Below, one piece after another: positions 1 to 64,000 of a DNA stretch of 64,000 nucleotides. The stretch comes from Mobula birostris (taxonomy: Eukaryota). The DNA lies in NCBI RefSeq assembly GCF_030028105.1, contig NW_027274036.1:496001-560000 (forward strand), in the 5' to 3' direction. Numbering within the stretch: the stretch's first letter is position 1; each line of letters begins with the position of its first letter. The notes under the pieces were generated by a model. That model was not told the origin of the DNA, searched no databases, and saw nothing but the letters and a program-made list of their open reading frames with translations. The translations under genes were made by a program, and so were the position numbers.

Positions 1-3000
1 TCAAAGCAACCGGTCTGACAAAACTCGGAACTGTGTTTCTTTTTGTTAATCTCTCTCGTCTCTCATTAACATTTGGAATGTTTCTCTCTTTGTCTCTCTT
101 ATCAGCATCAATCTTCTGATAACTTGGTCTTTTGTCACACCTCTACCCTTCAAAGGATTTTTACTGGGGTAAAAATTATAGGCATGAATACATTATTAGA
201 TACACACAAGTATACATGGTCATCAGCTATTTGGCTAATACAGAGAACTTTGAGTTGTCAACACCTTGACAGACAGTCAGCAACCACATTTTCCGTTCCT
301 TTTATATGTGTTATTTTAATAATCCTCTAAGACCAGGCTCCAATTTAGCAAACTTCATAGTGGCCAAAAACACTAATGAGTTGTGATCAGTGTAACTTCT
401 CAGTGGTTTTCATCCGGAACACAGATAACAAGGGTCGTCCCACACCAACTTAGCATTCTTTGGCAAGGGCTTAGTAAGAGGGTGGGTAATATCCGCAAAG
501 TTTTTCTTTTGCAAAACTTCCAATAGTACCCCACCATCTCCAAGAACCTTCTCAGGGCTCTCTTGTCTGTCAGGGTGGGAACTTCAGAGATAGCCTGCAC
601 CTTAGCTTGCATCGGAGCCAGCTGCCCCTGTCCTACCACAAATCCCAGATAAGTGACCTTCGCGTGGCTGAATTCACTTTTTTGCGAGGTTCACTGTCAG
701 GCTGGCTTCAAACAGCCGTTTAACCAGTGCGACACCGTGCTCCTCCCACATGTCACTCCAGACCACTACATCGCCAATATACGCTTCTGCGTTCTTTAGC
801 CCTTTTGTCACTGAATTTATCATCCTATAGGGGTGTTGCTCACTAGGCTGACCTGATGTGACAACACCATGTCCCGGCTCTTTGCATTGCCTCGGGACAT
901 CCGTACATACGTGTGCGCGCCGTTTAATTAGCTCTCTTAGCGGGTCGCTTTGTTCGGGGATTAAGGGAGAGACCTTATCAGCAAAGCTGGCCAAAACAAT
1001 AGACTTCTCCCATCTGGTCGGCACTATACTTATCTTTTCAAAATGGGTTTTCCCCTTCTCAGGTGGCACACTAGCCTCATTAATTTTCGTGATAACACCG
1101 ACTAGGTTTGTTCACCTATCGTGGCAAGCTGTTAGCATATCAAAAGCCTGTAACTGTGTTAGCTCACGTCTACAATGGTCAATAACATCCTTCCTCCTGT
1201 GTGGCCAGTAGAACTCTTTCATGATTCCGCCGACTGTTTTCCTCCCCCCAAAATGTCCACCGAGGGGTATCTTGTGGGCCAGGTTAAGAATCTCATCCCC
1301 ATAAATTTTTGGCACCACCTCCCATTCCTCATCTGCGGGCACGGTACTTGGTAGCCATTTCTTCCTTAGTACTCCCTCCTCCACACAATAGCCTTTTTAA
1401 TTCTGCTTCAGAGAGAGCTATCTCCGCCAAAACCATCAGCTCCTCGTCTCGCTCCTGTGCCTGTACAAATTCCTTCCTTGATAATGATAAATCTACCTTA
1501 ATTTCCGTTTCATTACACTCCTTCTTTTCACTTTCTAACCCCTCCTCGTATAAGGCTGGTAAAAGCATCTCCACTAAATCTATATTAGCTTCGGCAGCCT
1601 TTCTGGACACACGCCGAGTCACTGCGCAAATGGGGTAAACCTGTGAGTCCATGGGCGGGGCCCCAATGTTGGCAGGCTGGCTTGTCAATCTTACTGCTGG
1701 GTACACCTCTCCGCCGGCGAAGTCATTACCGAGTAAGCCCTCCATGTCTTTCATCGGTAGTTCGGCCCTCACCCCGATCATGACCGGTCCAGAGACCAAA
1801 TCGCTTTTTAGGTGTATCTGGTGCAAAGGTACTGCTTCAGTCCCTTTTCCAATGCCTTTTATGACCCTGACCGCCCCAGTCTGGGTCTCTGAACTAAAAT
1901 CTAAAACACTCCTTAAGATCAGTGACTGACAAGCTCCCGTGTCTCTCCAGATCCGTACTGGAACTGGGTTTAACCCCTCCTTCACCGACACCAATCCGTC
2001 CGAGGTAAACTTCTCGCGCCCTTCCTGAACTTTATCAGACCTCTTCTCTCCTAGCGGTTTGCTTACCAGCTCAATACAGCCAGTCAGAACCATCGTTTTC
2101 CCTTTTCCCATCTCCTTCTTTGGGGCAAAGCACCTGGACGCAAAGTGTCCGACTTTCCCACAATTAAAGCATACGACCCCAGGACACTTCCTACCAAATT
2201 GCTCCCTGTCTACCTTATCCTTCTCACTAGTCCCCGGCTTACTTTCTGACTTTTCTGGCAGACTCTCCCCGCCGTCCTGACTACTCTTCTGGTAGCCTTT
2301 ACTTGAGGTAAACTTCATTTTATTTGTCAACGCGTATTCATCCACTAACTTAGCAGTTGCGGCTAAAGTGTCTGCCTCTTTCTCATCTAGGTAGGGTCTC
2401 ATACCGTCAGGGACACAACCTTTAAACTGCTCAATCAGGATGAGCTGTAGCAGTCTGTCGTAATCCCCATTGACCCCTTTCGAGGCGCACCAACGCTCAC
2501 AATATGTCTGCAGCTCACAGGCAAACTCTAAGTACTGCTTCCTCGCATCCCGGAACCTCTGCCGGTATGCCTCCGGGACCAACTCATAAATCCTGAGTAT
2601 GGCCTCTTTCACCACCTCATACCTCTGGGCATCTTCTGCGGACAAAGCCGAGTAAGCTTGTTGGGCTTTTCCTTTAAGTACACTCTGAAGCAAAACAGCC
2701 CACTTATCCCTCGGCCAGTCCTGACTTGCAGCAACTTTTTCAAAATGGAGAAAGTACCGATCAACATCGGTCTCGTCAAACCAGCCTAACCACCTTGGTT
2801 CGGCATGGGCCCCTGCGCTAGCGTCATCCTTAACTTCTCCAGCTCGAATTCCCTTTCCTTCTGTTTCTCCAGCTGCCTCTCTCTCTCTTCTCGCTCCAAC
2901 TGCCTCTCTCTCTCTTGCCGTTCTAACAGTTTCTCTTTGGGCTCGAGTCTCAATTTTTCCATCTGCACCTGTACTGCTTCTCCACCAGGTTTGCCCATAG

Positions 3001-3275
3001 ATACCACCTCCAGCTCCCCTTGGGGAAACACACCTTTAGACACATAATGCTCTTTGATAGCTCTGTGCATCTCCTCTCTCCTCATTCTCGACTTCCCCTT
3101 AAAAAGATTCAACCATTTGGCCACAGCTGCCAATTCTGCTTTCCTGGCATCCTCTAATGCCTCCAAGGTCAGCCCCTTTAGAAATTCCTCAATCTCCATT
3201 TCTGCTGTTTGCCTTTCCTTTCTTTCGGGAATTTTAACCCAATCAATTTAACCCGTCCCAAAGTTAGCGTTCAAA

Positions 3276-3294
3276 ATCCTGGACGAGAACCCCA
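3276..3294 (-). promoter_or_regulatory. Primer-binding site, tRNA-Pro-like
   Basis: Minus strand TGGGGTTCTCGTCCAGGAT just inside the 5' LTR, versus canonical Pro PBS TGGGGGCTCGTCCGGGAT. A purine tract (AAGGGTAGAGG) abuts the 3' LTR at 140-150. Confidence 0.75.
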
Positions 3295-3298
3295 CTTA

Positions 3299-4146
3299 TG
3301 TTACGTACCCCATAACTGGGTTGCCAAACCAGCAGAAATGGACCACTTAGTTAGAGTCTGGATTACTGGAACTAAGAAAGTTTTATTAAAGAAATAAGTA
3401 ACACAGTACTCTAATAGTAAGGATATAAATGCAACAGGTTAGCAATGATAAAACACACATGTACACAGAACTAGAATAATAGGATCAATCAAGCTCTATC
3501 GCAGTCTAGGGGTAAAATGATCAGTCTCAAGTGATGCAGAGTTCAGTTCAGTTTAGTTCAGTTCGCAGTAATTGCTGTTGTGCTGTTGCGGAGAGAGAAA
3601 GAGAGAGCGAATGATGATATTCAAATCGGATTCAAACAGACCTTTGATATTCCTCGCAGTTAGCTTTCGGGCGAGCCCTTTGTAATGTCTTCTGAGGTCA
3701 CCGACTGTGACCCCTCCGTTCCGGATACGATCGTTCTTCTGCGGTGAACCCGGCACCCAGGCAAGGGCGGACACACACACCAGGTTCTCGCCGATCGTAC
3801 CTTTCCACCCCGTGCGTCTACGGTCGGTCCCGCTACCAGACCTCCAAAACCTCCACCAACTTGTGGGGGGGCACACCGCACTTCCAGGGTCTCGTTATCT
3901 CATGGTGTCATGGTGTGTCCCTTGCCTTAGCGAACCTGTTCCTTTTATCCCCCTGCTGGGGTATCGCCTGTCCATCAAACTTCAAACAGTTCAGGTTCAA
4001 AGCAACCGGTCTGTCAATACTCAGAACTGTGTCTCTTTTCGTTAATCTCTCTCGTCTCTCACTAACATTTGGAATGTTTATCTCTTTGTCTCTCTCTTAT
4101 CTCTCTTATCGGCATCAATCTTCTGATAACTTGGCCTTTTGTCACA
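3299..4146 (-). repeat. 5' LTR of the Gmr1-type element
   Basis: TGTTAC...GTCACA termini; its end matches 1-139 and the whole LTR matches 38892-39687. Confidence 0.9.
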
Positions 4147-4448
4147 ATATTGTCTGCAAACTTTGCAACAAAACAATCAATTCCATCATCCAAATCACTG
4201 ACATATAATGTAAAAAGAATCAGTCCCACACAGACCCTGTGGAACACCACTAGTCACTGGCAGCTAGTCAGGGAATAAGGCAAACAATCAGTCTTGCATC
4301 AGTTGTAGGGAAATTACTGGAGAAAATTCTTAGGGATAGGGTATACAGTATGAGCATTTGGAAACCCATGACCTAATGAGGGAGAACAGGGAGAGAGAGA
4401 GTAATGAGGAGAGAGGCTTTGTGCAGGGCAGGAAAGTGTCTTACCAAC
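4147..4448. mobile_element. Degenerate CR1 RT fragments in both orientations
   Basis: FVAKFAD-like motif on - (4062..4250 ORF); a CR1 segment on + resembling 45690-45830. Confidence 0.6.
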
Positions 4449-4571
4449 TTTCAGTAAGTACATTTAATGTCAGAGAAATATATACAATATCCATCCTGAA
4501 ATTCTTTTTCTTCGCAAGCATCCACAAAAACAGAGAAGTTCCCCAAAGAATGAATGACAGTTAAATGTTAG

Positions 4572-5403
4572 TGTTACGTAACCGGCAAAAATGAATATTA
4601 ATCGAGACAAGCTATATAAAAACAATCAAACATTTATTAAGCACGTATAAACGATAAGGAAAAAAAAACAAAGGAAAACTTTAACTGGAGGTTAACAGGT
4701 ACACAACCGTTCGCCAACTCCACTCGGCTCTGGTTCTTAAAGCGTTAAATGCGAAAACAGTTCTTTCAGTGATAACTTTGAAAGTCCAACCGTTTTACAC
4801 ATTCAATTGGGAGAGACTTCTCTGGAGAAAGATTTCTTCACAGATGCACCTTTACTGCTGGTTCTGTCCACAGGATTCACGAAGCCAAAAATAAACAGTG
4901 TAAATCAACTGACTTTAAATTCCTTTAGAGAGAGAGCCTTTGCATGAACTCATTGCCCGTTTGCAAGAGTTATCTCTATGCAGGTTCTCTCCAATGAAGA
5001 CTCAATAAGGTTGATTCTTTATTAAACTGCCAAACGATGCCGACTTCTCTTGATCCTTCGATCCTTCACTCTCCCTTCAAAACTGTCGGAATTGAGTAAA
5101 TTGGCACTTCCAGCCACAAATTCCCAGTCCAATAATACAATATCTTGTAAGAGAACGCACCTTCTGTTTTAAAAATGAAACTGTGTCACAAAAACAAACA
5201 CGCAACAGAAACGGAGGCACAACACGTTCTACCTGGAAATCTACAAACTCAAAAACCAACTGCGTCACCTGGGTCGACCCTTATATAGTCACGGGGCACA
5301 TGTCATCACGTGACCTCATCGGCGGGAAAATCACATCAGGTGACCTCCAAAAGACCATTACATCATTCTCACAAAAAGAACAGATCTCCTTGAGCAGGTA
5401 ACA
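4572..5403 (-). mobile_element. Solo LTR (832 bp) with 5-bp TSD
   Basis: TGTTAC...GTAACA termini; GTTAG duplicated at 4567-4571 and 5404-5408; TATA-like and AATAAA motifs on the - strand. It splits an older retroelement tail. Confidence 0.8.
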
Positions 5404-5707
5404 GTTAGAACCTCAAAGCACCCCCAGCTCCGCCCTCTCATGCATAAGCAGCAGCAAAGCAACAACCCCCCCCCCCCCGCTTGGTTTTGGTGAATGTATC
5501 AACGTAAATTTTGCAGATTGTCTGCTGCCTTTCAAAACAGATAGTATGGTGTGACATTCTTTCAACGAATGGTGTGAGTTTCTCAGGCTGTTAAAAGGTT
5601 TGGCCAAATGCTTGTCTCCTTCTCAGCCTCAGGGCAGAGAACCACCCTTCACACAGTTGATTAAAGTGATCCACAAAGATTTTGTCCACAAATGGTTTAA
5701 AACTCTG

Positions 5708-5887
5708 TCAACACACATCAAAGTTATTGGTGAAGGCAGCAGGCCAGGCAATCTGACGAAGGGTCTCAGCCCGAAACGTCGACTGTACCTCTTCCTAGGG
5801 ATGCTGCCTGGCCTGCTGTGTTCACCAGCAACTTTGATGTGTGCTCCTTGAATTTCCAGCATCTGCAGAATTCCTCGTGTTTGCGTT
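5708..5887. mobile_element. Penelope-type terminal fragment with inverted 5' segment and hammerhead-like core
   Basis: 12-bp TSD TTTAAAACTCTG (5696-5707, 5888-5899). The first ~45 bp are the reverse complement of about 5803-5852. Core CTGACGA-GGG..CCC-GAAACGTC at 5753-5780. Confidence 0.65.
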
Positions 5888-5992
5888 TTTAAAACTCTGC
5901 CAAAGCTGCCAGGCAGGAGAAGGAGTCTCACTAACTGTGTTCTCTTTTAGACCCTGAGAGCAGGAAACGGACAGAATACCTGGGATTGAACG

Positions 5993-6032
5993 ATGATTGG
6001 AAAGTGGTATTTTCTCCTATCAATTCTGCAAG
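5993..6032 (+). CDS. Leader (signal peptide) exon [13 protein letters not shown]
   Basis: ATG at 5993, hydrophobic FLLSIL, phase-1 donor CAAG|gtacca. Joined to 6853 it gives [20 protein letters not shown], a plausible 17-aa signal peptide. An acceptor-like ttctcttttag ending at 5950 suggests an upstream non-coding exon. Confidence 0.65.
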
Positions 6033-9000
6033 GTACCAGCAACAGCAGCTCAGCTGATTAACTGTCAATGAGTTGGGATGGAAACTAATTTTGATAGAGG
6101 TTAACAGATTAGCACTCCCTTAAATATCCTTATAACACACATTGCTGCCATTCTGATTAGTGCTCCTTTAATTCTCCTTTAGTACTCCCACATTGCAGCC
6201 ATTCTGATTAGTGCTCCTTCAGTACACACACATTGTTGCCATTCTGATTAGTGCTTCTTTAATGCTCCTTTAGTACTCCCACATTGCAGCCATTCTGATT
6301 AGTGCTCCTTCAGTACACACACATTGTTGCCATTCTGATTAGTGCTTCTTTAATGCTCCTTTAGTACTCCCACATTGCAGCCATTCTGATTGTACAGAAA
6401 TCCAACAGTACTTGGAACCTACAGTTGTCCAGAGGCCACCCAGCAATCTCACGATTTAATCCTAGTCTATCAAGGGGCAATTTACAATGATCTACGAACC
6501 GGTATGTCTTTGGACAGTGGGAGGACGTGGTCATGGGGCAAATGTATAAACTTCTTACAGGCAGCAGCACGAATTGAACCCAGCTGGCTTGTACTGTAAA
6601 GCATTTTGCTGACCAATACGCTACCATGCTGCCTTATGTGGGATCTCCAGATTTGCAGTGCTGATAGTGGAGTATTGCTGGCATTGTTCTTGTGTCTGTG
6701 TAAACTCCTTCAGTATTACCACCATTACTGCATAGTGCTTACCAAGAATTCTGCAGTACTCTGAGTACACACCAACAGCAGTGTAACTCTGTCAACACTG
6801 AGGATCTTCTTCAATACTGTCTTGTTGCTTAATATTCATAATCTCTCCTCAGCTGTAGTGTCAGAGGAATGGACAGCCGACATTCAACAAGAAGTTACAG
6901 TGCGGAAGGGCCTGTGTGCACACATTCGGTGTCAATACAGCTATCCATCACGTCTGGCAAATGACCAACGGGTGGGAATCTGGTTTAACTCAAATAACCT
7001 GTTTTCATGGTCACAGATAGCCTTTCATTCCAAGAATAGCAGTCATATAATGCCAAAGTATCACCATCGGACCTGGCTCTCTGGAAACCTGAATGACAAG
7101 AACTGTTCCTTGAATATAAACAATGTTACACAGGAAGATGAAGGTCCTTATCACTTCAGAATTGAATTTAAAGACCTGGATCGCTATAGCTACTCCACCA
7201 TAACACAACTATGTGTTGATGGTAAGTGTTTTGTCTAATTATATAATGATAGACACTCAGCAGTCAGGGAGAAATGGCCAAACTGTGCTGATTTCCCAGT
7301 AACACAATTCACAAATCATTAATGCAGAATGGGATTATCAGTGACTTTGTTGTGCCTCCATCAGTGCTAACACAATCTCCAAATTCACTGTCTATGCTAT
7401 CATGTTATCTCCTTCACTTCTCTCTGTTATAAACTAAGTTACAGATGGACAACATTTTTACAGCACCCTTTATTTCCTCAGGATGTCTGAGCCTGCTTCC
7501 CAGTGTGGGTGGGCTCCATTAATGCCAGTGTGGGAACAGCCTGCTTCCCAGTGTGGCTGGGCTCCATTAATGCCAGTGTGGGAACAGCCTGCTTCCCAGT
7601 GTGGGTGGGCTCCATTAATGCTGGTATGGGAACAGCAAACAATATAGTGCAGCAATGCAGAGGGTCAAGCAGCATATGTGGCAGGAAAGGAATTTTTAAC
7701 ATTTCTAGTCAAAACCCTGCAACATTCTGTCCACTTCACAGCTCAATTTCCTGTCTATCACCAAACACAGCAGCCCATCTTGCAATCATCATTTTTGAGG
7801 TTAAAATAAAATGTAAGTCCCAGCACATCACACATTACCATCTAGACAAAATGACCTATTTATGCTAATACAGTCACTGGACATTAAGCACAGAAACTGT
7901 CCATTTAGTTCACCCTGTGCCGAGTCACGCCTGTCTGGTTCTGAAACACAGCTGTCTGTTCACCTCACAACAATTAACTTATCCAAATCTCCCCTATATG
8001 CTGCAATTCAGCCCCCATACACCACTTCTGTTGGCAGCTCTTTTCACACTTACATCACCTTCTGAGGGAAGACATTCTTCTTCAGATTTCTCTTAAATAT
8101 TTCACCTTTCACCCTGAAGCATTGGCCTCCAGTTGTAGTCTCACCCAACCAAAAAACATGCATGGATACACCCAATCTACATCCCTCATTACTTTGTATA
8201 CGTCTATATGATCTCCCCTCATTCTCCTGTATTCCAGGGAATAAAGTTCAGGAGGTCCACAAGTCCTGTCGATTTTCTCTGCATTCTTTTAAACTTATTG
8301 ATATATTTTCTATATTGTTTTTATTGGTTGGCTTATTTTACACAAAACAACATTAATTTTGTAGGTTTATATTACATAATTGGATCTTCCCAGCCTCTTC
8401 AAAAAAAGGCAACAATTATATCAGTGCTCAAGACTCTCTGTAATTTACCTATCACCACAGTAGGTCTATGGCAGGAATGATCTCAATGGCTCTTCACGTG
8501 GCCTTAGATCACCTGGACAATGCACACACCTCTGTCACAATGCTTTTATGTTGGCTATAGCTTAGCATTCAACACCATAATTCACACAGTTCTGATCGAT
8601 AAGCTACAGAACCTGGGCTTCTGTCCCTCTCTCTGCAAGTGGATTCTTGACCACAATCTGTGTGTATTGCTAATAATATCTCCTCCTCACTGATGACCAA
8701 CACTGGCACACCCCAAGGGCCCACTGTTCTTCTCTCTCGATACTCATGACTGTGTGACTCAAATGCCATTGATAAATTTGCTGATGATGCTACCATTATT
8801 CCTAGAATCTCAGATGGAGACGCTAGAGCATACAGGAGCAAAATATGCTAGCTAGTTGAGTGGTGTCGTACCAATAACCTTGCAATCAATGTCAGTAAGA
8901 TGAAAGAGCTGATTGTGAAGGATAAGATGAGGAAACATGAACCAATCCTCATAGAGGGATCAGAGTGGAGGGAGAGAGAGCAACTTCAAGTTCCTGGGTT

Positions 9001-12000
9001 TCAAGATCTCTGAGGATCTGACCTGGTCCCAACATATTGATGCAGCTATAAAGAAGGCAAGACAGCGGCTATATTTCATTAGGAGTTGAAGAGATTTTGT
9101 TTATCACCTAAAACACTCAAATTTCAATAGATATACCATGGAAAGCATTCTGACAGGCCACATCACTGTCTGGTATGGGTGGGTGCTACTGTACAGGACT
9201 GAAAGAACCTACAGAAAGTTGTAATATTAGTCAGCTCCATCTTGGGTACTAGCCTCCGTAATCTAAGACGTCTTCAAGGAGCGGTGCCTCAGAAAGGTGG
9301 CATCCATTATTAAGGACCCATCCCCCAGGGCATGCCTTCTTATTGTTACTGTCAGGAAGGAGGTGCAGAAGACTGAAGGCATACACTTAGCGATTCAGGA
9401 ACAGCTTCTTCCCCTCTGCAATCCAATTCCTAAAGGGACATTGAATCCATGAATATATATATATATATATATATATACACACTCTTATTTACCAATTTTT
9501 TTCCTATATTATGTATTGCATAGTAATGCTGCTACCGTTAACAAATTTCATGACTCATGCCGGTGACAATAAACCTGATTCTAATTGTTAATTTGCTTCT
9601 CCTTTGCCATCTAAAATCATAATAAGTGAGCAGACCCACCCTCCAGCTTTTCCAAGCTTCCTGCAGTTCCTCAACGTCACATAGTCACAGTTCAAACACT
9701 GCATAAACCTGAAAGCATGTACACTAGTCTTCAGTTGTTGTCAGACTCTTGAATGATAGGATGGACTGTTGACCTCAGCTACTTTGTTTTGATCCTGCAG
9801 TAAGTTTTTTACTTGCACTGCACTTTCTCTATAACTGTTGCTCTTTATTCTGCATTGTTATATTTTTGCCTTGTTTTACCTCAATGCACTGTGTAATGCT
9901 CTGTGTATACAAGCTTTTCACGTGACAATAATAAACCAATACTATGCACATTCAACTGCAAGGCCTTTAGATTTGTGTAACACCAGCCCTCTGGTGCACT
10001 TACTCTGTCATTTCCTGTCACAATCTGTTTCTCCTTTTCTATGTTTACACATCTGTTTTGTGACTTATTTCTACTTTTTGCTTTAACAATCTTTTCCAAC
10101 TTTGATCTCACTTCCTCCATAAATCCCACTATTTTGTTTAAAATCCTCGCAGAGAGAGGTGGGTGAGGGGTTTCAGTGCAAATTGTCTCCATTTGTTGTG
10201 ATAATTGCTAAATGTATATTGCAGAGACTCTGAGCCAGTGCTGCCTGAACAGGGAGCTGTGTCATCTCCCTAGCCTTGTCTGTTGAAGGTGCCCAGGCTG
10301 AATGTGAGGGAAACTCAGGAAACTCCCTAGCTCCAGGGCAATAGGACCATACAATTCTGTGAAGATTGAAGGTTGACAAGTCTGTCTGTTCTGAAGCACC
10401 TCATCCTTGGGTTTTGACAGCAGAAAGCTGTTGTTTTGGTTTTAATTTTCCACAGTTCACCGACATTGGGAAAGGTTGCATAAGATTGGAATGTTGCAAA
10501 GGTTTTTTTTCTCTCAAACAACAAGGAAGACATTGGGAGAGTACACATTAGGGAAAATAGTGGAAGCTATTATTGAAGATATTACAGGCAGAGCATTGGC
10601 TAGGTAAGAAGGTAAATAGGATTTTTACTGATTGACAAAATGGAATGCAAGTGTACACAGGGATAGGTAAAGAAAACAAAGATATGGTTGCAAATCTTTC
10701 AGAAGACTCCAAAGAAGAAAATTAACCTCTGAAGAGGAGGACACAAAGCATAAAGGTAGAGTATGGGCAAAGTGTGGTGAATAGAGTAAACCATGGAAAA
10801 CATGAAATAGACACCATTACAGCATAGAAACAAGCCCTTTGGCCCATCGAGTCCATGCTAAACTATTATTCTGCCTATTCCCAAGGGCCTACACATCGCC
10901 CTCCATACCCCTCCCATCCATGGATTTATCCATACTTCTCTTAAATGTTCAAATTAAACCCACATCCACTACTTCTGCTGGTAGCTCATTCCTCTGAGTG
11001 AAGAAATTTGCCCTCTTCCTCTTAAGTATTTCACCTTTCACCTTTAACATACGATCTCTACGTCTAGTCTCACCCACACTCAGTGAAGAAGGCCTTCCAT
11101 TTACCCTATCTATACCCTCATAATATAAAAAAAAGGTACGTCGTATCCAGAATTTTTCCAGTTAGCTGACGACTTCCTCCCACACTGCTCTGACGTAGCG
11201 GGAAATCACGTACGAGGCAAGTTACAGCAGTGGTTTGTCATTTTCTTTCTGCCAGGTGAGTTTTTAAAAGAGATCACCAGCTCATGAAATGCCTAAGCGT
11301 GCAGGGGAGCTGGCTGGATTCGAACTTGGGACCTCCCACCCCGCAGTCCAGCACTGATGCCACTATGCCACCAGCTGGGTCCCTCATAATATATACCTCT
11401 ACAAATCTCCTCTCATCTTCCTACGTTCCATGGAATTAAGTCTTACCCTATTCAACCTTCTACTACAACTCAGGTCCTCAAGTCCTGGTAACATTAGACA
11501 TTGAAGCAGAATTACACCACCTGGCCCATTGAGTCTTCTCCGCCATTTAATCATGGCTGATCCTTTGTTCCCCTCCTCAACCCCATTCCGCAGCCTGCTC
11601 CCTGTAACTTTTGATGCTGTATCCAATAAGAACCTATCAATGTCTGCATTAAATACACCTAACGACTTGGCTTCCACAGCTGCCTGTGAGAACAAATTCC
11701 ACAAATTCGCAACCTTTGGCTCAAGTCTGTTTTAGATGGACCCCCCCTATCCTGAAGCTGTGCCCTCTTGTCCTAGACTCCCCGACCATGGGAAACATCC
11801 TTGCCACATCTGCTCTGTCTAGGCCTTTCAACATTCAAAAGGTTTCAATGAGATCCCCCCTCATTCTTCTAAATTCCAGCGAGCACAGACCCAAAGCCAT
11901 CAAGCGTTCTTCGTATGATAACCCTTTCATTCCCGGAATCATCCTTGTGAACCTCCTCTGAACCCTCTCCAATGCCAGCACATCTTTTCTGAGATGAGGA

Positions 12001-15000
12001 GCCCATCCCTGCTCTTGAATTCAAGACCTCTTGAAATGAACGCTAACATGGCATTTGCCTTCCTCACCACTGACTCAACCTGCAAGTAAACCTTCAGGGT
12101 GTTCTGCACAAGCACTCCAAAATCCCTTTGCATCTCAGATTTTTGGATTTTCTGCCTGTCTAAAAAATAGTCTGCACATTTAATTCTAATTCCAAAGTGC
12201 ATGACCATGCATTTTCCAACATTATATTTCATTTGCCACTTTCTTGCCCATTCTCCAAATCTGTCTAAGTCCTTCTGCAACCTACCTGTTTCCTCAGCAC
12301 AGCTCCTCCACCAATCTTTGTATCATCTGGAAATGTGGCAACAAAGCCATCTGTCCCCATCACGTAATCATTGCTATACAGCATAAAAAGAAGTGGTCCC
12401 AACACTGACCCCTGTGGAAGACCACTTGTCACTGACAGCCAACCTTTTATTTCCACTCGCTGCCTCCTGCTAATCAGCCAATGCTGATAGGACATAGAAA
12501 CATAGAAAACCTACAGCACATTACAGGCCCTTCGGCCCACAAAGTTGTGCCAAACATGTCCCTACCTTAGAAATTACTAGGCTTACCTATAGTCCTCTAT
12601 TTTTCTAAGCTCCATGTACCTATCCAAAAGTCTCTTAAAAGACCCTATCATATCCGCCTCCACCACCATTGCTGGCAGCCCATTCCACGCACTCACCACT
12701 CTCTAAGTAAAAAACTTACCCCTGACATCCCCTCTGTACCTACTCCCCAGCACCTTAAACCTGTGCCCTCTTGTGGCAACCATTTCAGCCTGGGAAAAAG
12801 CCTCTGACTATCCACACAGTCAATGCCTCTCATCTATCAGGTCACCTCTCATCCTCCGTCGCTCCAAGGAGAAAAGGCCGAGTTCACTCAACCTATTCTC
12901 ATAAGGCATGCTCCCCAGCCCAGGTAATATCCTTGTAAATCTCCTCTGCACTCTCTCTAGAGTTTCCACATCCTTCCTGTAGTGAGGTGAACAGAACTGA
13001 GCACAGTTGTCCAAGTGGGGCCTGACCAGGGTCCTATATAGCTGCAACATTACCCCTCAGCTCCTAAACTCAATCCCATGATTGATGAAGGCCAATACAC
13101 CGTATGCCTTCTTAACCACAGAGCCAATCTGCGCAGCAGCTTTGAGTGTCCTATGGACTCGGACCTCAAGATCCTTCTGATTCTCCACACTGCCAAGAGT
13201 CTTACTATTAATACTATATCCTGGCATCATATTTGACTTACCAAAATGAATCACCTCACACTTATCTGGGTTGAACTCCATCTGCCACTTCTCAGCTCAG
13301 TTTTGCATCCTATCAATGTCCCGCTGTAATCTCTGATAGCCCTCGTCACTATCCACATGTAACCCTCAGGCTCGCCCGCTCGCATTCGTCTAGGGGTATC
13401 AGCTTTCGGCCCCGCCAAACTGTGTATTCACATTTATGTGGATGCTGTGTAATGTACTCCCAATTACAAACCCACAATGCAAAATATCAGACAGTACACC
13501 ATATGCAATTAAATGATAGACTTTATGAATCTTAATCTGAATATGGGGTTAGTATGAAAATAAACAAAACAAAATAAAAGTCCAAATTAAAGTCACAGTA
13601 TCAATTGGAGCTCACTCAGTAGACATTCCTCCACCACCAATCTCTGCCGAACGTTGCTGACCCTCGGATCCCAGCCTACGCCATCCGGTGGTCTACCAGC
13701 GCTCTCCACACGTGATCTTCCTCTTCCTCTCTCCTTGACAAAAAACTCCATGAAAACCTCAGCTCCCAGACACGCAAGAAAGAATAACATTTCTCCCATT
13801 GGATAGCCACTGAATTCCAAAGTCCCATTATCTCTAGTCATAACCCAAACATTTCTGCTACAGAGAAACCACTACCTCAGCAGTTAACATTATAGAGAAG
13901 CCATTACATTAGCCTTAGCAGCTAACATTACAGAGAAGCCATTACATTAGTTAACATTACAGAGAAGCCGTTACATACAACACCCCCAACCTTTGTGACA
14001 TCAACAAATTGACTAACCCATCCCTCCACTTCCTCATCCAGTCATTTATAAAAATCACGAAGAGTGGGGGTTCCAGAACAGATTCCTGAGGCACACTACT
14101 GGTCACCGACCTCCATGCAGAATATGACCTGTCTACAACCATTCTTTGCCTTCTGTAAGCAAGCTAATTCTGGATCCACAAAGCAAGGTCCCCTTGGATA
14201 CCATGCCTCCTTGCTTTCTCAATCAGCCTTGCATGGGGTACCTTGTCAAATGCCTTGCTGAAATCCACATACACTATGTCTATGGCTCTACCTTCATCAA
14301 TGTGTTTAGTCACATCCTCAAAAAATTCAATCAGGCTCGTAAGGCACGACCTGCCCTTGACAAAGCCATGCTGATTATTCCTAATCATATTATGCCTCTC
14401 CAAATGTCATTAAATCCTGCCTCTCAGGATCTTCTCCATCAACTTACCAACCACTGAAGTAAGACTCACTAGTCTATAATTTCCTGGGCTATCTCTACTC
14501 CCTTTCTTGAATAAGGGAATGACATCCACAACCCTCCAATCCTCCGGAACCTCTCCCGTTTCCACTGATGATGCAAAGATCATCGCTAGAGGCTCAACAA
14601 TCTCCTCCCTTGCTTCCTACAGCAGCCTGGGGTACATCTCGTCTGGTCCCAGTGACTTATCCAACTTGATGTCTTCCAAAAGCTCTGGCACATCCTCTTT
14701 CTTTCAAGCTCTTTAATCTGCTGTACCCTACGATCACCAAGATCCTCTTCCATAGTGAATACTGAAGCAAAGTATTCATTAAGTACCTCTGCTATCTCCT
14801 CCCGTTCCATACACACTTTTCCACTGTCACACTTGATTGGTCCTATTCTCTCACATCTTATTCTCTCACATCTTATTCTCTTGCTCTTCACATACTTGTA
14901 GAATGCTTTGTACTTCATCTTCCAGACCTTTGCTCATCTACTTAACCTATCTCTATCTCTCTGTAGACTGTCTGTATCCTCTGCACAATTTGCTCTTCCA

Positions 15001-18000
15001 TTCAATTTTGTGTCATCAGCAAACATTATACTCGGTCCCTCTTGCTGATCGTGAACAGTTGTGGCACACCACTCACCACTGATTGCCAACCAGGGAAACA
15101 CCCAACTCTCTGCTTTCTATTGGTTAACCGATCCTCTGTCCATGCTAATACATCACCCCGACTCTCTGCACCCTTAGCTTATGTGGCACCTTATCAAATG
15201 CCTTCTTGAAATCCAAGTAAATGATGTACATCTGTTCCCCTCTATACATTGTGCTCATTACTTCCTCAAAGAACTCCATTAAGTTTGTTAAACAGGACCT
15301 GCCTTTGCTGAATCCATGCTGTGTCTGCCAGATGGATCTATTTCTTTCCAGATGCCTTGCTATTTCTTCTTTATTGATAGCTTCAATCATTTTCCCAACT
15401 GCAGATGTTAAACTAACTGACCTATAGTGATCTGCTTTTTGTCTACATCCTGTTTTTGAACAGTGGCGTGACATTTTCCTTCTTTCAATCCGTCAGGATC
15501 TGCCCAGAGTCCACAGATTTTTGTTAAATTATCACCAAAGCATCTACAATGACCTCTGCCATTTCTTTCAGTACCCTGGGAAGCATTCCATCAGGACCAG
15601 GGGACTTGTCCAGCTTTAGGCCCACAAGTTTTCTCAGCACAACCTCTTTAGTGATAGCTGTTATATTGAGGTCCTCAGCTCTAATCACATTCATAACATC
15701 TCTCCTTGGCATGCTAGATGTGTCTTCCACCATGAAGTCCGACACAAAATAGTCATTCAAAGCCTTGGCCATTTCCTCATTACCCAATATCAATTCCCCC
15801 TTCTTATCCTCCAAGGACATTCATTTTAGCCATCCTTTTCCACTTTATATAATTATAAAAACTTTTACTAATCATTTTTATATTTTGTGCTAGTTTATTT
15901 TCATAATCTATCTTCCCTTTCTTTATTGCTCAGTTGGTGGTACTTTGTTGCTTTTTAAAGTTTTCCCAATCTTCCAGTTTCCCACTACTGTTGGCAACTT
16001 TGTACGCATGAGCTTTTAGTTTGTTGCCTTCCTTTATTTCCTTAGTTATCCATGGCTGGCTCTCCCCACCCTTACTGTCCTTGCTTTTAACTGGAATGTA
16101 CTTTTGCTGACCACCATGAAAATTCTCTTTCAAAGCCTTCCACTGTTCCTCAACCATTCCACCATATAGCCTGTGTTCCTAGTCTACCCATCAAATTCCT
16201 CCCTCAGCCCATTGTAGTCTCCCTTGTTTAGGCATAATACACTGGTTTTAGATCAAACTATTGCACCCTCCATTTGTATGAGAAACTCAGTCATACTATG
16301 ATCACTCTTTCCAAGAGGATCCCTAACTATGAGATTGCTAATTTTACCTGTCTCATTGCACAGGACCAGATCTAAAATAGCACATTCCCTTGCAGGTTCA
16401 GTAACATGTTGTTCAAGAAAGCCATCATGGATGCATTCTATGAAGTCCTCCTCAAGACTACCTCGACCAAATTGATTCACCCAATCTATGTGCAAGTTAA
16501 AGTCCCCCAAAATAACAATAACTCTTGTTCCATTTTTACATGCCTCAGGTATTTGTTGGTTTATTGTCTGTACCACTGTAATGTTATCATTTGGTGGCCT
16601 ACAGACAACTCACACAAGTGATTTTTTTTCTCCCATACTATTCATAATCTCTACCCAGACGGATTCAATATTTTGGTCCTTAGACCTGTCTCTGTCACCC
16701 TGATCTCAGAGCGCTACCCGACCTCCCTTACCTTCCTGCCTATCCTTCCGTATTACCTGATATCCTTGGATATTTAATTCTCAATCCTCTCCACTCTGTA
16801 ACCACGTTTCTGTAAAGTCCAGTAAATCATAGCTCTTTGTATTGATTTGTACTGACCTTGTTGTGGATACTACGGGCATTCAGATAAAGTGCCCTTACAC
16901 TCATTGTGCTTTTAAAATCTTGTATTCTTTGCCTACACTTTTCTACATTTTATCTATGCTTTTCTCTTTTACTTTATCCATACTTCTCCAATCTGTTGAA
17001 ACCACCCCCTATCCACAGCCCTAGTTATGCAATTTGCCAAGATCCAGGTCCCATGACTGTTCAGGTGGAGCCTGTACCATTGGAACAGTTCCCTCCTTCC
17101 CCAATACTGGTGCCAGTTTCCCATTAATTCAAACCCACTTCTCCCACATCAATCCTTGAGCCAGGCATTTAACTCTCTAACCTTCTTGACCCTGTGTCAA
17201 TTTCTGCGATTCAGGCAGTAATCCAGAGATTCCCACCTCTTTGATTCTGCTCTTTAACTTAGTCCCTAGCTGTTCAAATTCCCTCAGCAGAACCTATTTT
17301 CTCACTCTACTGATGTCGTTGATACCCACATGGACCATGGCAACTGGATCTTTCCTCTGCAGGTCAGATTAGATGTCCTGAACCCTGGCGTCAGGCAGGC
17401 AACACAGCCTTAGGGTCGCTCTCTCTCTGCGACAGAGAACTCTGTCTATTCCCCTGACTGTACTATCCCAATTACAACTATATTTCTCTTCTTTCCTCCC
17501 TCTTGAATGGTTCCCTGAACTATGGTGCCACAGTTAGGTTGCTCATCCTTCCTACAGCCCCCACTGTCATCCACACAGGGAGCAAGAATCTCAGACCTGT
17601 TAGACAAGCTCAAGGGCTGAGGGCCCTCCAGTGCTGTCTCTTGGATCCCACTACCTGCCTCACTCACAGTCACACCCTCTTGTCCCTGATCACTGACTGA
17701 ATTTGAGGCAGCTAATCGGATAGGTGTAACTAACCCTTGAAACAGAGAATCCAGGTAAATCTCCCCTCCCTGATGTGCTGTAGTGTTTGAAGCTTCGAGC
17801 CTGAGTTCCTCGAGCAGCCAACACTTGCTGCAGATGTGATCACCAGGAAACACAATGGGGTCCACCAGCTCACACATCATGCAGCTACAGCACATCGCCT
17901 GATCCTGCATCTTCCCTACTTTATTTAATTAGTTGTAGTTTGATGACACTTCTATTCAAACGCTACGAAAGCTTTACTGAGTATTCACCTGATCCTCTTC

Positions 18001-21000
18001 ACTGAAGCCTCTTGAGCCAAGGTTGGCAAACTCTGCTTTCTCTGCCGGTAAATTATACTGCGAAGCAACTCTTAGTCTCGCCCTGTTGCGCCTACAACAA
18101 CTTGGCCATTAGTCTAATTATCAGTTCGTTTCTTTGAAAAACAGTGCAAGTGCATCTATTACTGCTAACGCTAACAAACTACTTTTGCAAAAGCAAGAAA
18201 AAATTGTCACCCAAAACAAGGGGAAGGCCAGAAAAAATTTCCAATGTGGCCCCTGTAAGGTGACCAAACACAAGTTACATATGCAGCCACATTTGAAATT
18301 TAAAATTAACAAAAGAATGCTACAGGCCAAACCAACCAAACCTCTCTCGCACACTCACTCTCACACTCTCCCAAACAGAGAGTCTGACTGGAGTCTGCTG
18401 CACTAGCACCAGCTCAACCCCGATAGCTGAAGTACTGGGGGACTGGAGGATAGCTAATGTTGTTCATATTTGCAAATTTTCACTCTACTCTTTTAATCTT
18501 ATTGATACATTTCTTATAGATAGGTGACAAGAACTGCACACAATGCTCCAAATTATGACTTACCAATGTCTTATATAACTTCAACATAGCATTCCAACTC
18601 CTGTATTGATTGATACAAAGGCCAACATGTCAAAAGCTCTCTTTACGATCCTATCTGCCTGTGATGCCACTTTCAAGGAATGATACACCTGTATTCCCAG
18701 ATCCCTCTGTTCTACTGCACTCTTTGGTTCCTGACCATGTAAGCCCCACCCTGGTGTCCTCCCAAAGTGCAACACTTCACTCTTGTCTGCATTAAATTCC
18801 ATCTACCATTTTTCAGCTTGTACAGATCATGCTGCAAGCTTTGATAGCCTTCCTCACAGTCAACTATGCTCCGATATTGGTTTCATCCACAAATTTGCTG
18901 ATCCAAATCACTGATGTAGATGACAAATAATAATGGACACAGTATCGATCCCCGTGCCGCATGACTAGTTACAGTCCTTCAGTCAGAAAGGCAACCATCT
19001 ACCACCACTCTCTGGCATCTCCCACGAAGTCAAATTCAATTCACCACCCAATCCTGAATGCCGAGTGACTGAACCTTCTTGACCAATCTCCCATGCAGGA
19101 CCTTGTCAAAGGCCTTACTAAAGTCCATGAAAACAACATCTAGCACCTTACCTTCATCAACATTCCTGGTACCTTCCTCAAAAAACTCTAAAATATTATT
19201 TAGACATGTGCAAAGCCATTTTGACTATCCCTAATTAGTCCCTGTCTATACAAATACTCATATATCCAGTCCCTTAGAACACCTTCCAATAAGTTACCCA
19301 CTACTGGTGTCAGGCTCACTGGCCTACAATTTCCTGGCTTATTCTTAGAGCCTTTCTTAAGCAACAGAACAACATTAGCTGCCTTCCAATCCTCTGACAT
19401 TTTCACCCATGGTTAAGGATGTTTTAAATATCTCTGCTAGGGCCCCTACAATTGCTGCACCAGCTTCACATAAAGTCTGGTCAGGTCATGGAGGTTTTTC
19501 CACCCAATATATCCATCCTTCAGAGTGGTATTTGCTCAGTACTACCCCTTCAGCTCCGTCCCTCCCATAATGCAATACTTCCTTGGTGCTGTCTGCCCTC
19601 ATATGCTGAACTTCCATAGAAACCCCTCCCACACTGTGCCACCCCTCAATGCCATCCCTTCTGCAGCATGGCATATGATTTGGCAACCCAGAGTATGGCA
19701 TCAGGGGTTGGAGACTTGAGCACGTAGATGAAGGACTGGTAAACTGACAGGCCATCCAATACCTAACATCAGTTATTTCTCTCTCGGCTGTAGTGTCAGG
19801 ACAAAGCAGAGCCAATACTCCAAGAGTTGTGACAGCACAGAGGGGGCTCTGTGCCTTTATTCCATGCCACTACCAATCGGACAAGAAGACCCGAGATGGA
19901 ATCTGGCTGAAGGATGAGTGCTCGACTCAAACAGTCATCTTCCACTCCAGTGATCCCAATCGTGAGTCACCAGGGTTTCACCATCGGACCCGGCTGTCTG
20001 GAGATCTAAAGAATGGTGACTGTTCCCTAATTATTGACAACGTCACAGAGAAGGATGAAGGCACTTATTACTTTAAAATTGAATTCGGAAAAGGGGAGCA
20101 GTTTGTCCACCTCTCCATAACACATCTCCGCATTACTGGTGAGTGCATTATATAATTAATTAGTTGTTGATCAGCTGTCAGTGGAAAGTTTTACCAATAC
20201 AGCTTAGTATAATGCAGTTTTGGACAATCAGTGACTTAGCAATGCCATCCATGTCCTTTCTTGTTCATAATGAGTGCAAAATGATGGGCCACTAGTTGTC
20301 CGACAAGGGGCCCGAGCACTTTGTTGAGGTAGTGAAACAGGCTTCTCCATCACTACTCGATGTTGTCCATTGAAAGTCCTCAGAGTGAAAGTAGGATCAG
20401 AGAAGTGGAAGAGAAGGAGAAACACGGGAATATTACTTGGGATTCCTAGTTTCCAGTAGATGGCAGGGTGTATAGTGAATAGAGTTGTACCTCAAAACTC
20501 CAACAACCCCAGTGGGTAACAACCTCTATGGGCTTTGTTCCTTTGACAGGTTGGGTTTCCCTCTGTTTCCTTCCACCTCTCAAAGATTAATTGCTTGGCT
20601 GTGATAATTTGCCCCAGTGTGTAGGCGATTGGGAGAATCTGGAGAAAGACCCCGGTTCCAGTGCAGGGGATGTCAGCCTGGGATATGTGATTAGGATCTG
20701 CAGTGGACACCCACTGGTTTAAATATGGAAATTGGTGGGTTTATCAAGCAATGTTAAATGTTGCTACTTTTTTCATCTGTAGCATCAGAGAAATGGAGAG
20801 TCCACGTGAAAGAAAGTATCACAGTGCAAAGGGGTATGTGTGCTTGGATTCCCTGTCACTTCAGTTACCCATCGTGCCTTGCAAATGAAACACGGGATGG
20901 AATCTGGGTTAAAGGAGGGAATCAGAGCCACCTGCCCGTAGCCTTTCACTCCATGGATCGCAATAAAGAGACACTGAAGTTCAAGCGTCGGACCTGGCTG

Positions 21001-24000
21001 GCCGGAGACCTGAAAGACGGCAACTGTTCCCTGGTTATAAACAATATCACACAAGAAGATGAAGGTTCTTATACTTTCAGAATTAAATTTAAAAACCAGG
21101 ATCAATATAGTTATCACTCCATAACACAGCTGAATGTTACTGGTAAGTACATTGTAATATTATTAAACAAAAAATGTATGACAGTCAGTATAATAGTGTC
21201 AACCATCCCTATGCCCCCTTAGATGGTGCCTGGCCTGCAATGTTCTTCCAGCAAAGATCTAAGCATATGCAGTCTCTTGTTTAATCATGAACTCTGCTGA
21301 TTTCCAATTAATACAAGTCACAGCTTAGTATAATGTAGTGTAAGAATATTAGTAACCTGGCATAAACATGGTGTTCTGCTGGAAATCCTGAGCAACACTC
21401 AGCAAGTCAAGAAGCATCTGTAGACGTGAATAAACAGTCGGCGTTTTGGCCTGAGAGCCTTCATCAGCACTGAAAAGGAAGGGTCTCATCCTGAAATATG
21501 GACAGTTTATTATCTGCAGAGATTCTGCCCGACATGCTAAGCTTGTCCAGCATTCTGTGTGTGTTGCTCAGCTACTTGGCCTTCCAGTTCCCTATCTGAT
21601 AATTACGATAAATTCCCTCATCCATCAATATTCTCAACTGCAGATTTCTCTCTAATTGTGCTGTCTCATCATTAAAGAAACAGCAGGAATTGCTTTTCTG
21701 TAACACCTGTCATGTCCTCACTGTCCCTGCCAATTTGCCCCACACTAGCACGGCAGTGTGGGAGGGGGAGCAGTCAGTCTGCAGACAGCAGCACGCACAT
21801 CACCAAGGTAAAAGGGCCAGGCACACTGTTTTAAAGGCTTTATTCAAGGATGAATTGTCTCCATGCTGCTGTGAACAGGAGTACACCACAAGATGGGAGA
21901 ACCTGAGGGAAAACTGCTTCCTCAGAGGGGACATACTAAGACAGCACCATACTGTCAGAGGGGAGATACTGACAGACACCAGACTCTCAGAGGGGAGATA
22001 CTGAGAGAGCGTCACACTGTCAGAGGGGAGATATTGAGGGACACCACACTCAGAGGGGAGATACAAAGGGAATACAACATATCAGAGGGGAGATACTGAG
22101 AGACACCAGACTCTCAGAGGAGAAATACTCAGAGAGCATCACATTGTCAGAGGGGACATACTGAGCTAACATCATGCTGTCAGAGAGGAGATACTGAGGG
22201 AATATCAAACTGTTGGAGGGGAGAAACTGAGAGACACCACATTTTGAGAGGGAAGATACTGAGAGCCACCGCACTGTCAGAGGAGAGATACTCAAGGACA
22301 CCATATGGTCAGGGGGGAAATACTGAGAAAGCATCACACTGTCAGAGGGCAGATACTGAGGGGACTCACACTGTCAGAGAGGATATACAGAGGGACACCA
22401 CACTGTCAAAGGGGAGACACTGAGAGACACCACACTGTCAGAAGGGAGATACTGAGGGACACCACACTGTCAGAGGGGAGATACTGAGGGAATACAACAC
22501 TTTGAGAGGGGAGATACTGAGAGAGCACCACATTGTCAGAGGGAAGATACTGAGAGACATCATACATTCAGAGGTGGAGACACTGAGGGAACATCACACT
22601 GTCAGAGGGGAGATACTGAGGGAAAACACACTGTCAGAGGGGAGATACTGAGAGACACCACACTGTCAGGGGGGATGGACTGAAAAAACCACACTGTCAG
22701 ATGGGAGTTATTGAAGGACATCACACTGTCAGAAGGGAGATACAAAGGGAATACAACACTGTCAGAGGGGAGTGTGTGCTCCCCCGGCGTGAAGAGGAGA
22801 AGGGAACGTTCCTGCAAGAGGGCAGGGGATGTAGATGCGGGGGAGTCCCAGGAAGGGGTGGGAATCCGGGTAGGGGTTGGTTCTAAACCTGAGTCCCCAG
22901 ATGTAGCCACCAGTCCTGGGGTAGCTGGTGTGGTTGTGCAAAAAGCTTGTGATAGCCCTGTTTGCACAAATGAGGCAGCCCTGGAGGCCTCCCCCCAGGA
23001 CCTACAAGTCAGCGCCTCTCTGGAGGCCAGTGTACCGAATAATGTAAGAGGAGACGAGACAAAGCTCTCTCATTCTCAGCACCAGGCTGCTTGTGAATCC
23101 CTTGGACCAGAGCTGCCGGGTTCCCCTCTATGCCTGCCCCCTGGGGAGGGCGATATTCTGTGCACGTCGACCCCAGCAATTAATGACTTGCAGGGAGTCC
23201 CTGGGGATTGTCCCTCTACTGTCGCAAATGTGGATGAGGCTGATGCGACGGTGGAGCGGGCAAGTAAGAACGAGGTGCCCGCTACGCGGTATGGGTCACA
23301 AGCGCAGCCATCTTTTGGAACATGCGGGGAGGCCGATGGGGATTCTGTCTGCAGTGACGGGTTGGAGGGGGACTCTTTCGATAATGAAATAATGGACATC
23401 CTCACCCCTCCTGAGAAGTCCCTATTAATACCTGTAGAGGAAATTAAGCATTTTATTCTCACCTCTGAGGGTGCCAAGCACCGGCCTCAACTAGCCTCGC
23501 TTCGTTGGCCCAGCATGCCGAGGCTGGTGAGGTCCCTGCGAGTCATCCTCGGACGAAAGGGAAAGGGAAAGAGGAATGCGGTGGCGGGGAACGACAGACG
23601 GCAACTAAAATCTTTCCTAGATGACCTAGTAAGGGACATCAGAGGGAGAAGCAGCCTCGCTCCTACGGGGGATGGTGGGTCACAGGGTGTCGCTGGTACC
23701 GCTCGAGCCCGGAAGGCAAAAAGTAACCTTGCTTTCTTTCCGGACAGTGTGGTGGAGGGCGCCTCCGCTCTCACCGAAATGGGCACAGCTGCTGAGACCT
23801 AGTGTGCTCCCGCCATGAAGCTTACCATAGCTAGTCTCAATGTAAACGGCAGCAGGGGTCCTCTTCGCAGGCATAACAATCTCTCAGTCCTCAGGGATGG
23901 GCGGTATACGGTGAGTTTCCTGCAGGAAACCCATACCATCCCTGGGGACGAGTCTGCTTGGCTCCTGGAGTGGCGGGGCGGGGTCTACATGAGCCACCTC

Positions 24001-27000
24001 AGCTCCATTTCTAGCGGGGTGGGGATCCTGTTGGCCCCGACCTTCCAGCCAGTAATCGAAAGAGTCCAAGACGTTGTGCCTGGCCGTCTGCTCCACCTGG
24101 CTGTGCGCCTGAATGGCGTACCATTGCATTTTATCAATGTGTATGCTCCCAGACGCCGTGTGATGCAGACACGCCTATTCTGTCAGCTGTCCACCCTGCT
24201 GAGCTCCATCGATCCTGGGGATTGCGTCATCCTCGGGGGAGATTTCAATTGTACCCTCGAGGCTCGGGCCTCCAACGCGACCCAGCATCGGCAAAAAAGT
24301 TAAAGGAGCTAGTCGGCTCCTTTGACTTGGTGGACAGCTGGCGGAATCTTCACCCCAACTCTAGCGCCTTCTCGAGAAGGTCCAGAGAGGGGGGTTCCAG
24401 GATAGACCGCATTTACATCTCTCGGGCCTACGTCTCCCGCGTGTCGGCGTCCTCCATGCGGCCGGTGTCGTGCTCGGATCATCACTTTGTGTGGATGGAA
24501 TTTATTCCACTACACCCTCGGGTGGGATCCGGGTATTGGCATTTTAAAAACCGGCTGCTGGAGGACAGCCGATTCCGGGATTCGTTCCAAGCTTTCTGGG
24601 TCTCCTGGAAGGAGAGACGGAGAGAGTTCTGCTCCCTACGGCTATGGTGGGATGTGGGCAAAGCCCACATCCGGTTTTTATGTTGGGAGTACACTAGGGG
24701 GTCGACAAAGAGGCGGAGCTCTGAGGTTGAGCGGCTTGAGAGAGCGTTGCTTGACCTGGAGTCCCGCCTCGGTCCGACCGCTGGAGATCAGCAGCTGTGG
24801 CAGGAATACCAGGAGAAGAAGGACGCACTAAGGAACCTGCAGCTTCAGCAGTCCCGAGGTGCGTACGTGAGGTCACGGATCCAAATGCTGCAGGATTTGG
24901 ACCGTGGCTCACCCTTCTTCTACTCGTTGGAAAGGTGGCGGGGAGTTCAAAAGCAGCTAGTGGAGCTGCTGGCTGCCGATGGCTCCTCCATCACGGACCC
25001 TGATGGAATTAACAACGAGGTCCGTTCATTCTATCGGTCCTTATTCTCGCCTGATCCGTCAAATGCGGAGGCGTGTAATGAGGTCTGGAAGGATTTGCCT
25101 AAGGTCAGCCCAGAGGACGCAGTGCGTCTGGATGTCCCCCTGACTCGGGAGGAGCTGTCCACTGCCCTTCGGCAACTCCGGAGGGGCAAGTCCCCTGGTT
25201 TGGATGGACTGAGTGTTGAGTTTTATCAGGCTTTTTGGGATGTCCTGGGGGATGATTACAGCCTTGTCCTAGGGGAGAGCCTAGCCACCGGAGAAATGCC
25301 CCTCTCATGGCAAAGAGCTGTTGTGGTCCTACTGCCCAAGAAGGGAGACCTCCGCTTGCTAAAGAACTGGCGGCCGGTCTCCCTCTTGTGCGCGGACTAC
25401 AAGATCCTCGCCCGGGCAATGGCCAACCGTCTGGGTTCGGTAATTGGACAGGTGGTCCATCCTGACCAATCTTACACAGTCCCGGGCCGCTCCATCCAGG
25501 ACAATGTCCACCTAGTACGGGACCTGATCCACCTACTCCAGGAGACTGGGACCCCGGCAGCGTTTCTTTCTCTTGACCAGGAGAAGGCTTTTGACCGGGT
25601 GGACCACAGTTTCCTGGTGGGCACCCTGCAGGCTTTTGGGCTCGGACCACACTTTGTGGCCCGAGTTCGGCTCCTGCACTCTGCCGCAGAGTGCCTAGTT
25701 AAGATTAACGGATCATTGACAGGACCTATCCACTTCTGAAGAGGAGTGCGTCAAGGGTGCCCCATGTCCGGTCAACTGTATGCGATCTGTGTCGAGCCAT
25801 TCCTCAGCCTTCTTCGGCGAAGGCTGACAGGTCTGGTTCTGCGCGAACCGGACATGGGGGTCGTCCTCTCGGCCTACGCCGATGACGTACTCCTCATGAT
25901 GACAGACTCCTGTGACCTGCGGAGGATGCGCGAGTGCCAAGATGTTTTCTCGGCGGCATCCTCCGCCAGGATCAACTGGGTGAAATGTTCCGGACTCTTA
26001 GTAGGCCAGTGGCAGGTGGACTCCCTTCCGGAGGAGATGAGAGCTTTTGAGTGGAGCACCAGACATCTTCTCTATCTGGGAGTCTACCTGAGTCCTTCTG
26101 GGGAGATCTGGCTGGCGAACTGGCAGGACCTGGAGACAAAGGTCATGGCCCGGCTAGGGCGCTGGTCAGGCCTTCTCAGGGTGCTTTCCTATCGAGGCAG
26201 GGTGGTGGTCATAAACCAGCTGGTGGCCTCCATGTTGTGGTACCGGATGGTCACCTTGCCCCCCCACCGCCCCTTTTGTCGCAAGAATGCAGAGGAAGCT
26301 AGTGGACTTCTTCTGGGGAAACAGGAAGCACTGGGTCTCTGCAGCGGTTCTGAGTCTCCCAGAAGGAGAGGGCGGACAGTCGCTGGTGTGTGTACGCACA
26401 CGACTGGCGGCTCTCCGCCTCAGGACTCTGCAGAGATTCCTGTACGCTGAGAACCCTCCCAGGTGGCACATGTTGGCGACTTTCTTCCTCCGGAGGGGCT
26501 GCTGTCTTGCCGAAGATATGCAGCTACCACCGGCGGGCGTCAGCCGTGCTGCTTTGCAGAGGCTGCCCGGCTTCTATCAGGATCTACTGAGAGTCTGGAA
26601 CATGGTTGCCTCAGGCCGGGAATCCCCTCCTCTGGCAGAGGGCGGGGTCCTGGCCGACCCTTGCCCCGTCTCAACGGATGTCAGTGCGGCTCAGGTATGT
26701 GGAACGACTCGGGCTGAGCTGCTCGTCGGGCCCAGGCCCCGCAGCCTTGCCCGAGAGACGAATCCACACAACTTGAGCCGTCTTTCATCGACACCCACAA
26801 TCCCATTCAGGGATGCAGGCAGGAGGTACCTTTATGGGCTGCTGCTCCACACCCTCCACCTCCTAGCATTTGTCCACCGTCCCGACACGCCATGGCGGTC
26901 AGTCTTTCCACCTGGAGGTGAGGGGGGTCCCCAATGGAAGCCCCTTTACAAGGGAGTCCTTCCCATGCACCTTGGGGATCTCGGCTGGAGGGTGCTGCAT

Positions 27001-30000
27001 AAAGCGGTGCCCTGCAATAAGTTCTTTAGTTTGTACACGGATCTCCCAGCCGCGTGTCACTTCTGCGGGCTGGAGGAGACTGTGTACCATATGTACGTGG
27101 AGTGTGTGAGGCTGCAGCCCCTTTTCGCGTATTTGCGTGGGCTGCTTCTCGCTTTCTGGTTGCATTTCAGTCCCACCCTATTCATATATGGTCATCCAGT
27201 AAGGAGGGGGGCACAGAGGGATGAGGATGTCCTTGTCAACTTGCTCCTGGGGCTGGCGAAAACTGCCATCCGTGGCTCCTGGAAAAGGGTGGCAGGAGGT
27301 TCTCCCCGGGCGGACTGCCTGGCTATGTTTAGGGGGTATGTTCGTGCCCGGGTGAATATTGAAAAGGAATACGTACAGTCCACGGCGACCGTCGAGATGT
27401 TCCGGGACCGTTGGGCTCCGCGGGGTGTAAATGCCATCATTGATGAGGATGGCAATATATTGGTTTAACATGTATTGTCTGTTTGTGGTGTAGTAAATGT
27501 GTTAGTCACTGGTTTTGTAAATATTGTATAGCACCGACATTTGTAATAAAGAATTTTGTAGAAAAAAAAAGAGGGGAGATACTGAGAGACACCAGACTCT
27601 CAGAAGGGAAATACTCCGGGAGCATCACACTGTCAGATGGGACATACTGAGCTAACATCACGCTGTCAGAGAGGAGATACTGAGGGAATATCAAATTGTC
27701 AGAGGGGAGATACTGAGAGAAAACTTTCTGTTATAGGGGAGATACAGAGACAACAGACTGTCGTAGGGGAGATACTGAGGGACATCACACTGTCAGAGGG
27801 GAGATTCTGAGGGAATATCAAACTGACAGAGGGGAGAATCTGAGAGATACCACGCCTTGAGAGGGGAGATACCGAGGGACACCACACTGTCAGAAGGGAG
27901 ATACTGAAGGACAGTACACTGTCAGAGGGGAAATACTGAGGGAACATCACAGTGTCAGAGGGGAGATACTGAGAGACACCACAGTGTCAGAGGGGAGATA
28001 ATGAGAAATTGCACTGTCAGTGGGGAGAAACTGAAAGATAACACTCTGCCAGAAGGGAGATACTGAGATACTCCACACTGTCAGACAGGAGATTCTAAGT
28101 AACACCACATTGTCAGAGGGAAGATACAGAGAGATAACACTGTCAGAGGGGAGATATTGAGGGACACCATGCTGTCAGAGCAGAGATAAAAAGGGAATAC
28201 AACACTGTTGGAGGGGAGATACTGAAAGACACTAGACTCTCAGAGGTCAAACACTGAGAGAGCTCACACTGTCAGAGGGGAAATACTGAGAGAGCTCACA
28301 CTCTCAGAGGAGACAGACTGAGCTAACATCACTCTGTCAGAGAGGAGATACTGAGGGAATATCAAACTGTCAGAGGGGAGAATCTGAGAGATACCAAGCC
28401 TTGAGAGGGGAGATACTGAGGGCCACCACACTGTCAGAGGGGAGGTACTGAGGGACACTACACTGTCAGAGGGGAGATACTGAGAGAAACCTCACTGTTA
28501 GAGGGGAGATACAGAGACAACAGACTGTCAGAGGGGAGATACTGACGGACTTCACACTGTCAGAGGGAGATATCGGGAGACCACCATACTCTCAGAGGGG
28601 AGAAACTGAGAGGGGTTCATACTGTCAACGGGGAGATATTGAGGGATTATCACCCTGTCAGAGCGGAGATACTGAGAGACATCACGCTGTCAGATGGGAG
28701 ATACTTAAAGAGCATCACACTGTCAGAGGGGAGATACTGAGAGACGCCACACTGTCAGAGAGGAGATATTGAGGGATCATCAGACTGTCAGAGGGGAGAC
28801 ACTGAGAGACACCACACTGTCAGATTGGAGATAATTAAAGAGCATCACACTGTCAACGGGGAGATACTAAGGGACACCACTCTGTCAGAGGGGAGATATT
28901 GAAGGAACACCACACTGTTAGAAAGGAGATACTGAGTGATAACACAAGGTCAGACGCAAGATGCTGAGAGACACCATACTGTCAGAGAGGAGGTACTGAG
29001 AGACGTCACAATGTCAGGTGGAAGATATTGTGGGACACCACACTGTCAGAGGGGAGATACAATGGGAATACAACACTGTTGGAGGGGAGATACTGAGAGA
29101 CACGAGACTCTCAGAGGGGAAATACTCAGAGACCATCACACTGTCAGATGGGACATACTGAGCTAACATCACTCTGTCAGAGGGGAGATACTGAGGGATC
29201 AAACTGTCAGAGGGGAGATACTGAGAGAAACCACACTGTCAGATGGGAGATATTGAGGGACACCAGACTGTCAGAGGGGAGATACAAAGGGAATACAACA
29301 CTGTTGGAGGGGAGATACTGAGAGACACCACACTGTCAATGTGGAGATACTAAGGGACACCACACTGTCAGAGGGGTGATACCGAAGGACATCACACTGT
29401 CAGAGGGGAGATACTGAGAGAAACCACACTGTCAGATGGGAGATTTTGAGGGACACCAGACTGTCAGAGGGGAGATACAAAGGGAACACTACACCGTTGG
29501 AGGGGAGATACTGAGAGACACCAGACTCTCAGAGGGGAAATACTCAGAGAGCATCACACTGTCAGAGGGGACAAACTGAGCTAACATCACTCTGTCAGAG
29601 AGGGGATACTGAGGGAATATCAAACTGTCAGAGGGGAGAATCTGTAAGATACCACGCCTTGAGAGGAGAGATACTGAGGGACACCACAGTGTCAGAGGGG
29701 AGATACTGAGAGAAACCTCACTGTTAGAGGGGAGATACAGAGACAACAGACTGCCAGAGGGGGGATATTGAGGGAAACCACATTATCAGAGGGGAGATAC
29801 AAAGGGAATACAACACTGTTAGAGGGGAGATACTGAGAGACATCACACTGTCAGGTGGGAGATATTGAAGAACATCACACTGTCAGAGGGGAGATATTGA
29901 GGGACACCAGACTGTTAGAGGGGAGATACATAGGGAATACAACACTGTTGGAGGGGAGATACTGAGAGACACCAGACTCTCAGAGGGGAAATACTGACAG

Positions 30001-33000
30001 AGCATCACACTGTCAGAGGGGACATACTGAGCTAACATCACGCTGTCAGAGAGGAGATACTGAGGGAATATCAAACTGTCAGAGGGGAAAAACTGAGAGA
30101 CACCACACTTTGAGAGGGGAGAGACTGAGGGACACCACACTGTCAGAGGGGAGATACTGAGAGACACCACACTGTTAGAGGGGAGATGCAGAGACAACAG
30201 ACTGTCAGGGGGAGATATTGAGGGAAACTTCATTGTCAGAGGGGAGATACAAAGGGAATACAACACTGTTAGAGGGGAGATACTGAGACACATCACACTG
30301 TCAGATGGGAGATATTGAGGGACACCACACTGTCAGAGGAGAGATACAAAGGGAATACAACACTGTCGGAGGGGAGATACTGAGAGACACAAGACTCTCA
30401 GATTGGAGATACTGAGAGAGCATCACACTGTCAGAGGGGACATACTGAGCTAACATCACTCTGTCAGAGAGGAGATAGTGAGGGAATTTCAAACTGTTGG
30501 AGGGGTGATACTGAGAGACAACACACTTTCAAAGGGGAGATACTGAGAGACATCACACTGTCAGATGGGAGATATTGAGGGACACCACACTGTCAGAGGG
30601 GAGATACAAAGGGAATACAACACTGTCGGAGGGGAGATACTGAGAGACACAAGACTCTCAGATTGGAGATACTGAGAGAGCATCACACTGTCAGAGGGGA
30701 CATACTGAGCTAACATCACTCTGTCCGAGAGGAGATAGTGAGGGAATTTCAAACTGTTGGAGGGGTGATACTGAGAGACAACACACTTTCAAAGGGGAGA
30801 TACTGAGAGACATCACACTGTCAGAGAGGAGATACCGAGGGAACATCACACTGTCAGAGGGGAGATTCTGAGGGAATACTACACTTTGAGAGGGGAGATA
30901 CTGAGAGAGCACCACATTGTCAGAGAAAAGATGCTGAGAAACATCATACTGATAAATGAGAGATTCTGAGGGAACATCACACTGTCAGAGGGGAGATACT
31001 GAGAGACACCAAACTGTCAGAGGGGATATACTGAGAAATCACACTGTGAATGGGGAGATATTGAGAAATCACACTGTCAGTGTGGAGAAATGGAGCGATA
31101 ACGCTCTGTCAGAGGGGAGGTCCTGAGGGACACCACACTCTCAGAGGGGAGATAGCAGGGGAGCACCATACTCTCAGAGGTGAGATATTGAGAGAAGTTC
31201 ACAATGTCAATGGGGAGATACTGAGGGAACATCACACTGCCAGAGGAGAGATACTGAGAGACACCACACTGTCTGAGAGAAGATACTGAGAAAAATCACA
31301 CTGTCAGAGGGAAGATACTGAGAGACGTCACACTGTCAGAGGGCAGATATCGGGAGACCACCATACTCTCAGATGGGTGATACTGAGATACCACCACATT
31401 GTCAGAGGGGAGATATTGAGAGACCACCACACTGTCAGAAGGGAGATACTAAGAGACATCAAACTGTTATGGGGGAGATGGTAATGGACACTCTAATGTG
31501 AGAGGGGAAATACTGAGGGACATCACACTGTCAGATGGGAGATACTGTGGGTCACCAGACTGTATGAGGGGAAATACTGAAAATAACCACATGTCAGAGG
31601 GGAGATACTGAAAGTAAACCACACTGTCAGAGTGAAGATACTGAGATACCACCACACTGTCAGAGGAGAGATACTGAGAGACATCAAACTGTTATGGGGG
31701 AGATAGTGATGGACACCCTAATGTGAGATGGGAAATACTGAGGGACATCGCACTCTCAGATGGGAATTCTGTGGGTCACCATACTGTATGAGGGGAAATA
31801 CTGAGAATAACCACACTGTTAGAGTGGAGATACTGGGAGACAACAGACTGTCAGAGGTGAGATAATGAGAGACATCACAATGTGATAGGGGAGATACTGA
31901 GGGACACCACTCTGTCAGAGGGGAGATACTGAGAGAAGCCACACTGTCCATGGCGGAGATAGTGACAGAATCCCACTGTTGGAGTGGAGGTACAGGGGGA
32001 CGCCACACTGTCAGAGGGGAGATACTAAGGGACACCACAGGGTCTGAAGGGAGATACTTAGAGACACAACACTGTCAGATGAGAAATACTGAGAGACATC
32101 ACACTGTGAGAGGGGAGATACTGAGGGACACAACATTATCAGACGGGAGATACTGAAGGACACCGCACTGTCAGCAGGTGAATACTGAGGGACATCACAC
32201 TGTGAGATGGGAGATACTGTGGGTCACCAGACTGTATGAGGGGAAATACTGAAAGTAAACCACACTGTCAGAGGGGAGATATGGTGAGAGCTCCACACTG
32301 TCAGAGGGGAGATACTGAGAGACATCACACTGTCAATGTGGAGATACTAAGGGGCACCACACTGTCAGAGGGGAGATATTGAGGAATCATCACCCTGTCA
32401 GAACGGAGATACTGAGAGACACCACACTGTCAGAGCGGAGATATTGAGGGATCATCACTCTGTCAGAGGGGAGATACTGAGAGACATCACATTGTCAATG
32501 TGGAGATACTAAAGGACACCACACTGTCAGAGGGGTGATACCGAAGGACATCACATTGTCAGAGGGGAGATACTGAGAGAAACCACACTGTCAGGTGGGA
32601 AATATTGAGGGACACCAGACTGTCAGAGGGGAGATACAAAGGGAATACAACACTGTTGGAAGGGAGGTACTGAGAGACACCAGACTCTCAGAGGGGAAAT
32701 ACTGACAGAGCATCACACTGTCAGAGGGGACATACTAAGCTAACATCATGCTGTCAGAGAGGAGATAGTGAGGGAATATCAAACTGTCAGAGGGGAGAAA
32801 CTGAGAGACACCACACTTTGAGAGGGGAGATACTAAGGGACACCACACTGTCAGAGGGGAGATACTGAGAGACACCACACTGTCAGAGGGGAGATACTGA
32901 GGGAATACCACACTTTGAGAGGGGAGCTACTGAGAGACATCACTCTGTCGGAGGAGAGATATCGAGGGAACATCACAGTGCCAGAGGACAGATGCTCAGA

Positions 33001-36000
33001 GACACCACACTGTCAGAGGGAAGATACTGAGAGACCACCACACTGTCAGAGGGGAGATACTGAGAGACATCAAACTGTTATGGGGGAGATAGTGATGATG
33101 TGAGAGGGGAAATACTGAGTAAATACATCGCACTGTCAGATGGGAGATACTGTGGGTCACCAGAGTGTATGAGGGGAAATACTGAGAATAACCATACTGT
33201 TAGAGGGGAGATACTGAGAGACAACAGACTGTCAGAGGGGAGATACTGAAAGTACACCACACTGTCAGAGGGGAGATATGGTGAGAGCTCCACACTGTCA
33301 GAGAGGAGATACTGAGACAATTCACTCACTCAGAGGTGAGATACTGAGAATTCACTCAGTCAGAGGTGAGATATTGAGAGACATCACAATGTGATAGAGG
33401 AGATACTGAAGGACACCACTCTGTCAGATGGGAGATACTGAGAGAGCACCACACTGTCAGAGGGGAGAAACTGAGAGAAGTCATACTGTCATGGGGGAGA
33501 TAGTGACAGAATCCCACTATTGGAGAGGAGGTACAGGGGGACTCCACACTGTCAGAAGGGAGATACTGAAAGACATCACACTGTCAGAGGGGAGATACTG
33601 AGGGAAGATCACACTGTCAGATGGGAGATACTGAGAGACATCACACTGTCCGAGGGGAGATACTGAAGTACACCACACTATCAGTGGGGAGATACTGAGG
33701 TAACATCACACTCTCTGAGGGAAGATACTGAGAGAATACTGCTCTCTCAGAGGACAGATTCTGAGGGACATCACACTCTCAGAGGGGAGATACTGAGGGA
33801 AACCACATTGTCTGAGAGGAGATACTGAGAGAGAACCAAACTGTAAGAGGGGAGATACTGGGAGGCATCACACTATCAGTGTGGAGGTACTGAGGGAACA
33901 CTACTCTCTCTGAGGGGAGATTCTGAGAGACATCACACTGTCAAAAGGAAGATTCTGAGGGTACACTGCTCTCTTAGAGGTGAGATTCTGAGGGAACACC
34001 ACTCTGTTCTAGTGAGGGTTCTTCTAACCCAGTACTCAGGGACCTCAGAGTGAAGGCGTTTGGAGTGAGGGACAAATAGCCAGCCCTTCTTTCCGAATGA
34101 TCCTTCCTACTACTCGTTACTCTGCTGCTCTGACACCACGATGCATCATTTGGACAGAGTAGCTACCCTTAGACCTGTGTCTCCAGCAGTGCAGCAATGT
34201 CTCATTAGTGACATAGGATGTGTCCACCTGAAATTTGGGATGAATCCATAGTGGGGACCTGAGGCTGGGGGTGAGAGTCTGTATGATGTTCCTTGTCTCC
34301 TCTGTGCAGTGTCGGAAGAGTGGAGAGCTGACAGTCCACGAGATGTGACGGCGCAGAGGGGTTTGTGTGCCCGGATTCCATGCCACTACAGTTATCCATC
34401 GCACGTGGACAATAAACCCTGGGATGGAGTCTGGATGAAAGATGAATGTCTGACTCAAACGGTCACTTTCCACTCTAAGCATCAGAGTCGTGTGTCCCCG
34501 AGGTTTCATCGTCGGACCTGGCTGTCCGGAAAAATGAAAGATGGCGACTGTTCCCTGGTTATAGACAATATCATGCAGGAAGATGAAGGTTATTATTACT
34601 TCAAAATTGCATCTGAAAATGTGGATCGACATAGCTATCTACCCACAACACAGCTCCATGTTACTGGTGAGTGCCTAGTATAATTTTCCAGCAATTCAGG
34701 AAATATGATAAACTGCTGTAACGTCAGTCACACCTTCGTACAGATCATTACAAACCAGGCATGTCAAATATTAAATTGATACACCCCCTATTTTAAATGG
34801 TCATTGAAGGGTTAATGAACATTGTGTCCATCCTGCTGTGGATAGTGATTAATTAAACTAGGGCAGAATCCTGAGAGTCATGAACCAGTGCCACCGACCT
34901 GTTCATCCAGCAGTATCAAAGGTGCTGAGGGTGAAAGTGCTTTGAGCAGAGGGAGAGAATCTGTCAGGATTGTTCCTCCAGCACAGCAGTCATTTACTAC
35001 TTGTTGTATTTATCTAAAAGGATCCATTTCTCTGTGTTAGATTTCACAGATAAGCCCTCGATATTCCCCGCTGAAATGGTTGCAGGAAAGCCAGTGAACA
35101 TAAGCTGCACCTTCAACATCACGTGTGGTGGATCGACACCCAACTTCACCTGGATCACCCCCACAGATGTATTGGCGTTAAACTCGAGCAGTGTAACCGA
35201 GTGGGGTGACACTCTGACATATACAGCTGTTCTGACCCTCACCCCAGCGCTCAAACACCACGGGCAAAATCTCACCTGCAGAGTCAAATACCCACTTGTT
35301 TCATCAGAGCAGACAGTCACACTAACTGTGCGGTGTAAGTATGGGCAGCATTCAGTGACATCTTAACATAATGCAGCAATTCCTCTGGACCACCTATCTG
35401 TTAGTGTAGTTCTTGCTCACCCAGAAAACACATCCCCCCATCAGTATTGCCCCCTCCAACAGTTCAAAGTTTACTAATGCTCTGCACACACTGTTCGGAC
35501 ACTGCCTCAGAGCAGATTCTCTGCTTTGGCAATGCTACCTCGATTCTCGCATGTCCAGCTTTCTCTCCTCTGTGAGTGCAATCCTCCCTCACCACGATCC
35601 ATCCTACCACGCAGCACTCCCTCAGTGCGACCAGTGCTGCACTCTATTGGCACTGCCATTCTCACTGTGAAGCACTCCCTCAGTGCTACAGGGCTGTACT
35701 CTATGGCAGGGGTCTCCAACCTTTTTTGCATTATGGACCGGTTTCATATTGACAATATTCTTGCGGACCGGCCGACCGGAGGCGGGGGTGGGGTGGGTAG
35801 GGTTGCCAACGGACAAGAGTATCAGTCAAATACGTTGTTTACCTCATGAAAGACTACAATAACCATGAAGCCTTGCGTGGGCACCAGGGCACATGTGTGT
35901 ACGTGCCGATTTTTTTCCCCTACAAATCGTTTTTGGCGATTCTGTTGGGTGGGGGGGGTGTTAATCACGACTGGAATATGGGTGATAACTGGCTAATACA

Positions 36001-39000
36001 CTCAATTTTGTTTCTAAAAGGGTTTATCTAACAAATTTAATATTAAACACACAGCGCATATTTCCCTCGTATGAATATAGTGAGAAGTCAATTATCAGGG
36101 GAGGACAGGGGAGCTTGAAGTAAGTGTTGAACGAACTTCCAGTAGAAGTGGTAGAGGCAGGTTCGATATTATTATTTAAAGAAAAATTAGACAGGTATAT
36201 GGATAGGAAAGGAATGGAGGGTTATGGGCTGAGTGCAGGTCAGTGGGACTAGGTGAGGGTAGCGTTCTGCACGGACTAGCAGGGCAGGGATGGCCTGTTT
36301 CCATGCTGTAATTGTTATATGGTTATATAGGTCACTTATAAGTCAATAGCATCATGACATTTTAAGTAATGTTTGGAAATTAAACACACAGCACATATTT
36401 TCCCCGTATGAACATATAAAATCATTGCAACACACCAATATCGCTGAATCAGTGGGAGCCCTGGGCTTGTTTCCCTACAATGAGACGGTCCTACCGAGGG
36501 ATGATGGGAGACAGCGATACTCGAACGGAGTTCCTTATGTCCAGTCTATTCCGCAATTTAGTTTTTGTTGCATTCATTGCAGAGATATGTTGGAAATGGA
36601 AGCAACGTTTTCAGTGCTTTCGTGGCTATCTCAGGATATTTAGCCTTGACTTTGATCCAGATGCCGGCAGAGATGTTACGTCAAACATACTTTTCAGCCC
36701 ACCGTCATTTGCAAGCTCAAGGAGTTAATCTCCTTCCCGCGCTGACATGGTTGACGCGCGGGTAATGACCTCACATGCGTAATGACCTCGCGCACGTTCA
36801 AGCTCAACAGTGGGCATGTCAGGGAATGAGGAAAGGTGCAGCTGACTCCTATCACCAAATCATATTGTTTCCTTGCGGCCCGGTAGCACATGCTTTGCGG
36901 CCCGGTACCAATCCACGGCCCGGTGGTTGGGGACCGCTGCTCTCTGGTACTGCCACTCCCACTGTGCAGTGCTCTCTCACTGTTGTGTTGCACTCCATGG
37001 TACTGTCACTCCCAATGTGCAGTGCACCCTCAGTGCTACAGTACTGTACTCTATTGGTACTGCCATTCCCACTGTGCAGCACTCCCTCAGTGCTACAGTG
37101 CTGCACTTTATGGTACTATCACTCCCACTGTGCAGTGCTCCCTCAGTATTACAGTGTTGTACTCTATTGGTATTATCAGTCCCACTGTGCAGCATTCCCT
37201 CAGTGCTACAGTGTTGTACTCTATTGGTACTGCCACTCCCACCATGCAGCGCTCCCTTTCAGTGCTGCCCCTTCACATCATGTAGCAGTCTCTGGGCACC
37301 ACTCATCCCACTGCAGCACTTCCTTGGCACTGGCCCTCGCATAGTGCGGAATTCCCTCAACACAGCACATTTGATCCACAAGGATATTGCTACAAGTAAT
37401 TGTCCTCTCGTTCTTGGCTCCTCCAACAGTGGAGCTCTCATTGCAGGAAATGCTGATCGTCTCACTGGCTGCTGCAGCAGGAGTTGTAGCCCTGATCATC
37501 TTGGTGACTCTGACTTGGTTCGTTCTTCAGTCCCGATGTAGAACTAACAGGTGAGTGTTTGAAAAATCTGAAAACAATAAATGTCCCCATTTACTAGATC
37601 TCCTGTGTCCAAGACCATCTTTTCTCCTCAATCCCAGCTTCTGAGCAATCACCTGAATATTATTGCTCTGCCATTGGTAGCAATGACTTCAGTCTGTGTT
37701 CAGAGATCCGGAATTCCTCTTCTGATAGCCTCTCACTAGCTCCATACAGCACTACCCCACACACTACTAAACATCCCCCCGGAGTATATAGTTGAGCATA
37801 TCTGTTAAATACTCTGACATTCCACACATCCCCCCGGAGTATATAGTTGAGTATATCTGTTAAATACTCTGACATTCCACACACCTCACACTTTTACAGC
37901 ATGGCACTATAGACCCCAGGCTCCATCACAAAGAGTGGGAGCCAAGCTCCTGTGATCCCTATAAAACACTGGGACATGGTACCCATGTTCAATATAACAC
38001 ACTGGGGCCAACGGCCTTTGATCCTTATAACACACTGGGGCCTCATTTCAGGGTTTCCTTTAACACACTGTTCGATGATTCCTACAGCACACTGGGACAT
38101 GGTTCTGTGATCTATATAACACACGGGCAACGTTCCCTTGATCCTAATAACACACTGGGCCCCCACTCCCATGAGCACTAAAACACACTTGGCCCTCGTT
38201 CTTACAATGCACTGGGAAGTGTTTCTCATGATCCCTGTAACACAATGGGTGCCACTTCCATAATATACTGGGGCTCTGCCCTTGTGAACCCTGTAACACA
38301 CTGTGGCCCCACTCCCGTCATCTCTATAACACACTGGGGCCCTGTTCCTGTGATTCCAGTAACACACTGACGCCCCATTCCTGTGATCTCTATAACACAC
38401 TGGGGCCCTGTTCCTGTAATTCTGCGTAACACACTGAGGCCCCATTCCGAATATCTCTATAACACACTGGGGCCCCATTTACGATATCTCTATAACACAC
38501 TAGGGCTTCACTTCTGTGATCCCTGTAACACACTGGGGCCCTGTTCCTGTGATTCCAGTAACACACTGGGGCGCCATTTCAAATACCTTTGTAACACACT
38601 GGGGAACTGTTCCATTGATCCCTGTAACACACTGGGGCTCCTGTTCCTGTGATTCCTGTAACACACTGGGGCCCTGTTACTGTGATCGTTGCAACACACT
38701 GGGGCGCCATTTCAGATATCTCTGTAACACACTGGGGAACCGATACTATGATCCCTGTAACACACTGTGGCCCCATTCCTGTGATCCTTGTAACACACTG
38801 GGGCTCCTGTTCCTTTGATCTCTGTAACACACTGGGGCCCCTGTTCCTGTGATTCCTGTAACACACTGTGGCCCCATTCCTGTGATCTCTGTGTTACGTA
38901 CCCCGTAACAGGGTTGCCAAACCAGCAGAAATGGACCACTTAGTTGGAGTCTGGAACTAAGAAAGTTTTATTAAAGAAATAAGTAACACAGTACTCTAAT

Positions 39001-42000
39001 CGTAAGGATGTAAATGCAACGGGTTAGCAATGATAAAACACACATGTACACAGAACTAGGATAATAGGAATCAATCAAGCTCTATCACAGTCTAGGGGCA
39101 AAATGATCAGTCTCAAGTGACATAGAGTTCAGTTCAGTTTAGTACAGTTCTCAGCAATCGCTATTGTGCCATTGGAGAGAGAATATGCAAATAGGATTCA
39201 GACAGACCTTTGTTCTTTGCAGTTAGCTTTCGGCGCGAGCCCTTTTAATATCTTCTGAGGTCACCAACTGTGACCCCTCCGTTCCGGATACGATCGTTCT
39301 TCTGCGGTGAACCCGGCACCCAGGCAAGGGCGGACACACGCACCAGGTTCCCGCCGATCGTACCCTTTTCACCCCATGCGTCTATGGTCGGTCCCGCGAT
39401 CAGACCTCCAAAACTCCCACCAACCTGTGGGGGGGCACACCGCACTTCCAGGGTCTCATTATCTCGTGGTGTCGTGATGTGTCCTTGCCTTAGCGAACCT
39501 GTTCCTTTTATCCCCCTGCCTGTCCATCAAACTTCGAATAGTTCAGGTTCAAAGCAACCGGTCTGACAATACTCGGAACTGTGTCTCTTTTCGTTAATCT
39601 CTCTCGTCTCTCATTAACGTTTGGAATGTTTCTCACTTTGTCTCTCTTATCAGCATCAATCTTCTGATAACTTGGTCTTTTGTCACATCTGTAACACACT
39701 GGGGCGCCATTTCAGATATCTCTATAACACACAGGGGTTCTTTTGCCCGCTACTATCATCTGATTTGAATTAATTAAAATGGTTTCCTTCTGATTCTTGT
39801 TTAAATAGATTTCAGTTGGCGGATTGATGTTTTTCTTTTATGGAAGCTTGTATGACGTATAGCTCCGGGGTTGTGCTCCCAAAACGTTTTTTTTTCAGGT
39901 TTTTTTGTTAGCTGGGTTTTTATGTTTTAGTTAGTAGGGGTTCTTTTTTCCAAAAAATAGTTTTAACACTTTATTTTTTCTTATTATTACTGATATATTG
40001 TTTAGCTTTGCTAATCAGTTATTTGGTAATTTAATTCTTCAATAATAATTAATGAAAAAGTTTTAAAAATGAACACACAGGGGCCCTGTTCCTGTGATCC
40101 TTGCAACACACTGGGGCGCTATTTCAGATATCTCTGTAGCATACCGGGGAACTGTTACTATGATCCCTGTAACACACTGGGGCCCTGTTCCTATGATCCC
40201 TATAACACACTGGGGCTCTGCTTCTGTGACCCTTGCAACACACTGAGGCGCTATTTCAGATATCTCTGTATCACACTGGGGAAACATTCCTATCATCCTT
40301 GTAACACACTGGGGCCCCGTTCCTGTGATCCCTGTAACACATTGGGGCTCCAGTTCCTGTGATCCCTATCACACACTGGGGCAGCTGTTCCCGTGATCTC
40401 TGTAACACACAGGGGCCTGATTCCCGATATCTCTATAACACACTGTGGCCCCATTTCCGAGAACCCTGTAACACACTGGGGTGCTATTTCTGATATCTCT
40501 CTAACACACTGGGTCTCCATTCCTGTGATTACAGTAACACACGTCGGCCTCGATCCTGTGATTCCTGTAACACACTGGGGCCCCATTCCCATGATCTCTA
40601 TAACACACTGGGGCCCCATTCCTGTGATTACGGTAACACACTGGAGCTGTGTTTCTGTGATTCCTGTAATACACTGGGGCCCCATTCCTGTGATTACAGT
40701 AACACACGTCGGCCTCGATCCTGTGATTCCTGTAACACACTGGGGCCCCATTCCCATGATCTCTATAACACACTGGGGCCCCATTCCTGTGATTACAGTA
40801 ACACACTGGGGCTCCTGTTCCTGTGATTCCTGTAACACACCGGGGCCCCTGTTCCTGTGATTCCTGTAACACTCTCGGACCCCGTTCTTGTGTTCCCTGT
40901 AACATACTAGGATGCTATTTCCATTATCTATATAACACACTGGGGCTCTGCTCTTGTGAACCCTGTAACACACTGTGGCCCATTTCCAATATATCTATAA
41001 CACACTGGGGCACCATTCCTGTAATTCCTGTAACACAGTGGAGGCCCTGTTCCTGTGATCCCTATCACACACTGGAGCCTTTGTTCCTGTGATCCCTGTA
41101 ACACACTGGGCCCCGTTCCTATGATCACTGTAACACACTGGGGGCACCATTTCCGATACCTCTATAACACACTTGGGCTCCGGTCCTGTCAACCCTGTAA
41201 TACACCGGGACCCCATTCCTTTGATCCCTGTAAGACACTGGGGCACCATTTCCGATATCTCTGTAACACACTTGGGTCCCTTTTCTGTGATTCTAGTAAC
41301 ACACTGGGGCCTGTTCCCATGATCCCTGTAACACACTGGGACCCGTGTTCCTGTGATTCCCGTAACACACTGGGGTGACTGTGATATCACTATATCACAC
41401 TGTGATATCTCTATAACACACTGTGGCCGCATTTCCGCTATTTCTAGAATACACTGGGGCTCCGCTCCTGTGATCCCTGTAACGCACTGGGGCCCTATTC
41501 CCGTGATCTCTATAACCATTGGGACCCCATTCCCGTGATCTCTATAACATACTGGGGCCCCATTCCTGTGATTACAGTAACACACTGGGGCCCCATTCCA
41601 ATGATCTCTATAACCACTGGGACGCCATTCCAGTGTCCCTGTAACACACTAGGCCCTGATTCCTGTGTCCCAATAACACACTGGGCCCTGACTCCCATGT
41701 CCCAATGACACACTGGGCCCTGATTCCTGTGTGCCTATAGCACACTGGGCTCTGATTCCAATGTGGCTATAACACACTGGGCACTGATTCCCATTATCCA
41801 TATAACACACTGGAACCTGATTCCTGTGTGCCTATAACACACTGGACCTTGATTCCCATGTTCCCTATACTACACTGGGCCCTGATTCCTGTATCCCTAT
41901 AACACACTAGGCCCTGATTGCCCGGTCCCTATAACACACTGGGCCCTGATTCCCATGATCCTTCTAAAACACGAGGCCCTGATTCCCGTGTCCCTATAAC

Positions 42001-45000
42001 GCAGTGGGCTCTGATTCCCATCTTCCCTATAACACACTGGGCCCTGATTCCTGTGTCCCAATAAAACACTGGGTCCTGATATTCATGATCCCTATAACCC
42101 ACTGGGATCTGATTCCCATGTGGCTTTAACACACTGGGCCCTGATTCCTGTGTTCCCTATAACACACTGGTCCCTGATTCCCATGATCCTTCTAAAACAT
42201 GAGGCCCTGATTCCCTTGTCCCTATAACACACTGGACCCTGATTCCCATGATCCCTATAACACACTAGGCTCTGATTCCCGTGCTCCCTATAACACACTG
42301 GGCTCTGATTCCCATGATCCCTATAACACACTAGGCCCTGCTTCCCGTGTCCCTATAACACACTAGGCTCTGATTCCCGTGCTCCCTATAACACACTGGG
42401 CTCGGATTCCCATGATCCCTATAACACACTAGGCCCTGATTCCCGTGTCCCTATAACACACTACGCTCCGATTCCCGTGTCCCTATAACACACTGGGCCC
42501 TGATACCCGTGTCCCTATAACACACTGGGCTCCGATTCCCATGATCCTTATAACACACTGGGCCCTGATTTCCATGTGCCGTATAACACACTGGGCCCTG
42601 ATTCCTGTGTGCCTATAACATACTGGACCCCGATTCCCATGATCCCTATAACACACTAGGCCCTGATTCCTGTGTCCCTATAACACACTAGGCCCTGCTT
42701 CCCGTGTCCCTATAACACACTAGGCTCTGATTCCCGTGCTCCCTATAACACACTGGGCTCTGATTCTCATGATCCCTATAACACACTAGGCCCTGATTCC
42801 CGTGTCCCTATAACACACTGGGCTCCGATTCCCGTGTCCCTATAACACACTGGGCCCTGATACCCGTGTCCCTATAACACACTGGGCTCCGATTCCCATG
42901 ATCCTTATAATACACTGGGCCCTGATTTCCATGTGCCGTATAACACACTGGGCCCTGATTCCTGTGTGCCTATAACATACTGGACCCCGATTCCCATGTC
43001 CCTATAACACACTAGGCCCTGATTCCCCTGTTCCCCATAACACACTAGGCCCTGATTCTCATTATCCCTATAACACACTGGGCCCTGATTCCCGTGTGCC
43101 CTGTAACACACTGGACCCTGATTTCCATGTCCCTATAACACGCTGGGCCCTGATTCCCACATGCCTCTAACACATTGGGCCCTAATTCCTATGTCCCTAT
43201 AACACACTGGGCTCCGATTCCCGTGATCCTTATAACACACTGGGCCCTGATTCCCATGTGCCTATAGCACACTGGCCCTGATTCCTGTGTCCCAATAACA
43301 CACTGGGCCCTGATTCCCGTGTCCCTATAACACACTGGGCCCTGATTCCCATGATCCCTATAACACACTGGTCACTGATTCCCGTGTCCCTATAACACAC
43401 TAGGCTCTGATTCCTGTGTCTTATAACACACTGGGCTCTGATTTCCATGATCCCTATAACACACTAGGCCCTGCTTCCCATGTCCCTATAACACACTAGG
43501 CTCTGATTCCCGTGCTCCCTATAACACACTGGGCTCTGATTCCCATGATCCCTATAACACACTGGGCTCTGATTTCCATGATCCCTATAACACACTAGGC
43601 CCCGATTCCCGTGTCCCTATAACACACTAGCCTCTGATTCCCGTGTCCCTATAACACACTGGGCTCTGATTCCCATGATCCCTATAACACACTAGGCCCT
43701 GATTCCCATGTCCCTATAACACACTAGCCTCTGATTCCCGTGTCCCTATAACACACTAGGCTCTGATTCCCGTGTCCCTATAACACACTGGGCTCTGATT
43801 TCCATGATCCCTATAACACACTAGGCCCTGATTCCCATGTCCCTATAACACACTACGCTCTGATTCCCGTGTCCCTGTAACACACTGGTCCCTGATTTCC
43901 ATGATCCCTATAACACATTAGGCCCTGATTCCCGTGTCCCTATAACACACTACGCTCTGATTCCCGTGTCCCTGTAACACACTGGTCCCTGATTCCTGTG
44001 TCCCTATAACACACTAGCCTCTGATTCCCGTGTCCCTATAACACACTAGGCTCTGATTCCTGTGTCCCTATAACACACTAGGCCCTGATTCCCGTGTCCC
44101 TATAACACACTACGCTCTGATTCCCGTGTTCCTATAACACACCGGGCCCTGATACCCGTGTCCCTATAAAACACTGGGCTCCGATTCCCATGATCCCTAT
44201 AACACACTAGGCCCTGATTCCTGTGTCCCTATAACACACTAGGCCCTGCTTCCCGTGTCCCTATAACTCACTGGACCCGGATTCCTATGTGCTTATAACA
44301 CTCTGGGCCCAGTGAAATTGGTGTTGATGTTGAAAAAGGAAGTGTTGGTTATCTTATCTTCGAGAACAACAATCAACTATGAGTTAGTCTGAGCATTGGT
44401 AAGTAGACTTTAATCCCTGTAAGTGCTAGATGAACAATTTCTGGGAGTTGTAATGAGGAAAGGACATACGCCTCTGCATATGTAGTTGAACAGATGGACC
44501 TTGGTGTACAGGTCCATACTAAACCAAATTAGCAAACTCATGAATGACAGCATCATCGGGGGCAGAGTGGACAGTGAGGAAGGCTATCAAAGCTTGCAGC
44601 AGGATCTGAACCAACTGGAAAAATGGGCTGAAAAGTGGCAGATGGAATTTAATACAGACACGTGTGAGGTGTACTTCAGGAGGACCAAATGGGGTAGGAC
44701 ATACACAGAGTTTAGTATTAGAATGGTAGGATATGGAAATATAGATCTATAATTTCCTGAAAGTGGCCTCACAAATAGACAGGGTCATAAAAAGAGTATT
44801 AAGCATATTGGCATTCATAAATTAAAGCATTGAGTACAGACATTGAGCTGTTATGGTGGAAGTTGTGTAAAACTCCAAACAGCAGCCCTAGATGAACAAT
44901 GACACCCACAATCTGCTGAGAGTCAGATCAGAGGCATTAATGTGAAGAAAGTTGCATGATGTCTAGGTACAATCTTTGGAAAGCCATCTCATGGGTAAAG

Positions 45001-48000
45001 TGGCAATTCCAGACTAAACTTCAATCAATGAATGATACTTGATACCTGGGGCAGAGCTTGAATGCTATCACACCTTGCACGGTGAAATCAAGCAGAGCTT
45101 CACTTCCAGATAAGCTCAATGCATTCAGTGTCCCCTTTGACTGTCAGAACATGAAGGAACCTTCAGGAACCGCCCCCCGCATCCCCCCCCCCCCATGAGG
45201 TCAACATGAGACCATCCTTCAGAAGGGTGAACCCACAGAAGGTATCCATCAGATTGGCCAGCTGGCCGAGTACTAACATCCTGTTCTTATCAACCGCCTG
45301 GAGTGTTCACTGAGATCTTTAACCTCTTTCTTCAGCAGTCTGAGGTATGCAGGCTTCGATTATACCAGTGCCTAAGAAGAAGGTCATAAATTGCCAAAAT
45401 TATTATCGTCCAGTAGCACTTACATCCACAGTGATTAAGTGTTTTGAGAGGTTGGTGATGAAACATATTAACTCCTGCCTGAGAAGAGACTTGCATTCAC
45501 TCCCCACTGGCACAACAGGCCCACAGCAGATGCTATTTCATTGGTTCCTCACTTAACTATGGAAAATCTGGAGAGCAAAGATGCCTACATCAGGATGCTC
45601 TTGATCGACTACAACTTGGCGTTCAATCCCAACTTGGTATCTTCCCCTCAAAACTAATCAAAAATCTCCAAGCCCTTGGCCTCAATTGTTGGGAAATTGC
45701 TGGAAAAAATTCTCAGGGATATGATATATGAGCATTTGGAAACCCATGGCCTAATTAGGGAGAGCAACATGGCTTTGTGCAGGGCAGGTCGTGTCTTACC
45801 AACTTGACTGAATTTTTTGACAAGGTGACGAGAGAGCTTTATGAAGTAGGGCAATGGATGTTGTCTACATGAAATTTAGCAAGGCATTTATCAAAGTCCC
45901 TCATGGGAGGCTAATCCAGAAGATTAAGATGCGTGTGGTCAGCGGTGAATTGGCTGTTTGGATTCAGAACTGGCTTGCACATAGAACGCAGAGGGTTGAA
46001 GTTGAAGGGAATTACTCGAGCTGGAGATCTGTGATTGGTGGTGTTCCGCAGGGATCTGTACTGGGACCTCTGCTGTTTGCGATGTATATAAATGACCTGG
46101 ATGAAAATGTAGATGGGTGGGTTAGTAAGTTTTCTGATGATACCAAAATTAGTGGAGTTGTGGACAGTGTAAAAGACTTGACAAAGAATACAGCGCGATA
46201 TAGATCAGTTGCAGAAATGGGTAGAGAAATAACGGATGAAGTTTTACCCAAATAAATGTGAAGTGTTGCACCTTGCTAGTACAATTATAAGGAGCCAGTA
46301 TACTGTTAAGGGCAAGATCCTTCTCAGTGTTGCTAAGCAGAGAGATCTTGGAATCCAAGCTCATAATTCCTTAAAAGTGGCTACACAGGTCTATATGATG
46401 GCTAAGAAGGCTTATGGAATGCTTGCTTTTATTAGTCGAGAAATTGAGTTCAAAAGTCAAGATCATAACGTTATTTGTTGCAACTTTATTTTTTGGTTGT
46501 CCGCATTTTCCGACGATGATGTAAACCTATATGGGAGGAGTTATATAGTGAAAAAGCCATTGCACTGGGAAATTCCACTCTGTCGGCCTCAAAAATCATG
46601 ATCCAATGAGACAAAAAGTCATCTTGACTGGAGATTTCATGAGCTCCAGTGAATAGCCATTACGCCTTCTGTGCCTTGTCATGCCCTTTGCTCTCCATGG
46701 AGTGTTGCAGCATCACTTTCTTGGTCATTGGACCTTGTAGCTGATCTCATTCGCCCAGCCTCTGGAATTGCCTTCGCATGCTGGGGTAGCCATATCCCTA
46801 TCTCACCGGGGGTGGAGGTTCCCAGCTACCCTCAACTGGTTTCGCCCACTTGTCTAAGCAGTGTACCATAATAAATCTCTGCAACATTATAAACATTTTA
46901 GCATATTGCAACATTATATAGGCCACATCTGGATTATTGCATATAGTTCTGGCCACCCGACTATTGGAAGGATATTGAGGCTTTGGAGAGGGTGCAGAAG
47001 AGTTTTACCAGGATGCTGGCAGCACAAGAAGATAAAATACTGATATAGCATATGGGAAGCTGGTCACAGTTAGCTGGACATAGAATATACAACTTAGAGT
47101 AAAACTTTATAAAGCTTTGTTTAGGCACAGCTGGACTATTAACTGCTGATCTGGTTGACCTTCTATAGGAAGGGTATTTTCACCAGAGAGGTTGCAGGGG
47201 CAATTCACCATCCTGTTACCTGGGATAAAACATTTTAGTGATGATGGGCAGGCTTTGTTTTCATTGGAGCAGAGAACAATAAGAAATGACCTGATAGAGG
47301 TATATAAAATCTTAAGTAATTTCAATCAGGGTGAATTGTGAGTAACATTTCCCTGGGGCAAAGAACATTTTGAAAACTCCTGATTCTGTTAAAGAGGGCT
47401 GCATTTACATCCTTTACATTTCCTCATTACCAGATCTTCAAAAGGTTTTTGAAATTGAATGCAGGAGCCTCTCCAAAAGCAATCAGTGACATTTCTGTAA
47501 ACACAGAACTATGTTTCATCTTTGAACTATTCTTTTCAGACCTGTTGGAAATAGAGGAAAACCAGAGGACAAATCTGAAACGGTGTTGGTGAGAGAGAGG
47601 CTGAAGATGGAGGAACATTATTACACGAACTGTGCACAGCCTGAACTGACCCAGGTGACAAATGTTTTCCTGAGTGATGTTTTAGCCATACTTATTCCTT
47701 GTTGGCAGAGCATGAAACTCTGTTTCAGATTAGGCAAGCGATTGTACCACCCCCCCTCTCTCTCCCTTATGATTCAGTTTCAGAGACTTCAGGAGGCTAC
47801 ATGTGAGCCTGGCACTTTCTGAAGAGTTGAAAGGAATATCCTATTTCATTACTATTCCTTCACAACCTCATGACAGCATAAAACCCTGCCAAACCCTGCG
47901 ACAGCTTTCCTGAAGTTTAATCACCATTGCAGGAAACACAGTGCCAGTTTGTGGTCTGTGACAAGCAATGTGACAATGACCCAGGTCACCTGTTGATAGA

Positions 48001-51000
48001 GCTGTCAGCTGAGGGATTAACTTTGGCCCAAAGACACTGGGAGAATTCACCTTTCTTTCTCTCTAACAGAAACATTGAGAATTTTTCTAGTCCTGGGGTG
48101 TGGGGGGAGAGGGGATGGTAGGGATTCAGTGTACTGACCTGCTGAAAGATGGGAACAACCTTGTGTAGCACCCACTTGGTACTGCTGATTGTACCCTTGA
48201 TCGATCGGGTCACACTCATAGAAACATAGAAAACCTACAGCACAATTTAGGTCCTTCAGTCTACAAAGCTGTGCCGAACATGTACTTACCTGAGAAATTA
48301 CCTAGGGTTACCCATAGCCCTCTATTTTTCTGAGCTCCATATACCTGCCCAGCAGTCTCTTGAAAGAACCTGTCATATCCGCCTCCACCACCGTCGCCGG
48401 CAGCCCAGTGCAGACACTTACCACGCTCTGCGTAAAAAACTTACCCCTGACATCTCCTCTGTACCTACTTCCAAGCACCTTAAAACGGTGTCTTCTCGTG
48501 TTAGCCCTTTCAGCCCTGGGAAAAGGCCTCTGACTATCCACACGATCAATGCCTCTCATCTTCTTGTACACCTGTATCAGGTCACCTCTCATACTGTGTC
48601 GCGCCAAGGAGAAAAAGCCAAGTTCACTCAACCTGTTCTCATAAGGCATGCTCCCCAATCCAGGCAACGCCTTTGTAAGTCTCCTCTGCACCCTTTCTAT
48701 GGTTTCTACATCCTTCCTATAATTAAGCAACCAGAACTGAGCACAGTACTCCAAGTGGAGTCTGACCAGGGTCCTCTATAGCTGCAACATTACCTCTCGG
48801 CTCCTAAACTCAGTCCCATGATTGATGAAGGCCAATGCACCATATGCTTTCTTAACCACAGTCAACCTGCGCAGCAGCCTTGAGTATCCTATGGACTCGG
48901 ACCCCAAGGTCCCACTGATCTTCCACACTGCCAAGAGTCTTACCATTAATACTATATTCTGTCATCATATTTGACCTACCAAAATGAACCACCTCACACT
49001 TATCTCGGTTTAACTCCATCTGCCACTTCTCAGCCCATTTTTGCATCCAACCTAATGTCCCACTGTAACCTCTGACAGCCCTCCACACTATCTACAATAC
49101 CTCCAACCTTTGTGTCATCAGCAAAGTTACTAACCCATCCCTCCACTTCTTCATCCAGGTCATTTATAAAAATCACAAAGAGTTGGGGTCCCAGAACAGA
49201 ATCCTGAGGCACAACCTCCATGCAGAATATGATCGGTATACAACCACTCTTTGCCTTCTATGGGCAAGCCAGTTCTAGATCCACAAAGCAATGTCCCCTG
49301 GGATCCCATGCCTCCTTACTTTCTCAATAGGCCTTGCACGGGGTACCTTGTCATATGCCTTGCTGAAATCCATATAAACTACATCTACTGCTCTACTTTC
49401 ATCAATGTGTTCAGTCACATCCTCAAAAAATTCAATCAGGCTCGTAAGGCACGACCTGCTTTTGACAATTCCTAATCATATTATGCCTAAGGCATGCTGA
49501 CTATTCCTAATCATATTATGCCACTCAATCACAGAGTCATTAAAAAATTTGCAACACAGGAGGCAGTTATGTAAAGAACAAAAGGATGACAGGAGTGAAG
49601 GTAGGACCGATTAGAGATAAAGGTGGGAAGATGTGCCTGGAGGCTGTGGAAGTGAGCGAGGTCCTCAATGAATACTTCTTTTCGGTATTCACCAGTGAGA
49701 GGGAACTTGACGACAGTGAGGACAATATGAGTGAGGTTGATGTCCTGAGCATATTGATATTAAGAGAAAGGAGGTGTTGGAGTTGTTAAAATACATTAGG
49801 ACGGATAAGTCCCTGGGGCCTGACGGAATATTCCGCAGGCTGCTCCACGAGGCAAGGGAAGAGATTGCTGAACCTCTGGCTAAGATCTTTATGTCCTCAT
49901 TGTCCACAGGTATGGTACCGAAGCACTGGAGGGAGGCAAATATTGTCCCTTTTTTCAAAAAAGCTAGTAGGGATAGTCTGGGTAATTATAGACCAGTGAG
50001 TCTTACGTGTGTGGTGGGAAAGCTGTTGGAAAAGATTCTTAGGGATAGGATCTGTGGGCACTTAGAGAATCATGGTCTGATCAGGGACAGTCAGCATGGC
50101 TTTGTGAAGGGCAGATCGTGTCTAACAAGCCTGATAGAGTTCTTTGAGGAGGTGACCAGGCATATAGATAAGGGTAGTGCAGTGGATGTGATCTACATGG
50201 ATTTTAGTCAGGCATTTGACAAGGTTCCACATGACAGGCTTATTCAGAAAGTCAGAAGGTATATGATCCAGGGAAGTTTGGCCAGATGGATTCAGAATTG
50301 GCTTGAATGCAGAAGGCAGAGGGTCGCGGTGGAGGGAGTATATTCGGATTGGAGGGCTGTGACTAGTGGTGTCCCACAAGGGTCGGTTCTGGGACCTCTA
50401 CTTTTCGTGATTTTTATTAAAGACCTGGATGTGGGGGTAGAAGGGTGGGTTGGCAAGCTTGCAGACGACACAAAGGCTGGTGGTGTTGTATATGGTGTAG
50501 AGGGTTGTCGAAGATTGTAGAGAGACATTGATAGGATGCAGAAGTGGGCTGAGAAGTGGCAGATGGAGTTCAACTTGGAGAAGTGTGAGGTGGTACACTT
50601 TGGAAGGACAAACTCCAAGGAAGAGTACAAAGTAAATGGCAGGATGCTTGTAGTGTGGAGGAGCAGAGGGATCTGGCGGTACATGTCCACAGATCCCTGA
50701 AAGTTGCCTCACAGGTAGATAGGGTAGTTAAGAAAGCTTATGGGGTGTTAGCTTTCATAAGTCGAGGGATGGAGTTTAAGAGTCACAAGGTAATGATGCG
50801 GCTCTATAAAACTCTGGTTAGACCACACTTGGAGTACTGTGTCCAGTTCTGGTCACCTCACTATAGGAAGGATGTGGAAACATTGGAAAAGGTACAGAAG
50901 AGATTTACCAGGATGATGCCTGGTTTAGAGAGTATGGATTATGACCAGAGATTAAGGGAGTTGGGGTTTTACTCTTTGGAGAGAAGGAGGATGAAAGTAG

Positions 51001-54000
51001 ACATGATAGAGGTATACAAGATATTAAGAGGAATAGATAGAGCAGACAGCCTGCGCCTCTTCCCCAGGGCACCACTGCTCAATACAAGAGGACATTGCTT
51101 TAAGGTAAGGGGTGGGAAGTTCAAGGGGGATATTAGAGGAAGGTTTTTTTACTCAGAGAGTGGTTGGTGCGTGGAATGCACTGCCTGAGTCAGTGGTGGA
51201 GGCAGATACACTCGTGAAATTTAAGAGACTGCTAGATAGGTATATGGAGGAATTTAAGGTTGGGGGTTATATGGGAGGCAGGGTTTAAGGGTCGGCACAA
51301 CATTGTAGGCCGAAGGGCTTGTACTGTGCTGTACTATTCTATGTTCTAAGTTCTAATTCAGCCTATTGATTTTGTGCTGCTTTCAACTTGGTTCCACTTC
51401 CGGCAGCTGTAGCTTCAAAATCAAGTTCTTTGTCAGATGCACAAATCCATGTGTGCACGTGTGCAATGCAAAATGTGCCTGCAGCAGCATCAGGGGCACA
51501 CTGCATCATTCACAAGCACGCATCCCAATACTGTGTAAATATGTTGAGGGTTTTCAAAGAAATAAAGATTAGTTTTATTTGTCACATGTACATTGAAGCA
51601 TACAGTGAAATGTGCTGTTTGTTCAATGACCAACACAGTCCAAGAATGTGCAGGGGCAGCCCACAAGTGTTGCCATGCTGCTGGCATCAACATAGCATGC
51701 CTATAACTTACTAACCCTAACCCTAACCAAGTCTTTGGAAGATGAGAGGAAAGCAAATCACCTGTGCAGTAATAAGGAGAATGTACAAACTCTTTACAGA
51801 GAGCAGACCCTGCTAAGTGATCACTGGGGATGTAATGCTGCCTCCAACCTTCCCCTTTGGTGAATCCCAGACCCCATCTAAACTGTGCCAAAATTGTCTT
51901 GGTATAAAGGACGTGATCTTGTGCTGAAAATTCTGGATTAAGACTCAAAACCACAATTAACTGTTTAACAGATCATTGTCTGTCATTGTCAGACTGAAAT
52001 CACCTTGCCCAGTTTACTAATCAATGATATCATCTGCAGTAGCGTGTTCTGTCAGGAACCCTTATTGTGTTTGGTGGCCTTACAGGGGCTGCAAAGGAAT
52101 TGTTTTCTGGCCTATCCCTTGTCATGGGCAGCCCTTGCATAAACTGTTCACTAGCACTAGCGGTAATAGAGGCATTTAGCGTGTCTTTCAAAGAAAACAC
52201 CAACCGATAAATGGCAAAGTTTTGTAGGCTGCCAGAGAGAGCAGCGTTTACAAACTTTGGCTCAAGGCTTTAGTGAAGAAGCACAGGCGAGTAGCCGGTA
52301 AAACTTTTGTAGTGGTTGAATAAATAAGTCGTCAAATTACAACTAATTAAATAAAGTAGGGAAGATGCAGGATCAGGCGATGTGCTGTAGCTGCATGATA
52401 TGAGAGCTGGTGGACCCCATTGTGTTTCCTGGTGATCACATCTGCAGCAAGTGTTGGCTGCTCGAGGAACTCAGGCTCAAAGTTGATGACGCAGTGCTTC
52501 AAACACTACAGCACATCAGGGAGGAGAGAGTTACCTGGATTCTCTGTTTCAGGAGGTAGTCAACATCCATTAAATTAGCTGCCTCAAATTCAGTCAGTGG
52601 TCAGGGACAAGAGGATGTAACTGTGAGTGAGGTGGGTAGTGGGATCCAAGAGACAGTGCAGGAGGAGCCTCAACCCTTGAGCTTGTCCAACAGGTCTGAG
52701 ATTTTTGCTTCCTGTGTGGATGGGAGTGGGGGCTGTAGGTAGGATGAGCAACCTAACTGTGGCACCATAGTTCAGGGAGCCATTCAAGAGGGGGGAGAGA
52801 AAAGAAATGTAGTGGTAATTAGGAATAGTATAGTCAGGGGAATGAATAGAGTTCTGTGTCACGGAGATAGAACATCCCTAAGGCTGCGTTGCCTTCCTGG
52901 TGCCCAGGTTCAGGACATCTTATCTGATTTGCATAGAAATTTACAGTTGGAGGGGAAAGATCCATTTGCCGTGGTCCACGTGGGTACCAACAACATAGGT
53001 AGAATGAGGACAAAGGTTCTGCTGAGGGAATATGAGCAGCCAGGGACTAACTTAAAAAGTAGGACCAAAAATATGGAAATCTCTCGATTACTACCTGAGC
53101 CACGGGCAAATTGGCATAGTGTCAAGAAGATTAAAGAGTTAAATGTGTGGCTGAAGGATTGGTGTGGGAGAAATGGGTTTGAATTGATGGGAAACTGGTA
53201 CTGGTATTGGGGAAGGAGGGAATTGTTCCTTTGGGACAGGCTCCACTTGAACCTTGATGGCACCTGGATCCTGGCGATTGTGGATAGGGCTTTATAAATA
53301 GCATGGGGGTGGGTTCAAAAGATAGGTGAAGCTTGGATAAAGTAAAAGAGAAAAGCATGGATAAAGATGAAGTAAAAGCAAAAGTGAAAAAAGAGAAAAA
53401 TAAGGGTGGAGTGCAGAAAAGTCAAGTGCATAACAGACAAAGATTACAAGGTTTCAAAGGCACGATGAGTGTAAGGGCACTTTATCTGAATGCCCATACT
53501 ATTCGTAAGAAAGTCAGTGAGCTTGTGGCACAAATCAGTACAAAGGGGTGTGACTTAGTGGGCATTACAGAAATGTGGTTGCAGGATGGAGAGGATTAGG
53601 AATTAAATATCCAAAGGTATCAGGTAATACGGAAAGATAGGCAGGAAGGTAAGGTAGCACTCTTAATTAAGGATGAGATCAAGGCAATAGTGAGAGATGA
53701 TATATGATCTAAGAGGCAGAAAGTTGAATCCATCTGAGTAGAGATTAGTAATAGTAAAGATAAAAAAAGTACTGGTGGGAGTTATTTATCGGCCACTGAA
53801 TAACATTACAGTTATTCAGTGGATTTTCAAAAGGCTTTTGGCTTTTGGGTTTTCAAAAGGCTTTTGACAAGGTCCCACACAGGAGATTGGTGTGCAAGCT
53901 TAAAGCACACGGTATTGAGGGTAGGGTATTGATGTGGATAGAGAATTGGTTGGCAGACAGGAGCAAGGAGTGGGAATAAACGGGACCTTTTCAGAATGGC

Positions 54001-57000
54001 AGGCAGTGACTAGTGGGGTACCGCAAGGCTCAGTGCTGGGCCCCCAGTTGTTTACAATATATATTAATGACTTAGATGAGGGAATTAAATGCAGCATCTC
54101 CAAGTTTGCGGATGACATGAAGCTGGGCGGCAGTGAGGAGGATGCTAAGGATGCAGGGTGACTTGGATAGGTTAGGTGAGTGGGCAAATTCATGGTAGAT
54201 GCAATTTAATGTGGATAAATGTGAGGTTACCCACTTTGGTGGCAAAAACAGGAAAACAGATTACTATCTGAATGGTTGCCGATTAGGAAAAGGGGAGGTG
54301 CAACGAGACCTGGGTGTCATTATACACCAGTCATTGAAAGTGGGCATACAGGTACAGCAGGCGGTGAAAAAGGCGAATGGAATGCTGGCATTTATAGCGA
54401 GAGGATTTGAGTACAGGAGCAGGGAGGTACTACTGCAGTTGTACAAGGCCTTGGTGAGACCACACCTGGAGTATTGTGTGCAGTTTTGGTCCCCTAATCT
54501 GAGGAAAGACATCCTTGCCATAGAGGGAGTACAAATAAGGTTCACCAGATTGAATCCTGGGATGGCAGGACTTTCATATGATGAAAGACTGGATCGACTA
54601 GGCTTATACTCATTGGAATTTAGAAGATTGAAGGGGGATCTTATTGAAACCTATAAAATCCTAAAGGGATTGGACAGGCTAGATGCAGGAAGATTGTTCC
54701 GGATTTTGGGGAAGTCCAGAACGAGCGGTCACAGTTTGAGGATAAAGGGGAAGCCTTTTAGGACTGAGATTAGGGAAAACTTCTTCACACAGGGAGTGGT
54801 GAATCTGTGGAATTCTCTGCCACAGGAAACAGTTGAAGCCAGTTCATTGGCGATATTTAAGAGGGAGTTAGATATGGCCCTTGTGGCTAAAGGGATCAGG
54901 GGGTATGGAGGGAAGACAGGTGCAGGGTTCTGAGTTGGATGATCAGCCATGATCATACTGAATGGCGGTGCAGGCTCGAAGGGCCGAATGGCCTACTCCT
55001 GCACCTATTTTCTATGTTTCTATGTTTCTATGCACTTTCTCAATCGAAAGAAACCAGTTAGCAGAACCATTTTTCAAAATGATCCAGAGGCGAGCGGGGT
55101 AAATTAGTGAAGGTTTACAGTCTTCGTTACATAACTCCGCCGTGACCTTTTTATACTTAAAGCATTCATTTAATACCTCAGGCAAATAATCTTCGGCCAG
55201 CCTTATCTTATAATCTTGAAAGTTAATCATACCTAACCGACGAGATTGGCGAATTATAGTAACCCCTGTTTGGAAGTCATGCAAAGCAATTATCACAGGT
55301 CGAGGTTTTTGTTGAGAAGAGAGTCTAAACACTGGGGCTTGGTGTGCCCAGTCTATTCTTGGCGGAGTATCCAAAACATCAGAAAACAAACGAGCCCACA
55401 GCTTTGCAAAAAATTCTGAAGGTCGATTGCCTTCAACCAACTCAGGAAAACCCAAAATTTGTATATTGTTCCTTCTTGATCTATTCTCCAAGGTGACAAT
55501 CTTTTGTCTTAAAGATTCAACGTTTTTCAATTGTTTATCTCCGAACTTTTCCAACTCATCTGTCTTAGTAACCAGTCTCGTTAAAGTGTCTTCATGTTCT
55601 TGAATCTGAGTAGTATGTTCCTGTAAAGTTTTTTGAATAGTCTGTAGCAGAATCTCCATTCATTTAAGCTCTGTGGTAATTTTTAAACACACATCTGAAA
55701 GTTGTTCAGACGTTCTGCTCTGAGGTTTCCGAACTAGCTCCGCGATAGCTTCCATAGTCACAGAAGCATCCTCTTCTTTTTTAGCAGTTTTAGCATGAGG
55801 CATCATAATACTCCAAGAGTAAGTTTTCAAAGCAGATTGGATTCAGTAATTTAAAAAGAATGGAGCCATTCGAGAAACACATCTACTCCATGCAATGCCA
55901 GTGGGAGGAGAGTCAGTAAAAGTTTTTATAATTATATAAAATGGAAAAAGATGATCAAAGTGAATGTAGGTCCCTTGGAGGACGAGAAGGGGGAATGGAT
56001 ATGATATGGATGCAATGGGAGCAGAGGACGTTGATACAATAGTTATCACTAAAGAGGTAGTGCTGAGCAAACTTGTGTGCCTAAAGATAGACAAGTCCCC
56101 TGGTCCTGATGGAATGCATCCCAGGGCATGGATTCAGCAAAGGCAGGTCCTGTTTGACAAATTTACTGGAGTCCTTTGAGGATATAAACAGAGTGAATGG
56201 AGGGGAACAGTTATGGTAGGGTACAGGAACAGTGGTGTACAAAGGCTGCAATAAATTTTGTCAAGAATTAAAGAAAAGCTTGCGAAAGGTTCAGAGAGCG
56301 AGGTAAAGTTAGAGATCTAGAAGATTATAAGGCAAACAGGAAGGAAATTAGGAGATTAGGAAATTAGGAAATTAGGGGACCCAGAAGGGTCAATGAGAAG
56401 GTCTTGGCGGGCAGGATTAAAGAAAACCACAAGGCATTCTACAAGTATGTGAAGAGCAAGAGGATAAGACGTGAAAGAATAGGACCTATCGAGTATGACA
56501 GTGGGAAAGTGTGTATGGAACTGAAGGAAATAGCAGAGGTACTTAATGAATACTTTACTTTACTTCAGTATTCACTATGGAAAAGGATCTTGGTGATTGT
56601 AGTGATGACTTACAGCGGATTGAAAAGCTTGAGCATGTAGATATTAAGAAAGAGGATGTGCTGGAGCTTTTAGAAAGGATCAAGTTGGATAAGTCGCCAG
56701 GACCAGATGAGGTGTACCCTAGGCTACTGTGGGAAGCGAGGGAGGACAATGATCTTTGCATCATCAGTGGGGACGGGAGAGGTTCCGGAGCATTGGAGGG
56801 TTGCGGATGCTGTTCCCTTATTCCAGAAAGGGAGTAGTGATAGCCCAGGAAATTATAGGCCAGTGAGTCTTACTTCAGTGGTTGGTAAATTGATAGAGAA
56901 GATTCTGAGAGGCAGGATTTATGAACATTTGGAGAGGTAAAATATGATTAGGAATAGTCAGCAATGGCTTTGTCAAGGACAGGTCGTGCCTTATGAGCCT

Positions 57001-60000
57001 GATTGAATTTCTTGAGGATGTGACTAAACATATTGTTGAAGGAAGAACAGTAGATGTAGTGTATATGGATTTCAGCAAATACCCCATCCAAGGCTTATTG
57101 AGAAAGTAAGGAGACATGGGGACATTGCTTTGTGGATCCAGAACTGGCTTGCCCACAGAAGGCAAAGAGTGGTGGTAGTCATAGTCATAGTCATACTTTA
57201 TTGATCCCGGGGGAAATTGGTTTTCATTACAGTTGCACCATAAATAATAAATAGTAATAGAACCATAAATAGTTAAATAGTAATATGTAAATTATGCCAG
57301 TAAATTTTGAAATAAATCCAGGACCAGCTTATCAGCTCAGGGTGTCTGACCCTCCAAGGAAGGAGTTGTAAAGTTTGATGGCCACAGGCAGGAATGACTT
57401 CCTATGACGTCTGTGCTGCATCTCGGAGGAATGAGTCTCTGGCTGAATGTACTCCTGTGTCCACCCAGTACATTATGTAGTGGATGGGAGACATTGACCA
57501 AGATGGCATGCAACTTAGACAGCATCCTCTTTTCAGACACCACCGTGAGATGGGTCATATTCTGCATGGAGGCCGGTGACCAGTGGTGTGCCTCAGGGAT
57601 CTGTTCTGGGACCCCTTTTTATAAATGACCTGGATGAGGAAGTGGAGGGATGGGTTTGTAAATTTGCTGATGACACAAAGGTTGGGGGTGTTGTGGATAG
57701 TGTGGAGGGCTGTCAGAGGTTGCAGAGGGACATTGATAGGATGCAAAACTGGGCTGAGAAGTGACAGATAGAGTTCAACCCAGATAAGTGTGAAGTGGTT
57801 CATTTTAGTAGGTCAAGTATGATGGCAGAACTCTTGGCAGTGTGAAGGATCAGAGAGATCATGGGGTCCAAGTCCATAGGACGCTCAAAGCAGCTGCACA
57901 GGTTGACTCTGAGGTTAGAAAGATATACGGTGTATTGGTCTTCATCAATTGTGGAACTGAATTTAGTTGCTGAGAGGTAATTTTGCAGCTATATAGGGCT
58001 CTGGTCAGACCCCACTTGGAGTACTGTGCTCAGTTCTGGTCGCCTGACTATAGGAAGGATGTTGAAAGCATAAAAAGGGTGCAGAGGAGATTTACAAGGA
58101 TGTTGCCTGGATTGGTGAGCATGCCTTATGAAAACAGGTTGAGTGAACTCAGCCTTTTCTCCTTGGAGCGACGGAGGATGAGAGGTGACCTGATAGAGGT
58201 GTACAAGATAATGAGAGGCATTGATCATGTGGATAGTCAGAAGCTTTTCCCCAGGGCTGAATTGGCTGCCACAAGAGGGCACAGGTTTAAGGTGCTGGGG
58301 AGTAGGTACAGAGGAGATGTCAGGGGTAAGTTTTTTTTATGCAGAGAGTGATGAGTGCATAGAATGGGCTGCCGGCAACAGTGGTGGAGGCAGATACGAT
58401 AAGGTCTTTTAAGAGACTTTTGGATAGGTACATGGAGCTTAGAAAAATAGAGGGCTATGGGTAACCCTAGTAAATTCTAAGGTAGGGACATGTTCGGCAC
58501 AACTTTGTTTCTATGTTTCTATAAATGATAAAAGATTGCAGCATGCTGCTGTGCAGAAGGACTTGGCGTGAAGGCTTGTACATGCATCACAAAAGGTTGG
58601 TTTGCAGGTGCAGCAGGCTATCAAGAAGGCAAAAGGAATGTTGGCTTTCACTGCTAGAGGGATTGAATTTAAGAGCAGGGAGGTTGTGCTGGAGTACTGC
58701 ATACAGTTCTGGTATCATGTACTGGCTTTTGAGGTGGTGCAGAAGAGGTTCACCTAGTTGATTCCAGAGATGAGGGGTTAGACTATAAAGAGAGATTGAG
58801 TCACCTGTACTCGCTGGAATTAAGAAGAATTAGAGGAGATCTTGTATAAAACATGTCAAATTATGAAAGGGGTAGATAAGATAGAGGTAGGAAAGTTGTC
58901 TTCACTGGTATATGAGACTGCAACTAGGGGGCATAGCCTCAAGATTCTGGGGAGTAAATTTAGGATGGAGGTGAGGAGGATCTGCTTTTCCCAAAGAATG
59001 GTGACTCTATGGAAGTCTCTGCCGAAGGAAGCAGTGGAGGCTACCTCAGTAACTATATTTAAGACAAGGTTGGATAGGTTTTTGTGTTGTAGGGGATTTA
59101 ATGGTTATGGAGAAAAGGCAAGTATATTGAGATGAGTCCATGGTCAGATCAGCCATGATCTTATTGAATGGCAGAGCAGGCTCGACGGGCCAGGTGGCCT
59201 ATTCCTGTTCCTATTTCTTATGTTCTTATGTTATGTTGACTCAAAGAACCCAAGTCCTAGTCTGTCATGGTCCGGTCTGTGAAGTCCACATTCCGGTTCA
59301 CGATCCAGTTCGTCGACTCAGTGCTCCGGGTCTTCCTGCAATCCCATGTTTTGATTGAGTTAAGCATAGGCACCTGATTCCCATCTTACGGCTTGGAATA
59401 TAAGTAGCCTTGGGGTTGAGTGTGGGCTTCTGGTTTGTCTTGTCAGTCCCCCTTGGAGCAACCTGCTGATGGAAGGCTAGTGAAACCATTCGTGATCTCT
59501 AGGCCTGGTTGGAGGACCACTGCTTCATGGAGCCTTGTTACCACTTGTTGGAGTAGTCTTTGAGGTATGGATTCGGCTGTTTCCCAGGCCAGCTGAGTGG
59601 CCGTCAGCCATTCCGAGCTAGGCAGGGATCTGGCTGTTTCCGTAGCCAGTGGAGGTTGCTGGGTGTAACTGCGACTTGGAGCAACCCTGAAGCAGAGATG
59701 GAACTGTCTGTCATTCTTTGGTGTTTGTCCCTTCTTGTCCTCACCTCAGTTTGCCATTGCCCTGCCGGGGGGTTCTGTCTTGTCTTGTCCTCGCCTCTAT
59801 GGGGTAGGTTAGGCCATTTTGCCATTGCCCTGCGGGGGGGACATGTCTTCTCTTGTCTTTGTCTCTGTTGGGTAAGTCCGGCCATTCTGCCGTTACTCAA
59901 CAGGTGAACCTGTCCTATCTTGATGTGGAGAGGTTGAGTCCTGGTTTGTCTAAGTATAAGTCCCAGCTCTATGTCTATGTACTGTCCTGTCTCATGTTGG

Positions 60001-61094
60001 TGTCGTGTTAACGATGAGTCCCGGCTTTTCGAAGGACATGTCCCGGCTCTTCGAAGGACATGTCCCGGCTCTATGTTGGTGTTCAGTTTCTCAGCTCCAG
60101 CCTCCGAGTTATCAGCCTCCGCATTTCAAGACAAAGATCCCACAGCCAAGCTCCAAGAACCCAAGCCTCGAAGATCCCGCAGCCACGCTCCAAGAACCCA
60201 AGCCTCAAAGATCCTGCAGCCAAGCCTCAAGAACCCAAGCCTCAAAGATCCCGCAGCCAAGCTCCAAGAAACCAAGCCTCGAAGATCCTGCTGCCAAGCT
60301 CCAAGAACCCAAGCCTGGCGGATCCCACAGCCAAGCTCCAAGAACCCAAGCCTCGAGGATCCCAAGCCAAGCTCCAAGATCACTAGCCTTGAGGGTCCCA
60401 AGCCAAGCTCCAAGAACACTAGCCTCGAAGATTCCAAGCCAAGCTCCAAAAGCACAAGCCTCGAAGATCCCAAGCTCCAAGAACACAAGCCTGAAGTCCC
60501 CAGCCTCCAAGCTCATGACCTAAGGCCCCAGCCTGCAGCCAAGCTCAAGACCCAAGACCCCAGCCTGCAGCCAAGCTCAAGACCCAAGACCCCAGCCTCA
60601 AGCTTCAAGAGCAAAGACCCCAGTCTGTCTCCAAGCTCAGGCCTCTAAACCCAAGCCACGTCCTGTCCTGAAGCCATGTCATGTCAAGGCCTGGTTCTGG
60701 GGTCCGAGCCCAAGGCAAGACCCAGGTTCTGGGTCCTTGTAAGTCTCGGGCTTGGAGTCGAAGCCTTGTCTCCTTGTCTATTGTTTCTAGTCCAAGTCCT
60801 GCTTTCCCTAGCTGAAGTCTGCATTCTTGTCCCTGCTCCTGGTCTGAATCCTGTCCCGCCCCTACTCTAGTCAAGTCCTGTTCCTTGTACTTCAGTGTCT
60901 GTGTCTTGCATTTGGGTCTGTTCCCAATGCCCCATTGTGACATAGTCATGCTAATTGTACCCAACTCCTCTCTTTTGTTGCAGGAGAAGGCAAAGAAAGA
61001 TCCAGAATACAAACTGAACTGGAATGAGAATGAAGATCACAATGTGTATGAAAACTTCCACTTTGATGAGGATTCGATATATGTGAACATGTAA
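5993..61094 (+). CDS. Siglec/CD33-like type I receptor, 9 coding exons: leader-V-V-V-V-C2-TM-cytoplasmic tail, predicted 703 aa
   Basis: Exons 5993-6032, 6853-7221, 19794-20138, 20783-21142, 34310-34666, 35041-35334, 37430-37550, 47540-47654, 60984-61094. All junctions are GT-AG with phases 1,1,1,1,1,1,2,0. Total 2112 nt, open to TAA at 61092-61094. Domain motifs are Siglec-type. Manual model with no transcript support. Confidence 0.75.
6105..6392. repeat. Intronic minisatellite, alternating ~40/51-bp units (~91-bp dimer)
   Basis: Repeated CACATTG(C/T)(A/T)GCCATTCTGATTAGTGCT(C/T)CTT. Confidence 0.85.
6465..6635 (-). mobile_element. tRNA-derived V-SINE/HE1-like SINE fragment
   Basis: B-box-like GGTTCAATTC on the - strand and a core resembling cartilaginous-fish SINEs; a related copy lies at about 51565-51810. 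Confidence 0.55.
6853..7221 (+). CDS. Siglec-type V-set exon V1 (essential Arg present)
   Basis: ORF 6822..7238: GLCAHIRC...W...RTWLSGN...[20 protein letters not shown]...RYSY. The B and E strand cysteines and the lack of an F-strand Cys are Siglec hallmarks. Acceptor ctcctcag|CT (alternative ctgtag|TG at 6859), donor G|gtaagt. Confidence 0.9.
7490..7636. repeat. 3 x 48-bp minisatellite
   Basis: AGCCTGCTTCCCAGTGTGG... starts at 7490, 7538 and 7586. Confidence 0.9.
8660..9585 (+). mobile_element. Degenerate Rex1/Babar-like LINE 3' portion, with an (AT)n microsatellite at about 9453-9477
   Basis: KFADD...YR...WC..NNL..NVSK.KELIV pattern; tail ends AATAAACCTGATTCT. Confidence 0.6.
10812..11120 (-). 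mobile_element. CR1 3' end fragment
   Basis: Reverse-complement CR1 3' UTR and terminal ORF2 sequence. Confidence 0.6.
11125..11380 (-). mobile_element. tRNA-headed SINE
   Basis: Minus strand TGGCATAGTGG (A box) and GTTCGAATCC (B box), followed by a body containing GACAAACCACTGCTGTAAC. Confidence 0.65.
11385..15000 (-). mobile_element. Stack of antisense CR1 ORF2 fragments (at least 2 elements; tail at about 12495), split by a solo LTR
   Basis: ORFs with [27 protein letters not shown] and [13 protein letters not shown] motifs. Confidence 0.85.
13358..13975. mobile_element. Solo LTR (618 bp) inserted in CR1 RT
   Basis: TGTAAC...GTTACA termini, 4-bp TSD CACA/TACA (one mismatch). CR1 sequence resumes in register on both sides. 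Short internal tandem repeat at about 13865-13970. Confidence 0.7.
15000..18100 (-). mobile_element. CR1 element with 5' UTR, ORF1 (Cys-rich zinc-finger region plus esterase start) and deleted ORF2
   Basis: 17446..17910 [11 protein letters not shown]...HICSKC; 16253..16576 endonuclease GDFNLHIDW; 15145..15820 RT N-terminus. Homologous inverted copy at about 52250-53800. Confidence 0.8.
18420..19480 (-). mobile_element. Degenerate CR1 RT fragment
   Basis: ORFs 18581..18802 and 19200..19406 ([10 protein letters not shown]). Confidence 0.7.
19794..20138 (+). CDS. Siglec-type V-set exon V2 (Arg replaced by Lys)
   Basis: ORF 19793..20155: GLCAFIPC...GIWLKDEC...[27 protein letters not shown]. Acceptor ctgtag|, donor G|gtgagt, 345 nt, phase 1-1. 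Confidence 0.88.
20783..21142 (+). CDS. Siglec-type V-set exon V3 (essential Arg present)
   Basis: ORF 20758..21222: GMCAWIPC...[27 protein letters not shown]...QYSY. Acceptor tttttcatctgtag|, donor G|gtaagt, 360 nt, phase 1-1. Confidence 0.9.
21380..21570. mobile_element. Penelope-type inverted fragment with decayed hammerhead motif
   Basis: Minus strand 21435-21472 reads cagtgCTGATGAAGGCTCTCAGGCCAAAACGCCgactg; a partial opposite-strand copy follows. Confidence 0.5.
21895..34007. repeat. Intronic 32-bp satellite (consensus ~GAGGGGAGATACTGAGGGACACCACACTGTCA), about 7.3 kb excluding the Tx1 insert, with higher-order repeats
   Basis: 32-bp periodicity (e.g. 30141 and 30173). Near-exact 260-bp duplication at 30301 and 30561. 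The variant ACATACTGAGCTAACATCA recurs along the array. Confidence 0.95.
22773..27570 (+). mobile_element. 5'-truncated Tx1-clade (L1 group) non-LTR retrotransposon with ORF1 remnant and nearly complete ORF2
   Basis: ORF1 remnant ends TAG at 23802. ORF2 from 23815: APE domain (SLNVNG, FLQETH, GGDFN), RT ([18 protein letters not shown]) and C-terminal CHFC...H...C. Two frameshifts (about 24290 and 26280) and a TGA at 25737. AATAAA plus poly(A) at 27545-27570. TSD AGAGGGGAG at 22764-22772 and 27570-27578. Confidence 0.9.
34310..34666 (+). CDS. Siglec-type V-set exon V4 (Arg replaced by Lys)
   Basis: ORF 34309..34683: GLCARIPC...WMKDEC...[27 protein letters not shown]...RHSY. Acceptor ctcctctgtgcag|, donor G|gtgagt, 357 nt, phase 1-1. 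Confidence 0.9.
35041..35334 (+). CDS. Siglec-type C2-set Ig exon
   Basis: (D)FTDKPSIFP...[18 protein letters not shown]...GQNLTCRV...TVTLTVR. It carries the extra Cys that pairs with the V-domain GLC cysteine in Siglecs. Acceptor tctgtgttag|, donor T|gtaagt. Confidence 0.9.
35470..37330. repeat. ~57-bp minisatellite interrupted by a hAT element
   Basis: Units CAGTGCTACAGTG(C/T)TGTACTCTATTGGTACTGCCACTCCCACTGTGCAGCACTCCCT start at 37031, 37088, 37144 and 37201. Confidence 0.9.
35707..36939 (-). mobile_element. Non-autonomous Charlie/Buster-type hAT DNA transposon
   Basis: TIRs CAGGGGTCTCCAACC and GGTTGGGGACCGCTG; 8-bp TSD CTCTATGG/CTCTCTGG. The minus strand at about 36430-36700 carries a transposase C-terminal remnant ([11 protein letters not shown]...[12 protein letters not shown]...GKQAQGSH). 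A CR1 3' end is embedded at about 36090-36330. Confidence 0.85.
37430..37550 (+). CDS. Transmembrane exon (L)[39 protein letters not shown](R)
   Basis: Not in the ORF track; translated by hand. Polypyrimidine tract then ccaacag| in phase 1, about 24 uncharged hydrophobic residues followed by a basic stop-transfer RCR, donor AG|gtgagt in phase 2. Confidence 0.82.
38892..39687 (-). mobile_element. Solo LTR of the same Gmr1-type family as 3299-4146
   Basis: High identity along its length by eye; 4-bp TSD TCTG (38888-38891, 39688-39691) within a satellite unit. Confidence 0.92.
39738..40071 (+). mobile_element. Severely 5'-truncated L1-type 3' end
   Basis: 12-bp TSD AACACACAGGGG (39726-39737, 40072-40083). 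Short terminal reading frame [10 protein letters not shown]-rich 3' UTR and A-rich end. Confidence 0.6.
44310..47380 (+). mobile_element. Mosaic of degenerate CR1 fragments and a Rex1/Babar-like RT fragment (about 45040-45680)
   Basis: 45347..45556 [22 protein letters not shown]; 45854..46255 [16 protein letters not shown]. Confidence 0.7.
47540..47654 (+). CDS. Cytoplasmic exon 1 (R)[38 protein letters not shown]
   Basis: Unique sequence among repeats. Acceptor tcttttcag| in phase 2 matches the TM exon; donor CAG|gtgaca in phase 0 matches the last exon. Overlaps ORF 47583..47822. Confidence 0.68.
48217..49520 (-). mobile_element. CR1 3' portion with (ATAGAAAC) tail
   Basis: ORFs 48308..48754, 48852..49088 and 49030..49221. 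Confidence 0.85.
49540..51350 (+). mobile_element. 5'-truncated CR1 (RT and C-terminus)
   Basis: 49774..50520 RT ending LADDTK; 50655..51188 C-terminal domain; TTCTATG tail. Confidence 0.88.
51565..51810 (-). mobile_element. SINE fragment (V-SINE/HE1-related)
   Basis: Shares the GTCTTTGG...ATGTACAAACT segment with 6465-6635. Confidence 0.5.
52250..53820 (+). mobile_element. CR1 5' portion: ORF1 with SGNH esterase domain and start of the ORF2 endonuclease
   Basis: 52812..53297 (SIVRG...CLPGA...VVHVGTNN); LYLNA...GITE.WL in 53333..53599. Confidence 0.82.
53820..55032 (+). mobile_element. Young CR1 3' portion
   Basis: 53934..54161 and 54199..54933; (CTATGTTT)n tail. Nearly identical to the inverted copy at 61332-62540. 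Confidence 0.9.
55033..55900 (-). pseudogene. L1 ORF1 (coiled coil plus RRM/CTD) remnant with 5' UTR
   Basis: [30 protein letters not shown] and YPARL motifs. An N-terminal segment from about 55806 is separated by a stop. Confidence 0.85.
55900..59235 (+). mobile_element. Tandem sense CR1 fragments, with an antisense Rex1-like 3' end inserted at about 57177-57547
   Basis: ORFs 56404..56640, 56707..56940, 57576..57764, 57983..58351 and 58842..59135; tails at about 58510 and 59225. Confidence 0.8.
59263..60942. mobile_element. 1680-bp LTR-like element with internal ~37-bp tandem repeat
   Basis: TGTCA...TGACA termini; 5-bp TSD TAGTC (59258-59262, 60943-60947). CCAAGCTCCAAGAACCCAAGCCTCGAAGATCC repeats at about 60135-60650. 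Confidence 0.75.
60984..61094 (+). CDS. Terminal coding exon [36 protein letters not shown]
   Basis: Branch-point-like gctaat at about 60949, pyrimidine tract, ttgcag| in phase 0. Acidic tyrosine motifs typical of immune receptor tails. Ends ORF 60885..61094. Confidence 0.8.
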   Translation, partial: EKAKKDPEYKLNWNENEDHNVYENFHFDEDSIYVNM

Positions 61095-61281
61095 TTGTAT
61101 CAAGATCAGGAAATGCGCTGGAGAGGAACAATTGAAATCCCACCTCTCCTTCTAAGAATCCACAAGAATTCATTTTCAAAAAATACTTCCAATCACACTG
61201 GAAAAGATGCTTTGAAAGATGTTTTGGAGCGATGAAATAATGAACATCATTCTTACTGCTTTTAATTCTTTCCTTCCTTTG

Positions 61282-61319
61282 CAGTCCTGGTGAAGGGTCC
61301 CAGCCCAAAACATCAACTG
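61282..61319 (+). other. Decayed Penelope-type hammerhead motif downstream of the stop codon
   Basis: cagtcCTGGTGAAGGGTCCCAGCCCAAAACATCaactg; catalytic core positions are mutated. Confidence 0.45.
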
Positions 61320-61331
61320 TTAATTTCTTTC

Positions 61332-64000
61332 CATAGATAGAAACATAGAAACATAGAAAATAGGTGCAGGAGTAGGCTATTCGGTCCTTCGAGCCTGCAC
61401 CACCATTTATTATGATCATGGCTGATCATCCAACTCAGAACCCTGCACCAGCCTTCCCTCCATACCCTCTGATTCCCCTAGCCACAAGGGCCTTATCTAA
61501 CTCCCTCTTAAATATAGCCAATGAACTGGCCTCAACTGTTTCCTGTGGCAGAGAATTCCACAGATTCACCACTCTCTGTGTGAAGAAGTTTTTCCTAATC
61601 TCCGTCCTAAAAGGCTTCCCCTTTATCCTCAAACTGTGATCCCTCGTTCTGGACTTCCCCAACATCGGGAACAATCTTCTTGCATCTAGCCTGTCCAATC
61701 CCTTTAGGATTTTATACGTTTCAATCAGATCCGCCCTCAATCTTCTAAATTCCAACGAGTACAAGCCCAGTTCATCCAGTCTTTCTTCATATGAAAGTCC
61801 TGCCATCCCAGGAATCAATCTGGTGAACCTTCTTTGTACTCCCTCTATGGCAAGGATGTCTTTCCTCAGATTAGGGGACCAAAACTGCACACAATACTCC
61901 AGGTGTGGTCTCACCAAGGCCTTGTACAGCTGCAGTAGTACCTCCCTGCCCCGTACTCGAATCCTCTCGCTATAAATGCCAGCATACTATTCGCCTTTTT
62001 CACCGCCTGCTGTACCTGCAAGCCCACTTTCAATGACTGGTGTATAATGACACCCAGGTCTTGTTGCACCTCCCCTTTTCCTAATCGGCCACCATTCAGA
62101 TAATAATCTGTTTTCCTATTTTTGCCACCAAAGTGGATAACTTCACATTTATCCACATTAAATTGCATCTGCCATGAATTTGCCCACTCACCCAACCTAT
62201 CCAAGTCACCCTGCATCCTCTTAGCATCCTCCTCACAGCTAACACTGCCGCCCAGCTTCGTGTCATCCGCAAACTTGGAGATGCTGCATTTAATTCCCTC
62301 ATCCAAGTCATTAATATATATTGTAAACAACTGGGGTCCCAGCACTGAGCCTTGTGGTACCCCACTAGTCACTGCCTGTCACTCTGAAAAGGTCCCGTTT
62401 ATTCCCACTCTTTGCTTCCTGTCTGCTAATCAATTCTCTATCCACATCAATACCTTACCCCCAATACCGTGTGCTTTAAGTTTGCACACTAATCTCCTGT
62501 GTGGGACCTTGTCAAAAGCCTTTTGAAAATCCAAATATACCACATCCACTGGTTCTCCCCTATCCACTCTACTAGTTACATCTTCAAAAAATTCTATGAG
62601 ATTCGTCAGACATGATTTTCCTTTCACAAATCCATGTTGACTTTGTCCGATGATTTCACCGCTTTCCAAATATGCTGTTATCACATCTTTGATAACTGAC
62701 TCCAGCAGTTTCCCCACCACTGACGTTAGGATAACTGGCCTATAATTCCCCGGTTTCTCTCTCCCTCCTTTTTTAAAAAGTGGGGTTACATTAGCCACCC
62801 TCCAATCCTCAGGAACTAGTCCAGAATCTAACGAGTTTTGAAAAATTATCACTAATGCATCCACTATTTCTTGGGCTACTTCCTTAAGCACTCTCGGATG
62901 CAGACCATCTGGCCCTGGGGATTTATCTGCCTTTAATCCCTTCAATTTACCCAACACCACTTCCCTACTAACATGTATTTCGCTCAGTTCCTCCATCTCA
63001 CTGGACCCTCTGTCCCCTACTATTTCTGGAAGATTATTTATGTCCTCCTTGGTGAAGACAGAACCAAAGTAATTATTCAGTTGGTCTGCCATGTCCTTGC
63101 TCCCCATAATCAATTCACCTGTTTCTGTCTGTAGGGGACCTACATTTGTCTTTACCAGTCTTTTCCTTTTTACATATCTATAAAAGCTTTTACAGTCAGT
63201 TTTTATGTTCCCTGCCAGTTTTCTCTCATAATCTTTTTTCTCCTTCCTAATTAAGCCCTTTGCCCTCCTCTGCTGAACTCTGAATTTCTCCCAGTCCTCA
63301 GGTGAGCCACTTTTTCTGGTTAATTTGTATGCTTCTTCTTTGGAATTGATGCTATCCCTAATTTCTCTTGTCAGCCACGGGTGCACTACCTTCCTTGATT
63401 TATTCTTTTGCCAAACTGGGATGAACAATTGTTGTAGTTCATCCATGCAATCCTTAAATGCTTGCCATTGCATATCCACCGTCAATCCTTTAAGTGTCAT
63501 TTGCCAGTCTATCTTAGCTAATTCACGTCTCATACCTTCAAAGTTACCCCTCTTTAAGTTCAGAACCTTTGTTTCTGAATTAACTATGTCACTCTCCATC
63601 TTAATGAAGAATTCCACCATATTATGGTCACTCTCACCCAAGGGGCCTTTCACGACAAGATTGCTAATTAACCCTTCCTCATTGCTCAAAACCCAGTCTA
63701 GAATAGCCTGCTCGCTAGTTGGTTCCTCGACATGTTGGTTCAAAAAACCATCCCGCATACATTCCAAGAAATCCTCTTCTTCAGCACCTTTACCAATTTG
63801 GTTCACCCAATCTACATGTAGATTGAAGTCACCCATTATAACTGCTGTTCCTTTATTGCACACATTTCTAATTTCCTGTTTAATACCATCTCCGACCTCA
63901 CTACTACTGTTAGGTGGCCTGTACACAACTCCCACCAGCGTTTTCTGCCCCTTAGTGTTACGCAGCTCTACCGATATCGATTCCACATCTTCCCGGCTTA
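61332..64000 (-). mobile_element. Young CR1 LINE, ORF2 (endonuclease + RT) with frameshifts, continues past the window end
   Basis: 62430..63986 (518 aa), 61911..62372 (FADDTK) and 61435..61917; (ATAGAAAC)n tail. Confidence 0.92.

Follow-up and report, generated by a model that had tools for sequence, protein, structure and literature searches.

CD33-related Siglecs have a single V-set domain and either an ITIM or ITIM-like tail or a charged transmembrane residue, features that the manta receptor described below does not have. One member, primate Siglec-12 (Siglec-XII), carries more than one N-terminal V-set domain (PMC6288428), and the role of the essential V-domain arginine is given in PMC13358205 and PMC6288428. 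Here we consider a locus of Mobula birostris, contained in a window of 64,000 nucleotides (the whole stretch of DNA analyzed). The locus is probably one protein-coding gene, and its product would be a CD33-like Siglec receptor of type I membrane topology: four V-set domains (V1 to V4) and one C2 domain are followed by an uncharged transmembrane (TM) helix and by a tail bearing YxN motifs and, terminally, YVNM; in this receptor only V1 would be a dependable sialic-acid site.

On the forward strand, a single leader exon is followed by four intact V-set exons and one C2 exon, all of Siglec type, and the gene closes with one TM exon and two exons for the tail. These nine exons splice into an open reading frame of 703 amino acids, as proposed by an earlier reading made from the sequence only, and 703 of 703 residues are identical to the RefSeq protein XP_072106005.1 ("uncharacterized protein", Mobula birostris). 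The leader exon (5993..6032) encodes 13 amino acids plus one base, ends in a phase 1 donor (AAG/GTACCA), and is the sole leader-like match in the window when orthologous proteins are used as tblastn queries. AF2 predicts a helix here (residues 3-15 of the 703-aa protein) and another in the TM exon (residues 593-626). V1 (6853..7221) contains the motif YHFRIEF with the arginine, an A-strand tryptophan, and RYSY in the G strand. V2 (19794..20138) has YYFKIEF, with lysine for arginine, no A-strand tryptophan, and an extra cysteine in KDEC. V3 (20783..21142) starts only 644 bp downstream of V2; its motif is YTFRIKF, with arginine in Mobula and serine in stingrays, and its extra cysteine is in YPSC of the BC loop. 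V4 (34310..34666) has YYFKIAS, again with lysine for arginine, and an extra cysteine in KDEC. The C2-set exon is of the Siglec domain-2 type (35041..35334; NLTCRV; Pfam C2-set_2), and the TM exon (37430..37550) encodes 40 amino acids with an uncharged hydrophobic span. The first cytoplasmic exon (47540..47654; 38 amino acids) is 77-85% identical to its Hemitrygon orthologues in tblastn, and the second (60984..61094; 36 amino acids and the stop codon) contains YxN motifs and a terminal YVNM, as read from the sequence.

Every internal exon boundary has AG/GT, and the junctions 7221-19794, 20138-20783 and 21142-34310 were correctly called from the sequence and match the RefSeq splice. The Ig exons of the gene are in phase 1-1 throughout. 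This is the usual state of exons that encode Ig domains; therefore, the compatible phases of the V exons are uninformative. That all four V exons enter one mRNA is predicted by the gene models; no assembled RNA fragment across any V-V junction was found in the protein collections searched.

The assignment of the domains is based on several searches. When all six-frame segments of the window without stops were searched with an HMM of V1 to V4, exactly four matches (E 1e-59 to 4e-68) and no other segment at E < 1 were obtained. Pfam places four V-set and four Ig_CD22 matches above the curated cut-offs and one C2-set_2 match, and the C2 exon used as a query over the window finds one C2 only. HMM, Pfam, and tblastn agree with the sequence-only reading in placing four complete, stop-free Siglec-type V exons between one leader and one C2-TM-tail set. 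The best solved relatives of the domains are CD33, Siglec-10, -5, -8, -7, MAG, and sialoadhesin. The best solved relative of V1 is the V-set domain of Siglec-7 (E 1.8e-16), with the V1 arginine aligned to that of YFFRMEK, and the best for V2 is the sialoadhesin V-set domain, with the V2 lysine opposite R97 (NFRFE). V4 and C2 together match domains 1-2 of CD33 (E 9e-25); here the V4 lysine stands opposite the CD33 arginine of FFRMERG, and all three cysteines of the C2 exon are matched in CD33 domain 2. Among solved structures, CD33 and Siglec-5, -7, -8, and -10 match best in sequence. The alignment of V4 and C2 to CD33 takes in the CxxxxC, the E-strand cysteine and the C2 cysteine positions. 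GLCxxIxC and (N/D)CSL occur in four of four V domains, and SCTFNITC ... LTC of C2 matches the CD33 cysteine positions. To judge from these motifs, the Siglec cysteine pattern for the intra-sheet B-E and the V-to-C2 interdomain disulfides is present.

The AF2 model of the 703-aa protein has a pTM of 0.36, so that the packing of the domains is not reliably read from it. With the full model as query, Foldseek ranks ectodomains of the polymeric immunoglobulin receptor (pIgR) highest, with TM-scores of 0.23-0.34. Kinship with pIgR by sequence was considered and rejected: the pIgR chains give weak, partial matches (E ~5e-7 to 3e-6, against 9e-25 for CD33), and the Foldseek signal reflects a chain of Ig domains.

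One could suppose that further leader or TM exons lie unrecognized among the V exons, and that the window holds a group of separate genes or the remains of a decayed cluster. Related genes are indeed clustered on stingray chromosomes, with gene ranges of 127-607 kb. However, sensitive tblastn with orthologous proteins gives one match each for the leader, C2, TM and tail in the window and finds no second copy of any of them, as the sequence-only reading had stated for the leader, C2 and TM. A weak TM-like match at 18156 was discarded, as it directly follows a stop and has 7 hydrophobic residues only. A mechanical leader scan found no candidates in the V2-V3, V3-V4 or V4-C2 introns and a few weak ones in the V1-V2 intron, the nearest of which to V2 sits in a sequence repeated elsewhere in the window. 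An in-frame ATG (MLLLFSSVA), 25 bases upstream of the V3 acceptor and kept in Hypanus and Hemitrygon, could be taken for a start; but the hydrophobic core of this nine-residue stretch is too short for a signal peptide, and the stretch is simply the translated polypyrimidine tract. Several separate genes are thus scarcely credible. The window has no runs of N. The V3-V4 intron is filled (21922..34007, no strand assigned) by material that is not a protein-coding part of the receptor, namely a satellite with a 32-bp unit (21922-22772 and 27570-34007) interrupted by a LINE (~22773 to ~27569) with endonuclease and reverse transcriptase ORFs. In Hemitrygon, this intron is only ~1.5 kb long.

Orthologous models that have the four V domains arranged as in the manta are available from Mobula hypostoma (XP_062913366.1, "Siglec-12", 701 aa) and Hypanus sabinus (XP_059838704.1, "Siglec-8", 655 aa), and in both tblastn and the domain tree each V domain of the window is nearest to the V domain at the same position in these proteins. 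The Hypanus model differs from the manta protein in having another, short tail and, in V3, serine for arginine and a 6-residue deletion. All three models, including XP_072106005.1, are automatic and bear automatic names. The Hypanus locus (L001) contains V1, V2, V3, V4, C2, and TM in the manta order, with a V2-V3 intron of 0.6 kb and a V4-C2 intron of 0.35 kb. The amino acid identity of V1 between manta and Hypanus is 84%. V2 is intact in Hypanus (L001, 34976-35314) and Hemitrygon (L002, 8090-8428), and V3 and V4 are intact in Hemitrygon too.

These comparisons bear on a different explanation, in which V2 to V4 are duplicated exons undergoing decay, joined by a gene predictor, and the true protein is CD33-like and consists of V1 and C2. 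In its favor, the essential arginine is missing from V2 and V4, stingray V3 lacks both the arginine and six residues, one Hemitrygon model splices V1 straight to C2, and the exons are substituted at a rate close to that of introns: the identity of the V exons between the window and Hypanus is 86-92%, compared with 88% for introns, so the substitution rates are about equal. Yet the introns, aligned over the same pair at 88.3% identity, contain 9.5 frameshifting gaps per kb, and a frameshift is absent from only 1.6% of intron windows of 355 columns, whereas the four V exons have no stops and no gaps other than those of 3 and 18 bases. If the exons are independent, a frequency of 1.6% per exon yields ~7e-8 for all four. 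The rarity of such stretches in introns, together with four intact V exons, shows that the V exons are under coding constraint. They are in frame across two families of Myliobatiformes, free of stops and frameshifts in Mobula and Hypanus (and, for V2 to V4, in Hemitrygon), with dN/dS of 0.48-0.84 between manta and stingray, that is, below 1. All splice sites are intact, and the lysine at the arginine position is fixed rather than variable. Decay of V2 to V4 is therefore very unlikely; the V exons evolve fast despite constraint.

A more serious alternative is that the V exons are cassettes. In this scenario, the 703-aa form would be a single, perhaps minor isoform, and the proteins normally made would carry one, two, or three V domains selected by exon skipping. 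Since all V exons are in phase 1-1, any subset of them stays in frame, and the number of cysteines remains even if any non-first V exon is skipped. Skipping of V exons is possible, because catshark isoform models use different sets of them: X1, X2, and X3, all from one gene of 242 kb, have the leader, the final V and the C-terminus in common but otherwise draw on different V exons (at least six distinct ones), giving four V domains versus three. RefSeq models with fewer V domains are also found in Hypanus (V1+V4, V1 alone) and Hemitrygon (V1+C2, V3+V4). However, these shorter stingray models come from other (paralogous or unresolved) loci or span 127-607 kb, and may for this reason be chimeric. 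Both M. birostris and M. hypostoma are on record with the 4V model only, and in each of three genera the splice sites of V2 and V4 are strong and their reading frames preserved. Overall, we regard cassette use as a possibility to be taken seriously, with a chance well short of even.

Returning to the four-V receptor as the probable product, its lectin function can be considered domain by domain. The F-strand arginine (YxFR) is present in manta V1 and V3 only. In V1, it is conserved in Mobula, Hypanus, and Hemitrygon; in V2 and V4, all three genera have lysine at this position; in V3, arginine is seen in Mobula only, while Hypanus and Hemitrygon have serine and the 6-residue deletion. V1 keeps the arginine, the A-strand tryptophan and the G-strand tyrosine in every species checked and is for this reason the only dependable candidate sialic-acid site, as predicted from these residues; V3 may be a second predicted site in mantas. 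V2 and V4, with their fixed lysine, would not be canonical lectin domains, and most likely form a stalk that holds V1 away from the membrane, or offer surfaces to other ligands. The sequence-only reading saw here a CD33-like V+C2 receptor with a quadrupled lectin module. One Siglec-type gene, four-V orthologues and preserved frames bear out the receptor, whereas multivalent glycan reading is not supported, with arginine in V1 and V3 only; "quadrupled lectin" is a weak description because V2 and V4 have lysine in three genera and V3 has serine in stingrays.

The same residues could indicate a Siglec-derived receptor that does not work via sialic acid, with the tandem V chain binding a protein or other ligand, as the tandem-V ectodomain of pIgR does. 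Of the four domains, two or three are without the arginine, no ITIM is found in the tail, pIgR ectodomains are the best full-length structural matches, and one shark relative is named "polymeric immunoglobulin receptor-like" by NCBI. We consider this unlikely, as V1 has its arginine, tryptophan, and tyrosine in all species checked, the Siglec sequence match (E 9e-25) is far stronger than the partial pIgR match (~5e-7), and the TM-scores to pIgR of 0.23-0.34 are low.

The tail motifs are YTN, YEN, and YVNM. No canonical ITIM, (I/V/L/S)xYxx(I/V/L), was found in the cytoplasmic exons by direct reading of motifs, the nearest being SIYVNM, and the TM span has no charged residue such as for DAP12. 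The extra cysteines occur in 33 of 37 non-first V domains and in 1 of 121 V domains that are first or single; as phylogenetically independent contrasts, ~3 of 4 are concordant (sign test p 0.25). The extra cysteine of a non-first V domain may pair with the otherwise unpaired interdomain cysteine of its neighbor, stapling the chain. The KDEC cysteine follows strand C, which by V-domain topology we take to be the membrane-proximal end, so that any assignment of cysteine pairs is tentative. A joint reading, which we put forward tentatively and regard as rather doubtful, is that V1 to V4 form a covalently stapled rod, in which the extra cysteines (YPSC in V3, KDEC in V2 and V4) would pair with the Siglec interdomain cysteine that normally bonds C2, with rays and sharks arriving at this independently. 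The manta rod would alternate lectin-competent V1 and V3 with lectin-dead V2 and V4 and signal through a CD28/DAP10-like YxNM tail instead of an ITIM. If this reading is true, the protein would represent a multi-V Siglec with an activating or co-stimulatory role.

The domain tree, built without mammalian sequences, makes V3 the sister of V1 (SH-aLRT 87) and joins V4 with V2 (SH-aLRT 81). The Siglec-like V domains of rays cluster together, and those of sharks fall into a clade of their own, suggesting a lineage-specific origin of the ray array. A plausible scenario is that a two-exon V-A/V-B unit was duplicated before the manta-stingray family split and that shark multi-V arrays were built independently of those in rays. 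Because ray V domains group with ray V domains, the RefSeq name "Siglec-12" describes the layout and is not demonstrated orthology.

The novelty of the four-V layout, suggested by the sequence-only reading, is not supported: the same model is in RefSeq, and multi-V relatives are common in sharks and rays. Wide annotation of such proteins had been named in advance as the finding that would overturn novelty, and RefSeq models with two to six tandem V domains (2V, 3V, 4V, 6V) are widespread in sharks. Examples are provided by Scyliorhinus canicula (3V/4V isoforms), S. torazame (3V/6V), and Mustelus (2V/3V), and by the 2V models of Cetorhinus, Carcharodon, Chiloscyllium, and Hemiscyllium. A literature search found no paper describing ray 4V or shark multi-V Siglec-like models. 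Like the manta protein, the shark models have tandem Siglec-type V domains without a linker and, in nearly every non-first V, the extra BC-loop cysteine seen in manta V3. Unlike it, they keep the arginine in nearly all V domains, and several have further C2 domains and LxYAxINF-type tails.

pIgR is likewise a type I receptor with V-type Ig domains strung together in its ectodomain, but it lacks the Siglec cysteine pattern and the YxFR motif. With the Siglecs, the manta receptor shares an N-terminal Siglec-type V-set domain and the essential arginine in V1; it departs from them in having four V-set domains and one C2 instead of one V-set followed by C2-set domains, and in having neither an ITIM or ITIM-like motif nor a charged TM residue. 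In primate Siglec-12, as in the manta, the essential arginine is gone in some domains or species; Siglec-12 combines two V-sets with several C2 domains and an ITIM tail, whereas the manta receptor combines four V-sets with one C2 and a YxN/YVNM tail.

In the 64-kb window, which contains no runs of N, a listing of ORFs and an HMM made from the four proposed V exons locate exactly four Siglec-type V-set segments on the forward strand (E 1e-59 to 4e-68): V1 at 6853-7221, V2 at 19794-20138, V3 at 20783-21142, and V4 at 34310-34666. The HMM gives no other match in the window with E < 1, and there is a single C2 segment (35041-35334). The same strand carries the leader exon (5993-6032), and homology-guided tblastn with stingray proteins places the TM exon (37430-37550) and two tail exons (47540-47654 and 60984-61094); in these searches the leader, C2, TM, and tail occur once each. 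AG/GT flanks every internal exon boundary of the nine-exon model, all Ig exons are in phase 1-1, and the splice yields a 703-aa ORF. Thus recomputed, the exon set and ORF length of the sequence-only reading are correct in every detail. The Pfam check that it had named assigns each V exon, above curated cut-offs, to both V-set (PF07686) and Ig_CD22 (PF24518, a family for the first Ig domain of Siglecs), and assigns the fifth Ig exon to C2-set_2. The locus is a real gene with a correct model; its fold, motifs, and nearest relatives place it in the Siglec family.

The splice is identical over 703/703 residues to XP_072106005.1, the 703-aa Mobula birostris "uncharacterized protein", and therefore the model read from the sequence is the NCBI model. 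In a profile search that covered 1.84 billion representative proteins, the top match (694 bits) is a protein with four stretches. The relatives include XP_062913366.1 from Mobula hypostoma (701 aa, named "sialic acid-binding Ig-like lectin 12") and XP_059815055.1 and XP_059838704.1 from Hypanus sabinus, both with four V domains, C2, and TM. The proposed novelty of the layout does not survive the suggested search of chondrichthyan proteins, since the gene is already in RefSeq and, besides the four-V orthologues, models with two to six V domains exist in many sharks. The four-V layout is already catalogued by automatic annotation. We found no description of elasmobranch multi-V Siglecs in the full-text literature, a weak absence given that most subscription journals lie outside its coverage.

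The claim that no extra leader, C2, or TM exon interrupts the gene stands. Similarity searches of the window give no second copy of any of them, and a mechanical leader scan, which does pick up the true leader, gives no candidates in the V2-V3, V3-V4, and V4-C2 introns. In the V1-V2 intron the scan returns only weak candidates, and the one nearest V2 is a sequence repeated elsewhere in the window. A weak TM-like match at 18156-18260 (E 0.58) was considered as a hidden TM exon and discarded after translation. An in-frame ATG 25 bases before V3 (window 20758-20782; position 35904 of the Hypanus locus, L001, and 9965 of the Hemitrygon akajei locus, L002) begins MLLLFSSVA or MFLLFSSVA and is conserved in three genera. 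The hydrophobic core of this peptide is too short for a signal peptide, and probably it is only the polypyrimidine tract, conserved and read as codons. Among the RefSeq models, XP_072914621.1 from Hemitrygon begins with a Met inside V3 and has no signal peptide. Phylogenetic footprinting is uninformative about hidden exons because the introns align almost throughout at ~88% identity. Word-indexed protein searches with V2 alone, the Hypanus four-V protein, and manta residues 100-300 yielded no fragment of the gene from RNA assemblies (Logan); the sole Logan cluster among the matches is an unrelated single-V protein.

Comparison with other rays shows that the V exons are under coding constraint. 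The Hypanus locus contains V1, V2, V3, V4, C2, and TM in the same order as the window, and two short introns, V2-V3 (~0.6 kb) and V4-C2 (~0.35 kb), are common to both. The alignment of the two loci extends through most introns, with 88.3% identity at ungapped columns and 11.7 gap events per kb, of which 128/158 have lengths not divisible by three. When intron windows of 355 columns are drawn at random, only 1.6% lack a frameshifting gap. The four V exons have no stops in this comparison and only gaps of 3 and 18 bases, and V2, V3, and V4 are intact in Hemitrygon as well. Therefore, these exons have stayed coding in two myliobatiform families. They are not slow-evolving, with 86-92% identity and dN/dS of 0.48-0.84 between the window and Hypanus; such fast evolution is usual for Siglec V domains.

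Retention of coding capacity does not extend to uniform retention of the lectin site. Siglecs require the strand-F Arg of YxFR to bind sialic acid, and those without it do not bind (PMC13358205, PMC6288428). V1 has YHFR, the A-strand Trp, and RYSY in strand G, thereby keeping the Trp/Arg/Tyr set, and V3 has YTFR, the Trp, and QYSY. V2 (YYFK, Ser for the A-strand Trp, QFVH in strand G) and V4 (YYFK, Trp present, RHSY) are without parts of the set, and their Lys is the same in Mobula, Hypanus, and Hemitrygon. Against solved structures, the V1 Arg aligns with the Arg of YFFRMEK in Siglec-7, the V2 Lys with sialoadhesin R97, and the V4 Lys with the Arg of FFRMERG in CD33. Reportedly, Arg-to-Lys mutation in sialoadhesin markedly reduces binding. 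V3 is complete and keeps its Arg in the manta, whereas in both stingrays (Hypanus L001 35931-36269, Hemitrygon L002 9995-10333) it has Ser for the essential Arg and lacks six residues (SHLPVA, strand C' region), which may be a lineage-specific loss of a second lectin site. Judged by these residues, V1 is the only dependable site predicted for sialic acid; in mantas, V3 may provide a second. The earlier suggestion of a lectin module quadrupled for multivalent glycan reading is therefore weak, with Lys in V2 and V4 of three genera and Ser in stingray V3; a stalk or spacer role, or other ligands, would be the better explanation of V2 and V4.

The cysteines are compatible with domains held together in one chain. 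The first B-strand Cys, which in CD33 bonds to domain 2, is retained in each of the four V domains of the manta protein, which has a single C2. Among the close-family domains, an extra Cys is present in 33/37 non-first V domains vs 1/121 first-or-only V domains (Fisher p = 2e-28, uncorrected for kinship). It lies in YPSC of the BC loop in sharks and in ray V3, and in KDEC in ray V2 and V4. On the tree there are four well-supported independent contrasts, three concordant and zero discordant, too few for significance. The ectodomain of M. hypostoma has an even number of Cys, 18, and that of M. birostris one more, in QLCVD. The pattern fits interdomain stapling, as would be expected if the domains are truly in one chain. 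An AF2 model from a 29-sequence alignment (pTM 0.36) shows five beta domains, mostly at pLDDT 70-86, followed by a TM helix that spans residues 593-626 and a tail predicted to be disordered. Its best full-length Foldseek matches, at low TM-scores, are ectodomains of pIgR, which likewise has V-type domains in a chain; in sequence, the manta receptor is much nearer to CD33.

Multi-V models recur among the 258 proteins whose layouts were counted. Models with two V domains are found in Mustelus, Cetorhinus, Carcharodon, Chiloscyllium, Hemiscyllium, Pristiophorus, and Scyliorhinus, models with three in S. canicula, S. torazame, and Mustelus, models with four, among sharks, in S. canicula, and one model with six in S. 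torazame; a Xenopus "Siglec-12" model has three adjacent, weaker V-like domains. Some RefSeq models of the family extend over hundreds of kb and connect a leader-V1 part with a C2-TM-tail set far away, such as two stingray proteins, P0012 (Hemitrygon akajei CM108213.1, 607 kb) and P0154 (a Hypanus scaffold, 127 kb). They may be chimeric, with exons drawn from several genes of a cluster, which makes the counts of one-V and two-V forms in stingrays unreliable. The S. canicula isoforms X1, X2, and X3 begin with the same leader, share their last V, are identical over the C-terminal 318 residues, and draw on different V exons of one 242-kb gene; thus, alternative V-exon use belongs to the modelling of this family. 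Skipping of V exons could make shorter forms the main products in the manta, where only a four-V model is on record, but we consider this rather unlikely. The four-V protein is probably the real major product, with V1 as its working lectin domain.

The history of the array was reconstructed from a tree of 75 V domains with SH-aLRT support. With support of 96-100, each V domain of the window clusters with its same-position counterparts from M. hypostoma, Hypanus, and, for positions with a model, Hemitrygon. V1 and V3 are sisters (87), and V2 clusters with V4 (81). From V1 to C2 the introns are long, short, long, short, a spacing that fits duplication of a two-exon V-A/V-B unit, which would have preceded the split of the manta and stingray families. 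The ray V domains all stand apart from those of sharks, and the shark multi-V arrays appear, from this topology, to have arisen separately. P0241, a M. birostris "CD33-like" XP protein from the same 1.0-Mb contig, has a single V with Lys at the Arg position (YIFKVE); this domain clusters with V2 and V4 on a long branch and is possibly kin to the V-B type exon.

The long introns have been filled recently. A satellite with a 32-bp unit (~225 copies, 72-76% matches) occupies 21922-22772 and 27570-34007 of the V3-V4 intron and is interrupted by a LINE (22773-27569) that carries endonuclease and reverse-transcriptase ORFs; the orthologous intron is ~1.5 kb in Hemitrygon and ~29 kb in Hypanus. The TM-tail intron holds a 33-bp-unit satellite (38267-38892 and 40161-44310, ~128 copies), which yields long spurious ORFs on both strands (e.g., 40293-40973). 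A 37-bp tandem repeat at 60134-60471 (9 copies, 87% matches), ~500 bp upstream of the last coding exon, contains overlapping Pro/Lys/Ser-rich ORFs in three frames, and at 6135-6391 the leader-V1 intron holds 2.8 copies of a 91-bp tandem repeat that are 98% identical. Retroelement remains are found around and inside the gene, at 1329-2693 and 62430-63986 on the reverse strand and 49774-51188 on the forward strand; the upstream element has a gag-like ORF with SCAN and CCHC zinc-knuckle domains, and LINE endonuclease/RT ORFs lie downstream of the gene and in the tail intron.

The four-V form is kept in two ray families, and forms with two to six V domains are modelled in many sharks; therefore, tandem V-set arrays look like a regular, repeatedly evolved feature of Siglec-like receptors in cartilaginous fishes. 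Their design seems to follow rules: an extra Cys in nearly all non-first V domains, and an essential Arg that V1 retains and certain inner domains have lost. In practical terms the finding carries modest weight, as the gene is already in RefSeq, exon duplication of Ig domains is common in immune receptors, and the lectin role is a prediction from sequence. The main value is that of a pointer for comparative glycoimmunology, along with correction of the automatic names "Siglec-12", "Siglec-8", and "uncharacterized protein".

The encoded tail has no canonical ITIM or ITSM. It contains three YxN motifs (YTN, YEN, and YVN), and the C-terminal YVNM, which also fits YxxM, resembles motifs of the CD28/DAP10 type. 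The Hemitrygon paralogues have the same tail type (...NVYENF...SIYANM), and the Hypanus four-V model has a different, short one. The textbook Siglec has a single lectin V domain; Siglec-12 has two and is regarded as the exception. The manta receptor differs from described Siglecs in its four V-sets, the lack of an ITIM, and an uncharged TM helix.

Follow-up and report, generated by a model that had tools for sequence, protein, structure and literature searches.

The 64,000-nucleotide stretch of Mobula birostris DNA that we analyzed (the window) holds a single expressed gene of the Siglec family. In its ectodomain, a row of four Siglec-type V-set domains precedes a single C2-set domain, and in the account that we favor, the four V domains go back to the duplication of a pair of exons. 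Taken as one joint claim, with that duplication included, we give this account somewhat better than even confidence. As judged from their alignment, the V domains fall into two classes, a consensus-like type (A; V1 and V3) and a derived lysine type (B; V2 and V4), and this division is supported by the evidence set out below.

Nine exons on the forward strand, spanning positions 5993 to 61094 of the window and all flanked by canonical splice borders, join into an open frame of 703 amino acids that runs from a leader through V1, V2, V3, and V4 to a single C2-set domain, and then across a transmembrane segment to a tail rich in tyrosine. The leader exon (5993-6032; 13 residues of signal peptide and a phase-1 GT donor) was located by tblastn with residues 1-14 of the Hypanus ortholog P0001 (86% match), and the leader of the M. 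hypostoma model P0162 is identical to it. The initial annotation had placed the V domains between 6853 and 34666, which are the first base of the V1 exon and the last base of the V4 exon. V1 occupies 6853-7221, V2 19794-20138, V3 20783-21142, and V4 34310-34666; each is an open frame with AG/GT borders and phase 1-1. The introns between them measure 13 kb, 0.64 kb, and 13 kb, and V2 and V3 are physical neighbors only 644 bp apart. Downstream lie the C2-set exon (35041-35334; Pfam C2-set_2, E 3.4e-08) and an exon for the stalk and hydrophobic transmembrane span (37430-37550), whose junction, TVR-LELSLQEM, is also present in P0162. Two cytoplasmic exons, found by tblastn with the tail of Hemitrygon P0151, complete the gene: the first (47540-47654; 85%; AG/GT borders) includes HYYTNC, and the second (60984-61094; 79%) carries EYKLN, VYENF, IYVNM, and the stop codon.

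Several lines of evidence place this gene in the Siglec family. All four V exons score above the cut-offs of two Pfam models, with 37-57 bits against 26 for V-set and 30-36 bits against 27 for Ig_CD22. Among proteins of known structure, the closest in sequence are Siglec-5, sialoadhesin, Siglec-7, and CD33 (E 5e-18 to 2e-15), with nearly equal scores for Siglec-5 (68 bits) and sialoadhesin (65 bits) and 57 bits for MAG, and the names that NCBI gives to relatives are mixed (CD33-like, MAG-like, and Siglec-5/8/10/12/13). The V domains share the cysteine pattern of Siglecs, in which strand B has two cysteines at a spacing of five residues and strand E has a third (CSL), all three of which are invariant across V1-V4 and aligned with cysteines of Siglec-5 and sialoadhesin. 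We take this trio to be an intrasheet bond plus a spare interdomain cysteine, the latter assigned by comparison with CD33 (C36-C169). The essential F-strand arginine (YxFR) is found in V1 and V3, and V2 and V4 have lysine instead. The C2-set_2 match, the transmembrane span, and a fold match to the V-C2 unit of CD33 fit a type I membrane protein in which a C2-set domain follows the V domains. In a structure model of Hypanus V3-V4-C2 (mean pLDDT, 76; pTM, 0.55), the V4-C2 part had as its best structural matches 5IHB, 7AW6, and 9O6N (CD33 and Siglec-10), with TM-scores by target of 0.69-0.77. A search for a charged transmembrane residue of the DAP12 type revealed no lysine or arginine within the membrane span, and none of the four tail tyrosine motifs fits the ITIM pattern (I/V/L/S)xYxx(I/V/L); the tail carries YxN and YxxM-like motifs. 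These two absences bear on the mode of signaling and not on the lectin fold.

That the four V domains are parts of one expressed polypeptide is supported by RNA contigs that directly join V2, V3, and V4, and for V1 by word content in the same runs. Contig depth is confined to exons. The joint between V2 and V3 (20137/20138 to 20782/20783; GT..AG) occurs in intron-free contigs of three runs from two studies, the V2 acceptor at 19794 is used in RNA contigs, and contig 2 of run X1 reads through V2 and V3 and then passes from 21142 directly into the first letters of V4. Words from V1 were present in these RNA-like runs at fractions of 0.86, 0.61, 0.39, and 0.25. One contig of 187 nt starts at the V2 acceptor and extends by 133 letters that differ from the intron. 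It is very improbable that the four exons belong to separate genes, have decayed, or are used as mutually exclusive alternatives instead of making one protein. Their scatter across 28 kb of repeat-rich DNA would suit such a reading, as would the Hypanus model P0153, in which V1 is joined straight to V4, perhaps through exon skipping or because the model represents a shorter paralog. Yet the window contains only one C2 exon and one transmembrane exon to serve all four V exons, the four open frames have intact splice sites, and four-V protein models are found in M. hypostoma and Hypanus. For V2-V3-V4, separate genes and mutually exclusive exons are ruled out by the RNA contigs.

The initial annotation described an alternation of arginine and lysine at the essential position of the V domains, and all four motifs are present where it had placed them: YHFRIE in V1 (7149-7166), YYFKIE in V2 (20066-20083), YTFRIK in V3 (21070-21087), and YYFKIA in V4 (34594-34611), all on the forward strand. 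The corresponding codons are AGA (7158-7160), AAA (20075-20077), AGA (21079-21081), and AAA (34603-34605), a difference of a single G/A transition. In a profile of the four domains, this column aligns with Arg119 of Siglec-5 and Arg97 of sialoadhesin, and the N-terminal tryptophan aligns with Trp2 of sialoadhesin. In work on sialoadhesin R97K, the change from arginine to lysine reportedly weakens binding. V1 and V3 keep the full canonical triad for sialic acid, that is, the A-strand Trp, the F-strand Arg, and the G-strand aromatic. The flanking aromatics, Trp together with YSY or HSY, are found in V1, V3, and V4; V2 reads SGQSRAN without the N-terminal Trp, has FVH in place of YSY, and lacks YPS.LAN, and its departures from the Trp and YSY agree with the earlier description. 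The motif sharing proposed at that stage is likewise visible in the four-exon alignment, both for V1 and V3 (YPS.LAN, AFHS, and FRI.FK..D.YSY) and for V2 and V4 (W.KDEC.TQTV.FHS and GDCSL.IDN).

The two sets of shared motifs differ in what they say about kinship. Those of V1 and V3 are the consensus common to most of the family and are therefore not evidence of kinship. The KDEC.TQTV segment of V2 and V4 is derived; among 187 related V domains, the extra cysteine at the KDEC position occurs only in V2, V4, and their orthologs, so this sharing is more than chance. Arginine is absent from 35 of the 187 domains, and in 13 of those 35 it is replaced by lysine.

Orthologs in other rays have the same layout of leader, V1-V4, C2, and transmembrane segment (Hypanus sabinus XP_059838704.1 and XP_059815055.1; Hemitrygon akajei XP_072914621.1; M. 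hypostoma P0162). They are automatic database predictions named by similarity, and we found no published description of them. The M. hypostoma model, named "Siglec-12," has 15 differences in 703 residues and the same R-K-R-K order. Hypanus P0154 and P0001, which include the leader, four V domains, C2, and transmembrane segment, read R-K-S-K, as does the four-V Hemitrygon ortholog. Thus, the arginine of the membrane-distal V1, present in all four species seen, and both lysines are conserved, but the V3 arginine is not: in the stingrays it is serine, beside a deletion in the AFHS region, and V4 of these orthologs, unlike that of Mobula, does not start with Trp. The assignment of domains to types A and B is conserved in the three other ray species. 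Identity to Hypanus is 84% for V1, 84% for V2, 80% for V3, 74% for V4, and 84% for C2, which indicates that the lysine domains are as constrained as V1. The earlier suggestion of two active sites held apart by spacer domains is weakened by these comparisons; only the V1 site is conserved, whereas that of V3 has lost its arginine in Hypanus and Hemitrygon.

A pair of exons, A and B, was most likely duplicated long ago, before manta rays and stingrays split, although this origin is favored rather than shown. Such an A-B-A-B history had been proposed in the initial annotation; the typing of the domains and a quartet analysis favor it, but larger trees are unstable and leave it plausible and unproven. 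Within the gene, V1-V3 and V2-V4 are the closest pairs in both protein and DNA. V2 and V4 are 54% identical in protein and 71% in DNA, evenly along the whole exon, and third codon positions, at 48-65% identity between paralogs, are saturated. A quartet of the four ortholog groups favored (V1,V3)(V2,V4) with RELL support of 0.94, or 0.90 with V4 masked (p-AU for alternatives: 0.057, 0.012, and 0.117). Every V domain grouped with its own ortholog at 100% support in three of the larger trees, where the order among domains varied. A 51-row tree joined V2 with V3 (98/87 support) and placed V4 with an outside paralog, and V1 often stood apart in large trees beside a single-V protein of sawfish. When the V4 conversion tract described below was masked, or the paralog L005 was dropped, A-B-A-B became the best tree; with M. 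hypostoma added, the topology returned to (V4,(V2,V3)), with 58/71 support for V2+V3. The AU tests on larger trees rejected neither (V1,V3)(V2,V4) nor V2+V3, and since searches were partly trapped (the jointly constrained tree outscored the singly constrained ones), the LG+F+G4 result shows only nonrejection.

Part of this instability has a visible source. Positions 34310-34425 of V4, on the forward strand, form a gene-conversion tract shared with the V exon of a paralog on the reverse strand (locus L005; G000:C10:358016-358369). Nucleotide identity between the two exons is 96-98% over the first ~115 nt and 51-80% in the remainder, and their upstream introns are unlike each other. This tract distorts the trees. 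Other later events, including the change to serine in stingray V3 and the accumulation of unrelated intron repeats, would have blurred the record of duplication as well. Two candidate markers of a duplicated unit were rejected. Intron homology was limited to scraps of 33-43 bp that follow V1, V2, and V3, and comparable scraps occur in the introns of paralogs; the two introns of 13 kb contain unrelated fill, with LINE fragments in one and ~12 kb of a 32-bp satellite in the other.

It is rather unlikely that single exons were duplicated in a different sequence of events, such as one that makes V2 and V3 tandem sisters with V4 as a near relative. Lysine would then have arisen twice by parallel G-to-A changes, and the likeness of V2 and V4 would reflect convergence or an old C-C' conversion. 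V2 and V3 are physically adjacent and group in the best tree of three large analyses, including the one at 98/87, and with L005 dropped, a tree constrained to V2+V3 was 3.8 lnL better than the free search. However, V2-V3 identity is among the lowest of any pair (45% in protein and 62% in DNA), and the quartet disfavors this order (p-AU about 0.06-0.12). Two independent changes to lysine would be easy because each is a single transition and loss of the arginine is recurrent in the family; against such parallelism, the KDEC cysteine is otherwise unique. Conversion demonstrably occurs within the cluster, but nucleotide identity between V2 and V4 is spread over the whole exon rather than being concentrated in a single tract.

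A further point to weigh against pair duplication is the cysteine of V3 in the B-C loop (YPSC), which is typical of non-first V domains of sharks: in multi-V proteins of sharks, 20 of 22 non-first V domains have it, whereas the first V domains all lack it. An older ancestor with two V domains would account for it equally well as pair duplication. We consider it doubtful that the ancestor was a shark-like receptor with a first V, a second V bearing the YPSC cysteine, and a C2 domain, into which type B exons, derived from a single-V lineage that lacks the arginine, were inserted behind each A exon. V1 and V3 would in that case have diverged before sharks and rays split, but they never group with the first and non-first V domains of sharks, respectively. 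With V4 masked, the V2+V4 clade did adjoin an Arg-less lineage at 82/86 support (L014 of the same genome, with Lys; Hemitrygon P0037, with Glu; and P0077, with Gly), a link to L014 and P0037 that was gone in other runs. The same type of exon would also have had to be inserted on two separate occasions.

In the mechanism that we propose, the receptor would have a conserved, putative sialic-acid site in V1 at its membrane-distal tip and, in Mobula only, a possible second site in V3. The lysine domains would lack canonical binding of sialic acid and may be constrained structural domains or binders of something else. Each non-first V domain contributes one extra cysteine (in KDEC of V2 and V4 and in YPSC of V3), which may pair with the interdomain cysteine of the preceding domain. 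A bolder version, which we think improbable, is that the lysine domains are more than spacers and have not decayed, and that the A-B pair is a two-domain recognition cassette used twice, in which the conserved type B lysine pocket would bind another ligand, perhaps a sialic acid that carries a modification or some other anionic glycan, and the KDEC cysteine would staple B to the preceding A by a disulfide between domains of which other Siglecs show no example. Were it true, the protein would be a bispecific lectin rod.

Tandem V-set domains ahead of C2-set domains are known from primate Siglec-12 (Siglec-XII, S2V; PMC6288428). Like the ray gene, Siglec-12 has lost the essential arginine in a V domain (R122C in humans), but only two V domains are present in it, and no alternation of Arg and Lys types is described for it. 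The tail of Siglec-12 carries an ITIM, whereas that of the ray protein has no canonical one. The mammalian duplication was likely independent of that in rays because lineage-specific V duplications recur in sharks and rays, where receptors with two to six tandem V domains have been built repeatedly. The V-C2 structures of CD33 and Siglec-10 have a single V with Arg, and the sequence identity is only 26-28%. Published work on fish Siglecs concerns teleosts and states that CD33-related Siglecs are absent from fish (PMC7226832). In the ray genome, Siglec-type V exons number at least 47 and fall into two clusters.

The nearest parallels are Siglec-like proteins of sharks with three V domains (Scyliorhinus canicula XP_038670873), four (P0164, "Siglec-12 isoform X1"), or six V-set stretches (S. 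torazame P0163), which share with the ray gene the tandem Siglec-type V domains before one C2-set_2 domain and the extra cysteine in non-first V domains. In contrast to the ray domains, the shark V domains that we scored keep the arginine, are close copies of one another, and include none of the KDEC type; one exception, Hemiscyllium P0177, has Lys in its second V. Among the sequences compared here, the ray gene is the only one in which a conserved lysine type alternates with arginine domains across species. The practical stakes are modest; they lie in comparative immunology and involve no new principle. The gene offers a natural test of the role that a Siglec V domain takes on after giving up its arginine, of the covalent chaining of V domains, and of whether multivalency within a chain matters for recognition of sialoglycans.

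The four V-set domains are exons of a single gene, not four genes. Their F-strand motifs lie on the + strand and start at 7149, 20066, 21070 and 34594, each within an uninterrupted reading frame 135-157 codons long. Splice signals delimit four + strand exons, V1 (6853-7221), V2 (19794-20138), V3 (20783-21142) and V4 (34310-34666), all with AG/GT borders and phase 1 at both ends. Because these signals set the exon limits there, the region described in the initial annotation begins where V1 begins and ends where V4 ends. The window also holds a single C2-set exon (35041-35334), a single transmembrane exon (37430-37550), a leader exon matching the leader of the Hypanus ortholog (5993-6032), and two cytoplasmic tail exons matching the tail of the Hemitrygon ortholog (47540-47654 and 60984-61094). 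Joined, the nine exons give a 703-aa open frame in which all borders are canonical.

Transcript evidence came from contigs of four public runs placed on 19500-21500. Depth was confined to V2 and V3 and fell to zero in the 644-bp intron between them, and the splice joint from 20137 to 20782 (GT..AG) was present in three runs from two studies. A 752-nt contig reads V2, V3 and then, from 21142, the first bases of V4, with its loose end continuing into V4. One contig begins at the V2 acceptor and extends into non-intron sequence; the V1-to-V2 junction was not seen among the contigs over this interval, and the fraction of exon V1 words in the same four runs was 0.86, 0.61, 0.39 and 0.25. The gene is thus expressed, and it encodes a type I membrane protein that carries four Siglec V domains and a single C2 domain, a layout kept across the manta and stingray lineages. 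The tail tyrosines fall in HYYTNC, EYKLN, VYENF and, at the terminus, IYVNM, which makes three YxN motifs and one YxxM, and a canonical ITIM is absent from the tail. In Mobula hypostoma the tail is two residues shorter and ends in IYANM.

All four translations scored above the curated cut-offs for Pfam V-set and Ig_CD22, and the best solved relatives of a profile of the four domains were Siglec-5, sialoadhesin, Siglec-7, CD33, Siglec-8, Siglec-10 and MAG (E 5e-18 to 1e-14). In that profile, Siglec-5 Arg119 and sialoadhesin Arg97 align with the column that alternates between arginine and lysine, and sialoadhesin Trp2 aligns with the N-terminal Trp. The R-K-R-K pattern of the initial annotation is borne out at the codon level (AGA, AAA, AGA, AAA), and every motif that it listed is present in the alignment of the four exons. 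The 701-aa M. hypostoma model P0162, which NCBI labels Siglec-12, differs from the conceptual protein at 15 of 703 positions, has identical exon junctions and likewise reads R-K-R-K. The stingray models, two of them four-V proteins from Hypanus sabinus (P0154 and P0001) and one a V3-V4-C2-TM-tail model from Hemitrygon akajei (P0151), follow R-K-S-K, with Ser for Arg in V3 plus a deletion in the AFHS region. Compared with Hypanus, V1 is 84% identical, V2 84%, V3 80%, V4 74% and C2 84%, so by these per-domain values the Lys domains are conserved no less than V1 or C2. A further H. sabinus model, P0153 (XP_059819156.1), sits on a separate 177-kb scaffold and joins V1 directly to V4, followed by C2 and TM, with V2 and V3 skipped. 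Exon skipping, a haplotype copy or a shorter paralog could each account for it.

It had also been proposed that the alternation arose by duplication of an A-B exon pair, with V1 and V3 of type A and V2 and V4 of type B. Pairwise identity lends weak support to these as true pairs: V1-V3 and V2-V4 share 53% and 54% of protein positions (other pairs 40-50%) and 69% and 71% of DNA positions (other pairs 60-69%). The motifs common to V1 and V3 (YPS.LAN, AFHS and FRIEF...YSY) match the consensus across the chondrichthyan family as a whole and therefore carry no kinship information. The V2/V4 segment KDEC.TQTV is derived; among 187 related domains, its Cys was found only in V2, V4 and their orthologs.

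Trees gave shifting answers. With paralogs from the manta's own genome only, V1+V3 was recovered (79/78). In a 51-row tree with orthologs, each V domain grouped with its own ortholog at 100%, but V2 joined V3 (98/87) and V4 joined L005, an Arg-type neighboring paralog (98/89); AU tests on this set rejected neither V1+V3 (p 0.15) nor V2+V4 (p 0.19). Part of the instability arises because V4 is a mosaic with L005. The first ~115 nt of V4 (34310-34425) are 96-98% identical to the L005 V exon (G000:C10:358016-358369, - strand), the remainder of the exon is 51-80% identical, the upstream introns are unlike, and M. hypostoma V4 carries this segment as well. The shared segment is a gene-conversion tract. 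With this tract masked, the best tree was (V1,V3) at 73/69 and (V2,V4) at 89/71. When L005 was dropped, a free search returned the same pairs, and a tree constrained to V2+V3 was 3.8 lnL better. Adding M. hypostoma gave (V4,(V2,V3)) as the best tree, with a bootstrap of 55-58%; imposing the two pairings as constraints lowered the likelihood by just 4.5 and 1.9 lnL. Reduced to a quartet of the four ortholog groups, the analysis favored (V1,V3)(V2,V4): RELL was 0.94 over all columns and 0.90 when V4 was masked, and the separate parts of the exon each gave 0.80-0.85; p-AU for the alternatives was 0.057 over all columns, and 0.012 and 0.117 with V4 masked.

The introns have only 33-43 bp scraps in common. 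The similar size of the two 13 kb introns is uninformative about the origin of the pairs because their repeats differ: LINE fragments fill one and about 12 kb of 32-bp satellite fills the other. A short conserved element (33-43 bp, 77-85% identity) lies 60-220 bp 3' of V1, V2 and V3 (7281-7361, 20199-20252 and 21290-21362); it is lacking after V4 and leaves traces in paralog introns. The A/B typing of the domains is real and old. The pair duplication is less secure: it is plausible and the history that we favor, although we would rate it about level with all other histories combined.

The orthologs weaken the proposal of two active sites held apart by spacer domains. V1 lies at the tip with its triad intact in all four species and is therefore probably the sialic-acid site. 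In Mobula, V3 may act as a second site, but its Arg has been lost from stingrays and having two sites is thus not conserved. Arg-to-Lys change weakens Siglec binding. The Arg, which is essential in Siglecs (PMC13358205, PMC6288428), is missing from V2 and V4, and V2 is without the Trp as well; canonical sialic acid binding by either is unlikely. Their conservation, the retained Lys and a Cys private to them point to a function under constraint, be it structural or the binding of a different ligand. The Arg-less lineage of single-V receptors behaves differently: its residue is Lys in the manta locus L014 and Glu in the Hemitrygon model P0037.

The cysteines point to a linked chain. Every V domain keeps the spare strand-B Cys, which in known Siglecs bonds to domain 2 (C36-C169 in CD33). 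Among the shark and ray multi-V models (P0002-P0006 and P0163-P0178), the shark proteins, which have between two and six V domains in tandem, show an extra B-C loop Cys (YPSC) in 20 of 22 non-first V domains and in no first V domain. Ray V3 also has YPSC, and in V2 and V4 the KDEC Cys takes its place. No extra Cys is conserved in V1, where position 134 is Cys in this protein and Arg in M. hypostoma. The placement of YPSC suggests a covalent V-to-V link, and the Cys count would fit four interdomain disulfides along the chain. In the numbering of the 703-aa protein, the pairs predicted on this reading would be Cys35-Cys179, Cys156-Cys283, Cys271-Cys418, and Cys391 with either Cys513 or Cys519. 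In a fold search with the Hypanus V3-V4-C2 stretch as modeled by AlphaFold (mean pLDDT 76, pTM 0.55), the best matches were the V-C2 structures of CD33 and Siglec-10 (TM by target 0.69-0.77).

The 4.0 Gb genome contains at least 47 Siglec-type V exons in two clusters (G000:C9:122.8-126.2 Mb and G000:C10:0.29-0.65 Mb). Most retain the Arg; one of them, L014 (C10:289365), carries Lys where its counterpart in Hemitrygon carries Glu. A paralog V exon of this genome is identical to a Mobula birostris protein. Within the gene, satellite arrays occupy the V3-V4 intron (21922-34007; 32/65-bp unit, about 12 kb) and the intron after the TM exon (38267-44310; 33/65-bp unit, about 6 kb). They have opposite GC skew, share the word ACACACTG and both yield long spurious open frames. 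Retroelement frames in and around the introns (1332-3035, -; 49741-50517, +; 54199-54930, +; 62433-63998, -) include a gag-like-looking 568-aa frame and several LINE-type reverse-transcriptase fragments.

The protein has the fold, Cys pattern, Arg motif (in V1 and V3) and V-C2 module of Siglecs; the usual Siglec signaling motifs were not found in the conceptual protein. NCBI holds four-V models as automatic predictions for Mobula, Hypanus and a catshark, and our literature search turned up nothing published about multi-V Siglecs of cartilaginous fish. The fish-Siglec study that we found concerns teleosts and states that fish lack CD33-related Siglecs (PMC7226832). Tandem V-set domains, as in the manta receptor, are already known from primate Siglec-12 (PMC6288428).
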